Below are positions 1 to 40,486 of a DNA stretch of 40,486 bases, piece by piece. Numbering within the stretch: position 1 is the first letter of the stretch; each line of letters opens with the position of its first letter. This DNA comes from Minisyncoccia bacterium (GTDB taxonomy: Bacteria > Patescibacteriota > Minisyncoccia > Phycocordibacterales > UBA918). The notes beneath the pieces are model-generated. The model made no database searches. It was not told the DNA's origin and saw nothing but the letters and a program-made list of their open reading frames with translations. Made by a program: the position numbers and the translations under genes. The stretch is from positions 1 to 40,486 of the forward strand of contig JBGSJJ010000003.1 in assembly GCA_041742075.1 (NCBI GenBank). Reading direction: 5' to 3'.

Positions 1-81
1 GACACTGAGGCCTTCATGTTTAAGCTTATTGATAATTTCGTCCTTAATTTCTTTTGCAATTCTAAATCCTTGCTTTGCCAT
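1..81 (-). CDS. IS3-family transposase OrfA, N-terminal fragment (partial)
   Basis: My translation from ATG at 81: MAKQGFRIAKEIKDEIINKLKHEGLSV..., resembling the helix-turn-helix start of IS3 OrfA. Not in the ORF track. Confidence 0.75.
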   Translation of the reverse strand, partial: MAKQGFRIAKEIKDEIINKLKHEGLSV

Positions 82-140
82 AGTTAGTTTCTAAATGATA
101 ATACTTTAGAAACTGTGTGCAAAGAAAGGGGTACCTTTCA
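1..140 (-). mobile_element. IS3-family insertion sequence, left end (left IR 103-140), truncated by the window edge
   Basis: Minus strand starts TGAAAGGTACCCCTTTCTTTGCACACAGTTTCTAAAGT, matching 30/38 nt of the terminus at 40347-40384. It has the 5'-TG end typical of IS3 and is followed by an orfA-like start. Confidence 0.85.
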
Positions 141-161
141 AAGGTCTCCGTGGGATTAAAA

Positions 162-229
162 GAGCCGGGGTCGAGAACACTTAGAAGATTTGGAACATAG
201 TGAACAAATATACTTAGTGATTCGTGACC
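162..229 (+). repeat. Structured repeat, copy 1 (3' domain only)
   Basis: GAGCCGGGGTCGAGAACACTTAG...CTTAGTGATTCGTGACC, similar to 263-381, 16702-16798 and 17604-17710. Confidence 0.85.
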
Positions 230-262
230 ACAGAGCAATTTCAGCTTCGTTCTCGTGTGATA

Positions 263-381
263 GACGGAGACATGTTGCTTCAGCAACAGTCGAGTCGGAG
301 TCGAGAGTACTTACTAGAATTGGAGCAAAGCGAACAATTATAGTTAGATGAAACTATCTAGGAGATAATTTCATCGTGACC
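263..381 (+). repeat. Structured repeat, copy 2 (with an extra inserted hairpin)
   Basis: GACGGAGACATGTTGCTTCAGCAACAGTCGAGTCGGAGTCGAGAGTACTT...CGTGACC, closely matching the reverse complement of 16702-16798. Confidence 0.85.
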
Positions 382-521
382 ACAAAGCAGAGTAGCTTCG
401 TACTATATATATACACTAGGTAATCAATACTAAATAATAAGAAACATAACAGCATAGCAAAATAACTTGACATATTGACAATAGTATGTCAATCTTTCCT
501 TAGATCAAATGGAGAACATTG

Positions 522-1160
522 ATGACCGACCATTCCTTGCCCTATCACTATAAGTCCCCTCTCCGACCGCAAGAAATTGCACGCTATGAGTTTGAGATTG
601 CGTGGGGAATTCCGCACGCATCACCTGAATCTTTCCAGCAAACAGCTGAGAATGTTAGGTATATCAATACCGGATTTGTCGCTGAGGTTGGAGAAGTTTA
701 CTATAGCTTTCCTACTCCTTTTAGTTGGAAAGACGAAGAAATTCAGCACATAGCAAGAAGTGTTCTTCTTCTCCTTCGATCAAAAAAAGTTTTGACGACT
801 TCAGAAATAGCACAGTTGTGCTGGCTTGAGAGAAGTCTTGAGGAATCTTTTTTTCAAGCGATGCAGGAAGGTGACGATACTCCATCAGACAGTTTCTATC
901 CATTGCATCGCGACCTGATAAACGAACAACAGCTAGCGCTACTCCAGCGTCGCCTCCAAATTCAAGTAAAGGTTTTGTTTGAAACTACTGACGAAGACTC
1001 AATGTCGAGCGTGAACATTCCAGAAGAAATAATTCTTATGGCAGAACAGGCTAGAGAACATTTTGATGAGATAATCATTGAAAGCGACTCAGATACCGTT
1101 CAAAAATTGAATGTCCTGATCCGAGAACGAATGCAGAACTACCTCACTCAGATCATATAG
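522..1160 (+). CDS. Hypothetical protein
   Basis: 212-aa ORF, GGAGA upstream, terminator downstream, no recognised motif. Confidence 0.7.
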   Translation: MTDHSLPYHYKSPLRPQEIARYEFEIAWGIPHASPESFQQTAENVRYINTGFVAEVGEVYYSFPTPFSWKDEEIQHIARSVLLLLRSKKVLTTSEIAQLCWLERSLEESFFQAMQEGDDTPSDSFYPLHRDLINEQQLALLQRRLQIQVKVLFETTDEDSMSSVNIPEEIILMAEQAREHFDEIIIESDSDTVQKLNVLIRERMQNYLTQII

Positions 1161-1174
1161 CGCACTACAACTCA

Positions 1175-1212
1175 CCCTGAAAGTCACACTGACTTTCAGG
1201 GTAACTTTTTTA
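1175..1212 (+). terminator. Rho-independent terminator
   Basis: ACCCTGAAAGTCA-CAC-TGACTTTCAGGGT followed by a T-tract. Confidence 0.8.
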
Positions 1213-1303
1213 TCCGCCTGACTACCCTAGACACAACCCCACAACCCCCTCATGTTATACTTTTTATACTAAAAGTATTAGTCAATAACGCTCTTTCAAA
1301 CGT

Positions 1304-2923
1304 ATGTTTTGTCATAACTGTGGGGCCAAGTGTGAACCAGAGATGAAGTTTTGTAAGGAGTGTGGCGCACAACTCATCGCTTCCACAACTCCTCCTTCCC
1401 TTCCAAGTGAGCCAGCAGAGGCAGCCTCGCGCGCGCAACGCTTTCTCCATCTTATTGTGGATACGTTTGGAATGTACCTCTTCGCAATTTTTGTAGGGGG
1501 TCTGGTAGTAGTCATATTCAGAAACGAAACGGTGGGTATTGCCGTTGGTTGGCTAGCTTTCTTTTTATACTACTTTCTGTTTGAGAGTCTGTTCCAAACT
1601 AGCTTAGCTAAAAAGCTTACCAGTACAGTGGTCGTGAGTGTAGATGGTAGTAAACCGAGTGTCGGTCAAATATTTATTCGCTCGATTGCGAGATATATAC
1701 CTTTTGAACCCTTGTCGTTTTTGTTCTATGGGGTCCACCCCACTAAGGGTTGGCATGACAGACTATCAGGTACGTTGGTAGTTTCAAACAAACTCACTGC
1801 AGAACAAATCAAAACTATCGCCCCAAACCAACGTTCAAACAATCTACTTGTAATAATATTTGCTGTTGTTATATGTATGATTATTATGTTTGGCTTAGCG
1901 TCTTCTGTTATCTTATCTTCGCTTGCGGATAGTAGAGACAAAGGCTTAGATGCTGCCATGAAGTCCAGTGTAAACAACTTAAGAGCTCAAGCCGAACTGT
2001 ATTACTATGATGCTGAGAAAAACAGCTACGCTGGATTTTGTGAAAGCGAAACTTTTTACAATTTTACTGGTAAATTCGACTCCTCAATCGATTGTAATGA
2101 CTCTGCTAATACGTATGTCTTTAACGCAGAGCTTAGTAATGGAAGTTACTACTGTGCCGACAACACCGGGTATGCAGGCCCCGTAGTCCAGTATATAGAC
2201 GTTACAAAAGAAAGCTGTACTGGTGCAAAGACGGAAAGTCTACCCATTGCTATAGAGCTGGAGAACAGGAAAAATGCTGGTACCGACGCCATGCGCAAAT
2301 CGAGCACTAACTTCTTACGAGTAGATGCTGAACTTTATTATGAATCAAACAGTAGTAGCTATGATGGGTTTTGCGAGAGCACTGCCGTATATCAAACTAT
2401 CAATGACGACAACATAGCTATCGACTGCAATGACACAACTCAAGAATATGCCCTGAGCACACGCCTCACTGACGGAACGTACTATTGCATAGACAGCGAT
2501 GGCAACACTGGTACATATAAAGAAAGTCTCAAAGGTACTACACTCTGTTTAAATAATAGATCAGCAAATGAAACAAAAGTAGAACGTACCCTCAAATATG
2601 TAGCGCCTACAGAAGAGGAAGTTGACCGGGGTATCGTAGATGGTGTACAAGCAGTGGTTTTACTAGGTGATAACTACTACGCGATGACCAAAGACGGCTA
2701 CGGGGGATTCTGTGCAACAAAGAGCTACCTTGACTACCAGGAGCGATTTTTACCGAATCAACTTCGTTGTATTGCCAATGATTTTAGTTTTGCTATTACT
2801 GCTTTTCTTTACAATGGTAACCACTACTGCTTAGATAGTAATGGCTATGCCAGGATTTCAAGAGACTATATTGATATCAGTTCTGGAAGTTGTGCGAACA
2901 CACCACCTGCAAGTACACAATAG
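1304..2923 (+). CDS. Zinc-ribbon + RDD-family membrane protein with three tandem pilin-like Cys-rich domains
   Basis: N-terminal CxxC-x10-CxxC; RDD motifs (RFLHLIVD, RSIARYIP, HDRLSGTLVV); then a TM helix and repeats of LRAxAELYY...YxGFC...CND...YYCxDxxG. Confidence 0.8.
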   Translation: MFCHNCGAKCEPEMKFCKECGAQLIASTTPPSLPSEPAEAASRAQRFLHLIVDTFGMYLFAIFVGGLVVVIFRNETVGIAVGWLAFFLYYFLFESLFQTSLAKKLTSTVVVSVDGSKPSVGQIFIRSIARYIPFEPLSFLFYGVHPTKGWHDRLSGTLVVSNKLTAEQIKTIAPNQRSNNLLVIIFAVVICMIIMFGLASSVILSSLADSRDKGLDAAMKSSVNNLRAQAELYYYDAEKNSYAGFCESETFYNFTGKFDSSIDCNDSANTYVFNAELSNGSYYCADNTGYAGPVVQYIDVTKESCTGAKTESLPIAIELENRKNAGTDAMRKSSTNFLRVDAELYYESNSSSYDGFCESTAVYQTINDDNIAIDCNDTTQEYALSTRLTDGTYYCIDSDGNTGTYKESLKGTTLCLNNRSANETKVERTLKYVAPTEEEVDRGIVDGVQAVVLLGDNYYAMTKDGYGGFCATKSYLDYQERFLPNQLRCIANDFSFAITAFLYNGNHYCLDSNGYARISRDYIDISSGSCANTPPASTQ

Positions 2924-2965
2924 CGGGGTTATAATTTATAGATAGTTATTGATAATAAACAATGT

Positions 2966-3586
2966 ATGTATTGCCGAGTTTGCAAAAAAAGTGTTACCGA
3001 AGCTGAGAAGTTTTGTACCGGGTGTGGAAACAATCTCCAGGTACCGGGCGAGGTACTCGAAACCTTAGCGGTCGTAGAACCAGCAACAGTTACTCCTAAT
3101 ACCACTAGTATGGACACACAAAACCAAAATAATGAAGAAGCAGTTACTATCGAAAAAAGCTTGCTGATGCTTTTATTTGCTCTCACTGTTATTCTTTTCT
3201 GTACCTGGGGCTACCAGAGTGTTCGTTTCTTACTGGCCTCAATGTTTGGCGTAGAAACTCCGTATTCGGTGATTGATGGCGTGGTGGGTCTTATCGGCAT
3301 GATTGGTAGCGGTCTCGTCTTTGCCGGTGCTGCACTCTGGTGGAAAGAAAACATCTCAGCTCTTCCTTTTTTAACCTACGGTGCTATTTTGTTTGGTATT
3401 AAGAATATCTTCGATATTTGTAACGAGATTATCATCTTTGCCAACATGAACTCAGTCATCACCCTTGACATGATTGACGAGCTTGCCCTCGATATCGGTA
3501 ACCAACTCTTCCAACTCGCATTCTGGGTGTTTGTTTACTACTACTTCAAGTCAAAGGTGAATTCGAAAATGTCGAACTTAAACTAA
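2966..3586 (+). CDS. Zinc-ribbon-containing membrane protein
   Basis: MYCRVC...FCTGCG followed by about four hydrophobic helices. Confidence 0.75.
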   Translation: MYCRVCKKSVTEAEKFCTGCGNNLQVPGEVLETLAVVEPATVTPNTTSMDTQNQNNEEAVTIEKSLLMLLFALTVILFCTWGYQSVRFLLASMFGVETPYSVIDGVVGLIGMIGSGLVFAGAALWWKENISALPFLTYGAILFGIKNIFDICNEIIIFANMNSVITLDMIDELALDIGNQLFQLAFWVFVYYYFKSKVNSKMSNLN

Positions 3587-3596
3587 AGAAATATAA

Positions 3597-3629
3597 TAAA
3601 AGAGGCCCGCCAATGGCGGGCCTCTTTTA
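3597..3629. terminator. Bidirectional terminator between convergent genes
   Basis: TAAAAGAGGCCCGCCA-A-TGGCGGGCCTCTTTTA. Confidence 0.85.
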
Positions 3630-3650
3630 CTTTTGAAATCACACCCTTGT

Positions 3651-4118
3651 TTACTTCATTAATTCTTTTACATCAGACAGTAGCTGAAGCGCATGGCTAG
3701 CAGGATCTACTTTCGGGTAAACCGCTGAAATGGTTCCGTCTGGATTTATGAGGTACGAAACCCGCAGTATGCCTAAGTACGTCTTGCCAAAGAGAGACTT
3801 CTCACCAAACGCACCGTAGACTTCAATCATAGTCCCGTCTGGGTCAGACAGAAGCGTAAACGGAAGCTTGTACTTTTCGGCAAACTTTTTGTGCGACTTT
3901 ACACTATCTTTACTCACGCCCACCACTGACACCCCAAGTTTCGAAAACTCATCATAGACTTCAGCAAGTGTACAGGCTTCTTTGGTGCAGCCCGGAGTGT
4001 CGTCCTTTGGATAGAAGTATATAATGGTCCACTTTCCAGCCTGTATTGCATTGGTTTGCTCTTGCCCGTCTTGATCAAGCAAAGAAAAAGCTGGAGCACT
4101 CGTACCGACGGCGAGCAT
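3651..4118 (-). CDS. bcp: Peroxiredoxin, BCP/PrxQ family
   Basis: YFYPKDDTPGCTKEAC motif, GVSKD, FPFTLLSD-like segment. Confidence 0.92.
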   Translation of the reverse strand: MLAVGTSAPAFSLLDQDGQEQTNAIQAGKWTIIYFYPKDDTPGCTKEACTLAEVYDEFSKLGVSVVGVSKDSVKSHKKFAEKYKLPFTLLSDPDGTMIEVYGAFGEKSLFGKTYLGILRVSYLINPDGTISAVYPKVDPASHALQLLSDVKELMK

Positions 4119-4120
4119 AC

Positions 4121-4474
4121 CTAGGCTTGAAACTCTTCGCGAACAATCTTTCCCTCTTTTACGCTATAGACCGCTAGTTCATGCATCTTTTCTCGACCGC
4201 GTGACTTGTAAGTAATGTCCATACCAAAGACAATCGCGAAACTCTCGTCAGCTACCACAGGCTCACTCACGGTTACCTCGTGTATTTCCACAACATCGGC
4301 TTCCCAATCCACCGCCTTTTTATTGATAGCGGTCATACCGACATACTCGGTAGCCTGACCACCCCAATTCTCTACACTGACAGTCGCGTCAGTGTAAAAC
4401 TCCGCGTACACTTGAGCATGATTATTTTCTCGGTTAAGAGCTACAATACGGTCGGCGATTTCTTTGGTAGTCAT
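4121..4474 (-). CDS. SnoaL-like / NTF2-family protein
   Basis: Start refined to MTTKEIA. Motifs YTDATVSVE and MHELAVYSVKEGKIVREEF. Confidence 0.8.
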   Translation of the reverse strand: MTTKEIADRIVALNRENNHAQVYAEFYTDATVSVENWGGQATEYVGMTAINKKAVDWEADVVEIHEVTVSEPVVADESFAIVFGMDITYKSRGREKMHELAVYSVKEGKIVREEFQA

Positions 4475-4572
4475 AGATACTAGTTTTAACAAATAATGTC
4501 GACAGTATAGCACCCGAAATTACTCTAGGGAAAAGCTCGTCTCCTTAAAGACTTCTGCTATACTATTTTTGT

Positions 4573-5328
4573 ATGAAAATTGTAACTGTGAACATGGAGG
4601 GAAGAAAAAATCTTACTCGAATTGAATCATTTTTGAAGAACGAAAACCCTGACACAATTTGCTTGCAGGAAGCTCCCGAATTCTTCTCTCTCTGGCTCGA
4701 AAAAGCCGGTTACAAAACTGCTTTTGCCCCAATAGTGATTCGCAACGATCAGGGCGAACCCTTTTTTCCTGAGGGAGTTATGTTTGCCAGCCGGTTTCCC
4801 TTTACTCACAAAACTGAGTACTACCATCGACCCCAAGCCGAGATTGTCCCTCATGACCGCGCCGATAGAGACGGGACGATAGCTGCAGCAGTTATTATCG
4901 CTACTGTTACTCACCCTGATGAGGGCGAATATGTATTGGGTACCACCCACGTCATGGTAACAGAACGAGGAGTCACCAACGACCATCAGCGAGCTGGTGT
5001 CGGGAGGTTGCTCGCCATCCTCGAACAGGAAAAACCGCACGTACTTTGTGGGGACTTCAATATGCCACGTGGCGTTAATGAACTCTATGAAGACTTTATT
5101 AAAAAGTATACGGACTGCATTCCGGCGCAATACACGAGTAGTCTCGACCGTTCGATTCATAGACTTGGCAAAGACCCTGCTCTTGCTTCCCCGATGTTTG
5201 AAAGTTATATGGTTGATTATATTTTCACCCAATCCCCGTACGTTGCAGAGAACGTCCGTTTACAATTTGGTGTTTCTGACCACGCTGCTGTAGTTGGCGA
5301 CATAGACATTGTTGACAGAAAAGGATAA
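4573..5328 (+). CDS. Endonuclease/exonuclease/phosphatase (EEP) family protein
   Basis: MKIVTVN, DTICLQE, LCGDFN, VDYIF and SDH motifs. Confidence 0.9.
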   Translation: MKIVTVNMEGRKNLTRIESFLKNENPDTICLQEAPEFFSLWLEKAGYKTAFAPIVIRNDQGEPFFPEGVMFASRFPFTHKTEYYHRPQAEIVPHDRADRDGTIAAAVIIATVTHPDEGEYVLGTTHVMVTERGVTNDHQRAGVGRLLAILEQEKPHVLCGDFNMPRGVNELYEDFIKKYTDCIPAQYTSSLDRSIHRLGKDPALASPMFESYMVDYIFTQSPYVAENVRLQFGVSDHAAVVGDIDIVDRKG

Positions 5329-5370
5329 AGATGTACTCTTTGCCCAGAAACTGAATCTTCATGGAAGGAA

Positions 5371-5721
5371 ATGGCAATGTCTTCAGCAAATTCTACATCT
5401 CAGCTCTTTGGACAGTACGTTGCCAAGAGTCTTATCAGTATTCTTGAAGTCGGAGAGTATGTGTACTCCACTCATTATGCAGGTGGATGGATTGGCGTAT
5501 ACACACAAGATAATGGCAGAATTAGAAACGAGAAATACTTTAGAGTGTCGTATGTTGACTGTTGTGGCGAAAAAATGACCGAAAACTACGTGACACTTCC
5601 CAAATGGGGCTTCATATGGATACATCGTGATGATGTTGAAAATGAAAAGCAGAGACGTCGTGACAAACTTCATCAAACTGTTCAAAGGATTTTTAGAGCG
5701 AGTCGGGGTTTCAAAGTCTAG
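5371..5721 (+). CDS. Hypothetical protein
   Basis: 116-aa ORF with GGAAGGA upstream and a hairpin/T-tract at ~5744-5771. Confidence 0.55.
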   Translation: MAMSSANSTSQLFGQYVAKSLISILEVGEYVYSTHYAGGWIGVYTQDNGRIRNEKYFRVSYVDCCGEKMTENYVTLPKWGFIWIHRDDVENEKQRRRDKLHQTVQRIFRASRGFKV

Positions 5722-5827
5722 TTAGAAGACATCGATATACCTGAGGCCGCCTTACCTGGCGGTCTTTTTTTATTAATAAGACTAATCAACTAAATCGACT
5801 TGTAGAAAGTAGACTACGTAAATGCTC

Positions 5828-7642
5828 TTACTCAACCGTCACTGATTTGGCTAAGTTGCGTGGTCGGTCGACATTGAGCCCTTTTGCTACCCCGACGTAG
5901 TACGCAAACAGCTGGAGCGGTACAGTCGACACGATTGGCTGAAGCATCGGGTGTACCTTTGGCATATAGATAACATCGTTGGCTATCGCTCTCATGTTCA
6001 CATCACCATCAGTCGCGAGCACAATCACTGGTGCGAGTCGTGCCCGCACCTCTTCAATATTTGAGACCATTTTTTCGTAGACTTCGTCTTTCGGCGCAAT
6101 GGCAAACACAGGGAAATTTTTATCAAGCATTGCAATCGGACCGTGTTTGAGTTCTCCCCCTGCGTACGCTTCCGCATGTACATATGCCACTTCTTTTAGC
6201 TTAAGTGCCCCCTCATACGCAATTGGCGCATGATACTTTCGCCCAATATACATCATGTCACGATAGTCAGCGTACTTTCGAGCCACTGCTTCTATTTCAG
6301 GCGCTCGCTTCAGCATCTCTGCAAGAACCTGCGGTAGCTGTTGTAGTTGTTCGGCAATAAGTTTTCCTTCTTCTTGAGACATTCCTCGCTCACGCCCAAT
6401 GAGGAGTGTGATAAGTGCCATCACCGTGAGTTGAGAAATAAACGCCTTCGTTGAAGCAACTGCCACTTCAGGACCGGCATGGTTATAGACACCAGCGTCG
6501 GTCTCACGGGCAATCGCTGAACCGACTACGTTTACGACACTCAGCGTAAGCAATTTCATTTCTTTCGCTTTCTTCAGTGAGGCTCTTGTGTCGGCTGTTT
6601 CACCAGACTGACTCACCGCAAGCACGGCTCCCTTCTTTTCCGGGTAGACTTTTTTGTAGCGATACTCACTGCCGAGATCAACTTCTACCGGCAAATTGGC
6701 ATACTCTTCGAGCATATAGCGCCCAACAGAACCAGCATAATAGGCAGAGCCACAACCAATAATCTGCAATCGATTAAGTGCCATTAGTTGTGGCAAGACC
6801 GGTTCTAGACCCCCCAATTTTGCCCGACCCTTTTCCGGGATAAGTCGACCACGTATCGTGTTTTCAATTACAGACTTCGCTTCGAAAATTTCCTTCAGCA
6901 TGAAGTCGTCATAGCCATTTTTTTGAACTGACTCGACGTCCCACTCTACCTTTTCGGCCAAGCGCTGTTTCTTTACACCGGCTAGTGTCTGCACCTCATA
7001 TGAGTCTTTCGTCACGAGTGCTATCTCACCATCATCAAGGTAGACCACATCTTTGGTGTGTATTAAAAGAGCTGATGGGTCAGACGAAACAAAGTTTCCA
7101 TCAACACCAAGGCCTAGTACAATCGGACTCCCCATTCGGGCGACTAAAATTTCTCCAGGCTTTTTTTCACTCATCACCGCCAGGCCATAGGTACCCCGAA
7201 CGGCACTGAGCGCCTGCGCCACTGCTTCACGTAGGTCACCACGATAAAACGAGCCTATAAGTTTTGTCAGCACCTCGGTATCAGTATCAGAATAAAACTG
7301 AATACCTTGCACTGAAAGACCCTCTTTCAGTTCACGGTAGTTTTCAATAATCCCATTGTGTACCAACCAGATTGTCTCACTCATGTCTTTGTGCGGATGC
7401 GCATTAAGTTCAGTCGGTGCACCATGGGTGGCCCACCTAGTGTGGGCAATACCACTGGTTCCTGGAATAGTGTCGGTAATTTTGCTCGCGAGATTATCGA
7501 TAGGACCAACTGACTTTACCACCCCAAACCCGGGCACGTAGATACCGGCTGAATCATAGCCACGGTACTCAAGTGTGCGCAAACCCTCAATCAAAATTGG
7601 CTCTGCTGTGTGCGTCCCAACGTATCCAAATATTCCACACAT
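5828..7642 (-). CDS. glmS: Glutamine--fructose-6-phosphate aminotransferase
   Basis: Starts MCGIFG (catalytic Cys1); LEYRGYDSAG, HTRWATHG, SQSGETADT, PRNLAKSVTVE. Confidence 0.98.
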   Translation of the reverse strand: MCGIFGYVGTHTAEPILIEGLRTLEYRGYDSAGIYVPGFGVVKSVGPIDNLASKITDTIPGTSGIAHTRWATHGAPTELNAHPHKDMSETIWLVHNGIIENYRELKEGLSVQGIQFYSDTDTEVLTKLIGSFYRGDLREAVAQALSAVRGTYGLAVMSEKKPGEILVARMGSPIVLGLGVDGNFVSSDPSALLIHTKDVVYLDDGEIALVTKDSYEVQTLAGVKKQRLAEKVEWDVESVQKNGYDDFMLKEIFEAKSVIENTIRGRLIPEKGRAKLGGLEPVLPQLMALNRLQIIGCGSAYYAGSVGRYMLEEYANLPVEVDLGSEYRYKKVYPEKKGAVLAVSQSGETADTRASLKKAKEMKLLTLSVVNVVGSAIARETDAGVYNHAGPEVAVASTKAFISQLTVMALITLLIGRERGMSQEEGKLIAEQLQQLPQVLAEMLKRAPEIEAVARKYADYRDMMYIGRKYHAPIAYEGALKLKEVAYVHAEAYAGGELKHGPIAMLDKNFPVFAIAPKDEVYEKMVSNIEEVRARLAPVIVLATDGDVNMRAIANDVIYMPKVHPMLQPIVSTVPLQLFAYYVGVAKGLNVDRPRNLAKSVTVE

Positions 7643-7705
7643 ATAATCCAAGCTAGCTTATATGCTTTATAGTACTACATGTACTGCTAGATAGTTTCAA
7701 ACACA

Positions 7706-8272
7706 CTACACCGCACGGATGTCGGCTTCAGAAATAGCGCCAGCACGATGGATAGTGACCTCGTCACCCACTACCCGTACTACTGTCGAAGCCATTCCGC
7801 TTCGTGGACCGTCATCAATAGAGCGATCAATCGCTATAGTTTCGCGACCCGCAAGAGTAAATTGTTTGAGAATTTCTTCAGGCGTCGGCAGTGTTGGCAT
7901 ATCACTCACGTTGGCACTCGTGCACGTCAATGGAGAATTATGCTCTTCCATAAACTCGGCAATGAGCTTTTGTGCCTGCGGGTCAGGCGAGATACGAAAG
8001 CTCAGCGTCCCATCGTGATAGACCGGCCCTCGTGGTACTCCCGCCCAAGCAGGCACTACCAGAGTCAGCGACCCCGGAAGGAAAGCTTCGGCGATTCGCC
8101 TGGCTCTTGATGAAAGTTCTCCGTACTGCTCGATATCAGCAATGCTACGAACCAGAAGCGACACAGGCTTCCCCTCATCTCTCCCCTTGAAGGCATACAG
8201 CTTTCTTAGTTCTGCTTCATCAAAGGCGTTAACACCGAGCGCGTAGATTGTTTCTGTTGGGTAGAGAATCAT
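7706..8272 (-). CDS. tsaC: Threonylcarbamoyl-AMP synthase (YrdC/TsaC family)
   Basis: YPTETIYAL, KGR...KP, TSANVS, ASTVV motifs. Single YrdC domain. Confidence 0.9.
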   Translation of the reverse strand: MILYPTETIYALGVNAFDEAELRKLYAFKGRDEGKPVSLLVRSIADIEQYGELSSRARRIAEAFLPGSLTLVVPAWAGVPRGPVYHDGTLSFRISPDPQAQKLIAEFMEEHNSPLTCTSANVSDMPTLPTPEEILKQFTLAGRETIAIDRSIDDGPRSGMASTVVRVVGDEVTIHRAGAISEADIRAV

Positions 8273-8297
8273 ACTAAAAAGTATATAATATAAGACT

Positions 8298-9131
8298 ATG
8301 CGTTACGAATCATACTCTCCAAACGAACGTGGTCTTATTAGTCCTCAACTCCTTAAAACTGCTGAAGAAAATGCTGAGGCACTAAGAAAACAGTACTCTA
8401 TTAACCTTGCGCCTTTTATGGATGAACAAGTGTACGGGAAAGAAGCGGTCATGAATGACTTAAAAAAGGTACTCTCCTTAGAAGAAAAATTTGCAGCTAA
8501 CACCTCGAAAAGTGATCTTGAGGCAAAAAGGCTATCTAGTATATTTGAAATGTACTTTGTAGACGCCGCAAATACCCAAAAATGGTTTGGTGATAAAACC
8601 AACATCATGCGCACAACTCGATTCGATGACTATATAAATGGTGTAGACGCTATTGCAGAGTTTCAGGATGACAGTGATAAATTTGGGCATCTAGCCATGA
8701 GTACCGACCTGACATTTGGACATGATGCCAGTCTTGGTAAAATCGAAGAGATTTTGCGCTCAATCGACGGCGGTGAAATGGCGCGACTCCGTTACTTTCA
8801 TTCAGACGCTATGGGCTATACAGGCCAACTTCGTGACATTCCAAAAACAATCCTTGGCATGGATAGAGAAAATTTACCTGAATTTGTTCGACTGTGGACA
8901 CATCAAAAGGATTCTCCAGAAATTAAAACTTATCGAGACTTAATGCTTACACAACTACATGACCAGCTAGGATTCTTCACTTCATATGCTGACAAACGAC
9001 ATGGAGAAAGTGTTATTAGATCAAAGTATGCTCGTGCTCATACTATTGTGGGGGAATTCTGGAAAAGTCAGAAAATTGAAAGACGAAACCTGCCAAAAGA
9101 CACTATTACTGAGCATCTGAGAAATATGTAG
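8298..9131 (+). CDS. Hypothetical protein
   Basis: 277-aa ORF with TATAAT just upstream. Contains FDDYINGVDAIAEF...DLT acidic motif. Confidence 0.75.
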   Translation: MRYESYSPNERGLISPQLLKTAEENAEALRKQYSINLAPFMDEQVYGKEAVMNDLKKVLSLEEKFAANTSKSDLEAKRLSSIFEMYFVDAANTQKWFGDKTNIMRTTRFDDYINGVDAIAEFQDDSDKFGHLAMSTDLTFGHDASLGKIEEILRSIDGGEMARLRYFHSDAMGYTGQLRDIPKTILGMDRENLPEFVRLWTHQKDSPEIKTYRDLMLTQLHDQLGFFTSYADKRHGESVIRSKYARAHTIVGEFWKSQKIERRNLPKDTITEHLRNM

Positions 9132-9239
9132 CTTAAGCAGTTGGCTTTTTATTTTTAATACAAAATGCTACTATGCTACCACTTTTACCAGTGTAGTAGG
9201 AACTGCTCTAAGCATGTTTATCTGGTTAAATAGTACTAT

Positions 9240-9313
9240 GCGCGCATAGCTCAGCTGGTTAGAGCGTTCGCATGACATGCGAAAGGCCCCAGGTTCAAAT
9301 CCTGGTGCGCGTA
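9240..9313 (+). tRNA. tRNA-Val(GAC)
   Basis: Acceptor GCGCGCA/TGCGCGT, anticodon arm TTCGC-ATGACAT-GCGAA, T-loop GGTTCAAATCC. CCA not encoded. Confidence 0.95.
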
Positions 9314-9353
9314 CAATATAGCCGTTTATTTCATATAATGTATCGCTAATTAG

Positions 9354-9410
9354 TTATCCACAGTTATCCCTACCCACTGTTGTTGACGCATTTCTCTCAG
9401 GTGCTACTAT
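9354..9410 (+). promoter_or_regulatory. DnaA box(es) and a sigma70-type promoter
   Basis: TTATCCACA at 9354-9362, near-match TTATCCCTA at 9364-9372, TTGACG at 9383-9388, 16-nt spacer, TG-c-TACTAT at 9402-9410. Confidence 0.6.
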
Positions 9411-9415
9411 AGTGA

Positions 9416-9519
9416 GTAAGGAGAGAGAAATATTCTGCTTCGACCACAAAATGGTCTTAGTAGACTACCCCTCCCTCCCCCCAAACGTGAGCCTCTCTTC
9501 GGACAGGCTCTTTTTTTTA
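9416..9519 (+). ncRNA. Candidate ~100-nt small RNA or attenuator leader
   Basis: Lies between the promoter above and the terminator GAGCCT-N10-AGGCTC-T7, and forms a long imperfect hairpin. Confidence 0.4.
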
Positions 9520-9546
9520 TGTAAGTGTTATACTGACCAATACACT

Positions 9547-10404
9547 ATGAACGAATCACTTAAAGATATTGTCGTTATCTACCATGATCAGTGTCGAGAT
9601 GGTTTTGGCTCCGCCTATGCCGCCTGGACTGTGCTCGGAGACACCGCGAGCTATGTACCGAGAAAGACTCAGCAACCAGTACTTGAGGGTCTAGTCGATA
9701 AAGAACTCTACATTGTCGACTACAGCTACCATAAAGCTGACTTAGAGATGCTGGTGGCTAACAATAAGAAAGTTGTCGTCATTGACCACCACGCCAGTGC
9801 TTGCGAGTCGGTCACTAGTTTTCCAGGCAATGTTTTTGACACGACCCACTCTGGTGCAGTACTAACCTGGCAATACTTTCATCCTAATACTCCTGTCCCA
9901 AAACTTCTACTGTATATCGAAGACCAAGACATCTGGACCCAGAGTATGGAGCACACCCGTGAATTTAGTGCCGCTCTAGGCGAATATGATCAAGACTTTG
10001 AAACGTGGCATCAACTTAATAAGAATCTTGAGGACCGACTGCACTTCAACAAATTTATTGAACACGGGGACATCATTGCCCGCTTTGAAGATGCCCTCGT
10101 TGCAAAAATGCTCAACTTCCGAGAAAAAGCATTGTTTGAGGGCCAACCAATCTACGTACTCAATGCCGAACGTGTCTACCGTTCAATTCTCGGACATCAT
10201 CTAGCAGAACTCAGTAAGCAAGAAGGTGGTGTCGGGATTGGTATCGTGTACTACAAGTACGATGGTGCGGTACACTGCTCCGTACGGAGTGTACCCGAGG
10301 TTGACGTCAGTGTGATTGCCGAAAAGTACGGAGGCGGTGGGCACAAAAATGCTTCCAGTATCCGCGTGGCAAGCTTTGCGGAGTTGCCATTTACGTTTCT
10401 CTAG
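9547..10404 (+). CDS. DHH/DHHA1 phosphoesterase (nanoRNase-like)
   Basis: Start refined to MNESLK. YHxxCxDG, IDHH, SVRS and GGGGH motifs. Confidence 0.9.
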   Translation: MNESLKDIVVIYHDQCRDGFGSAYAAWTVLGDTASYVPRKTQQPVLEGLVDKELYIVDYSYHKADLEMLVANNKKVVVIDHHASACESVTSFPGNVFDTTHSGAVLTWQYFHPNTPVPKLLLYIEDQDIWTQSMEHTREFSAALGEYDQDFETWHQLNKNLEDRLHFNKFIEHGDIIARFEDALVAKMLNFREKALFEGQPIYVLNAERVYRSILGHHLAELSKQEGGVGIGIVYYKYDGAVHCSVRSVPEVDVSVIAEKYGGGGHKNASSIRVASFAELPFTFL

Positions 10405-10437
10405 CTATCTCTAGTTGATTTAGGTATAGTGCCCACA

Positions 10438-11610
10438 ATGATTATCCTTTCTATCGAAACCAGTTGTGACGAAACGGCCATTAGCCTGGTGCGAGCTGAA
10501 GGTGTTTTCCCGAACGCAACCTATGAAATACTCGGTAACGCCCTGTTCTCGCAAGTGGAGCTTCATAAAGAATACGGCGGGGTATTCCCCCGCCTTGCGA
10601 AGCGTGAGCATGCCAGAACGCTTGTACCGATGCTTACAGAGGCCTTGACGCAAGCTGATCTTTTAAACGAGTCAGAGACCGAACTAACTGACACTGACCG
10701 CTCTACTCTTGAGAACCTGCTTCTGCGCGAAGAAGGTTTAGCAGAAAGCTTGCTCACTTTTTTCAAACACCATTCCTTACCAGACATACACCTCATTGCG
10801 GTCACCAGTGGTCCAGGTCTTGAGCCAGCCTTGTGGGTTGGTATCAGCTTTGCTAAAGCACTTGCCCACGTGCTCAAATGCCCCGTGGTACCAGTCGACC
10901 ACATGGAGGGTCACATACTCGCTTCTATTTTTGACGCCGTCGAGGATGACCAGCTTGCAAACATTACCTTCCCTGCCATTGCGCTTCTCATCTCAGGCGG
11001 TCACACTGAGCTTATTTTGATGCCTACCTGGGGTACCTACGAAAAAATTGGTCAGACAAAAGACGATGCGGTCGGTGAGGCCTTTGATAAAGTAGCGCGT
11101 TTGATGGGTTTGCCGTACCCGGGTGGACCAGAAGTGGGTCGGCGCGCGGGCGAAGCCCGCGCGCATAACCTCCCGCCTTTTAAGGACAAGCTCCCAAGAC
11201 CGATGCTCAATTCAGGTGACCTCAACTTTTCTTTCTCCGGACTCAAGACAGCAGTTTTATATGCTATTGATGGGCGTGAGCTTTCTGAACAAGAAAAGGA
11301 TGCCCTCTCCCGAGACTTTGAAGACGCAGCTACTGAGGTGCTACTCAAAAAAACCACTAGTGCCATTGACACGCATGGCGCAGAAACTCTGATTGTCGGT
11401 GGTGGCGTGAGTGCAAGTCCATTCATCCGTGAGACCTTTACCAACACACTACTTACCTCTCATCCACAAGTAACTGTCTTCTTCCCGCCAAAGAATTTGG
11501 CCACTGACAACTCTGTCATGATTGCGCTCGCTGGTCACGCTCGTGCCGAAAGTGCTCGCACCGCTGGAGCGATTGACCTTATCAAGGCAGACGGCAATCG
11601 CTCGCTCTAG
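10438..11610 (+). CDS. tsaD: tRNA N6-adenosine threonylcarbamoyltransferase
   Basis: IETSCDETA, GPGL, HMEGH, SGGHT, DDAVGEAFDK, FSFSGLKT, TDNSVMIA. Confidence 0.97.
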   Translation: MIILSIETSCDETAISLVRAEGVFPNATYEILGNALFSQVELHKEYGGVFPRLAKREHARTLVPMLTEALTQADLLNESETELTDTDRSTLENLLLREEGLAESLLTFFKHHSLPDIHLIAVTSGPGLEPALWVGISFAKALAHVLKCPVVPVDHMEGHILASIFDAVEDDQLANITFPAIALLISGGHTELILMPTWGTYEKIGQTKDDAVGEAFDKVARLMGLPYPGGPEVGRRAGEARAHNLPPFKDKLPRPMLNSGDLNFSFSGLKTAVLYAIDGRELSEQEKDALSRDFEDAATEVLLKKTTSAIDTHGAETLIVGGGVSASPFIRETFTNTLLTSHPQVTVFFPPKNLATDNSVMIALAGHARAESARTAGAIDLIKADGNRSL

Positions 11611-11679
11611 TTATTGACTTTTACTGCTTTTGTAGCAATATGCTACTAGAAAAGTACACAGAAGCAATCGAGGTGACGT

Positions 11680-12165
11680 ATGGGCTTTACACATTTTTTT
11701 GACCCTGTGACAGAGCGAGTCATTCCCAAAGACTTACGGAATAATGGCTACAAGAATCACTCCGCTCAAGCTGTGCTTACTGCCTGGGGAATTATCCTCG
11801 GCAAACAACATCCGAAACGTCCCGACGTTCGGCACGTGACTTTGCCAGCCGGGTGGCAGATTACCTGTCCGTATGGGCCAGAAATGGAGATATGTTACCT
11901 GATTGACCAAAAGGGTAATGTTCGTTCTATCCTGTTTTACGGAAAGCTTACGTATACGCTCCTAAAACAAGCAGTTACCATTGATGCATCCGGCAATGAG
12001 GATGACAGCTGGGTTCGCGTCTTAGTGAAGGAAAAACTGGTATTCAAAACCCTAACAGTGGCTCCTGAGGAGCTGGAAATTACCTACGACGACCATTTCA
12101 AAGTAGCCGAAGAGTGGGCCGACCGAGAATACCCCAACCGACACGACCCACTCGCGTATTGGTAG
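11680..12165 (+). CDS. Hypothetical protein
   Basis: 161-aa ORF with TTGACT and GAGGTG upstream and a terminator hairpin at ~12172-12220. Confidence 0.7.
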   Translation: MGFTHFFDPVTERVIPKDLRNNGYKNHSAQAVLTAWGIILGKQHPKRPDVRHVTLPAGWQITCPYGPEMEICYLIDQKGNVRSILFYGKLTYTLLKQAVTIDASGNEDDSWVRVLVKEKLVFKTLTVAPEELEITYDDHFKVAEEWADREYPNRHDPLAYW

Positions 12166-12307
12166 CTACCCCGCCGCCCTAAAGAAACTGGCAAAAGCCG
12201 TTTCTTCCGGGCGGCTTTTGTCTTTTTAACAAACAATTCCCGGGGCAAGAAAGGCTTTATGCTTAGTTTTTTTCATGCTACTATGCGTTTCTAACTACCT
12301 CTATCTT

Positions 12308-14491
12308 ATGAGCTCAGAACAGCAAAATACAACGAATATTCCTCCTATCTTCCTCAAACCATACGAACCAAGCGAACACGAAGCACGGCTCTATAAAATG
12401 TGGGAGGAATCTGGTTTTTTTAATCCCGACATCTGTATTGAAAAAGGTATAACAAAGGCTGACGCCGAAACCTTTTCTATCGTCATGCCTCCCCCAAACG
12501 CCAACGGCTCACTCCATGCCGGCCATGCCCTTTTTGTGACCGTCCAAGACATCATGATTCGCTACGCGCGTATGCAAGGTAAGCGCACCCTCTGGATTCC
12601 AGGAGCCGATCATGCAGGCTTTGAGACCCAGATTGTGTATGAAAAAAAACTTGAGAAAGAGGGTCGTTCTCGTTTCCAAATGACTTCTGAGGAGCTTTAC
12701 GCAGAAATTATGCAGTTCACTCTTGCGAACAAAGACTTCATGCTTGGACAAATTCGTGAGCTCGGCGCTTCGTGTGACTGGTCACGACTGTTGTTTACGC
12801 TCGACCCACGAGTAATTGACATAGTGTACAAAACCTTTAAGCAGATGGAGGAAGATAAGCTCGTCTACCGAGGAGCGCGGATTGTGAACTGGTGTCCAAA
12901 ACATCAGACCTCACTTTCAAACCTTGAGACAAAGTCAGTCGAACGAAAGGATCCTTTCTATTATTTCCAATACGGACCATTTGTTATCGGTACCGCCCGT
13001 CCAGAAACTAAGTTTGGCGACAAGTATGTTGTCGTGCACCCAGACGATACGCGCTATGCTGAGTTTACCCACGGGCAACAGATAGAACTCGAGTGGATAA
13101 ATGGCCCGATCACCGCTACCGTCATCAAAGATGAGGCGAGCGATCCAGACATGGGTTCGGGCGCGATGACTATCACCCCCTGGCACTCTGGGGTGGACTT
13201 TGAAATTGCTAAGCGACACAACCTCGACTACGAACAAGTCATCGACTGGAAAGGTAAACTCCTTCCCATCGCAGAGGAGTTTACCGGAATGAATATTATG
13301 GAAGCACGGGCTAAGATTGTTGAAAAACTTGAAGCCAAAGGACTACTCGTTAAAATTGATTCTGAGTACATGCACTCAGTACCGTGTTGTTTTAAGTGTG
13401 AACGAGAAATCGAACCCCAAATCCGTGATCAATGGTTTGTGACTACCAAACCGCTGGCTGAAAAAGCCCTTGGTGCCGTGGCTGACAAGAAAGTTACGTT
13501 TGTAACCGAGGCACAGGAACGTGTCTTTAAACATTGGCTCGAAAACATTGAGGACTGGAATATTTCAAGACAGATAGTGTGGGGTATCCCGATTCCTGCC
13601 AAAATCTGTACCAAATGTGGTCACGGGATGGTAGACCTTGAAGACACCATAACGGAGTGTACAAAGTGCGCTGGTCAAGTAGAAAAAGACCCCGACACGT
13701 TTGATACCTGGTTCTCCTCTGGTCAGTGGCCACTGGCGACCACCAACTACCCCGACAGCCAAGACTTCGCTGACTACTACCCTACCTCAGTGATGGAGAC
13801 TGGGAAGGACATTATTTTCTTCTGGGTATCACGCATGATCATGTTTGGACTCTATCGAACTGGAGAAGTGCCATTTAAATCAGTCTACCTCCACGGCATG
13901 GTACTCGATAAGCAAGGCAAGAAGATGAGCAAAAGTAAAGGCAACGTCATCGCACCAAGTGAAATCCAGAGCAAATACGGTACTGACGCCCTCCGTATGG
14001 GACTTATCGTAAACAACGCCCCTGGGACCGACATGAACCTGGACCCAGACAAAATTAATGCCAACAAAAAATTTGCCAACAAACTTTGGAACATTACTCG
14101 CTTCGTACTTGACGCTACAGCTGACTTACCAAGCGGAGCAACACTTACAGAAGAAGACCAAGCAAACATCGCAACCATACTCACAGTAAATACTACTGAA
14201 ATAACCAAGTACATGAACACTGACCGGTTTGACTTGGCTTCTGAAAAAATCTATCACTTTGTGTGGGACTACTTTGCCAGTGAACTCATTGAAGCATCAA
14301 AGCCCCTCCTCGCTTCAAACGATACCGCTGTGAGAGCTTCACGGCAGGCTCTGTTAGCCGAATACCTCGTTACTTCTGTTAAACTCCTTCATCCATTTAT
14401 GCCATTTGTGACCGAAGCAATTTGGCAAGAGTTGCCAAAGACTATGAAAGACCAGGATATCTTGATGGTAGCCCCTTGGCCGACTAACTAA
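12308..14491 (+). CDS. valS: Valine--tRNA ligase (short form)
   Basis: PPPNANGSLHAGH, DHAG, DWNISRQIVWG, DTWFSS, KMSKSKGN. Ends at APWP without the C-terminal coiled coil. Confidence 0.97.
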   Translation: MSSEQQNTTNIPPIFLKPYEPSEHEARLYKMWEESGFFNPDICIEKGITKADAETFSIVMPPPNANGSLHAGHALFVTVQDIMIRYARMQGKRTLWIPGADHAGFETQIVYEKKLEKEGRSRFQMTSEELYAEIMQFTLANKDFMLGQIRELGASCDWSRLLFTLDPRVIDIVYKTFKQMEEDKLVYRGARIVNWCPKHQTSLSNLETKSVERKDPFYYFQYGPFVIGTARPETKFGDKYVVVHPDDTRYAEFTHGQQIELEWINGPITATVIKDEASDPDMGSGAMTITPWHSGVDFEIAKRHNLDYEQVIDWKGKLLPIAEEFTGMNIMEARAKIVEKLEAKGLLVKIDSEYMHSVPCCFKCEREIEPQIRDQWFVTTKPLAEKALGAVADKKVTFVTEAQERVFKHWLENIEDWNISRQIVWGIPIPAKICTKCGHGMVDLEDTITECTKCAGQVEKDPDTFDTWFSSGQWPLATTNYPDSQDFADYYPTSVMETGKDIIFFWVSRMIMFGLYRTGEVPFKSVYLHGMVLDKQGKKMSKSKGNVIAPSEIQSKYGTDALRMGLIVNNAPGTDMNLDPDKINANKKFANKLWNITRFVLDATADLPSGATLTEEDQANIATILTVNTTEITKYMNTDRFDLASEKIYHFVWDYFASELIEASKPLLASNDTAVRASRQALLAEYLVTSVKLLHPFMPFVTEAIWQELPKTMKDQDILMVAPWPTN

Positions 14492-14542
14492 TATTTATGG
14501 AAAAAAGATTTATTCCAGCTGCGCTAAGCAACGTGGACGACA

Positions 14543-14818
14543 TTGAAAAAGCTGGTACTGACTCACGATATAGTGAATCCAGCTTTGGTTATGATGAAGC
14601 TCTCGGTGAGAGCTAACTTACACATACCTGGTATCGGATTATGGAAATTAACCGATGTAAGTTTGTCTGAGCCAAATGAAGCTCTCTCTGTCATTACCGG
14701 CTATGACGAAATGCTTGATGCTGAAGTCACGTTTGAGATACTCGAGCTTGGTAAAACACTTGTCCCAGTCAAAGTGACCGTAAATGGCACAGCGGTGTAT
14801 ACAGGCCCATCTCACTAA
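14543..14818 (+). CDS. Hypothetical protein (may be the 5' half of an interrupted gene)
   Basis: 91-aa ORF in the same frame as the next ORF, separated from it by one TAA. Confidence 0.4.
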   Translation: MKKLVLTHDIVNPALVMMKLSVRANLHIPGIGLWKLTDVSLSEPNEALSVITGYDEMLDAEVTFEILELGKTLVPVKVTVNGTAVYTGPSH

Positions 14819-14836
14819 CGTACCACTTACCTTAAG

Positions 14837-15211
14837 TTGCAAATACATGCCAATCCGGCTATAGTTTCCCGCAGTAACTCGTACAAAATAAGCGAGCTCT
14901 GTCGAAATCTCAACCAGGACAAGGTGTACATCATGACGATAAGAAAATACAAGCGTGGCGAAATAAACCCGAGCGCTAAGAAAGTTTCTCTTATAGACTA
15001 TGATGGTATTGCATCTAGTGTTCTCATTATTACCAAAATTGATTTTGATCCTGACACAGTCACAAGTGACGGTAGCCCAGAAAAAAGGATGATGATTGGT
15101 CCGGTTAAACTAGAAACGAGCGAAACAGAACGAACCCTCTTTGGCTATGTTGTGAAGGATTTAAAAGGTAATCTCATCCCAAATCAGTTGAGAGAGGTGT
15201 GTTTAATATGA
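14837..15211 (+). CDS. Hypothetical protein (may be the 3' half of an interrupted gene)
   Basis: 124-aa ORF followed by a terminator-like hairpin at ~15221-15243. Confidence 0.45.
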   Translation: MQIHANPAIVSRSNSYKISELCRNLNQDKVYIMTIRKYKRGEINPSAKKVSLIDYDGIASSVLIITKIDFDPDTVTSDGSPEKRMMIGPVKLETSETERTLFGYVVKDLKGNLIPNQLREVCLI

Positions 15212-15314
15212 ACTAAGAGCGGGGGCGTCACGGCGCCCCTTTTGTTTACCTGGTTGGCCAGCAATTCGGCAAGAGAGACACTCGAACGTAACGAGCAATG
15301 TTACAATTATCGCA

Positions 15315-16022
15315 ATGGTTTCAACGCACTTTGCAATCGCATTTTTAGGCGGACTTATTCCAGCTTTGTTTTGGCTTTGGTTCTGGCTTCGTGAAGACCG
15401 TGAGAAACCAGAATCCTATCTCTTGATTGCTTTGGCTTTTATCGGTGGCATGATGGTGGTTCCGATTGCGTTACCCCTTCAACAACTTGCCCTCCAAGCC
15501 TACAGTGGCGACAACCTGGTCTTGGTGTGGGTCACCATAGAGGAAGTGCTCAAGTATAGTGCTGCCTTACTGATTATTCTCTGGAACAACGCGGTTGATG
15601 AACCAATCGATGTCATTATTTACATGATAGCCGTGGCGCTTGGCTTCGCTGCGCTTGAAAATACCTTATTTATCTTCAATGCGCTTGACGCGACTGGTAC
15701 CGCGAGCTCGCTTGTAACCGGAAAACTACGATTTGTCGGCGCTACCCTTCTCCATGTTTTGGCCTCAGGAACAGTTGGTGCCTGTGTTGCATTCGCTTTT
15801 TATAAGTCAAAAACCGCTATGGTCTTAGCGGGTTGTCTGGGGTTATGCCTAGCTGTCGTGTTGCATGCACTGTTTAACTTTTTTATAATGGAAGGAAGCG
15901 GAGAAACCATCTTAGGTGTCTTCCTCTTTGTCTGGATGGGCATCATTGTCCTGTTGCTCATCTTTGAAAAGATAAAAATACTCGAAGTCCATCACGTAAG
16001 ACCACCTAGTACATCATTATGA
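15315..16022 (+). CDS. PrsW-family intramembrane metalloprotease
   Basis: DREKPE, IEEVLK, ALGFAALEN, LLH and LHALFN motifs; multi-TM. Confidence 0.9.
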   Translation: MVSTHFAIAFLGGLIPALFWLWFWLREDREKPESYLLIALAFIGGMMVVPIALPLQQLALQAYSGDNLVLVWVTIEEVLKYSAALLIILWNNAVDEPIDVIIYMIAVALGFAALENTLFIFNALDATGTASSLVTGKLRFVGATLLHVLASGTVGACVAFAFYKSKTAMVLAGCLGLCLAVVLHALFNFFIMEGSGETILGVFLFVWMGIIVLLLIFEKIKILEVHHVRPPSTSL

Positions 16023-16531
16023 AAAAAACATCATTCCTCGAACGCCTCACCGGCGCCGTAACTATGAACAAGTACGACGAAGTACTTGCTGACGATCACG
16101 AGTTCTCAGAAGAAGAACCTCGAGCCAAACAAGCCTACGAGGAAGAGTCAGAGTGGCACGGAGGCCAAGACTATGAAGAAGAACCCCAAGAAGGCGAACT
16201 GCCAGTTGACATGTACCACACGGGTGACGCTATCGTGATTAGAGCGTTGGTTGCGGGAGTACCGCCAGAAGACCTTGATATTGCTATCACACGGGACATG
16301 GTGACTATAAAAGGTATTCGTGAAGAATACCAAGAAACTGGTACTGATGACTACTACCACCGCGAGCTGTTTTGGGGTAGTTTCACTCGAACCCTCGTTT
16401 TACCTGAAGAAGTTATTATCGATGAAGCTGAAGCGCACGAGAAGCACGGCATGCTTGAGATTAGGCTCCCTAAAGTTGATAAGGATCGCAGTACGAGACT
16501 CAAAGTTCGCTCCAACCTCCAGCCAAAGTAA
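16019..16531 (+). CDS. Hsp20/alpha-crystallin small heat-shock protein
   Basis: PVDMY, WGSFTRTLVLP, HGMLEIRLPK. ATGA overlap with the PrsW gene. Confidence 0.93.
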   Translation: MKKTSFLERLTGAVTMNKYDEVLADDHEFSEEEPRAKQAYEEESEWHGGQDYEEEPQEGELPVDMYHTGDAIVIRALVAGVPPEDLDIAITRDMVTIKGIREEYQETGTDDYYHRELFWGSFTRTLVLPEEVIIDEAEAHEKHGMLEIRLPKVDKDRSTRLKVRSNLQPK

Positions 16532-16535
16532 AAAA

Positions 16536-16563
16536 CAAACGACCCCAAGGTGGGGTCGTTTTC
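16536..16563. terminator. Terminator hairpin
   Basis: AAACGACCCCA-AGG-TGGGGTCGTTT. Confidence 0.8.
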
Positions 16564-16580
16564 GTTATGCTTTAAGTATT

Positions 16581-16890
16581 TTGGAGCAGGCTCGGTCATG
16601 AATCACAAGTTTCCTCTTTCTCTTCTTACAGAAGCTGTACACCATTGTGCGCAGGCACAGTACTTCCCAAGCACCGCATATGCAAACTATGAGTAAGGCT
16701 CGGTCACAAGTTACTAAGCATAATTGTTCGCTTCACTCCAATTCTGCTAAGTACTTTCGACCCCGGCTCGACTGTTGCTAAAGCAACATGTCTGCGCCCT
16801 TCGAGCCTGCACGTACTGTGCGCAGGCACAGTACTTCCCAAGCACTGCATATGCAAAAAGCCGCCTATGGGCGGCTTTTTGCATATGCAG
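16581..16890 (-). repeat. Array of alternating-orientation tRNA-Phe 3'-end copies with structured repeat copy 3 (16702-16798) and a degenerate copy (16594-16609)
   Basis: CGAGCCTGCTCC(C)AA pieces in both orientations; duplicated TGTGCGCAGGCACAGTACTTCCCAAGCAC; long palindrome 16837-16898. Confidence 0.8.
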
Positions 16891-16963
16891 TGCTTGGGAG
16901 CAGGCTCGAACTGCTGACCCTTCCCTCTTCAGGGGAATGCTCTACCAACTGAGCTACCCAAGC
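16891..16963 (-). tRNA. tRNA-Phe(GAA)
   Basis: GCTTGGG/CCCAAGC acceptor, TTCCC-CTGAAGA-GGGAA anticodon arm, GTTCGAG T-loop. Confidence 0.95.
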
Positions 16964-17011
16964 AAATGAGTACATAAGAATTAGATTTTAATCTCATTCT
17001 TACTGTGCGAA

Positions 17012-17118
17012 TGCAGCTTGGGAAAGATTCCTCTTACCAAGCAAACGAAGAACAGTGGGCAAGCTGGCTTGTACACTGGTTCTGAGTGCAGCTTGGGGAA
17101 GCTTTGCTTACCAAGCAA
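17012..17118. repeat. Two short direct repeats resembling the tRNA-Phe acceptor ends
   Basis: TGCAGCTTGGG-N10-CTTACCAAGCAA at 17012-17044, and the same with N9 at 17087-17118. Confidence 0.7.
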
Positions 17119-17189
17119 GTGACGTGCCAACTTGTTCATCCAACGTGCCAGCTATTGTACCTGTTTTTGGTCTTTTTTCAATGCCACTA

Positions 17190-17474
17190 TTACAAGCCTC
17201 GGTATAAGTCCACCACACCTTGTAACTGCTCAAGATCAACCATACCTCCGGTGCTTTGCGTACTGCTAGAGCCTGACACAAGCCCTAAATAAGGGCTAAG
17301 AAAGTAGTAGAATAAAATAAACGGCAACCCCAGCATCAGTGCGTATAAAGCTACTTTAAACCAAAAGGCTATCCGTGCATCACGAATCATTTTCTTTAGC
17401 ATTTGGTTATTCTCTTCTAAGAGCACATTGTTCGCACGTGCAATTTCTAGAAGCGATGCATGATCTTCTGGCAT
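17190..17474 (-). CDS. Small hypothetical membrane protein
   Basis: Coiled-coil LLEENNQMLKKM followed by a TM helix; TG-t-TACAAT upstream. Confidence 0.8.
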   Translation of the reverse strand: MPEDHASLLEIARANNVLLEENNQMLKKMIRDARIAFWFKVALYALMLGLPFILFYYFLSPYLGLVSGSSSTQSTGGMVDLEQLQGVVDLYRGL

Positions 17475-17603
17475 ATTCCTACTATTGTAACAGATTATTG
17501 GTTTTATGGGGCTCTAGGAATCGAATCCTACAGATTCCAGTACTTGATTGGAATTTGTGAACCTATGCATATTCTTGGGGTCAAGTTGCTAATTATATTG
17601 TTT

Positions 17604-17710
17604 GGTCACGAATCACTAGGTATATCTTTTGCTTCGCTTCAAATCTACCAAGTGTTCTCGACCCCACCTCGCGGTTTTTGCTCTTTGGTGAGCAAAAACA
17701 TCGCTGCGGT
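17604..17710 (-). repeat. Structured repeat, copy 4 (downstream of tRNA-Arg)
   Basis: ACCGCAGCGATG-hairpin-CGCGAGGTGGGGTCGAGAACACTT...AGTGATTCGTGACC. Confidence 0.85.
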
Positions 17711-17758
17711 TCACAAACGCGAAAATCCTGACGCAGGTCAGGATTTTTAGCGCCTTTG

Positions 17759-17830
17759 TGCCCTCACCCGGAATCGAACCAGGATCTTCTCCTTAGGACG
17801 GAGTAGCTCTATCCATTGAGCTATGAGGGC
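17759..17830 (-). tRNA. tRNA-Arg(CCT)
   Basis: GCCCTCA/TGAGGGC acceptor, anticodon loop GTCCTAA, GGTTCGATTCC; terminator hairpin at 17711-17758. Confidence 0.93.
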
Positions 17831-17849
17831 AATTTGACTATTATTACAT

Positions 17850-17941
17850 TCCTGAACCCGGAATCGAACCATGGTAATACAGTCCCCCAGACTGTATTAC
17901 TCCCGCGGACGGAGTAGCTCTATCCACTCCGCTATGAGGGC
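17850..17941 (-). pseudogene. Degenerate tandem copy of tRNA-Arg with a hairpin insertion
   Basis: Same 5' half and T-arm as 17759-17830. Loop reads GTCCGCG, an 11-bp hairpin occupies 17874-17900, and the acceptor 3' strand no longer pairs well. Confidence 0.75.
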
Positions 17942-18030
17942 AATGTGGAATATCCTAACACAAAAGAGGCAGGACTGTGGGTCCCGCCTCTTCTGTGTTC
18001 TCTGTGCTCAAAACTGCCGGTACGGATAGC

Positions 18031-18267
18031 TTAAGCAGCGAGAAGTTCTGCGACTTTAGCTTCATCGAAGCCTACTACCACGTCGTCCCCAATCCGGATT
18101 ACCGGTACACCCATTTGTCCGGTCATTTCAATCATTTCTTGTCTTTTTTGGGCGTCAGAAGCTACATCGAATTCAGTAAAAACTACATTATGTTCTGCAA
18201 AGTACTCTTTAGCAGAGTGGCAAAAATGACACACTGGAGTACTATAAATTGTTACTTGTTTATCCAT
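18031..18267 (-). CDS. Glutaredoxin-like protein (NrdH/YruB type)
   Basis: VTIYSTPVCHFC, GQMGVPVI, VVGFD. Confidence 0.92.
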   Translation of the reverse strand: MDKQVTIYSTPVCHFCHSAKEYFAEHNVVFTEFDVASDAQKRQEMIEMTGQMGVPVIRIGDDVVVGFDEAKVAELLAA

Positions 18268-18294
18268 ACCCAAATAGTATACACTGGACTTCCT

Positions 18295-18669
18295 CTATCG
18301 CCAAAACTGCCACCATTTTGCAGTTTCTCCTGCTCCCTTTTTTTCAGTAGGAAGAACTACCTTGTCTTCCTCCCCTACCAAAATCACTACCTGTTCACCA
18401 CTTTTAGCGACGTCAAAATTGCTGCGAATCTCCTCTTCTATCCCACGGTCACCTGTCAAATACTCTACCTCTTCTTTCAGCTCACCTTGTCTTTCTTCAA
18501 GTTCCTGTAGCTCTAATTGTGCCTCACTGGTTCGCTTAGCCATATCGCGCTCTATCAAAAAACGCTCATAGACACTTTTGGCTAGGAAAAAAGTAACAAG
18601 AAGTAGAATAACAATCCCAAACTTGGTATAGAGATACTTGGTAACGGGTTGTTTTTTTCCAAATTGCAT
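18295..18669 (-). CDS. Septum formation initiator (FtsB/DivIC family)
   Basis: TM helix, coiled coil, GIEEEIRSNF...GEQVVIL. Confidence 0.8.
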   Translation of the reverse strand: MQFGKKQPVTKYLYTKFGIVILLLVTFFLAKSVYERFLIERDMAKRTSEAQLELQELEERQGELKEEVEYLTGDRGIEEEIRSNFDVAKSGEQVVILVGEEDKVVLPTEKKGAGETAKWWQFWR

Positions 18670-18720
18670 ATCGGTATGGTATCATACCTACCATATTTAT
18701 AGTGATAGTATTTTTGACTT

Positions 18721-18834
18721 ATGAGCTTTCTCTACGACAAACGAACTAAAAGGGCCATTACCTGGATTTGGACTGCCATGGCTATTATCATTATCGTTTC
18801 AATGATTGCCGCTGGCGTCTTTTTCGGAATTTAG
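18721..18834 (+). CDS. Small single-TM protein (37 aa), not in the ORF track
   Basis: MSFLYDKRTKRAITWIWTAMAIIIIVSMIAAGVFFGI*: basic N-terminus plus a hydrophobic helix. Confidence 0.7.
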   Translation: MSFLYDKRTKRAITWIWTAMAIIIIVSMIAAGVFFGI

Positions 18835-19035
18835 GGAAACAAGACGTGGTGTAGCCACGACTATGTTTCCCTTATGCGAACACTTCGTGAAATGCGACCC
18901 TCTTAGGAGCATTCACGTTTAGTGTCTCGCGGGAGCACAGCACTATCCGTGCAAGGCGATATGCGGTTACAGTTGCATCTATCATTCCTTTTGTAGGATT
19001 TTGTGGAGATTATAGTGCGAAAAGAGACCGGGTTT
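18832..19035. ncRNA. Candidate structured non-coding element
   Basis: Three adjacent long hairpins fill the gap between convergent genes. No family recognised. Confidence 0.3.
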
Positions 19036-19044
19036 TTGACTTAC

Positions 19045-20832
19045 CTACTCATCCTTAATCATCTTCATAAACACCTCAGGTGAGATGTGAACTTTGCCGT
19101 GAGCAAGCATCTTTTTCTTACCTTTCTTTTGCTTATCACGAAGCTTCATCTTACGAGTAATATCGCCTCCATACAGGTATCCCGTTACATCCTTTTTCAT
19201 GGCTGACAAAGTACGTGAAGCAATAATCTTGCCTCGTATCATCGCTTGAATTTTTACGGTGAACATAGCCCGTGGCAACGTGTTGTAAAGTTTTTCTACT
19301 ACCGCCCTGGCGTCTATCTCCGCCCTCCGTACCCCGATCACTCGTGAAAACGCTGGTACAATTTCTTCAGCTACCAAGACGTCAAGTCGGACCACATCAG
19401 CGAATCGCATCTCAGCAATCTCATACGAAAGCGATGCGTAGCCACTGCTCGCATTCTTAAGCTTATCGAAAAAACCACGCATCAGTTCACGGAGCGGCAT
19501 CTCCACTGAAAGCAGTGTTCGTCCATCACCAAACACTTCGGTATCAATTACCTGCGCTTCGTGGTCATAGAGTAAGGTCAGCATACTCCCCATATAATCT
19601 GGTGGAATAATTATTTGTCCAAGAATCCACGGTTCTTTTACGGTCACTTTTGCTCCATGATCAGGAAAGCGAGACGCTGCGTACACTTGTTCGGTGTGTC
19701 CGTCATCAAGATAGGTAATGTCGTACGATATAGACGGTGAAGTAACAATCAGCTCAATATTAAACTCACGTCTTAGCCGTTCAGTAATAATTTCCAAGTG
19801 AAGCATACCTAAGAAGCCGCAGCGAAACCCCCGACCTAACACCCCAGACGATTCTTCTTCGTAGGAAAGCGAGGAGTCTGATAAGCGCAATCTATCAAGC
19901 GCTTGTCTGACAATAGTGAAATCGTCTTGACTCTCTGGAAAGACTGAGGCCCAAACTACCGGCCGTGCTACTTGGTAGCCCGAGAGAGGCGACGCGGTAC
20001 TTTTATCAAATACGAGCGTATCACCGACATTGGCGGTTCCTGCTTCCTTAATACCCGTCACGACATAGCCAATCTCACCATGCCTAAGAGCTTCAGTTGA
20101 AACCTCCCCCGGTGCGAGCATCCCCACCTCAAGCGCGGTAAATGTCTTCCCGCTCACGGCAAACTTGAGCTGATCACCCTTTTTCACACTACCATCGAAC
20201 ACCCGCAGGTACACTATGACCCCCCGATGATTTGAGTATTGAAAATCGAAAACGAGACCTCGGAACGTATCAAGCTCTGGTGTCTTGGGAGCCGGTACCC
20301 GGGCGCAAATTGCTTCAAGCAGTTCTGGTACACCAGCACCAGTTTTTCCTGAAACAGCTAAAATGTCTTGCCGGGCACATCCGAGTAAGGAGATAATTTC
20401 ATCGCCCACTTCTATAATCCTTGCATGGGGTACGTCAATTTTTGTCAGTACAGGAATAATAGTTAGACCAAGATCTTTCGCCATCTGAAGCGTTGTAAGT
20501 GTTTGTGCTTGTACACCTTGGGTACTGTCAACTAAAAGCAGTACACCCTCTACAGCCTTAAGGGCACGGGACACTTCGTATGAGAAGTCAATGTGGCCGG
20601 GAGTATCGATAAGATTGAGTTCGTACACCACACCTGTACGCATATAGCGCATGCGAACGGGTTGCATTTTGATAGTAATGCCTCGTTCTCGCTCAAGATC
20701 CATCGAATCAAGTACTTGATCCTTCATCAGGCGTGCCTCCACTGTTTTGGTAACCTCGAGCATGCGGTCGGCAAGCGTGGATTTACCATGGTCAATATGG
20801 GCAATAATACTAAAATTTCGTATATTCTGCAT
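19045..20832 (-). CDS. lepA: Elongation factor 4
   Basis: IRNFSIIAHIDHGKSTLADR, ERGITIK, DTPGH, GFRCGFLGMLH, YGGDITRKMKL. Confidence 0.98.
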   Translation of the reverse strand: MQNIRNFSIIAHIDHGKSTLADRMLEVTKTVEARLMKDQVLDSMDLERERGITIKMQPVRMRYMRTGVVYELNLIDTPGHIDFSYEVSRALKAVEGVLLLVDSTQGVQAQTLTTLQMAKDLGLTIIPVLTKIDVPHARIIEVGDEIISLLGCARQDILAVSGKTGAGVPELLEAICARVPAPKTPELDTFRGLVFDFQYSNHRGVIVYLRVFDGSVKKGDQLKFAVSGKTFTALEVGMLAPGEVSTEALRHGEIGYVVTGIKEAGTANVGDTLVFDKSTASPLSGYQVARPVVWASVFPESQDDFTIVRQALDRLRLSDSSLSYEEESSGVLGRGFRCGFLGMLHLEIITERLRREFNIELIVTSPSISYDITYLDDGHTEQVYAASRFPDHGAKVTVKEPWILGQIIIPPDYMGSMLTLLYDHEAQVIDTEVFGDGRTLLSVEMPLRELMRGFFDKLKNASSGYASLSYEIAEMRFADVVRLDVLVAEEIVPAFSRVIGVRRAEIDARAVVEKLYNTLPRAMFTVKIQAMIRGKIIASRTLSAMKKDVTGYLYGGDITRKMKLRDKQKKGKKKMLAHGKVHISPEVFMKMIKDE

Positions 20833-20867
20833 AGTTTTTGGTGGGCGTACTGTACCGCATTTACAAC

Positions 20868-22544
20868 CTAAAGTACATCATCCTGTGAAGCAACAATTTG
20901 AGCTGAGAAGAAACGTCGATGGAGGGCTTTATAGATTTCAAGTAACTCAGGAGAACGTACGAGAACATAGGCGCCAATCACTCCAGCCACCCCAACCATT
21001 CCACCAAGCATACCCTGAACAAAAATACCTAAAAATAAATTCGTATTTAACCCTTCGACAAAAAAATTAATCGTGATATATGAAAGTAGCGCGCCTACTG
21101 AGGCTGCAAAAAGTGACCGCATGAGGTGTGGCCAGAACCAACTCATTTCGAGTGAAAACTGCTTGATTGACAAATACAATAACAGGGCACTCTGGAGAAT
21201 AATGCCAACACTATATCCAAGTCCAAGTACTAATACTTCACTACCGGCCACATCACTCACCCGCATAAATTTTTCAATTGCGACAACATATTGTGGTGAC
21301 ACGATATATAGCCCATAGAGTAAAATCACAAATGACACTGAAAGTAGCAAACCAAAAAACGCAACCATGAAGGGCACCTTCGTTAAACCACTGGCATAAA
21401 AGGCTCTGATGAGGAGTAGGTTTATTGCTTGCGCAACGAGAGAAATAGTAAGTAGTGCCAAGACCGCTGCGGTGAGACGAGTATCTCCCCAATCAAACTG
21501 CCCAGTCCCTAACACGACCCGGACCATCTGGGCACGAAGCACAATCACTAAACCAATAATTGGTACTGACCAAAAAATAATGTGCCGGATCGCGGTAGTC
21601 ATATGAAGCCGAAATGCCTCCATTTTTTTCTGAGCAAATAAATCAGCTAGGAGCGGAAAAGCAGCAGTCGAATAACTTGCACCAATAACAGCCAGTGGGA
21701 CTGACTGGAGATTGTAGGCAAACTGAAATACCGCCACCGAACCAACACTCATGAGACTGGCTATACTTACGAGCACCAAGAGTTCAAACTGGTGCATCGA
21801 CAACGTAGCTGCCCGAGGTAAGGACACCGCTAAGACACTCCGCATCATTACCCAGTCAATGGTTGTAGTATACCCAAAATATAAAGCACTTCGTTGTACC
21901 AGTGGGATTTGAATTGCCAAATGACCAATCGCACCAAGTACGACACCGTAGGCTAAGCCGGCTACGCCAAATTGTGGATACAGCACACTGATTCCGAAAA
22001 TAATTCCCACATTGTAAATAAGTGGACTAATGGCATAGAGTACGAAGCGGTGTCCAAGTTGGGTCACTACCCCAAACAAACTAGACAGTCCCAGGAAAAA
22101 TGGTTGGAGTAGAAGAATACGAATCAGAAGTACAATTTCTTCAGAGTTAGCTTCAAAGCCAGGAAACATAAACGGTACCAGGTATGGAATCAAGAGCCAC
22201 ATAGCCCCGGCTAAGAGCGCATACACCATTAAGAAAATACTGAACATTTGACTTAAAAGTGCCCGAGCATCTTTTGCATTCTCTCGTTGCATCCTTTCTG
22301 CTACAAATGGGATAAGTACATACACCGAGAGTGTCGAAGCAAAAATCACATAGAGGAGATCAGGAATACGAAATGCAGCGTAGTAAAGATCGAGTTCACC
22401 ACCAGCACCAAACTGATGTGCCAGCATTCTATCCCGCACTAACGCAAGAAGCTGTGAACCAAAGGCAAATATACCAAGAATGTACGCTGCCTGATGAAGA
22501 CCTCGTACTTCTCTGTACACTAAGTTCATTACGTTTCGTACCAT
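20868..22544 (-). CDS. murJ: Lipid II flippase (MviN/MurJ family)
   Basis: LVRDRMLAHQFGAG, YYAAFRIPD, RAFYA; about 14 TM helices. Confidence 0.92.
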   Translation of the reverse strand: MVRNVMNLVYREVRGLHQAAYILGIFAFGSQLLALVRDRMLAHQFGAGGELDLYYAAFRIPDLLYVIFASTLSVYVLIPFVAERMQRENAKDARALLSQMFSIFLMVYALLAGAMWLLIPYLVPFMFPGFEANSEEIVLLIRILLLQPFFLGLSSLFGVVTQLGHRFVLYAISPLIYNVGIIFGISVLYPQFGVAGLAYGVVLGAIGHLAIQIPLVQRSALYFGYTTTIDWVMMRSVLAVSLPRAATLSMHQFELLVLVSIASLMSVGSVAVFQFAYNLQSVPLAVIGASYSTAAFPLLADLFAQKKMEAFRLHMTTAIRHIIFWSVPIIGLVIVLRAQMVRVVLGTGQFDWGDTRLTAAVLALLTISLVAQAINLLLIRAFYASGLTKVPFMVAFFGLLLSVSFVILLYGLYIVSPQYVVAIEKFMRVSDVAGSEVLVLGLGYSVGIILQSALLLYLSIKQFSLEMSWFWPHLMRSLFAASVGALLSYITINFFVEGLNTNLFLGIFVQGMLGGMVGVAGVIGAYVLVRSPELLEIYKALHRRFFSAQIVASQDDVL

Positions 22545-22559
22545 AGAGTGCGCTGGACT

Positions 22560-25064
22560 CTATTCTGCTGGAGTGGTATCTGCTTCTTCGTTAGAAGCTG
22601 GCTCTTCTTCGGTACTTTCGCTTGGTACATTTACTGGAGTCACGAGTTCAGTATCAACAGTGGTACCTGGTGTGCCATCGTCACTCCCCACTCCTTCTTC
22701 TGGTAAGACTGGGGTAGAAGAACTAGTTGTAAAGCCAGTAACATTACCTTGCTCGATTTGTGCTTTGAGAGCCAACACATCAGCATTACCTGGATTAAGA
22801 GACTCAACCACCTGTAATTCCTTAAGAGCAGCGTCTGCTTTACCTTCCTGAGCGTAGAGTCTCGCTAAGAAGAAGCGAGCGTTAGCATAGTTTGCATCTA
22901 GCACAACCGCTTGCTCAAATGCACGTGTTGCTTCTTGGAGCTCCTCATTTGCGACATAGAGTACACCAAGCTGGAAGTAGCGAGCTGGGTTGTTCTGCTC
23001 AAGAGAAAGGATGGCCTGAGTTGTCGTTATTGCTGAGGCTACATTACCAGTAGCAATTTCAAGGTCAGCGAGAAGTACGAGTGCTTCAGTATAATTAGGT
23101 TTAAGACTAATTGCTTCTGCTATTGCTGCTCTTGCACCGGTTTCATCGCCGATTCGGACTGCCAACTGGGCTCGAAGCAACTTATAGAGTGGGTTACTTG
23201 GGTCAAGTGCTTCGGCTGAAGAGTATGCTTCTTTTGCACGCTCTTCTGGGTCTTTAAAGTTAGGGTCAATCAACACACTATAAAGTGCCCCAGCCAGCGC
23301 GTGGTTACGTGCATCACTAGGGTCACCCTGTATCGCCAACCGTACCGCACTCACCCCCTGTGCAACTGCCTGGTTGAAAGCAGTTTGCTCAACTTCAGAT
23401 GGTTCAGCTACAGTCAGTAGTGAAGAAATTTTTGCAAATTGGTACTCTGCTACCTGTCTCGCATAGAGATCATTTTGTGAAAGTTGATACGCACGCTCTA
23501 TCTGAGCCTCTACTTGATCAAGCGGGACACTTCGCCCCACGTCAGCGACAGCATCAGAAAAGATAATGGTCCCAGCAAAATGTCTGGTGACTGAGTAGAG
23601 TAAAGCAACTGAAGATACAATTATGACCAAAACAACTCCCACAAGGACAATTGCTGCACGCTTATTTTGAATCAGTGAAAATGTGATTGGCGATGCACCT
23701 CGAAGGGCTGTATGGGCGCCACAAAGTACACTGGTGAAAAATGCTGCCAAAAGCATAATAGCGACGCTCGGGGTATAAATAAGCGACATTCCCCACAAGT
23801 ACAACCCGGCTGCAAACGATGACGTACCAATAAAGTACCAGATTGTGTCATGCACCTTTGGACGTAGTAACACACGCAAGCCTACGTACACAAACCCAAG
23901 CAACCACGCTACCCAAAGAACACCGCCAAGCAACCCTTGTGTTACAAAAGCTGTCGTGAGGTAGCTGTAGCCACTTTGAAAATCAACACTCCAAAAAATA
24001 CTGCTGTTTATACTTGGGTCTTTATACAGTCGCCACGCATCGGCAAACTTGTTTGGCCCAATACCCAAGAGCGCATTCTCCGTATAGACCTGACGAGTAA
24101 TGTCGAGAGTGGCTCCCAAAGAAGGCCGAACCTCAAGAAACGACACGTTCGAAACACTTGAAACCATTGTGCCAAAACTAGTGCCACCAAGGAGAGCGAC
24201 GATTGAAATTACTCCAACCAAACCAGACAGTGCAATACTAAGCCCACTAAAAGAACTGGCCTTTTCACGGGCGAGCGATTGCTCAGAAAAGCGTTCCTTT
24301 ACCAAGCCGTACATTAGTACGACCATACCAACCAGGGCCAACACTACCCAGATAGCAAAGAAATTGATTACTACCAGCATCAGTAGAGAAAACAGGATTA
24401 TGATAGCGAAGAAAATCCGTCCCGGTTTTGTAAGTGGCAATTGTTCAAGCGCTATCAAGAGAAGGAGAATTACCAAGCCGAAGAAGAGGGCGAGACTATT
24501 CCAGCCTCCGAGCGGTGAATCAACCACGGAGTTAAAAAGACCAAAAGAAAGGAGTGTTTGTCCAAAAACCAGTCGTGCTACATGGTATAGGCCGAGCACG
24601 AGCGTTGATGCCCCGAGCACAATATATACTCGCATAATCATTGCCTTCGAGAAGTTTAGTAAGAGCGGTATGGATATAACACCAGCCATAAGTGCTACAA
24701 AGCCAGCCGTATGAACTTCTAGAGTGTTTCCAAAAAACGCATCAAAGCGATCCCCCGAAAGAAGTGCTGAGACAACTGCCGACGCGGCAATACCCCAAAA
24801 CACCAAGGCTAGAGTCGGAACCGACAAAGATATTTTTCCTGACCGAAGTGTCGCTAAACTAAACAGAACGAGAGCTAAGAGTAGTCCCCCAATCACTAAA
24901 AATGATTTAGCATAATCAATTGAGACAACCGGACTTGGAATAAAAAAAAGCGGTGTAAGCCCAAACACAGCAACCAAGACTGCGTGAGCAGCGGTTACAA
25001 GACCATGCTCGACTCGATCACTCTTTTGTTGTCGTACTGGTTCCATTACAAATTCTCCTTCCAT
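22560..25064 (-). CDS. Polytopic membrane protein with C-terminal TPR repeats (O-antigen-ligase-like N-terminal region)
   Basis: About 13 TM segments with LLGIGPNKF, then TPR motifs (AISLKPNYTEA, YFQLGVLY, LDANYANARFFLA). Confidence 0.75.
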   Translation of the reverse strand: MEGEFVMEPVRQQKSDRVEHGLVTAAHAVLVAVFGLTPLFFIPSPVVSIDYAKSFLVIGGLLLALVLFSLATLRSGKISLSVPTLALVFWGIAASAVVSALLSGDRFDAFFGNTLEVHTAGFVALMAGVISIPLLLNFSKAMIMRVYIVLGASTLVLGLYHVARLVFGQTLLSFGLFNSVVDSPLGGWNSLALFFGLVILLLLIALEQLPLTKPGRIFFAIIILFSLLMLVVINFFAIWVVLALVGMVVLMYGLVKERFSEQSLAREKASSFSGLSIALSGLVGVISIVALLGGTSFGTMVSSVSNVSFLEVRPSLGATLDITRQVYTENALLGIGPNKFADAWRLYKDPSINSSIFWSVDFQSGYSYLTTAFVTQGLLGGVLWVAWLLGFVYVGLRVLLRPKVHDTIWYFIGTSSFAAGLYLWGMSLIYTPSVAIMLLAAFFTSVLCGAHTALRGASPITFSLIQNKRAAIVLVGVVLVIIVSSVALLYSVTRHFAGTIIFSDAVADVGRSVPLDQVEAQIERAYQLSQNDLYARQVAEYQFAKISSLLTVAEPSEVEQTAFNQAVAQGVSAVRLAIQGDPSDARNHALAGALYSVLIDPNFKDPEERAKEAYSSAEALDPSNPLYKLLRAQLAVRIGDETGARAAIAEAISLKPNYTEALVLLADLEIATGNVASAITTTQAILSLEQNNPARYFQLGVLYVANEELQEATRAFEQAVVLDANYANARFFLARLYAQEGKADAALKELQVVESLNPGNADVLALKAQIEQGNVTGFTTSSSTPVLPEEGVGSDDGTPGTTVDTELVTPVNVPSESTEEEPASNEEADTTPAE

Positions 25065-25108
25065 AAATATTCACAAACATTACCAATAAGTTCTCTATAG
25101 AATACCAT

Positions 25109-25142
25109 ATATCAAAACCTCCCCAAGGGGAGGTTTTGATAT
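25109..25142 (-). terminator. rnpB terminator
   Basis: ATATCAAAACCTCCCC-AA-GGGGAGGTTTTGATAT. Confidence 0.8.
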
Positions 25143-25525
25143 GTTATAAGCCGGATTCTGTCGAGGATGGTCATATACCTAGGATGTTTGTTACCAAACA
25201 CCTCTGGCGGCTCTCCTAACACCACTTTTATGTCATTTTGCGTCTATGGCGAGACTCAAAAACCCATAAAAGTGGTGTCAGGCACGGCCTTGCACGCACG
25301 TAAGGATTTAGCCGTTTCACCCCTATAATTACTTATAGGACTTACCCCTAAGGGTATCTCCGACTTTCGTCTTTGACGTCTCTGCTCGCACCTCTCTTTG
25401 ACCAATTGGCCAAAGCGACGGGTGTTACCCGCTACGCTTGCCTATCATTACAATGCTAGACCACGTGTCCGGACTTTCCTCCACTGTAGAGTAATTACTA
25501 TACAGTGGCGACCATCAACTCAAAC
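25134..25525 (-). ncRNA. rnpB: RNase P RNA
   Basis: Minus strand contains GAGGAAAGTCCGGAC, GTGAAACGGC, GCAAG and ACAGAATCCGGCTTAT. Ends approximate. Confidence 0.96.
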
Positions 25526-25545
25526 ATTATACAATAACAAGAGTA

Positions 25546-26049
25546 TTATTGCAAATTTTTGCTAATGTCTTTCGGTAAAATTTCAGGTGGAATAAACAAG
25601 CGGTCACCGACTTCAACCTTAAGCGAGTCGACAAAAAATGCATTCGTCTCAAGAACAAAACGCGCTTCAGTTTGCGGAGCAAAAATAGTTGGATAGGTAC
25701 TTGGCTCTACCCGCTCTTCAATGTGTATGACATTGAGCTGTTCATCAATCCATATAATATCAAGTGGTAAGAGCATGTCCTTCATCCATATGCCGTGTTT
25801 TGCATTACTATCAAAAACAAAGAACTTGCCTTCGTTCTTACCAAGCTTTTGTACGCCAGACAAGCCTTGAGTTCTGGTTTCTTTCGTGTCAGCAACCGTG
25901 ACTACGACAGGCACGTTGTCAATAAAAATAGTGTACTTTGGTTCTTCGTCAAAAAGTAACACCATGAGGTCGTCCCAATATGTTAAGTAGGCAAACAGCA
26001 GTGCCAGTCCAAACGCGATGAAAATGACGACATCAAAAAGCAACTTCAT
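25546..26049 (-). CDS. DUF192-family protein
   Basis: Start refined to MKLLFD. VADT...RTQGLS, WMKDMLLPLDIIWID, FVLETNA. Confidence 0.88.
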   Translation of the reverse strand: MKLLFDVVIFIAFGLALLFAYLTYWDDLMVLLFDEEPKYTIFIDNVPVVVTVADTKETRTQGLSGVQKLGKNEGKFFVFDSNAKHGIWMKDMLLPLDIIWIDEQLNVIHIEERVEPSTYPTIFAPQTEARFVLETNAFFVDSLKVEVGDRLFIPPEILPKDISKNLQ

Positions 26050-26051
26050 AC

Positions 26052-26459
26052 TTACACAATGAACGTGTTGTACACAAACACAGTAACACCAGAGACAAGG
26101 GCACCAAGCACCGTTCCCCACAGTATATCTACTATAGTAAGTGAAAGTGGCCAATTTTTTATAGTCGCCAAATTTGTCAGGTCATACGTGGCGTAGGTAA
26201 AGAAACCAAACAGTCCACCGAGCAACACCGCCATCAAAAGGGTGCTCTTGGCTACTGCTGGATAGGTGGCAAAAAAGGTAAGGCCGAGCAAAAAGACGAG
26301 GTAAAAGATAACTGCTGCTACCCAGTTTACGTCACCTAGCAGGTACCCCATTTTTGCTTGATAGAAATTACGCGCAATGAACCCAAGCCATATCATGTCA
26401 ATAATAAAAAAGACCGGCACGGCGAGCGCATAGAGGGTAAAAAAAGTTTGAATGTTCAT
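26052..26459 (-). CDS. DUF2177-family membrane protein
   Basis: IDMIWLG, YATYDLTNLAT, VDILWG. Confidence 0.88.
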   Translation of the reverse strand: MNIQTFFTLYALAVPVFFIIDMIWLGFIARNFYQAKMGYLLGDVNWVAAVIFYLVFLLGLTFFATYPAVAKSTLLMAVLLGGLFGFFTYATYDLTNLATIKNWPLSLTIVDILWGTVLGALVSGVTVFVYNTFIV

Positions 26460-26509
26460 ATGTATATAGTATAGCAAAACCCTACTAAGAAATAGTAGCT
26501 ATAGGTAAC

Positions 26510-27127
26510 TTAGGAACGGGTTTTGTGATTTTTAAAAAAGTGGAATCGTACCACCTGGAGCACATACGCCAGTACAAAAAAACCAACCACAGCATTTGTG
26601 ACCGGATTGAGATAGTGTTCAATGACTTCAAAATTACCTAGCAGTTTGCTCCCTGCAAAAATAAGGGCTGTGTTCCATATAAGACTCCCCAGACAAGTAA
26701 AGAATAGAAATGCGGGTATACTCATGCGAATACAGCCAGCCGGTACAGAAATAACCGAACGTACTGTTGGCATCATCCGTCCAAACAACACTGCCGGTAT
26801 TTGAAATCGCTTGAATAAATTTGTCGCTTTTGTGAAGTCATCAACAGAAATAGCAATATACGTTCCGTAGCGCTCTAGGAAAGATGTAATCCGCGGGACG
26901 CTTACAAACCAGCCAAGTAAAAACCAGAGTGACGTACCAACCACAGACCCGACCGTAGCTGAAAAGATAGCGAGCGGTAATGAAAAGGTACCTTGAGCAA
27001 CGAGTAGACCAATAAAAGGCAAAATGAGCTCAGACGGTAACGGTGGGAAGACATTTTCAAGAATCATCAAAGCAACAATACCGAGGTATCCGCCTGACGC
27101 AATCATACTAACAATAAACTCACCCAT
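26510..27127 (-). CDS. DedA-family membrane protein
   Basis: LENVFPPLPSELILP, GRMMPTVRSVISVPAG. Start refined to MGEFIV. Confidence 0.92.
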   Translation of the reverse strand: MGEFIVSMIASGGYLGIVALMILENVFPPLPSELILPFIGLLVAQGTFSLPLAIFSATVGSVVGTSLWFLLGWFVSVPRITSFLERYGTYIAISVDDFTKATNLFKRFQIPAVLFGRMMPTVRSVISVPAGCIRMSIPAFLFFTCLGSLIWNTALIFAGSKLLGNFEVIEHYLNPVTNAVVGFFVLAYVLQVVRFHFFKNHKTRS

Positions 27128-27149
27128 ATGTATGTTAGACCAGTATACG

Positions 27150-27899
27150 CTATACACTGAGAGCATCAGGATGACGAAGACTCCACATTTGAAAAACCAC
27201 GGCAGCTGATACTGAAGCGTTAAGTGACTCACAACGCGGGTGCATCTTAATCCGAAGCATCAGGTCACAGTGCTCTTCGGTTTTTTCTCGAACACCGGTT
27301 CCTTCGTTACCAAGCACAAATACTGATGGTTTACGGAAATCTTCTGTCTCAAGCTCAACCTCGCCAGTACCCGAAAGCCCGTACACAAAGAAGCCTCGTT
27401 CTTTAAGTGTGCGCAGGGCACGGTTTACATTTGGTACTTCAACTATTGGAATAGCAAACGCCATGCCGGCTGAAACCTTGAGGACAGTTCCGGTTACACC
27501 CACTTGGCGATGCTTTGGGAGGAGTACGGCCGAGAGACCAAACGCTGCAGCGCTTCGTATGACAGCTCCGACGTTGTGTGGATCATGAAGTTCACCCAGA
27601 ATGACCATGGCTGATTTTGGCGTAATTTCTAACGTCTCCAGAAAAGTATCAAACGGTATAACCAGTTTTTGTGTATCTATTTTTGCGACATACCCCTGAT
27701 GGACAGCTCTTGGTTCCACCCCTTTTGGCACATTGTCACCTTTGAACGTTGTTTTTTTTGAAATGCCCGCTAAGAGACTAGGGTTAATTTCACTTACCAC
27801 TTCCTCACGCAAAAAGACTTCAACTAGTACATCAGGACGCATGGTAAGTGCCTCCAGCACAGCGTGCTTACCATACATATATACATATCGATCATCCAT
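27150..27899 (-). CDS. rlmB: 23S rRNA Gm2251 2'-O-methyltransferase (SpoU family)
   Basis: YGKHAVLEAL, HQG, DPHNVGAVIRSA, GNEGTG, ESLNASVSA. Start refined to MDDRY. Confidence 0.9.
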   Translation of the reverse strand: MDDRYVYMYGKHAVLEALTMRPDVLVEVFLREEVVSEINPSLLAGISKKTTFKGDNVPKGVEPRAVHQGYVAKIDTQKLVIPFDTFLETLEITPKSAMVILGELHDPHNVGAVIRSAAAFGLSAVLLPKHRQVGVTGTVLKVSAGMAFAIPIVEVPNVNRALRTLKERGFFVYGLSGTGEVELETEDFRKPSVFVLGNEGTGVREKTEEHCDLMLRIKMHPRCESLNASVSAAVVFQMWSLRHPDALSV

Positions 27900-27998
27900 A
27901 GTGACACCACTATACCGAGAATCAGTGAAAAAGGAATAGCCTGTTACATAAACCCTGTTATTTGTAGCAGTATGTGGTACTTTAGTGAAACTACACCT

Positions 27999-28733
27999 AT
28001 GGCCAGACATGTAAAAAATCACAAGCGTAAACGCCACGGGACGGCTTTTTGGGACAGCGAATACACCAACGCTGAACACTTAGCGCTCTCTGTTGAACCG
28101 AGTGAAGACTTGGAGAAGTTTTGCCGTTGGCTGGTGCGGAACCAGGGTACGACAACTCTCAACAAATTCGGTAGCCTGATAGACCTTGGGTGTGGCAATG
28201 GTCGAAACGCCCTCTATCTTGCTCGGGAGTTTGGTATGAAAGGCGTCGGCTATGATACGTCTGGTGCCGCCATTAAAGAAGCGAAACGCTTGGCTGACGG
28301 ACTTCCTCTCCAGTATGAGGTTCGTGGGATGGCTGGCACCCTTGATGTTGAAGACGCCTCCCAAGTACTTGCTCTTGATATGATGAGTTCACACTTTCTA
28401 AACAAAGAAGAGCGCGTCTTTTTGCGAGACGAAATCCACCGCGTCCTCGCGCCGGGTGGCTGGCTTTTTATGAAGACCTTTCTGAGTGACGGTGACCTGC
28501 ATACCAGGCGACTTCTGAAAGATAGTCCTGCAGAAGAAACCGGCGCCTACATCCATCCCATCATCGGGGTTCAAGAATACGTGTACAGCGAAGAAGAACT
28601 GACCACATTCCTCGGTGAACGATTCATCGTGCATAAAGTCTATGCTTCGCACAAACACGTTAGTAAAGGTCGCGCTCGTAAACGAAGAACTATATCGGTC
28701 TACGCCGAGAAAGACCCTTACGCAAAGTCCTAG
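27999..28733 (+). CDS. Class I SAM-dependent methyltransferase
   Basis: LIDLGCGNGRNA, RVLAPGGWL. Start refined to MARHVK. Confidence 0.88.
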   Translation: MARHVKNHKRKRHGTAFWDSEYTNAEHLALSVEPSEDLEKFCRWLVRNQGTTTLNKFGSLIDLGCGNGRNALYLAREFGMKGVGYDTSGAAIKEAKRLADGLPLQYEVRGMAGTLDVEDASQVLALDMMSSHFLNKEERVFLRDEIHRVLAPGGWLFMKTFLSDGDLHTRRLLKDSPAEETGAYIHPIIGVQEYVYSEEELTTFLGERFIVHKVYASHKHVSKGRARKRRTISVYAEKDPYAKS

Positions 28734-28763
28734 TGAATAACGTATTTGCTATCACCTAGCTAC

Positions 28764-28802
28764 ATACAAAAACCCGCACCTTTACGGTGCGGGTTTTTGT
28801 AT
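28764..28802. terminator. Bidirectional terminator
   Basis: ATACAAAAACCCGCACC-TTTAC-GGTGCGGGTTTTTGTAT. Confidence 0.85.
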
Positions 28803-28812
28803 CGAGTTCTGC

Positions 28813-29013
28813 TTACGCAGCTCGTTGTACATTTGCAGCAGCAGGACCCTTAGGACCTTCTACGATTTCAAATGTAACCATGTCACCTTCACGGAGGTCG
28901 TTGAATGCTACTTCAACAAGATCCTTAGCGTGAAAGAATACGTCTTTCTGACCATCATCTGGAGTAATAAATCCAAAACCTCGGTCTGTAACACGTGCAA
29001 TTTTCCCTGTCAT
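28813..29013 (-). CDS. Cold-shock protein (CspA family)
   Basis: RGFGFI (RNP1), DVFFH (RNP2), GPKGPAAANV. Confidence 0.95.
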   Translation of the reverse strand: MTGKIARVTDRGFGFITPDDGQKDVFFHAKDLVEVAFNDLREGDMVTFEIVEGPKGPAAANVQRAA

Positions 29014-29229
29014 CTTATTTGTTTATTTTATTTGTATAACTACAAAACTTCACTTCGCCTGGTCTTCTTCTGTTTGAGAATGAGATCTCAAGAGGAGCGA
29101 CTGCTTTGTGTGTGTATTAAAGCACAGTCACAATAAATAGCAAGTGGTTTTACGTAGACAGCGAGGTAACGGCCAGTATATCCCTAAAGTAGCGCCCGGA
29201 TTCACTAAAAATGTGCCATAATCTTAAAA

Positions 29230-30288
29230 ATGAAGTCTTCCACTTTACGCGCCAGCAAGTCGATTCAGTATCGAAGCCTTATTCGTACACTGACGTTGTT
29301 TGTGCTCATCTTATGTGTTGCTGCCTCTACCCTCCTCGTTGTACTCATAAAATCCAAGGAGTACGCTTTTGAAAGATCGTATCCAAACCCAACAATTTCA
29401 AGTACTGCTATAAATACCGGACCTCCCCCGTTCCCAATTGGTGTTAATCCGAGAACAAAAACCATTACGGAAAATCCTACCGTCGACGAGTTTGTCAGTA
29501 CAACCATTGCTTCAAATCATACTGACTCATCACTACCTGACAGCTGGCTTGAACGCTTGACTGCCAAACTCGCCCTCTTTGACTGGTATCAAAACCTGGC
29601 TTCCCCCGCCAGTCGAGTCTTAGTCATCCAATCGGGCGAACGAGGCGAAGAAATAGTTGAAAACTTTGGTTCTATTCTCAAATGGAGCGCCGAGGAACGA
29701 ATGGAGTTTTACACACGTATTGCTAGTAGTACGCCAGAACTACGGGACGGTAAGTTTTATCCAGGAAGCTATCTTAGTGCTAAAGATGCTTCACCAGAGG
29801 ACGTTGCTGAACTCATCACCGAGCGCTTTAACACTGAAGTAAAAGCCCGGTATCCAAAAAATATCGAAACGATAGTCCCTTTGACAGACGCACTCATAAT
29901 CGCTTCCCTCCTTGAACGCGAAGCCTACGACTTTGAAGATATGCGCTACATATCGGGGATTCTCTGGAATCGTTTATTTATTGATATGAAACTACAAATT
30001 GACGCTACCTTACAGTACGCGAAAGGAAGCCGTGCGAGTGAGCCTTGGTGGCCTGTACCAGTCCCAGCCGATAAGTTTATTTCTTCTCCGTATAATACCT
30101 ACCAAAACAAAGGTCTTCCACCAAATCCAATTGCCAACCCTTCAGTTGACGCTATTATTGCTACGCTTAATCCGAGAGAGACTGACTGCTTATTTTATTT
30201 TCATGACTCAGATGGGGGTTTCCACTGTACCAAAACCTATGAAGACCACGTAGCACTTCTTAAAAAGCACTACGGGAGGGGTCGCTAA
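29230..30288 (+). CDS. mltG: Endolytic transglycosylase (YceG/MltG family)
   Basis: IASLLEREA, NRL...LQIDAT, SPYNTY...GLPPNPIANP. Confidence 0.9.
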   Translation: MKSSTLRASKSIQYRSLIRTLTLFVLILCVAASTLLVVLIKSKEYAFERSYPNPTISSTAINTGPPPFPIGVNPRTKTITENPTVDEFVSTTIASNHTDSSLPDSWLERLTAKLALFDWYQNLASPASRVLVIQSGERGEEIVENFGSILKWSAEERMEFYTRIASSTPELRDGKFYPGSYLSAKDASPEDVAELITERFNTEVKARYPKNIETIVPLTDALIIASLLEREAYDFEDMRYISGILWNRLFIDMKLQIDATLQYAKGSRASEPWWPVPVPADKFISSPYNTYQNKGLPPNPIANPSVDAIIATLNPRETDCLFYFHDSDGGFHCTKTYEDHVALLKKHYGRGR

Positions 30289-30351
30289 TCTACAGTACAT
30301 CTAACGTCTACTCTCCTTAACCAGGTTATACTTGTTTAGAACGTACACAAG

Positions 30352-30606
30352 GTGGAGCTCCTTCACATGACACCGCTCATGGTTTACAATCTCCGTCTGC
30401 TTGACTGCCACGGCTTTGAAACAATCTACTTTCCATCATTAGTGGCATTTAGTATCTACCCGTCCAGTTCATTTGTTACAATCCACATTACGGGAAACGA
30501 TAATGTACTTACACGGCAACCACTATGGGTTCGAGCTGTTGTACCAAAAAATACCCCTCACTTACTCAAGTATAGTGATACTGCTATTTTACTCATGGGG
30601 TACTAA
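30352..30606 (+). CDS. Hypothetical protein (start uncertain, possibly 30368)
   Basis: Short ORF between a TATACT box and a terminator hairpin at ~30617-30654. Confidence 0.35.
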   Translation: MELLHMTPLMVYNLRLLDCHGFETIYFPSLVAFSIYPSSSFVTIHITGNDNVLTRQPLWVRAVVPKNTPHLLKYSDTAILLMGY

Positions 30607-30661
30607 AAACCGCCAAAACAAAACCGCCCGGAAATTTGTTCAGGCGGTTTTGTTTCTATAA

Positions 30662-31258
30662 CTATTTTTTACTTGTCTTTCTTGGTGCTTTTTTCTTTGG
30701 AGCAGCTTTCTTGACTGCCTTAACAGTTTTTGGCTTCCGAACTTTCTGAGGTATTGCGGGTTCAGATTCTGGAATGTCTGCTTCAACTCGATCAATAGAA
30801 ACTTTAGCTACTTTTGGTTGGGGTGGATTTATCAACTCAAGTACGCGATTTAACTTTGACTCAAGGATTGCCAGCTGGCGCTTAATGTCTTCTGTGGCCA
30901 GGTCTGGTTTTGCCGGACTGAACTCACGTCGTGGAGCATCTTCTCGACGCTTTTCTCGACTAAAGTCTTTACGTTTGTCACTGTACCCCTTGTCACTTTG
31001 TCCGCTTCGGTTATCAGTATTTGCAAAACAGTCTTTACAATAGACAGGCTTACCCGCACTCGGACGAAATGGTACTTCGCATGACTTGCCACACGTTGAG
31101 CAGGTGGCTGAAAAAAATTCTTTCTGATCTCCGCTATTTTGATCTTTTCCGTCTCTTCGTTTGAAGGTCCCGGCGCCACTTTTTCGGTCTGCAAATGAGA
31201 CACGCGGGACAAAGGCTCCACCACCCTTCTTAAATCCACCTGGTTTAAAGTTTTTCAT
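30662..31258 (-). CDS. CxxC-x17-CxxC zinc-ribbon protein with a Lys-rich tail
   Basis: ATCSTCGKSCEVPFRPSAGKPVYCKDCF. Confidence 0.88.
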   Translation of the reverse strand: MKNFKPGGFKKGGGAFVPRVSFADRKSGAGTFKRRDGKDQNSGDQKEFFSATCSTCGKSCEVPFRPSAGKPVYCKDCFANTDNRSGQSDKGYSDKRKDFSREKRREDAPRREFSPAKPDLATEDIKRQLAILESKLNRVLELINPPQPKVAKVSIDRVEADIPESEPAIPQKVRKPKTVKAVKKAAPKKKAPRKTSKK

Positions 31259-31308
31259 TATCTTCTATTATATCACATAAAATATATTTTGGCAATATGT
31301 CGCAAAAC

Positions 31309-31767
31309 CTAGCGGGAAAGTTCTTCCACCAACTCATTTACCCCCTCTTCTGTTCGGACTATGTAGTTAAGTCGCAAAGCAACATTTTTAAGTAGTGATT
31401 CATACCCCATCTTAGAGATCTCCATACCAGCATCGGTTTCTATATATGAATCATAGCGAACAAAAACCACTTGATCGTCTTTAACACTATACTTTCCTTC
31501 CTCAGCCCGAACTCCATCGAAATCAGCTACTATAAATACCGGGAAAACACCCATAAGGACTTCCGGTGTAAATCCTCCTTTTGGCTGTCCGACTTCTTCC
31601 ATTGCCTCGCCTAACAAGCGTTCCTCAAAGTACACAGCAATGTTTACGGCTTTTTCAGCTTCGGTCTGTCTCGGCGCGGTATCGGCACTGTGTGGACTGC
31701 GAAAAAAGAGAAATAGGGCAGTTCCTGCTATAAGTACGCCTAGTGAAACAAGAATAGTTACTCTCAT
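31309..31767 (-). CDS. Hypothetical membrane-anchored protein
   Basis: N-terminal TM/signal helix; TG-c-TATACT upstream. Confidence 0.75.
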   Translation of the reverse strand: MRVTILVSLGVLIAGTALFLFFRSPHSADTAPRQTEAEKAVNIAVYFEERLLGEAMEEVGQPKGGFTPEVLMGVFPVFIVADFDGVRAEEGKYSVKDDQVVFVRYDSYIETDAGMEISKMGYESLLKNVALRLNYIVRTEEGVNELVEELSR

Positions 31768-31851
31768 ATCTAGAAGTATAGCAAACCTGGAAGCACAAAT
31801 GCTAAACCTTGTATCGAAATCGATACAAGGTTTAGGTCTACCGCACTGGTC

Positions 31852-32460
31852 TTACTGTCCACTTACCAGATATTGATACGCTTTAAACCCAAGCACACTC
31901 CCAAGAACTGGCGCTAGAGCATAGACAAAGGTAAGCGCACTCAGTGCCAACGCTACTGCTGGATTTAAAATACCCGCTGAGCCAGCAAAGGATGCAATCA
32001 AGACACCTAGAAGCAGTGAGCCTCCCACAACGATACCGGACATCTGTTCTTTAGCTTTACCATACACAACAGAAGCAATACCAAATGCAAAGAAAAACAT
32101 GCCGAGGGCTTCGGCCATAAAGACACGTCCGTCAAACACTTGTGGCATTGCCTCTGGGGTAGTAAGCATGAAGACTTTAGCCATTGTAAGCGCAAGTAAA
32201 GCGCCGAGGAACTGGGCAATTATATAAGCCAGTGCTTCTTTAGCCTCAATTTTTTTAATCGAAAGTAAACCAAGAGTAACTGCTGGATTAATATGACTCC
32301 CTGAAATCGAACCGATTGTATACACAAACAAAGCCAATGTGAGTCCGGCAATTACCGGTACAGCTACGGGTAGAGCGATAGTAAAAGAAACCGCACTCAA
32401 TACCACAAAAGACAGACCAAATGATCCAACAAATTCTGCAATATATTTTTTTGTTATCAT
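31852..32460 (-). CDS. Aquaporin / MIP-family channel
   Basis: AEFVG, SGSHINPAVT, AEALG, ILNPAV; six TM helices. Confidence 0.92.
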   Translation of the reverse strand: MITKKYIAEFVGSFGLSFVVLSAVSFTIALPVAVPVIAGLTLALFVYTIGSISGSHINPAVTLGLLSIKKIEAKEALAYIIAQFLGALLALTMAKVFMLTTPEAMPQVFDGRVFMAEALGMFFFAFGIASVVYGKAKEQMSGIVVGGSLLLGVLIASFAGSAGILNPAVALALSALTFVYALAPVLGSVLGFKAYQYLVSGQ

Positions 32461-32520
32461 GATTATGACTACTAAATAGTAACAACTTCTAGTATATCAC
32501 TAAGAAAAACTGCCCTACCT

Positions 32521-33795
32521 CTAAGGCTCATACGGTAGCGACATACTAAACGTAGTGCCGACATTTTCTGTTGAGTTAACCGTGATAGTTCCGTTTAGTT
32601 TTTCAACTGATTGCTTCACTATGTAGAGACCTAAGCCAGTTCCTTCCGCCCGAAACGCTTGGGCATTTCTCGCTCGGAAAAACTTAGTAAACAGTTGGCT
32701 TTGCTCAGAAGATGGTATACCAATACCAGTGTCTGTAATACTGATGACGAGTCGCTTACCTTGCAGTTGATAACTAATCGTTATACCCCCTTTAGGAGGT
32801 ATGTATTTAACTGCATTTGAAAGAAGATTACTAACAATTATGTGGAGCAGACGACTATCGGAAGTAAAGCTAACCACCACCGGATCAAACACACGTTGTA
32901 ACTGGAGTTGCTTCTCACTAATAGTTTGGGCATATTCGTCGATAATCCCCCCGAAAAACTCCGCGAGATCAATCCGCGAGAGACTGGTGGCGTAGGTTCC
33001 TGTTTCCAGTTTCGACACACTCAAGAAATCATTTATGAGTGCGTTCATACGCAAAATATTCCGTTCAATTTTGGTAATAAATTTATTTTGGTCAGGACTC
33101 TGATTTCCCTGAAAAGTACGGAGCAACAATTCAAAATTCCACCGAATTGCTGCAACAGGCGTACGGAGCTGGTGCGTCGCCAGGGACACAAATTCTGACT
33201 TGGCGATATCAACGATTTTCTGGTGCGTTATATCGACTAAAGAAACTAATCTCTGCTCAGCCTCCTTATAGACAAATACCGAAAGTAGCACCCAGCGATA
33301 CTCCCCCGAGATAGTCTGAATCTGCACCTCTTCGTCAGCAATCGTCAAACCAGAGTCAATTTTCCCGAGCACTACTGACAAATAATTTAGATCTTCATGA
33401 GTTATCCGGACCGTCAGATTTTGACCGATGAGATTACTGGTAGTTGCCTGAAACAAACGCACGGCTGCCAAGTTGTACATAACAATTCGACCAACCTGGT
33501 CGAGCGTAACATACGGCACTGGACTTCGTTCATACAGTAGTAAAAATTGCTCGCGCGAGGCGACAAGCGCGTTTGCCTCTGCTCTTGATTGATAGAGTTT
33601 TGAACGGCCTGAAAAAAGAGCGATTCCAAAAAGTACAACAAATACCTGTGATACAACAATAAATATAACCGGGCTAATGGTCGGTACAAAAATCGAGAAC
33701 AGCTCCCAAAGTCCAGCTACCCCCAGTGGCACACCAATAAGAAGAACTATCGCGTAGATAAACCTGATAAACCTCGTATTGACGGCCAGTCTCAT
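32521..33795 (-). CDS. PAS-domain sensor histidine kinase
   Basis: Two TM helices, PAS domain, ATHQLRTP (H-box), NLLSNAVKY, DTGIGI, GTGLGL. Confidence 0.95.
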   Translation of the reverse strand: MRLAVNTRFIRFIYAIVLLIGVPLGVAGLWELFSIFVPTISPVIFIVVSQVFVVLFGIALFSGRSKLYQSRAEANALVASREQFLLLYERSPVPYVTLDQVGRIVMYNLAAVRLFQATTSNLIGQNLTVRITHEDLNYLSVVLGKIDSGLTIADEEVQIQTISGEYRWVLLSVFVYKEAEQRLVSLVDITHQKIVDIAKSEFVSLATHQLRTPVAAIRWNFELLLRTFQGNQSPDQNKFITKIERNILRMNALINDFLSVSKLETGTYATSLSRIDLAEFFGGIIDEYAQTISEKQLQLQRVFDPVVVSFTSDSRLLHIIVSNLLSNAVKYIPPKGGITISYQLQGKRLVISITDTGIGIPSSEQSQLFTKFFRARNAQAFRAEGTGLGLYIVKQSVEKLNGTITVNSTENVGTTFSMSLPYEP

Positions 33796-33891
33796 AGTCC
33801 TATGATAACAATTGTATAAGGCTATTTATGAGCTTGCGCACAGCCAAGCTCAACCTCACACGTACGGAAATATGCTACCATTGTAAGTACT

Positions 33892-34269
33892 ATGAACGAA
33901 CATATTCTTATCGTTGAAGATGAAACGGACATTCGTGAACCTATGACAGAAGCCCTCGTACAAGCGGGATATCGCGTGAGTGTGGCTGAAAACGGACAAA
34001 CTGGTTTAGAGATTGCCCTGCGAGAACAACCAAACCTTATTTTACTCGATTTAAAAATGCCCGTCATGGATGGACATGAGATGCTTCGTCGCCTTCGCCA
34101 AGACCCCTGGGGTGAAAAGGTCCGTGTGGTTGTTCTCACAGCAATGGATGACGTAGAAAATGTGTCCTATGCCCACGAAGGTAAGATTGTGGACTATATC
34201 ATCAAAGCGCACACCAGCCTTGATGAGCTCGTAAAGCAAGTTCGGATGGCTCTCTATAGTCAGACATAA
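33892..34269 (+). CDS. Single-domain response regulator (CheY-like)
   Basis: ILIVEDE, LLDLKMPVMDG, VLTA, DYIIK. Confidence 0.95.
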   Translation: MNEHILIVEDETDIREPMTEALVQAGYRVSVAENGQTGLEIALREQPNLILLDLKMPVMDGHEMLRRLRQDPWGEKVRVVVLTAMDDVENVSYAHEGKIVDYIIKAHTSLDELVKQVRMALYSQT

Positions 34270-34342
34270 ACCTAACCACTCCGCTTTTAAACTCAATTAT
34301 CTCTAATTGAGTACCTTAAAAATATTGGTATACTACACGTAT

Positions 34343-34891
34343 ATGAAACAAAAAATCTGGGTAGTCTGTATCACTCTACTAGCTGTTGTTGCGCCAATTA
34401 TGGTCCCCCCAGCTCAAGCGCTGAGCTGTTTATCAATAGAGATGTATTTTAAAGACATTGCCGGAAAAGATGGTGAGGTGGTTATCTTTACTGGCACTTC
34501 AGTTGATCGGTTCGACGAAACAGCTTATACCGCTGAAGTAATTACCATCGACGAAGTGAAGCAAGGTTACATTGAAGAGAAAGTATTTGTCTATCACCAG
34601 AAAGATGAAACCTGGGGCTATCTCTGCAACAATGGACCAAAAGAAAAGGGTTCTAAAGGACTATATGTAGCGACTAAAGACGCGTTTGGAAAGTACAATG
34701 TCCATCAACGTCTTGAAGTAACTGACCCTCTCGTAAAAACCCTCGACGGTTTTCTCAAAGAAGCTGAGATTATTCCTGGTGAGCCAGCTACGATAACAGC
34801 AGTCGATAGACGAAATCAAATCATGACGACTATTAGCGACGTGTTACGTGAAGTGAGTATTCTCCTCAAAGAATACCTGTACTGGAAATAG
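34343..34891 (+). CDS. Secreted hypothetical protein (possibly TIMP/NTR-like fold)
   Basis: Signal peptide ending AQA, then LSCL...VIFTG and a second Cys. Terminator at ~34908-34936. Confidence 0.7.
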   Translation: MKQKIWVVCITLLAVVAPIMVPPAQALSCLSIEMYFKDIAGKDGEVVIFTGTSVDRFDETAYTAEVITIDEVKQGYIEEKVFVYHQKDETWGYLCNNGPKEKGSKGLYVATKDAFGKYNVHQRLEVTDPLVKTLDGFLKEAEIIPGEPATITAVDRRNQIMTTISDVLREVSILLKEYLYWK

Positions 34892-34987
34892 TCATGTAAC
34901 ATGCTTCAAAAAAGACCCTCGTTGTGGGGTCTTTTTGTTACCTTAAGGTTTATCGTTGATACTTTTACCGCACTCTGACTATGCAAC

Positions 34988-35794
34988 TTATCTATTTTCT
35001 ATTTTAAAAGTAAACCTATACGCTGAATTAGTTACCACTTCTTTCGCTTTAACTGGCGTCACTTCAATCAACGTGACCATATAATCCCCAAAGATTTGAG
35101 CTTCTCCAAGAATAAGTACCAGCTCTCCATGACTAACTGGTGTCGTGAGGATAGTGCGTACTTCCACGGTGCCCGCCCAAATACACTGTACGTCCGTAGG
35201 ACAACGACTATCTGAAATGACTTCTTTCGGCGATATAGTTACCATACGACTCGTTACACTACCTCCAAGGTAGGTAGTTACTTCGGAAGAAGTAACTGAA
35301 GGTAATGGACAATCAATAAATTCACAAGCTGGACCGTAGCGCCCCACTGACGATCCATCCGGACAAATCTTCGCGTCACCATCACAGGCAAAGACTTCGC
35401 TTTCTAGAGTGAGTGCGTCAGTTACGGAGAAAATGCCTACGAGTGTATATTTTTGCCACTCTCCGCTACTCAAGTACTCAATTGGTGTCACGACCCCAGC
35501 AGCAGTGAGGCGTTGACCAACGACTAACACAACTTCACTTTGCGACATACGGTTAAAGTCTAAACTGTAGTACTGACCGGCATCAGTTTTAAGTCCAGCC
35601 AGACATTTAGTTGTGTGTGGGCCTGATTGGTCTTTTTGAGGCAAGCATACATATTCACCCACAAGCGTTGCTCGGTAAGGTTCTGGTACTGTTTTCGTTT
35701 CCTGCTTCACTTCGTAGCTATACAAATTGAAAACGAGAAAGCTGGCCGACAGTATGAGAGCAAGTGCTCCTAGGGTTACTACATATTTATTCAT
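34988..35794 (-). CDS. Membrane-anchored Cys-rich exported protein
   Basis: N-terminal TM; modules CLP..KC, ACDGDAKICPDGSSVGRYGPACEFIDCP and DSRCPTDVQCIWAG. Confidence 0.8.
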   Translation of the reverse strand: MNKYVVTLGALALILSASFLVFNLYSYEVKQETKTVPEPYRATLVGEYVCLPQKDQSGPHTTKCLAGLKTDAGQYYSLDFNRMSQSEVVLVVGQRLTAAGVVTPIEYLSSGEWQKYTLVGIFSVTDALTLESEVFACDGDAKICPDGSSVGRYGPACEFIDCPLPSVTSSEVTTYLGGSVTSRMVTISPKEVISDSRCPTDVQCIWAGTVEVRTILTTPVSHGELVLILGEAQIFGDYMVTLIEVTPVKAKEVVTNSAYRFTFKIENR

Positions 35795-35858
35795 TACGTA
35801 TTAGTATACTCGCGTTTTCTGTATACAGCCCAGATTCTTTTGACTATACGATAGTACG

Positions 35859-36521
35859 TTACTGTGTACGAATACTCGAAACAATTTCACTGACTAGCGT
35901 ATCAGCGCTGAAGTTTGTTTGCTCAAGAGTGCAGGCGCTCCGCTCTGGTTCATCATAATTCATGCACTGCGGAGTACGAAGGGTAAAAGCAACTCTCGCG
36001 ATAGAGTCTCCAAATTCGGTAAAGTATTCATAACTGCTGTAGGTGCTCCCCGCAGCCCCCTCGGTAGAAACGCCAACGCAGTATGTGTCTCCTCCGATAG
36101 TTCTCTCCTCAAAACGCTTTGGAAAACCAGTTGGTACTAACTCCTCACCTTCAGTACAGACAAACTCACCTACCGTAAGTGAAACCGCCGGTGGCCAATC
36201 GGTAGCTGATATATACTTCGTTTTAAGTGGCTGAGGGTTAGTAAACTGTACATCCTCACGTACCACGCCCTCTAGCTGACTATCTCTCGTAGTCGTACTC
36301 TCGAGGGTATCATTTGGAAGACTTGTCGAAGCAACTGATTCAGTCTGCGATATTTCTTCAGTACGAACAGGAGTTACCTCTAGCGTTGTTTCATTAAGAC
36401 TTATTTGCAAAGCTTTTTCATACTGAATACCAATATAAAATGTTAAAACCGGCCAAATACCGATAAAAAATATTATTGTCGCCAATTTCGAATACCAAGT
36501 GACTTCATTAAATTTAATCAT
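35859..36521 (-). CDS. Membrane-anchored exported protein with four Cys
   Basis: VTWYSKL + TM helix, S/T-rich linker, EGAAGSTY. ATGA overlap with dsbB. Confidence 0.8.
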   Translation of the reverse strand: MIKFNEVTWYSKLATIIFFIGIWPVLTFYIGIQYEKALQISLNETTLEVTPVRTEEISQTESVASTSLPNDTLESTTTRDSQLEGVVREDVQFTNPQPLKTKYISATDWPPAVSLTVGEFVCTEGEELVPTGFPKRFEERTIGGDTYCVGVSTEGAAGSTYSSYEYFTEFGDSIARVAFTLRTPQCMNYDEPERSACTLEQTNFSADTLVSEIVSSIRTQ

Positions 36522-37087
36522 TTGATAATTGTAGCAGAAATATGAGTCTCTGATCGCCTTAGGTTAAGATACAACACAATCAGGAAGGCAAACGTCACCG
36601 CAGACAAAAATGGAAACGTGACAAAGCCAAATTCGTTAATAATTTTGGTAGCACAATCAGACGTTCCGTCAGCTAAGCATGGGAGTGCACCCGACTGCAG
36701 CACTTCTTTCGGCACCAACTGATAGATGTAGTGATAGACTGCCACCCCCAGACCGAAGACTGAGAGCGCCATACTATAGAGCGGGAAATAACTATTTTCT
36801 TTTACTCTAAAAGCCATCACTGCAAACAGGGCTTGCGGATACAAAGCAATTCGTTGTAGCCAGCACAGTGAGCACGGTACAAAGCCAAAATACTCTGAAT
36901 ACAAAAGCGAAAGTGCCACACTACCAATCGTTGTGAGGAGTATCACTAGCCAAACGTATTTTTTAAAGAATCGTTCAAAGTATGTACTTCTGTTAAAGAA
37001 GTAGTCTACATACAAACCGATAGTTACCACGAGCGTCGCTAAGCCACCTAAGGCCAGTACATAATTGAGGGTATACAGATAGTCCAT
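36518..37087 (-). CDS. dsbB: Disulfide bond formation protein B (DsbB/BdbC family)
   Basis: PCSLCWLQRIALYP and a second pair C-x6-C; multi-TM. Confidence 0.92.
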   Translation of the reverse strand: MDYLYTLNYVLALGGLATLVVTIGLYVDYFFNRSTYFERFFKKYVWLVILLTTIGSVALSLLYSEYFGFVPCSLCWLQRIALYPQALFAVMAFRVKENSYFPLYSMALSVFGLGVAVYHYIYQLVPKEVLQSGALPCLADGTSDCATKIINEFGFVTFPFLSAVTFAFLIVLYLNLRRSETHISATIIK

Positions 37088-37147
37088 ACGAAAAGTATAC
37101 CAAAATTATGAACCCGTTACTCGCCTGTATGAACGTAGGTAGTTTTT

Positions 37148-38953
37148 CTAGTTAAACAAGTAGAGGTACTCCCCGTAGCCTTTGCCTTCCATTTCTTCCT
37201 TCGGCACAAACAAAAGTGAAGCAGAATTAGTACAGAATCGTCGTCCTCCCTCCTCGACTGGCCCATCATCAAACACATGTCCGACGTGCCCCGCATCACT
37301 CCGCACTTCTGTCCGTGTTGTCGAAAGTGAATTATCTGCATGAAGCGTCACTGAGTCGTCATCAATAGTGCGCCAGAAACTCGGCCACCCCGTACCTGAG
37401 TCATACTTGTGCGTACTTGAAAACAGTGGCTTTTGGGTCACGATGTCAACATAAATACCCTCGGCTTTATTGTCCCAATACTTGTTGTTAAACGGTGACT
37501 CAGTACCGTTTTCAGCGACGACATGATACGCCAACGGATCGAGATTTTTAAGCAACTCTGCAATCTCTTCTTCAGTGTAGTCGTAGTCTTTCTTTATGGT
37601 TTCGTTCATAGAAGTTTTTTGTTCAGTTTCTAAAAATTGAATTGCAGCATCTTTTGCCCAAGTTTCTTCCACAAAGCCTGCTCGGCCGGAACCCTTTTTA
37701 TAGCGCTCATAGTGATCTGAGGCTTTTTTGTAGTAATCCTGGTGGTATTCTTCAGCTTTAAAGAAGTTAGTAAACGATAGAATCTCAGTGGCAATCGGTT
37801 TATCAAAGAGCCCACTTTCCTCTAACCGTTTTTTAGAGTCAAGGATTAACTCTTTCTGAGCTTCATTGTGATAGAAAATCGCCGTGGTGTACTGAAAACC
37901 GGTGTCTGCAAACTGTCCGTCAGTGTCAGTTGGATCAATGTGTGACCAGTAAATATCAAGTATTTGTTCAGTTGAGATAAGCTGTGGGTCATAGGTTATT
38001 TGAACGGCCTCACGGTGCTTAGTAGCTCCTTTGGCCACTGCTAGATACGATGCGTCTTGTTCGCTTCCCCCGGCATATCCAGAAACAGCCTCAACCACCC
38101 CAGGATTTTCTTGAAAATAAGCTTCTGTACACCAGAAACAACCTCCAGCCAGCGTAATCACTTCATAATCATTGTTTGACTTCATCATTTTTTCCACGAC
38201 CGGCTCAACCAACATCTCTTTTGGAGCAAATTTTTCAATGAGTGAGTCCTCAAGCTGTATCGTAGCTCCATATCCTGAATCAAGGATTGCTGTTTCTATC
38301 TTTTTGTCATACCCGGTAAGAATAAGTACCCCAACAATAACAATGAGAGCACCGAATATTTGTTTAATTTTTCCGGTTGTCTGCATATGTTCACTGACTT
38401 TATTTACAATCCTTTGTCCGAAATAGGCAATTAAGAGCAGAGCAAGTGCCAAACCAAAGGTAAACCCAAGTAGGTACACAAACCCAACTAAGAAACTAGC
38501 CGGTAGCGTGGTCGCAATGATAAATAAATACGTCGGGGAGCAGGTAGTAAACACTGGACCAAGTGCCAGACCCATGAGGGCGTCCCCTCTATAACTTTTC
38601 TTTTGGTAACCGGCTCCGACTGCTTTATTACTGATGACGCTGATTTTTTGTATCAGGGGTACTTTGCTCCAAAGCGTTGGGAACAAAATTGCCAACCCGA
38701 CCAAAACGATAACGATGCCAGAGAAGCTGCTCCAAAAAGATTGCGGGATGGCAATATACAGCGTACTGGCCTTGAGAAGCAACGTGAAGATAATTACCGA
38801 GAGCGAGAGAGACCCAATCACTACGATTGCCCGTTTTGAGACATGTCGCTCTCCTGCCTCGGAAGCTCCCACCACAATCGGCAGGAGCGGAAAGATACAT
38901 GGCGCAACTACCGTAAACAATCCTGCTAAGATTGCGATGAAAAAGAAAATCAT
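37148..38953 (-). CDS. msrAB: CcdA-MsrA-MsrB fusion protein
   Basis: CcdA motifs APCIFPLLP and FTTCSP; MsrA AGGCFWC and AEEYHQDYY; MsrB GWPSF, HVGHVF and RFCTNS. Start refined to MIFFF. Confidence 0.92.
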
Positions 38954-38954
38954 A

Positions 38955-39569
38955 TTACTGAATTTGAGCAATCAGCTTATCTAGACTTGAACTACCACTC
39001 CACTTCTTAATCAGATTTCCATCCTTATCAACCTGTACTAAGGTATGTTGACTTGTCACTCCATACTTTTTCTTAAGCTCAGTCTCTTTGTCGTAGTCAG
39101 CTTTAAGGATAGTTGTTCCGGCTGGAATAGCACTCAGGTTGCTTTCAATATTTGAATTAAGACCACGACATGATGGACACCATGAGGCATGGAAGAAAAT
39201 AACCACGTCACCAGTCTCCGCCATTGCCAACTTTTCGGTACTATATGCCTCGTACGAACCAATTTTGGCCATAGTAACATCATCTTTCACCATGTCTTCA
39301 TCTTTATCCATCATCTCATCCTTCATCATAGTTTCATCTTTTTTCATAGCTTCATCCTGCATCATATCTGCCTTTTCCATGTCTCCAACTTTTTCATCTT
39401 CCATCATACCCGCGTCTTTTTCAGCCATACTCGTATCGTCCATCATTTTTTCATCCATATTTTCAGCTTTCATCGCCATATCCTCCTTACTACTCATCGT
39501 TGCATACACGGCACCAGCAATAACGAGTAAAACCACAACTCCGACTACAACTCCAATATTTTTATTCAT
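38955..39569 (-). CDS. Membrane-anchored thioredoxin with a Met-rich linker
   Basis: TM anchor, ~78-aa M/K/D/E-rich tract, FHASWCPSC. Confidence 0.9.
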
Positions 39570-39620
39570 ATTCAAATTAATTAATTGACGACTTATGCAT
39601 CAGTGACAGTATAAAGAAAA

Positions 39621-39658
39621 ACAGTACAAATGTAAAGTAAACTTTACATTTGTACTGT
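39621..39658. promoter_or_regulatory. Perfect palindrome, candidate XRE operator
   Basis: ACAGTACAAATGTAAAGT-AA-ACTTTACATTTGTACTGT (18-bp arms); core GTAAAG-N4-CTTTAC. Confidence 0.7.
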
Positions 39659-39677
39659 GGATACTTTATTTGATTTA

Positions 39678-40040
39678 TTACAGGTTACGATCACTCCAAT
39701 GACGCGTCACTATCTTGGCTATCACCATTGCAATGAGCGCAACGACGAGCCACGGGTCAACAGTATGGGTGTACCCTTGAATCACTATGCCGAGCATAAT
39801 AATCCCCGAGCCGACCAAAAACGCATTTCTTCCCGCGAGTGACTTATGTTGCTCTTCTCGTTCATCAACTGCCCGCTCACGAAGAATAAAACTCGCAAAC
39901 AGTCCGAACAAGGCGAGCGCAAACGCAAGCATACCCATGACCATCATGTCAGGCATCCAAAAGTGAAATGGATTAAGCAACAACACCGCAATTGCTATGA
40001 GAGACACCGTGACGATAGTTTCTATAATATTATTATTCAT
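39678..40040 (-). CDS. DUF2178-like membrane protein
   Basis: Four TM helices with a central DERE...AGRNAF; overlaps the XRE gene stop by 8 nt. Confidence 0.75.
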
Positions 40041-40242
40041 ACGATATTTTAAATAGTTTTTCAACTGGCACCTTAAAATAACCAGCTATCTTTAAAGCCA
40101 GTAAAATGGAGGGGGTGTAATTTCCTTTTTCAAGGGCAATAATGGTCTGACGGCTCACTTCCACTTCACTCGCCAACTCTTCTTGAGTGAGGCCTTTGCC
40201 GGTTCGATATTTACTTACATCATTTTGTATCTTTTCTTTCAT
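40033..40242 (-). CDS. XRE-family HTH transcriptional regulator
   Basis: [30 protein letters not shown]. Confidence 0.95.
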
Positions 40243-40282
40243 ACACTAACTTAGTTTAAGTATACATAGTAAAACTCCATAA

Positions 40283-40298
40283 GTAAAGACAACTTTAC
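40283..40298. promoter_or_regulatory. Second copy of the operator core, upstream of the XRE gene
   Basis: GTAAAG-ACAA-CTTTAC. Confidence 0.65.
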
Positions 40299-40346
40299 AT
40301 TGTCACCGGTAGCTTACTCGGGTTTATACCACTCAAGTAGTACCAC

Positions 40347-40486
40347 TGGAAGGTACCCCAAATTTGGCACACCTTTTCTAAAGTCTTTTGATAATACTAG
40401 AGTTGTTGTGTAGCAGCAAACTGTCGTGGCGACAACCTGAGTGCGGAGTGGAGTCTTCGCTCGTTGTAGTAGTTCAAGGTCTGGTA
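40347..40486 (-). mobile_element. IS3-family insertion sequence, right end (right IR 40347-40384), truncated by the window edge
   Basis: TGGAAGGTACCCCAAATTTGGCACACCTTTTCTAAAGT matches 30/38 nt of the IR at 103-140. Confidence 0.85.
40397..40486 (-). CDS. IS3-family transposase OrfB / integrase core, C-terminal fragment (partial)
   Basis: My translation: YQTLNYYNERRLHSALRLSPRQFAATQQL*, the YNxxRxHSxL motif of DDE integrase cores. Confidence 0.85.
   Translation of the reverse strand, partial: YQTLNYYNERRLHSALRLSPRQFAATQQL

Follow-up and report, generated by a model that had tools for sequence, protein, structure and literature searches.

The dispersed repeat found in the window, by which we mean the whole 40,486-nt stretch of Minisyncoccia DNA analysed here, is best read as the part conserved at the centre of a short patescibacterial insertion element, which carries no gene and targets tRNA T-loops. 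We consider it somewhat more likely than not that this element is mobile but non-autonomous, and that it is recognised as DNA in a folded, single-stranded state. Four copies were found where the original prediction had placed them (A, 165–229, forward strand; B, 263–381, forward; C, 16702–16799, reverse; D, 17604–17711, reverse), matching the R1 covariance model with E-values from 1e-9 to 1e-19. The proposed repeat of about 100 nt is real, but the true unit is larger, an outer helix and flanking copies of the target also belonging to it. The core, E, comprises two hairpin domains, D1 and D2, and is predicted to form a three-way junction closed by the outer helix, P0. In the unit, a tRNA gene is followed by the T1 hairpin, by the tRNA 3′ end in antisense (S′), by E and by a direct repeat of that 3′ end (S) running from T-loop C56; the unit measures 150–250 nt (~0.2 kb) and usually lacks any ORF. 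The copies and parts in the window are:

165–229, forward: copy A, D2 only, without D1 and the upstream parts (R1, 86.5 bits)
263–381, forward: copy B, D1 and D2, the 3′ strand of D2 interrupted by a 28-nt hairpin at 348–375 (R1, 48.7 bits on 295–355)
16583–16594, reverse: displaced tRNA-Phe 3′ fragment, 12 nt from T-loop C56, closing the older unit (exact direct match)
16595–16686, reverse: older degraded unit behind copy C
16696–16702, reverse: decayed direct repeat (7 nt) of the tRNA-Phe T-loop/T-stem; 3′ strand of P0
16702–16766, reverse: D2 of copy C, a long imperfect hairpin with fixed unpaired bases (R1, 88.8 bits, E 8e-19; covariation)
16767–16799, reverse: D1 of copy C, with P1, P2 and the apical hairpin (fold, covariation)
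16800–16810, reverse: S′b, antisense of the T-loop and T-stem 3′ strand (8 nt), then GAA; 5′ strand of P0
16811–16835, reverse: AG-hairpin-CGT module, splitting the antisense copy 8–9 nt from its E-proximal end (sequence)
16836–16845, reverse: S′a, 10-nt antisense of the tRNA-Phe acceptor 3′ strand and discriminator (exact inverted match)
16846–16889, reverse: T1, a perfect 20-bp palindrome with a GC core and T run, terminator-like, abutting tRNA-Phe (sequence)
16890–16963, reverse: tRNA-Phe(GAA), target gene of copy C (ARAGORN; Rfam tRNA, 67 bits)
17500–17603, reverse: debris of further units behind copy D
17604–17711, reverse: copy D, with AA, D1 (17668–17711) and D2 (17604–17667) (R1, 76.6 bits; fold z −6.5)
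17712–17757, reverse: T1 of copy D, whose stem takes in just 3 bp of the tRNA 3′ end (sequence)
17758–17830, reverse: tRNA-Arg(CCT), upstream of copy D (ARAGORN; Rfam)

At copy C, the 3′ part of tRNA-Phe from the T-loop onward constitutes the first copy of S, and the final base of D2 coincides with T-loop C56. The inverted match at S′b extends over 11 nt, a length reached by 0 of 200 shuffles. T1 has homologues at tRNA-Ala, -Arg and -Phe loci of this and other genomes, with a conserved T bulge of 2–3 nt, and the AG-hairpin-CGT module, with a covarying stem, recurs at tRNA-Lys, tmRNA and relatives' loci. Behind copy C, the older unit retains one half of a T1 along with the acceptor in antisense, part of an AG-hairpin, a small TGTAA-loop hairpin resembling that of E2 (a second family with the same layout as E) and the 3′ end of a D2. 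The remnant previously noticed at 16594–16609 is the last 16 nt of this older D2, followed directly by the 12-nt tRNA-Phe fragment. Copy D lies at the tRNA 3′ end, not in the T-loop, and has no direct repeat longer than 3 nt; in the debris behind it lie a D2 variant represented by its 3′ end, a small hairpin with TGTAG and a 3′ fragment that looks like tRNA but matches none of the tRNAs of this genome. Copy A has lost its 5′ half, and the end of a multi-copy IS3-family element lies 25 nt upstream of it.

The claim of a fold preserved by compensatory base changes held in larger alignments. All four window copies fold better than shuffled sequences (z −3.4 to −6.5; 0 of 200 shuffles equal). Among 15 full elements, 97% of cells were paired and 24 of 36 pairs had changed on both sides; none of 500 shuffles came as high, and slid controls paired at only 27–37%. 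For D2 alone, 127 distinct copies gave 96.6% paired cells and compensatory change in 20 of 23 pairs. Both-side changes affected all three P2 pairs and two of the three P1 pairs of D1, and P0 was 96.6% paired on the 15 elements, which had been picked for having both repeats. D2 is a 60-nt hairpin that starts GGGGTC and is closed at its foot by GGTC pairing with GACC. Its unpaired GA, GG and G-T bases are fixed and its apical loop is conserved, as anticipated. Target-derived repeats, P0, the T-loop insertion point and the scarcity of G-U pairs are parts that the original prediction did not contain. The copies belong to no named family: none matched Rfam at the gathering score, at which the window gave only three tRNA matches and the ribozymes (hammerhead, twister, hatchet, pistol and HDV-like) went unmatched, and at E ≤ 10 no hit on 1–500 or 16500–17960 overlapped the copies meaningfully.

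The sequences flanking E come from the target. At 10 loci in this genome, E lies between an inverted and a direct copy of the 3′ end of its tRNA; the 44 tRNA and tmRNA genes of the genome include 18 with an inverted copy, 22 with a direct copy and 16 with both. These direct repeats extend for up to 20 nt (at tRNA-Met) from C56, the base on which D2 ends. In relatives, the direct repeat begins exactly at the D2 end in 11 of the 23 loci examined. A wider count there took in 81 D2 copies lying no more than 220 nt from a tRNA: inverted copies of 8 nt or longer accompany 52 of them, junction direct repeats of 9 nt or longer 24, and both features 21. Direct repeats flanking the unit are 9–22 nt long, and up to 75–85 nt. 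At tRNA-Ala, S′ has A opposite U70, where the tRNA itself has G3; S′ was therefore templated as antisense and not copied from the tRNA 5′ half. At unique protein-gene 3′ ends, S′ is antisense of that very gene (the rplL end on C10, C13:68666, L018, L024 and L033), so both S and S′ derive from the target. Conversely, D2 is identical at a tRNA-Met of one genome (G002) and a tRNA-Val of another (G020), whereas S and S′ differ.

Copies C and D both lie just downstream of tRNA genes on the same strand, as had been noticed, and the association extends across the 1-Mb genome: 12 of 17 R1 matches follow a tRNA or tmRNA on the same strand, at most 400 nt downstream, a placement expected for ~0.9% at random place and strand. 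Element orientation always agrees with the upstream gene, which may encode any isoacceptor, tmRNA (another classic integration target) or a protein. Of 24 genomes sampled from the genus, 23 have the element, as do 7 of 16 other families of the order; it was found in none of 150 genomes taken from elsewhere in the phylum. Its presence also varies at a single site: at the orthologous tRNA-Phe locus of 26 species, both repeats occur in 10 and neither in 6, and the E types differ between species. In one genome (G010), an 85-nt S-T1-S′ block is duplicated on either side of E, and the two blocks differ by 2 mismatches, a sign of a recent event. Tandem arrays of units also occur. Target duplications at the flanks together with variable presence at one orthologous tRNA are the signature of a gene-less mobile element; with the strong covariation, they bear out the earlier suggestion that selection acts on a folded structure such as that of a non-autonomous mobile element. 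No excision product or empty-site joint was seen in contigs of four DNA runs aligned to the window, in which rare forms are invisible.

E might instead encode a structured, functional RNA that is produced by the transcription unit of the tRNA and acts in tRNA 3′ processing, termination or stability. P0, the antisense acceptor and the AG-hairpin would then form a tRNA-like minihelix for RNase P, RNase Z, the CCA-adding enzyme or protein binding, and the duplications would be a mere trace of how the gene spread. We regard this as unlikely. Strong covariation of every helix and the constant orientation relative to the upstream gene agree with it, the side hairpin breaks the antisense strand near the acceptor/T-stem junction as in tRNA, and the conserved tandem G/A-rich internal loops and minihelix-like shape suit RNA. 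The pair counts in D2 cut both ways: among 2,780 cells, 2,647 are Watson-Crick, 45 G-U, 22 A-C and 66 other, so that G-U is about twice as common as A-C among mismatches, yet its share is 1.6%, where tRNA stems of this genome reach 5.7% (29 of 507 paired cells). This near absence of G-U pairs favours DNA over RNA, as do the terminator-like T1 between the tRNA and E and the lack of any promoter-like site seen upstream of copies C and D. An RNA gene also sits poorly with a tRNA-Phe locus that is empty in 6 of 26 species, with flanks that have mostly decayed (the junction repeat is kept in only 24 of 81 copies) and with copies behind any isoacceptor and behind protein genes. In the single RNA run screened, the fraction of sampled words found was 0.05, and the run did not contain the region.

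The duplications could also have arisen with no dedicated enzyme, the module being spread through gene conversion or through template switching during replication. Microhomology would be provided by the universal T-loop sequence and its complement on the two sides of E, and fold-back copying at the terminator hairpin would make S′. Nearly all intact copies indeed have the T-loop complement to the left of E and the T-loop to the right, and the fresh event in G010 is a plain S-T1-S′ duplication around E, as two template jumps would give. Modules are shuffled among copies, an identical D2 going with different D1 and T1, and no enzyme tracks the element. We nevertheless consider such an origin very improbable. 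T1 is usually unlike the terminator after the displaced copy, yet conserved across loci with different tRNAs, so four coordinated jumps would be needed; T-loop microhomology is missing at the unique protein-gene ends; and the conserved unpaired bases and apical loop suggest a protein partner.

Co-occurrence with HUH/Y1, reverse transcriptase or integrase genes, which the original prediction proposed to measure, was not borne out: no enzyme is tied to the element, and Y1/RAYT, IntI and additional Xer genes do not track its copies. RVT_1, TnpB and Y2_Tnp were not found in this 99.9%-complete genome; some repeat interiors are possibly unassembled, so absence of an enzyme from the genome is unproven. 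The single RAYT-like Y1 gene of the genome scores 34 bits, where the cut-off is 80, and the hairpin that flanks it is a different, unrelated one. D2 copies occur without any Y1 match in three genomes (17, including the fresh one, in G010; 21 in G020; 9 in G006), Y1 genes without D2 in four others, and none of 12 Y1 loci has D2; bona fide TnpA-sized matches are present in four genomes, with no D2 nearby. PF00589 identifies two recombinases in this genome: one is strain-specific, the other an Xer-like gene shared by 37 of 41 genomes. When these two and the RAYT-like protein were used in tblastn searches of 140 loci (717 kb) around copies, the only match was an Xer ortholog located 4 kb away from the closest copy.

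These searches bear on the idea that the units are minimal, integrase-less remnants of tRNA-integrating islands (CIME-like), with attL and attR left after loss of cargo. In that case, D1 and D2 would serve in double-stranded form as arm sites or sites for accessory proteins, and a tyrosine integrase would be supplied by phage, island or unbinned DNA. Such an origin explains a crossover in the T-loop and the use of tmRNA, and two relatives have 1.4–1.9-kb ORF-bearing insertions bounded by a D2 and a tRNA fragment. The target gene is regenerated and the far end marked by a displaced 3′ fragment, as stated for islands in PMC4383910. Several findings make this explanation quite doubtful. Compensatory changes that preserve pairing but not sequence are unexpected for double-stranded protein sites. 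Neither identical D2 sequences at different tRNAs nor the presence of copies at unique protein-gene ends is explicable by a sequence-specific integrase with a carried attP. Also against it, we know of no attP site with an internal antisense copy of the target. The recombinase searches yielded no candidate beyond the Xer-like gene and the one strain-specific gene, and the exact D2 pattern had no match among 2.9 million viral contigs.

We therefore return to a mobile element acting as folded single-stranded DNA, and propose how it might move. Insertion occurs after the C of the T-loop GTTC in tRNA and tmRNA genes and, more rarely, right at a tRNA 3′ terminus or close to a protein-gene 3′ end, just before the terminator. 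The integrated order is the gene with an intact S, then T1, S′, E and the displaced second S. By rebuilding the tRNA 3′ end, the element would leave the gene functional, as with a genomic island in a tRNA gene, and each fresh insertion into the live gene would displace older units downstream, giving tandem, decaying arrays. The S:S′ and S′:S stems may set the cleavage points at the feet of hairpins with fixed extrahelical bases, between C and GA on the left and between GACC and GA on the right. The architecture, the insertion point, the derivation of S and S′ from the target, the covariation and the variable presence among species are observed directly. From these we infer that DNA rather than RNA is recognised, that hairpins guide strand transfer and that the enzyme acts in trans; action as folded single-stranded DNA is suggested by analogy with IS200/IS605 ends, integron attC and CTX-phage attP.

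Among known systems, the element resembles the REP/BIME/REPIN group, which RAYT (Y1 HUH) transposases mobilise, in being a gene-less, multi-copy, clade-restricted palindromic module downstream of genes, with mosaic and tandem arrangements and stems kept by compensatory change; it is extragenic, at 3′ ends of transcription units, and this genome has a RAYT-like gene. REPs, however, measure 20–40 bp and bear a GTAG or CGTC tag at one end, according to PMC3733652. The element, at 150–250 nt with at least three hairpin domains, has no such tag, aims at the T-loop and bears inverted and direct target copies. We rejected a REP/REPIN-RAYT assignment because D2 is 60 nt and untagged, and RAYT genes neither track the element nor are flanked by it. 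With tRNA/tmRNA islands it shares integration inside a gene, which is restored, and a far end marked by a displaced piece of the gene's 3′ part, features that PMC4383910 describes for Islander islands. Unlike them, it has an internal antisense target copy, is ~0.2 kb rather than kilobases, usually has no ORF and retargets among isoacceptors and even protein-gene ends; it has no integrase of its own, and the 140 loci around copies gave none apart from the one Xer ortholog.

A MITE derived from a DDE transposon was rejected because the inverted arms are target sequence, different at every locus, and the duplication (3 to 85 nt) has no fixed length. Integron attC was rejected because the junctions have no GTTRRRY core and, at the level of the PF00589 domain, only two genes are found. 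IS91-type rolling-circle elements, whose target is GTTC/CTTG, were rejected because PF04986 (Y2 transposase) has no match in this genome at E ≤ 0.05. The literature searched contained no description of a tRNA T-loop element with inverted and direct target copies.

In IS200/IS605 ends and their gene-less derivatives (PATEs), attC and CTX attP, imperfect hairpins with extrahelical bases stand at the element end, the cleavage site pairs with a short segment at the hairpin foot, and structure is conserved over stem sequence. IS200/IS605-type insertion takes place 3′ of a short fixed word, makes no target duplication and involves two end hairpins that resemble each other. In contrast, our element is flanked by direct repeats, and its target-derived stems have no counterpart in these systems. 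It nevertheless resembles them in its junction 3′ of the T-loop GTTC, in the D2 hairpin that abuts its right end and in the GGTC/GACC pairing at the foot of that hairpin.

The four copies of the repeat named in the original prediction were located in the window as follows:

165-229 (+), repeat copy A
263-381 (+), repeat copy B
16702-16799 (-), repeat copy C
17604-17711 (-), repeat copy D

The repeat is the ~100-nt core, E, of a larger unit and comprises two hairpin domains, D1 (helices P1 and P2) and D2. The two-domain fold claimed for it was borne out, each of the four copies beating 200 of 200 shuffles (z -3.4 to -6.5), and so were the claimed compensatory stem changes: among eleven copies in the bacterium's own genome (996 kb, 16 contigs, 99.9% complete), 16 of 23 D2 pairs had changed on both sides, a number reached in 0 of 500 shuffles. 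The alignment of these eleven D2 copies, in which 93.6% of cells are paired, served to build a covariance model, R1; a model-fitted alignment of 127 distinct D2 copies has 96.6% paired cells and compensatory changes at 20 of its 23 pairs. Across 15 full elements from the own and related genomes, the outer helix P0, P1, P2 and the D2 helices were 97% paired, the figure for P0 being partly circular because these rows were selected for the presence of both flanking repeats, a circularity of which the D1 and D2 figures are free; compensatory pairs numbered 24 of 36, and slid controls paired at 27-37%. A scan with a strict regular expression for capped hairpins gave 20 matches against 1-4 in shuffles and was set aside because it missed known copies. 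The original prediction recognised no named family in the repeat, and Rfam has none for it, the only matches at gathering score over the whole window being three tRNAs, and permissive scans of both copy-bearing regions returned nothing relevant. A hammerhead was rejected by eye against the consensus, which the junction strand order (GAA, then GG, then none) does not resemble.

The predicted association with tRNA genes extends to the whole genome, in which ARAGORN called 43 tRNA genes and one tmRNA gene. R1 gave 19 matches at E<=1, two of them reverse-strand echoes of palindromic copies; 12 of the remaining 17 lie at most 400 nt downstream of a same-strand tRNA or tmRNA gene, three are hosted by protein-gene 3′ ends, and the last two, copies A and B, are separated by 25 nt from the terminus of a multi-copy IS3-family element with which the contig also ends. 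A same-strand tRNA was likewise present at most 400 nt upstream of 26 of 32 R1 matches (30 loci in relatives) and upstream of 78 of 110 matches in 80 named Patescibacteria records (median gap 131.5 nt), and the tRNAs behind which copies sit represent many isoacceptors. Of the 44 tRNA and tmRNA genes of the own genome, 18 had an inverted copy of the gene end (8 nt or more, within 200 nt), 22 had a direct copy (9 nt or more, within 400 nt; two of these are the neighbouring tRNA) and 16 had both; R1-type D2 was found at only 13. Within the window, ARAGORN calls a 92-nt tRNA-Arg(CCG) at 17849-17940 (-) that falls below the gathering score of the Rfam tRNA model and may be an insertion-bearing gene or a miscall.

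At tRNA loci of the own genome the full unit has a constant downstream order: the intact tRNA; T1, a palindromic, terminator-like hairpin directly after it; S′, an antisense copy of the tRNA 3′-end segment S; GAA; D1; D2; and a direct repeat of S. The first base of this repeat is the final C of D2, which corresponds to T-loop C56, and the repeat measures 20 nt at tRNA-Met, 17 at tRNA-Ala(GGC), 17 at tmRNA and 22 at tRNA-Thr. A small AG-hairpin-CGT module often interrupts S′ at 8-9 nt from the end of S′. Pairing between S′ and the displaced S forms P0, which makes E a three-way junction. At tRNA-Ala, S′ carries an A opposite U70, whereas the tRNA itself has G3; the inverted copy is thus genuine antisense and does not reproduce the 5′ half of the tRNA. 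In relatives, the repeat starts exactly at the D2 end in 11 of 23 loci, and the 81 copies with a tRNA nearby include 52 that retain 8 nt or more of inverted copy, 24 that retain 9 nt or more of junction repeat and 21 that retain both; the others look decayed. Copy C has the complete layout with a direct repeat decayed to 7 nt, and downstream of it lies an older, broken unit whose last part is a tRNA-Phe fragment of 12 nt; copy D, which has no repeat, is placed at the extreme 3′ end of tRNA-Arg. At 17500-17530 (-), behind a small TGTAG hairpin, lie the T-loop, T-stem and acceptor strand of a tRNA-like sequence, a 3′ fragment that matches no tRNA of the own genome (best exact match 10 nt) and may have been brought from elsewhere or left by a lost gene. 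Copies A and B have 3′ flanks (230-262 and 382-410, +) that are alike over ~25 nt, which would be expected of tandem insertions of B and A at a single target.

Where a copy lies behind a unique protein gene, it is the end of that gene that is present in antisense and direct copy, for example at an rplL-like end on contig C10, at the gene end at C13:68666 and at three loci in relatives (L018, L024 and L033). S and S′ thus derive from the target. A mosaic unit behind a protein gene at C16:58947-59348 (-) consists of D1, an extra module, E2-like hairpins (below) and D2, with a 73-75-nt direct repeat on its flanks and no antisense copy. In one subtype, T1 and D1 can be recognised as homologous between tRNA-Ala, tRNA-Arg(TCG), tRNA-Arg(GCG) and tRNA-Phe loci, and identical D2 occurs at tRNA-Met of one relative (G002) and tRNA-Val of another (G020); conserved parts thus flank the target-matching segment on both sides. 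We know of no named element type in which conserved parts flank a segment that matches whichever target, and could derive no single mechanism that yields conserved T1 and E around a target-specific S′.

Some tRNA and tmRNA genes of the own genome have target copies without R1-type D2, and at these we found a sister core family, E2, with the same order of antisense copy, core and direct repeat. E2 comprises two hairpins, a long one and a small one with the loop TGTAA, and is likewise closed by a target-derived P0; 18 of its 23 predicted pairs are compensatory. Its model, R2, gave 27 matches in the own genome at E<=0.01, about 23 of them strong, and 17 of the 27 lie at most 400 nt behind a tRNA. 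Examples in the own genome are:

C4:90025-90111, E2 core
C11:37159-37243, E2 core
C12:816-903, E2 core

Across 26 species of the genus, the orthologous tRNA-Phe locus has both repeats in 10, the inverted copy in 20 and neither in six; by sequence reading, the locus carries different E types, tandem arrays of 2-3 units, or a bare tRNA-plus-terminator site. The arrays suggest that new units would enter at the live gene and displace older ones downstream. In one species (G010), the whole S-T1-S′ block (85 nt) is present on both sides of E with only two mismatches, so that the event was recent. Among 20 sequencing runs, the region was present in four DNA runs of one study (X1-X4), and the sole RNA run contained 0.05 of the sampled words. 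Contigs of X1-X4 on 18.5 kb of the window, which cannot show rare forms, contain no excision joint and no empty site, and break at tRNAs. Just upstream of tRNA-Phe, at 16965-17145, 179 nt are replaced by 19 other letters in the X1 and X2 contigs, which is a strain variant. At two loci in named Patescibacteria records (L121:5050-6560 and L110:635-2670), the tRNA and a D2 with a tRNA 3′ fragment after it are 1.4-1.9 kb apart, with open reading frames between (163 aa in the first, with no Pfam family; 108 and 356 aa in the second); these insertions may be larger, cargo-bearing relatives of the element.

With one fixed G-T position left out, the 2,780 cells of D2 pairing comprise 2,647 Watson–Crick, 45 G-U, 22 A-C and 66 other, compared with 29 G-U in 507 paired cells of the acceptor and T stems of the 43 own-genome tRNAs; the low G-U content is a hint and no test, as the copies are related and the alignment is model-fitted. 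The Watson–Crick pairing and further features point to a structure read in single-stranded DNA, towards which we lean over a less probable role as RNA: T1 is located between the tRNA and E, no promoter-like site lies upstream of copy C or D, presence among species is erratic, the hairpins hold fixed extrahelical bases, and the right-end word GACC pairs with GGTC at the hairpin foot. Structure is read in single-stranded DNA at IS200/IS605 ends, attC sites and CTX attP.

A test for co-occurrence with HUH/TnpA-REP, RT or integrase genes had been proposed, and no such enzyme was found for the element. RVT_1, TnpB, IS110 and Y2 were not found in the own genome, a lone IS110-like match (22 bits) being a 138-aa YqgF/RuvX-like protein, named by reading its sequence. 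Of the two tyrosine recombinases present, one is Xer-like; a search with the other, on C16, gave matches in 37 of 41 genomes, nearly always to Xer-like genes of 23-33% identity. The C16 enzyme, which was also rejected, is strain-specific, with a single homologue at 40% identity, in G030. One large serine recombinase lies on C8 beside tRNA-Ser. A 233-aa RAYT-like Y1 protein scores 34 bits against a cut-off of 80, and RAYT/Y1 was rejected as mobiliser for want of co-occurrence and flanking copies: Y1 is missing from relatives G010, G020 and G006, which have 17, 21 and 9 copies, while D2 is missing from four families with Y1 and was found at 0 of 12 Y1 loci. The RAYT-like gene (C10:13745-14443, -) is preceded by a 44-nt perfect hairpin that differs from those of the element; half of this hairpin is repeated at the 3′ end of the gene itself, and gene and hairpin may constitute a small REP-like system of their own. 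A tblastn search of 140 loci surrounding copies (717 kb), with the two tyrosine recombinases and the RAYT-like protein as queries, turned up a single Xer ortholog, which lies 4 kb from the closest copy. Both window ends (1-140 and about 40425-40486) are ends of the IS3-family element, which codes for an OrfA-like HTH protein of 87 aa and a C-terminus of the rve type. Identical copies of the first 140 nt are present at four further sites, of which three are contig ends, and a relative with 72% identity is present at another four. Contig depth at the window ends is ~12 times that of the flank; the IS3-family element explains the contig breaks and, as an ordinary DDE element, is unrelated to the repeat.

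R1 matched in 23 of 24 sampled genomes of the genus (2-25 matches each), in 7 of 16 other families of the order and, under stricter filters, in 0 of 150 genomes across the rest of the phylum, a sample in which R2 matched in one. The exact D2 pattern occurs in at least 118 stretches of public genomes, titled Paceibacterota/Paceibacteria, Kaiserbacteria, Nomurabacteria, Campbellbacteria, Parcubacteria and 'Saccharibacteria', plus three odd bins; it had 0 matches in viral contigs, and a phage origin was rejected. Patescibacteria have genomes of about 1 Mb with very little repeated DNA, and despite this the own genome holds about 17 core copies and about 23 strong sister-family matches. Fragments of the element mislead tRNA annotation and break assemblies, and are markers of strain history in uncultured lineages.

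We put forward, as a speculative and rather improbable proposal, a self-retargeting element whose own hairpin arms are rebuilt from each target; it may be mobilised by a housekeeping activity that recognises, in single-stranded nucleic acid, a mimic of the tRNA acceptor and T-arm. Each insertion would leave direct, inverted and direct copies of the new target and, as the arms would be rebuilt from it, neither a fixed attachment site nor a carried guide would be needed; candidate movers would be an Xer-like recombinase, a topoisomerase, the replisome or tRNA-processing enzymes. If true, self-retargeting would be a transposition logic without earlier description and would explain why between roughly a third and a half of all tRNA genes in these tiny genomes are decorated. 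Whatever moves the element, its mechanism, if worked out, may show a new guide-free way of inserting DNA at a chosen site.

We file the element among the miniature palindromic mobile elements. Searches of open literature gave no description of a hairpin element tied to the tRNA T-loop in Patescibacteria. The nearest kinds are REP/BIME/REPIN elements, tRNA-integrating islands and hairpin-end single-stranded DNA elements, each of which departs from it in at least one defining feature. Unlike REP/REPIN-RAYT systems, the element has no GTAG/CGTC tag and no tracking RAYT; unlike tRNA-integrating islands, it has no integrase; and it has a target duplication, whereas IS200/IS605 makes none. It combines the island-like regeneration of a tRNA, REP-like hairpins and IS200/attC-like structural recognition, and adds to these the target-derived inverted and direct arms; such arms, copied from the target, are a genuinely new feature.

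Follow-up and report, generated by a model that had tools for sequence, protein, structure and literature searches.

The tRNA-Phe gene of the window (the whole 40,486-nt stretch of DNA analysed here) lies on the minus strand and is followed by an array in which pieces of its own 3′ end recur, in alternating orientation, around a structured core. The parts of the locus, with all coordinates given as read on the minus strand, are as follows:

17154-17181, minus strand: promoter-like site TTGAAA-16-TACAAT upstream of the whole array, with 10/12 matches to the consensus (consensus only)
16970-17122, minus strand: two ~75-nt tandem degenerate copies of a tRNA-Phe minihelix (repeat families, spacings 79, 74 and 75)
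16891-16963, minus strand: tRNA-Phe (GAA) gene (ARAGORN 16890-16963; Rfam RF00005, 67.2 bits vs a gathering score of 29)
16836-16899, no strand: perfect palindrome with arms 16836-16865 and 16870-16899, 30 nt each, 100% complementary
16836-16844, minus strand: antisense acceptor 3′ strand TGCTTGGGA, at the outer end of the palindrome's right arm
16811-16835, minus strand: hairpin module GTACTGTGC-CTGC-GCACAGTAC, folding into a 9-bp stem with a CUGC loop
16800-16810, minus strand: antisense T-stem 3′ strand and T-loop GCAGGCTCGAA, 11/11 complementary to 16900-16910
16703-16799, minus strand: intact structured core of type 1, ~97 nt, the best match of the core model R1 (115.9 bits)
16697-16702, minus strand: truncated sense arm CGAGCC, tRNA positions 56-61, closing unit 1
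16646-16686, minus strand: second copy of the palindrome right-arm end, antisense acceptor and hairpin, beginning a decayed unit 2
16595-16640, minus strand: core remnants of two types, a type-2 module (GTACAGCTTCTGTAAGAAG) and a type-1 core 3′ end (AACTTGTGATTCATGAC)
16581-16594, minus strand: sense copy of tRNA-Phe positions 56-69, CGAGCCTGCTCCAA, a distal direct repeat
16527-16561, minus strand: canonical intrinsic terminator with an 11-bp stem and a T-run (terminator scan)

ARAGORN and Rfam agree on the tRNA-Phe that the original prediction had read on the minus strand, and CCA is not part of the gene sequence. The palindrome that was said to include the acceptor 3′ strand is also present, with that strand inside an arm and a loop of 4 nt, but the arm length of 29 bp given for it did not hold, 30 nt being measured. 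In essence, this palindrome is a terminator-like hairpin extended outward, via the trailer, to the acceptor 3′ strand of tRNA-Phe. Its inner hairpin (GCCGCC-CATA-GGCGGC) is followed by TTTTT, the T-run is paired in the extended palindrome, and the terminator scan made no call here, its sole call being 16537-16561; the only canonical terminator (listed at 16527-16561) lies beyond the whole array and is common to the convergent Hsp20 gene (16019-16531; Pfam HSP20). No ORF with a family match lies within 16532-16889. On the upstream side, TTGAAA..TACAAT-like sites are also found ahead of tRNA-Phe in relatives, while each minihelix copy runs from the 5′ leader through the acceptor 5′ strand, a short loop and the acceptor 3′ strand to TGCA. 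Elsewhere in the window, tRNA-Arg(CCG) at 17849-17940 resembles a duplicate in decay, its variable region containing a hairpin.

The antisense copy of acceptor plus T-arm, described in the prediction as interrupted by a hairpin, was found at 16800-16844. Here, the hairpin at 16811-16835, a member of an order-wide conserved family (..GTGCCTGCGCAC..), splits the copy between its acceptor part and its T part, and the T part stops opposite T54. The structured element that was expected to join at the T-loop is the core at 16703-16799, which is laid out as P1, a conserved internal loop, a variable hairpin P2 and a long hairpin P3, with P3 capped by a GA-[GYGNARC]-GAA loop, and the short sense piece beyond it is CGAGCC (16697-16702). 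Core and both arms together make up unit 1 (16697-16844), and a direct-repeat search places the junction AGGCTCGGTCA twice at the locus. The second antisense copy proved to be part of a 41-nt direct repeat (16646-16686 vs 16817-16857, 98%), and it is followed, as had been read, by element remnants and a distal sense piece, the remnants being of two core types. The type-2 module among them is a UGUAA-loop hairpin with 17 matches in the genome at ≤4 mismatches, and the distal sense piece falls within a 20-nt direct repeat (16575-16594 vs 16889-16908, 85% identity). Small non-coding units of this kind form a family found throughout the lineage, on the 3′ flank of tRNA and tmRNA genes in this order of Patescibacteria, and the locus has two of them, one intact and the other decayed.

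That chance similarity or an assembly artefact should explain this locus is vanishingly improbable. Assemblers can create palindromes, and the possibility had been raised in the prediction itself; Logan contigs, however, reproduce the locus with 0 differences in runs X1 (a 14.5-kb contig, 15800-16965) and X2 (15800-16919), which are possibly the source samples and thus not fully independent, and with 0 differences in run X3 over 16661-16843. The same architecture occurs in dozens of other genomes (over 100 in total), which excludes a local artefact, and an inverted repeat with 30 perfect base pairs would not be expected in 40 kb of sequence, which excludes chance for the locus. The controls given below (own versus mismatched arms, random placement and shuffled pairing) also stand strongly against chance.

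T-loop-anchored inverted copies, sought at other tRNA loci as the prediction had proposed, are seen at many tRNA and tmRNA loci. Across the 44 tRNA/tmRNA loci of the ~1 Mb genome, downstream copies of at least 10 nt of the gene's own tail were present in sense orientation at 18/44 loci, in antisense at 16/44 and in both at 12/44, compared with both arms in 12/1892 mismatched tRNA-locus pairs and, for upstream sequence, sense copies at 2/44 and antisense copies at 1/44. The antisense copy, on the left of the core, corresponds to the last ~20 nt of the local tRNA and ends opposite T54, and it is often split at the acceptor/T-stem junction by the conserved CUGC-loop hairpin. The sense copy, on the right of the core, runs from about C56 to the tRNA 3′ end, reaching the mature end with CCA included where this is gene-encoded. 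In 10 of 11 units defined by strict criteria, the antisense arm stops at position 53-54; the sense arm begins at position 56 in seven of the 11 and stops at 75-77 in seven. In most cases the antisense copy forms the outer portion of a long palindrome whose centre is a terminator-like hairpin behind the tRNA, and perfect palindromes extend through the non-functional trailer. Closing arms vary among copies, each matching the local tRNA, and in relatives the arms change along with the sequence of the tRNA. When the acceptor strands differ from each other, it is mostly the 3′-strand complement that the left arm matches (both units of tRNA-Ala TGC, both units of tRNA-Trp, and locus L052), although the informative cases are few and mixed, with one tRNA-Ala GGC unit keeping the G3-U70 of the tRNA. 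Units are 150-300 bp in length and contain no ORFs. The observation at tRNA loci is genuine and extends beyond this one locus.

A covariance model of the core, R1, finds 27 copies in the genome (nhmmer finds 16), and 19 of the 27 lie no more than 260 nt downstream of a same-strand tRNA or tmRNA, compared with 1.6% for random placements. One core family serves at least 17 tRNA types. Within a sample of 121 genomes from across the order, 96 carry the core, with copy numbers from 1 to 30, and 25 are without a type-1 core; of the 30 best matches in genomes of five other families, 29 follow a tRNA or tmRNA on the same strand at a distance of no more than 600 nt. All four of the orphan copies that were checked are co-oriented with the gene before them, lying behind the genes for L2, L7/L12, S9 and FtsZ. 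Two cores only 3 kb apart, each with its tRNA, face in opposite directions (C4:4387-4443, minus strand; C4:7404-7532, plus strand), and core orientation therefore follows the gene and not the replication fork. A model in which only the lagging-strand template is used was rejected, as neighbouring cores face opposite ways, each following its tRNA. Rfam 15 gave no match at gathering score in the window besides tRNAs, only spurious miRNA and leader matches on the palindrome in 16500-17800, and nothing for the orphan copies, with no family recovered at either the gathering or an E-value threshold, and no description of tRNA-linked inverted copies or of the core element was found in the open-access and bioRxiv literature.

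Cores are about 65-110 nt long and of several types, most of them capped by a GA-[mini-hairpin]-GAA loop, and the apical G-Y-GNA-R-C mini-hairpin is present in 42/78 core copies. The helices covary strongly. Compensatory changes were seen in 25/31 pairs among nine copies; with 61 copies, 29/31 pairs change on both sides and 94.7% of cells are paired, compared with 69.9% when shuffled and 29-38.5% when slid. Compensatory changes in DNA-templated arms are no proof of a selected structure. Because G-U pairs (53) exceed A-C mismatches (23), the core structure is assigned to the tRNA-sense strand; strand-biased mutation could be another source of the excess. Both the unpaired letters and the primary sequence of the core are conserved, and the conserved internal loops indicate that the core is more than a copying by-product; from the same loops, we infer selection on the core itself. 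A closing stem is kept even by cores that lack tRNA-derived arms.

Copies from the same genome show considerable divergence (mean column identity 60%), not what a recent burst would leave. Cores group by genome (29 label changes vs 31-42 in shuffles) and not by tRNA type (38 changes vs 35-43 in shuffles), although gene conversion instead of movement could be the source of clustering by genome. Congeners carry different cores, or none, at tRNA-Phe; L042 and L043 share an orthologous terminator and antisense arm (62 of the first 70 letters identical) but have different cores. At tRNA-Arg and tRNA-Met of one genome, the cores have 98% identity; the flanks there are unrelated, and the block in common is bounded exactly by T-loop letters, GAATCGAA...GTGACCGA. 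Related species show turnover of their units, which can stand in tandem arrays and can decay; remnants are common.

The locus fits a proposed new family, defined by a covarying core flanked by two copies of the upstream tRNA's 3′ end, one antisense and one sense, with breaks at T54 and C56, and no known mobile element or RNA family explains the pattern. We give about an even chance to a lineage-wide proliferating hairpin element that was joined to tRNA ends, via the T-loop, by fold-back or template-switch copying. Under this proposal, the arms would be products of DNA synthesis that folds back or switches template around modules prone to form hairpins, with the near-universal and partly palindromic T-loop sequence TTCGA as the putative switch point. 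A switch at TTCGA would let a core pass from one tRNA locus to another, by copying or exchange, with the arms remaining those of the local gene, and intrastrand templating would keep the antisense arm matched to the selected tRNA. Support comes from the locus-specific arms, the breakpoints at 53-54 and 56, the perfect trailer palindromes, the 98%-identical core at two tRNAs, and the clustering of cores by genome and not by tRNA type. Copying anchored at the T-loop had been suggested in the original prediction, and it fits several of these results while still being something that we infer, as no intermediate or enzyme was seen, nor any fresh insertion or empty-site pair among the loci and relatives compared. 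The placement of the hairpin at the exact acceptor/T junction of the cloverleaf, and the unit that keeps G3-U70, also fit an origin as a tRNA copy or selection at the RNA level. The core is probably a protein-binding site, with the tRNA-sense strand as the bound form, either in read-through RNA or in single-stranded DNA. The read-through RNA is predicted to fold at -184.2 kcal/mol (z = -9.85), with a ~41-bp helix that would trap the tRNA from T-loop to 3′ end; the pairing of such a transcript with the tRNA's own 3′ end, which the prediction had anticipated, is likewise predicted by folding.

In a tentative extension, a small core would home to the T-loop of tRNA and tmRNA genes, with its closing stem re-templated from the target as one inverted and one direct copy of the tail, by a novel mechanism. 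With both an inverted and a direct copy of the last ~20 nt made, the tRNA would stay intact, and each copy would end up, as a hairpin or a tRNA-shaped RNA, tailored to the gene that hosts it; the process may need no driver beyond the replication and repair of the host. Homing with re-templating of this kind would be a mechanism of mobility or copying without a described counterpart.

Each of several known systems shares part of this pattern. Integrative elements of tRNA and tmRNA genes likewise duplicate the stretch from T-loop to 3′ end, which leaves the tRNA intact, target tmRNA and form arrays at one tRNA, but the units have no integrase, carry an extra inverted copy of the target, and have arms matched to each local tRNA. 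REP, BIME and REPIN sequences are also extragenic repeats, short and able to form hairpins, that lie at the 3′ ends of genes (highly expressed ones) and persist over long periods, and a RAYT-like gene is present in the genome; REPIN sequence, in contrast, is constant to its ends and lacks target-derived arms. Bacterial MITEs (Correia/NEMIS, RUP, ERIC, RPE) are similarly small, non-autonomous and multi-copy, form long hairpins if transcribed, and are often co-transcribed with their neighbours, but their terminal inverted repeats are constant and their target duplications short and direct, where the inverted arms of the units are copied from the target. Integron attC sites and the CTX-phage attP are imperfect 60-140-nt hairpins with strand-specific activity and structure conserved over sequence, whose cassette-like arrays and closing stem ending in ..AAC/GTT..-like boxes are also reminiscent of the units; the units differ in having no gene cassettes and a conserved core primary sequence, with matches to the integron integrase below the NCBIfam cut-offs. 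Fold-back or template-switch inverted duplications and quasipalindrome correction produce the same forward-inverted-forward order, hairpins at the turns and perfect non-functional palindromes, but these are sporadic mutations, whereas the units recur at tRNA genes across the order, always with a conserved core. Finally, tRNA-like and tRNA-scaffolded RNAs (the tRNA-like domain of tmRNA, YrlA, engineered scaffolds) also have an acceptor/T-stem helix ending in a genuine tRNA 3′ end, and retroviral primer-binding sites pair with the same tRNA stretch as the ~18-21-nt antisense arm, up to the T-loop; in the units, by contrast, the core replaces the T-loop and the arms come from the neighbouring gene and not from a fixed tRNA.

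Among explanations by mobile elements, it is very unlikely that the units are relics of site-specific integration at the T-loop, in which small attP-bearing elements or satellites left attL/attR repeats and the rest decayed. A direct repeat of the tRNA 3′ end does flank the insert (85% at this locus; 18/44 loci) and spans the T-loop to the 3′ end as at tRNA-integrating islands, tmRNA is also targeted, and tandem arrays occur; sublocation classes of tRNA integration sites were reportedly set out by Williams in 2002. However, no integrase lies in or beside the units, the only tyrosine recombinases of the genome being two Xer-like genes (C4:71853 and C16:84785) of which neither adjoins a unit; the units are only 150-300 bp, and the antisense copy is left unexplained. 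The cores are not tRNA-type-specific, unlike attP-carrying elements, and classical tRNA-specific attP lineages were rejected because cores do not cluster by tRNA type; a single IMG/VR contig has the core motif, and phage records match the tRNA part only. Searches for other mobile-element functions gave no match to the reverse transcriptase PF00078 in the 99.87%-complete genome or to TnpB PF07282 in the genome, one sub-threshold match to an IS110 recombinase (22.1 bits vs a cut-off of 29), and 135 and 53 bits for the integron integrase TIGR02249 (NCBIfam cut-off 265), while constant terminal inverted repeats common to all copies, as in MITEs, were not found. It is rather unlikely that the units are a REPIN- or MITE-like single-stranded DNA element moved by a HUH (Y1, RAYT-like) enzyme, with the core hairpins as recognition structures and the tRNA-sense strand active. 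To our knowledge, the REPINs and IS200/IS605 derivatives described so far have constant ends and no inverted target copy, which speaks against such an element, as does a core orientation set by the gene and not by the replication fork (the C4 pair). A RAYT-like Y1 gene (230 aa, with HUH and Tyr motifs) is present here, Y1 genes occur in 75/121 genomes, often in several copies, and siting at gene 3′ ends is like that of REP and BIME elements. The apical G-Y-GNA-R-C mini-hairpin is also in favour, as the motif is described as far more stable as DNA than as RNA and as occurring at single-strand initiation sites (PMC13037366). Nevertheless, the RAYT-like gene (C10, L107:1240-1932) is flanked by its own palindromes, GCGAAGGGTGGCC, in about seven near-exact copies, with no core or hairpin module flanking it, and the complete genomes G025 (eight cores) and G074 (15 cores) have no Y1 gene. 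A tally of the two lists gives Y1 in ~64/96 core-positive and ~11/25 core-negative genomes. The RAYT-like Y1 was rejected as the mobiliser on account of its distinct flanking repeat and the lack of co-occurrence with the core.

Two further explanations start from the tRNA itself. We regard it as distinctly unlikely that the units are degenerate tandem duplicates of tRNA genes, in which the left arm goes back to the former 5′ strands of acceptor and T-stem, neither the D arm nor the anticodon arm survives, and small hairpin modules later colonised the variable-loop and T-loop positions. The two ~75-nt minihelix pseudo-copies upstream of tRNA-Phe, which keep the 5′ leader, would be explained in this way, as would the state of tRNA-Arg(CCG) and the G3 kept by one tRNA-Ala unit; the left arm, though, holds the complement of the T-loop and not the T-loop, is mirrored together with the trailer around the terminator loop, and mostly matches the 3′-strand complement where the acceptor strands differ, and remnants of D or anticodon arms are absent inside units at the loci read. 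A host function at the RNA level is possible, if doubtful. Here, the unit would be a tRNA-scaffolded small RNA or a cis-acting 3′-trailer element with the core as a protein- or ligand-binding domain, and the acceptor-like helix, hairpin and extended T-stem would present tRNA-like ends for RNase P, 3′-end processing and CCA addition, or the antisense arm would toggle between the tRNA 3′ end and the sense arm to control maturation or decay of a read-through precursor. Co-orientation with the upstream gene is strict, including the four orphan copies, and since the arms are symmetric they do not fix core orientation, yet 29/30 cores are on the strand of the tRNA. The conserved unpaired letters, the excess of G-U over A-C, and the closing stem retained by cores without tRNA-derived arms all point the same way, as do a topology equivalent to a cloverleaf with positions 8-48 replaced by one hairpin, a sense arm that stops at the mature tRNA 3′ end with any encoded CCA, a canonical terminator present only beyond the array, and the retention of about 1% of a streamlined 1 Mb genome for units. 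Against a host RNA stand the 25/121 genomes without a type-1 core and the range of 1-30 copies, the differing units at orthologous tRNAs of congeners, and the common decayed remnants. Moreover, the T-loop recognised by tRNA enzymes is absent from the mimic, RNA processing needs no perfect mirroring of trailer and T-loop letters, and a terminator-like hairpin usually lies between tRNA and unit.

A conserved nucleic-acid structure of 31 covarying pairs without an Rfam family is new, and the long perfect palindromes and duplicated tRNA ends that accompany it will mislead assemblers, programs that search for tRNAs or att sites, and prophage predictors working on genomes of the candidate phyla radiation. 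If the proposed reading is true, a whole order of ultra-small Patescibacteria gives about 1% of its streamlined genomes to a structured element that has not been described before and that is linked with highly expressed genes, those for tRNA and tmRNA among them, and the universal T-loop sequence would be a natural hotspot for recombination or template switching. The element would then be either selfish DNA that rides essential genes without breaking them, or a new layer of control over tRNA precursors.

Behind tRNA-Phe, on the minus strand, the alternation of sense and antisense pieces of the tRNA 3′ end described in the original prediction is borne out, with every piece noted there located (window positions):

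16891-16963, minus: tRNA-Phe(GAA) (ARAGORN; Rfam RF00005, 67.2 bits)
16836-16865 and 16870-16899: perfect inverted repeat, 30-nt arms, 4-nt loop, directly 3′ of tRNA-Phe
16836-16844, minus: antisense acceptor copy TGCTTGGGA, end of the palindrome right arm
16811-16835, minus: 25-nt hairpin GTACTGTGC-CTGC-GCACAGTAC with flanking letters
16800-16810, minus: GCAGGCTCGAA, complementary at 11/11 positions to the tRNA T-loop and T-stem 3′ strand
16703-16799, minus: core, about 97 nt
16697-16702, minus: CGAGCC, sense letters
16646-16686, minus: second copy (41 nt, 98% identical) of the palindrome end with its antisense acceptor and hairpin
16595-16640, minus: remnants of two core types
16581-16594, minus: sense CGAGCCTGCTCCAA

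The palindrome includes the acceptor 3′ strand as predicted, with arms of 30 nt rather than 29, and because its left arm starts within that strand, its right arm ends in an antisense acceptor copy. The palindrome is perfect, whereas the sense copies at this locus are truncated or 85% identical. An assembly artefact is contradicted by Logan contigs of sequencing runs X1 (15800-16965) and X2 (15800-16919), possibly the source samples, which match with 0 differences; a contig of a third run, X3, yields 16661-16843. On the 5′ side of the gene, two tandem units of about 75 nt each (16970-17122, minus) sit between tRNA-Phe and a promoter-like site. Each comprises a 5′ leader, acceptor 5′ strand, short loop with GCAAAGC, acceptor 3′ strand and TGCA, and the two have the appearance of minihelix pseudo-copies of the tRNA-Phe gene.

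The assembly (995,925 bases, 16 contigs, 99.87% complete, G+C about 45-48%) holds 43 tRNAs and one tmRNA (ARAGORN), and the valyl-tRNA synthetase of the window groups with clusters labelled Minisyncoccota (= Patescibacteria). We searched the 450 nt downstream of each of these 44 loci for exact matches of at least 10 nt to the gene's own T54-N73. Sense copies occur at 18/44, a few of them being adjoining paralogous tRNA genes (Arg CCG to Arg CCT; two Gln TTG genes), antisense copies at 16/44, and both at 12/44, so that the pattern sought at other tRNA loci is present. Mismatched tRNA-locus pairs show both arms in 12/1892 cases, and the upstream 450 nt give sense copies at 2/44 and antisense copies at 1/44. 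The tmRNA locus (contig C13:24316-24710) repeats the tRNA-Phe layout, including the hairpin that splits the antisense copy. Most tRNA genes here are without encoded CCA and are followed by C and an A-rich trailer, which is the left arm of a palindromic, terminator-like hairpin.

The breakpoints of the units, in which a core is flanked by an antisense tail copy on the left and a sense copy on the right, lie within the T-loop. Under a strict definition, we scored 11 units drawn from this genome and its relatives: in ten of them the end of the antisense arm lies opposite position 53-54. The sense arm starts at 56 in seven (range 54-58) and ends at 75-77 in seven, with a median insert length of 99 nt (range 64-112).

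The RNAalifold consensus of nine type-1 cores from this genome has 31 pairs, 25 with compensatory changes. A further 61 copies, taken at 53 loci in other genomes, were aligned to the type-1 covariance model R1, which biases the result toward structure; 94.7% of cells are paired there, against 69.9% with shuffled partners and 29-38.5% when slid, and 29 of the 31 pairs have changes on both sides. G-U/U-G cells number 53 against 23 A-C/C-A (41 against 14 without the closing stem), and therefore the structure reads best on the tRNA-sense strand, although strand-biased mutation could contribute to this excess. The core is built of a closing stem P0, formed by the arms, then P1 (GCC/GGC), an internal loop that is conserved (G-GAG.. 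/ ..CGAG), a variable hairpin P2, and a long hairpin P3 (CACU-U-AGUA-G-AUUUG .. CAAAU-A-UACU-U-AGUG) capped by GA-[N-Y-G-N-A-R-N']-GAA. The cap 7-mer (ACGAAGT, GCGAAGC, GTGAAAC and similar) is present in 42/78 core copies, with triloops GAA (26), GCA (7), GTA (7) and GGA (2). According to a 2026 review (PMC13037366), GCGNAGC mini-hairpins are far stabler as DNA than as RNA and are met with at sites of single-strand initiation. The P3-type cap is common to other core types, such as the type-2 module GUACWG-stem-UGUAA-stem, and the hairpins splitting antisense arms form conserved families whose loop is either CUGC (..GTGCCTGCGCAC.., GCAAGCAAACTGCTTTGCTTGC) or CUGGGAG.

A core search with nhmmer gives 16 matches in this genome and R1 gives 27 (E up to 1). 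Of the R1 copies, 19 follow a tRNA or tmRNA on their own strand at a distance of 36-260 nt, a position that 1.6% of random placements reach. The other eight are without an upstream tRNA, and four of these lie directly behind same-strand protein genes. These four, and three type-1 cores in the window besides the tRNA-Phe array, are as follows:

Contig C13:68658-68783: core without tRNA-derived arms, behind the L2 gene
Contig C10:7188-7320: the same, behind L7/L12
Contig C16:59017-59237: the same, behind S9
Contig C11:57753-57868: the same, behind FtsZ
Window 109-237 and 254-363, plus: two tandem type-1 cores at the contig start, upstream of ORF 519-1160
Window 17596-17722, minus: type-1 core behind tRNA-Arg(CCT), closing stem GTTTG/CAAAC not tRNA-derived

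The cores behind the ribosomal protein and FtsZ genes place the element more generally behind highly expressed genes, at their 3′ ends. The S19-L2 interval (C13:67045-68846) is a 1.8-kb gap containing one core and two small opposite-strand ORFs, unusual for that ribosomal-protein operon. Near the tRNA-Arg(CCT) core, ARAGORN, but not Rfam at gathering score, calls a 92-nt tRNA-Arg(CCG) (17849-17940, minus), a tandem copy with 85% similarity to tRNA-Arg(CCT) (17758-17830). A 27-nt extra arm (..ACAGTC-TGGGG-GACTGT..), similar to the hairpin module of the tRNA-Lys(TTT) unit (C4, downstream of 25053), occupies its variable region, and its acceptor 3′ strand is mismatched, which makes a duplicate in decay likely.

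Across the order, R1 matches 96/121 genomes (E up to 0.001; nearly one genome per family), with up to 25 matches per genome under stricter filters and 30 under laxer ones in G122, another genome of the order. Of 151 genomes drawn phylum-wide, only four that lie outside the order match, and other orders of the same class give 0/5. In five genomes, each from a different family, a tRNA or tmRNA on the same strand precedes 29 of the 30 best matches by no more than 600 nt, and the arms agree with that gene. The four out-of-order genomes share the unit layout, and their sense arm reaches exactly to CCA if the tRNA gene encodes it.

The units turn over and form arrays. In congeners, tRNA-Phe is followed by differing cores and hairpins, several units, or a plain terminator only (loci L033, L036, L037, L049), and the unit arms follow each species' tRNA sequence. 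At loci L042 and L043 the terminator and antisense arm are orthologous (on the alignment we count 62 identical letters among the first 70), but the cores diverge past TCGAAAGAC. L035 and L039 have an entire unit in common, about 80% identical. G122 carries, behind tRNA-Arg(TCT) and tRNA-Met, two cores with 98% identity in a block bounded by the T-loop-derived letters GAATCGAA and GTGACCGA; hairpins and arms are unrelated, those arms at tRNA-Met being decayed. On a quick maximum-likelihood tree of 78 cores (8 nt trimmed per end, about 100 columns), genome labels need 29 changes against 31-42 (mean 37.7) in 300 shuffles, a clustering inflated by tandem copies, and tRNA-type labels need 38 against 35-43 (mean 39.5). 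Loci L044, L092 and L065 hold tandem arrays and cores flanked by direct repeats of a permuted block, which comprises 3′ end, terminator, antisense arm and hairpin.

Origins through a recombinase, an HUH enzyme or pseudogenes each appear improbable. Searches of the genome found no reverse transcriptase and no TnpB, one sub-threshold IS110-like match, and two Xer-like tyrosine recombinases, both under integron-integrase cut-offs. Its one RAYT-like Y1 (HUH) gene (230 aa, C10:13742-14434; minus strand of locus L107, 1240-1932) is flanked by its own 21-bp-arm palindrome ACAAAGGGCCACCCTTCGCAA/TTGCGAAGGGTGGCCCTTTGT, whose GCGAAGGGTGGCC core has about seven near-exact copies in the genome. Y1 genes occur in 75/121 genomes of the order and are absent from several core-rich ones; those of 220-260 aa reach 13 copies in other genomes of the order. 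Phage records matched the tRNA part alone, IMG/VR has one contig with the core motif, and we found no description of the element in the open-access and bioRxiv literature. Contig C8 (14 kb) has three tRNA-Ser genes with similar flanks, including tRNA-Ser(GCT) at 10173-10260, whose downstream ORF, read by eye, starts like a serine recombinase; C8 may be an integrated or mobile element.

A host-functional RNA is a tentative alternative that we hold to be rather unlikely. In favour of a role at the RNA level, the conserved loops of the core and its fixed orientation, which tracks the gene even for cores 3 kb apart on opposite strands, argue for selection on the core itself, and the sole canonical terminator lies after the array, with a promoter-like site upstream. 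As anticipated for a read-through transcript, the predicted fold (-184.2 kcal/mol, z = -9.85) pairs the antisense copy with the tRNA from T-loop to 3′ end; z is -10.1 for the other strand, in keeping with the palindromes. An element proliferating at the DNA level is the reading that we prefer, at about even odds. The arms probably arise at the DNA level, because mirror symmetry extends through functionless trailers and, where the acceptor strands can be told apart, it is mostly the 3′-strand complement that the left arm matches (tRNA-Ala TGC, tRNA-Trp, L052), with the exception of one tRNA-Ala GGC unit that retains G3. The fold-back or template-switch copying originally proposed is anchored at the T-loop as far as the breakpoints go, and the copying mechanism we infer. 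In it, TTCGA, near-universal and partly palindromic, would provide microhomology for fold-back and for inter-locus template switches or conversion, with hairpin-prone modules at the turns, and the antisense arm would stay true to the selected tRNA through templating inside the palindrome as the sense arm decays. These units, with arms copied from the local gene, constitute a new, widespread family of structured elements tied to tRNA and tmRNA 3′ ends.
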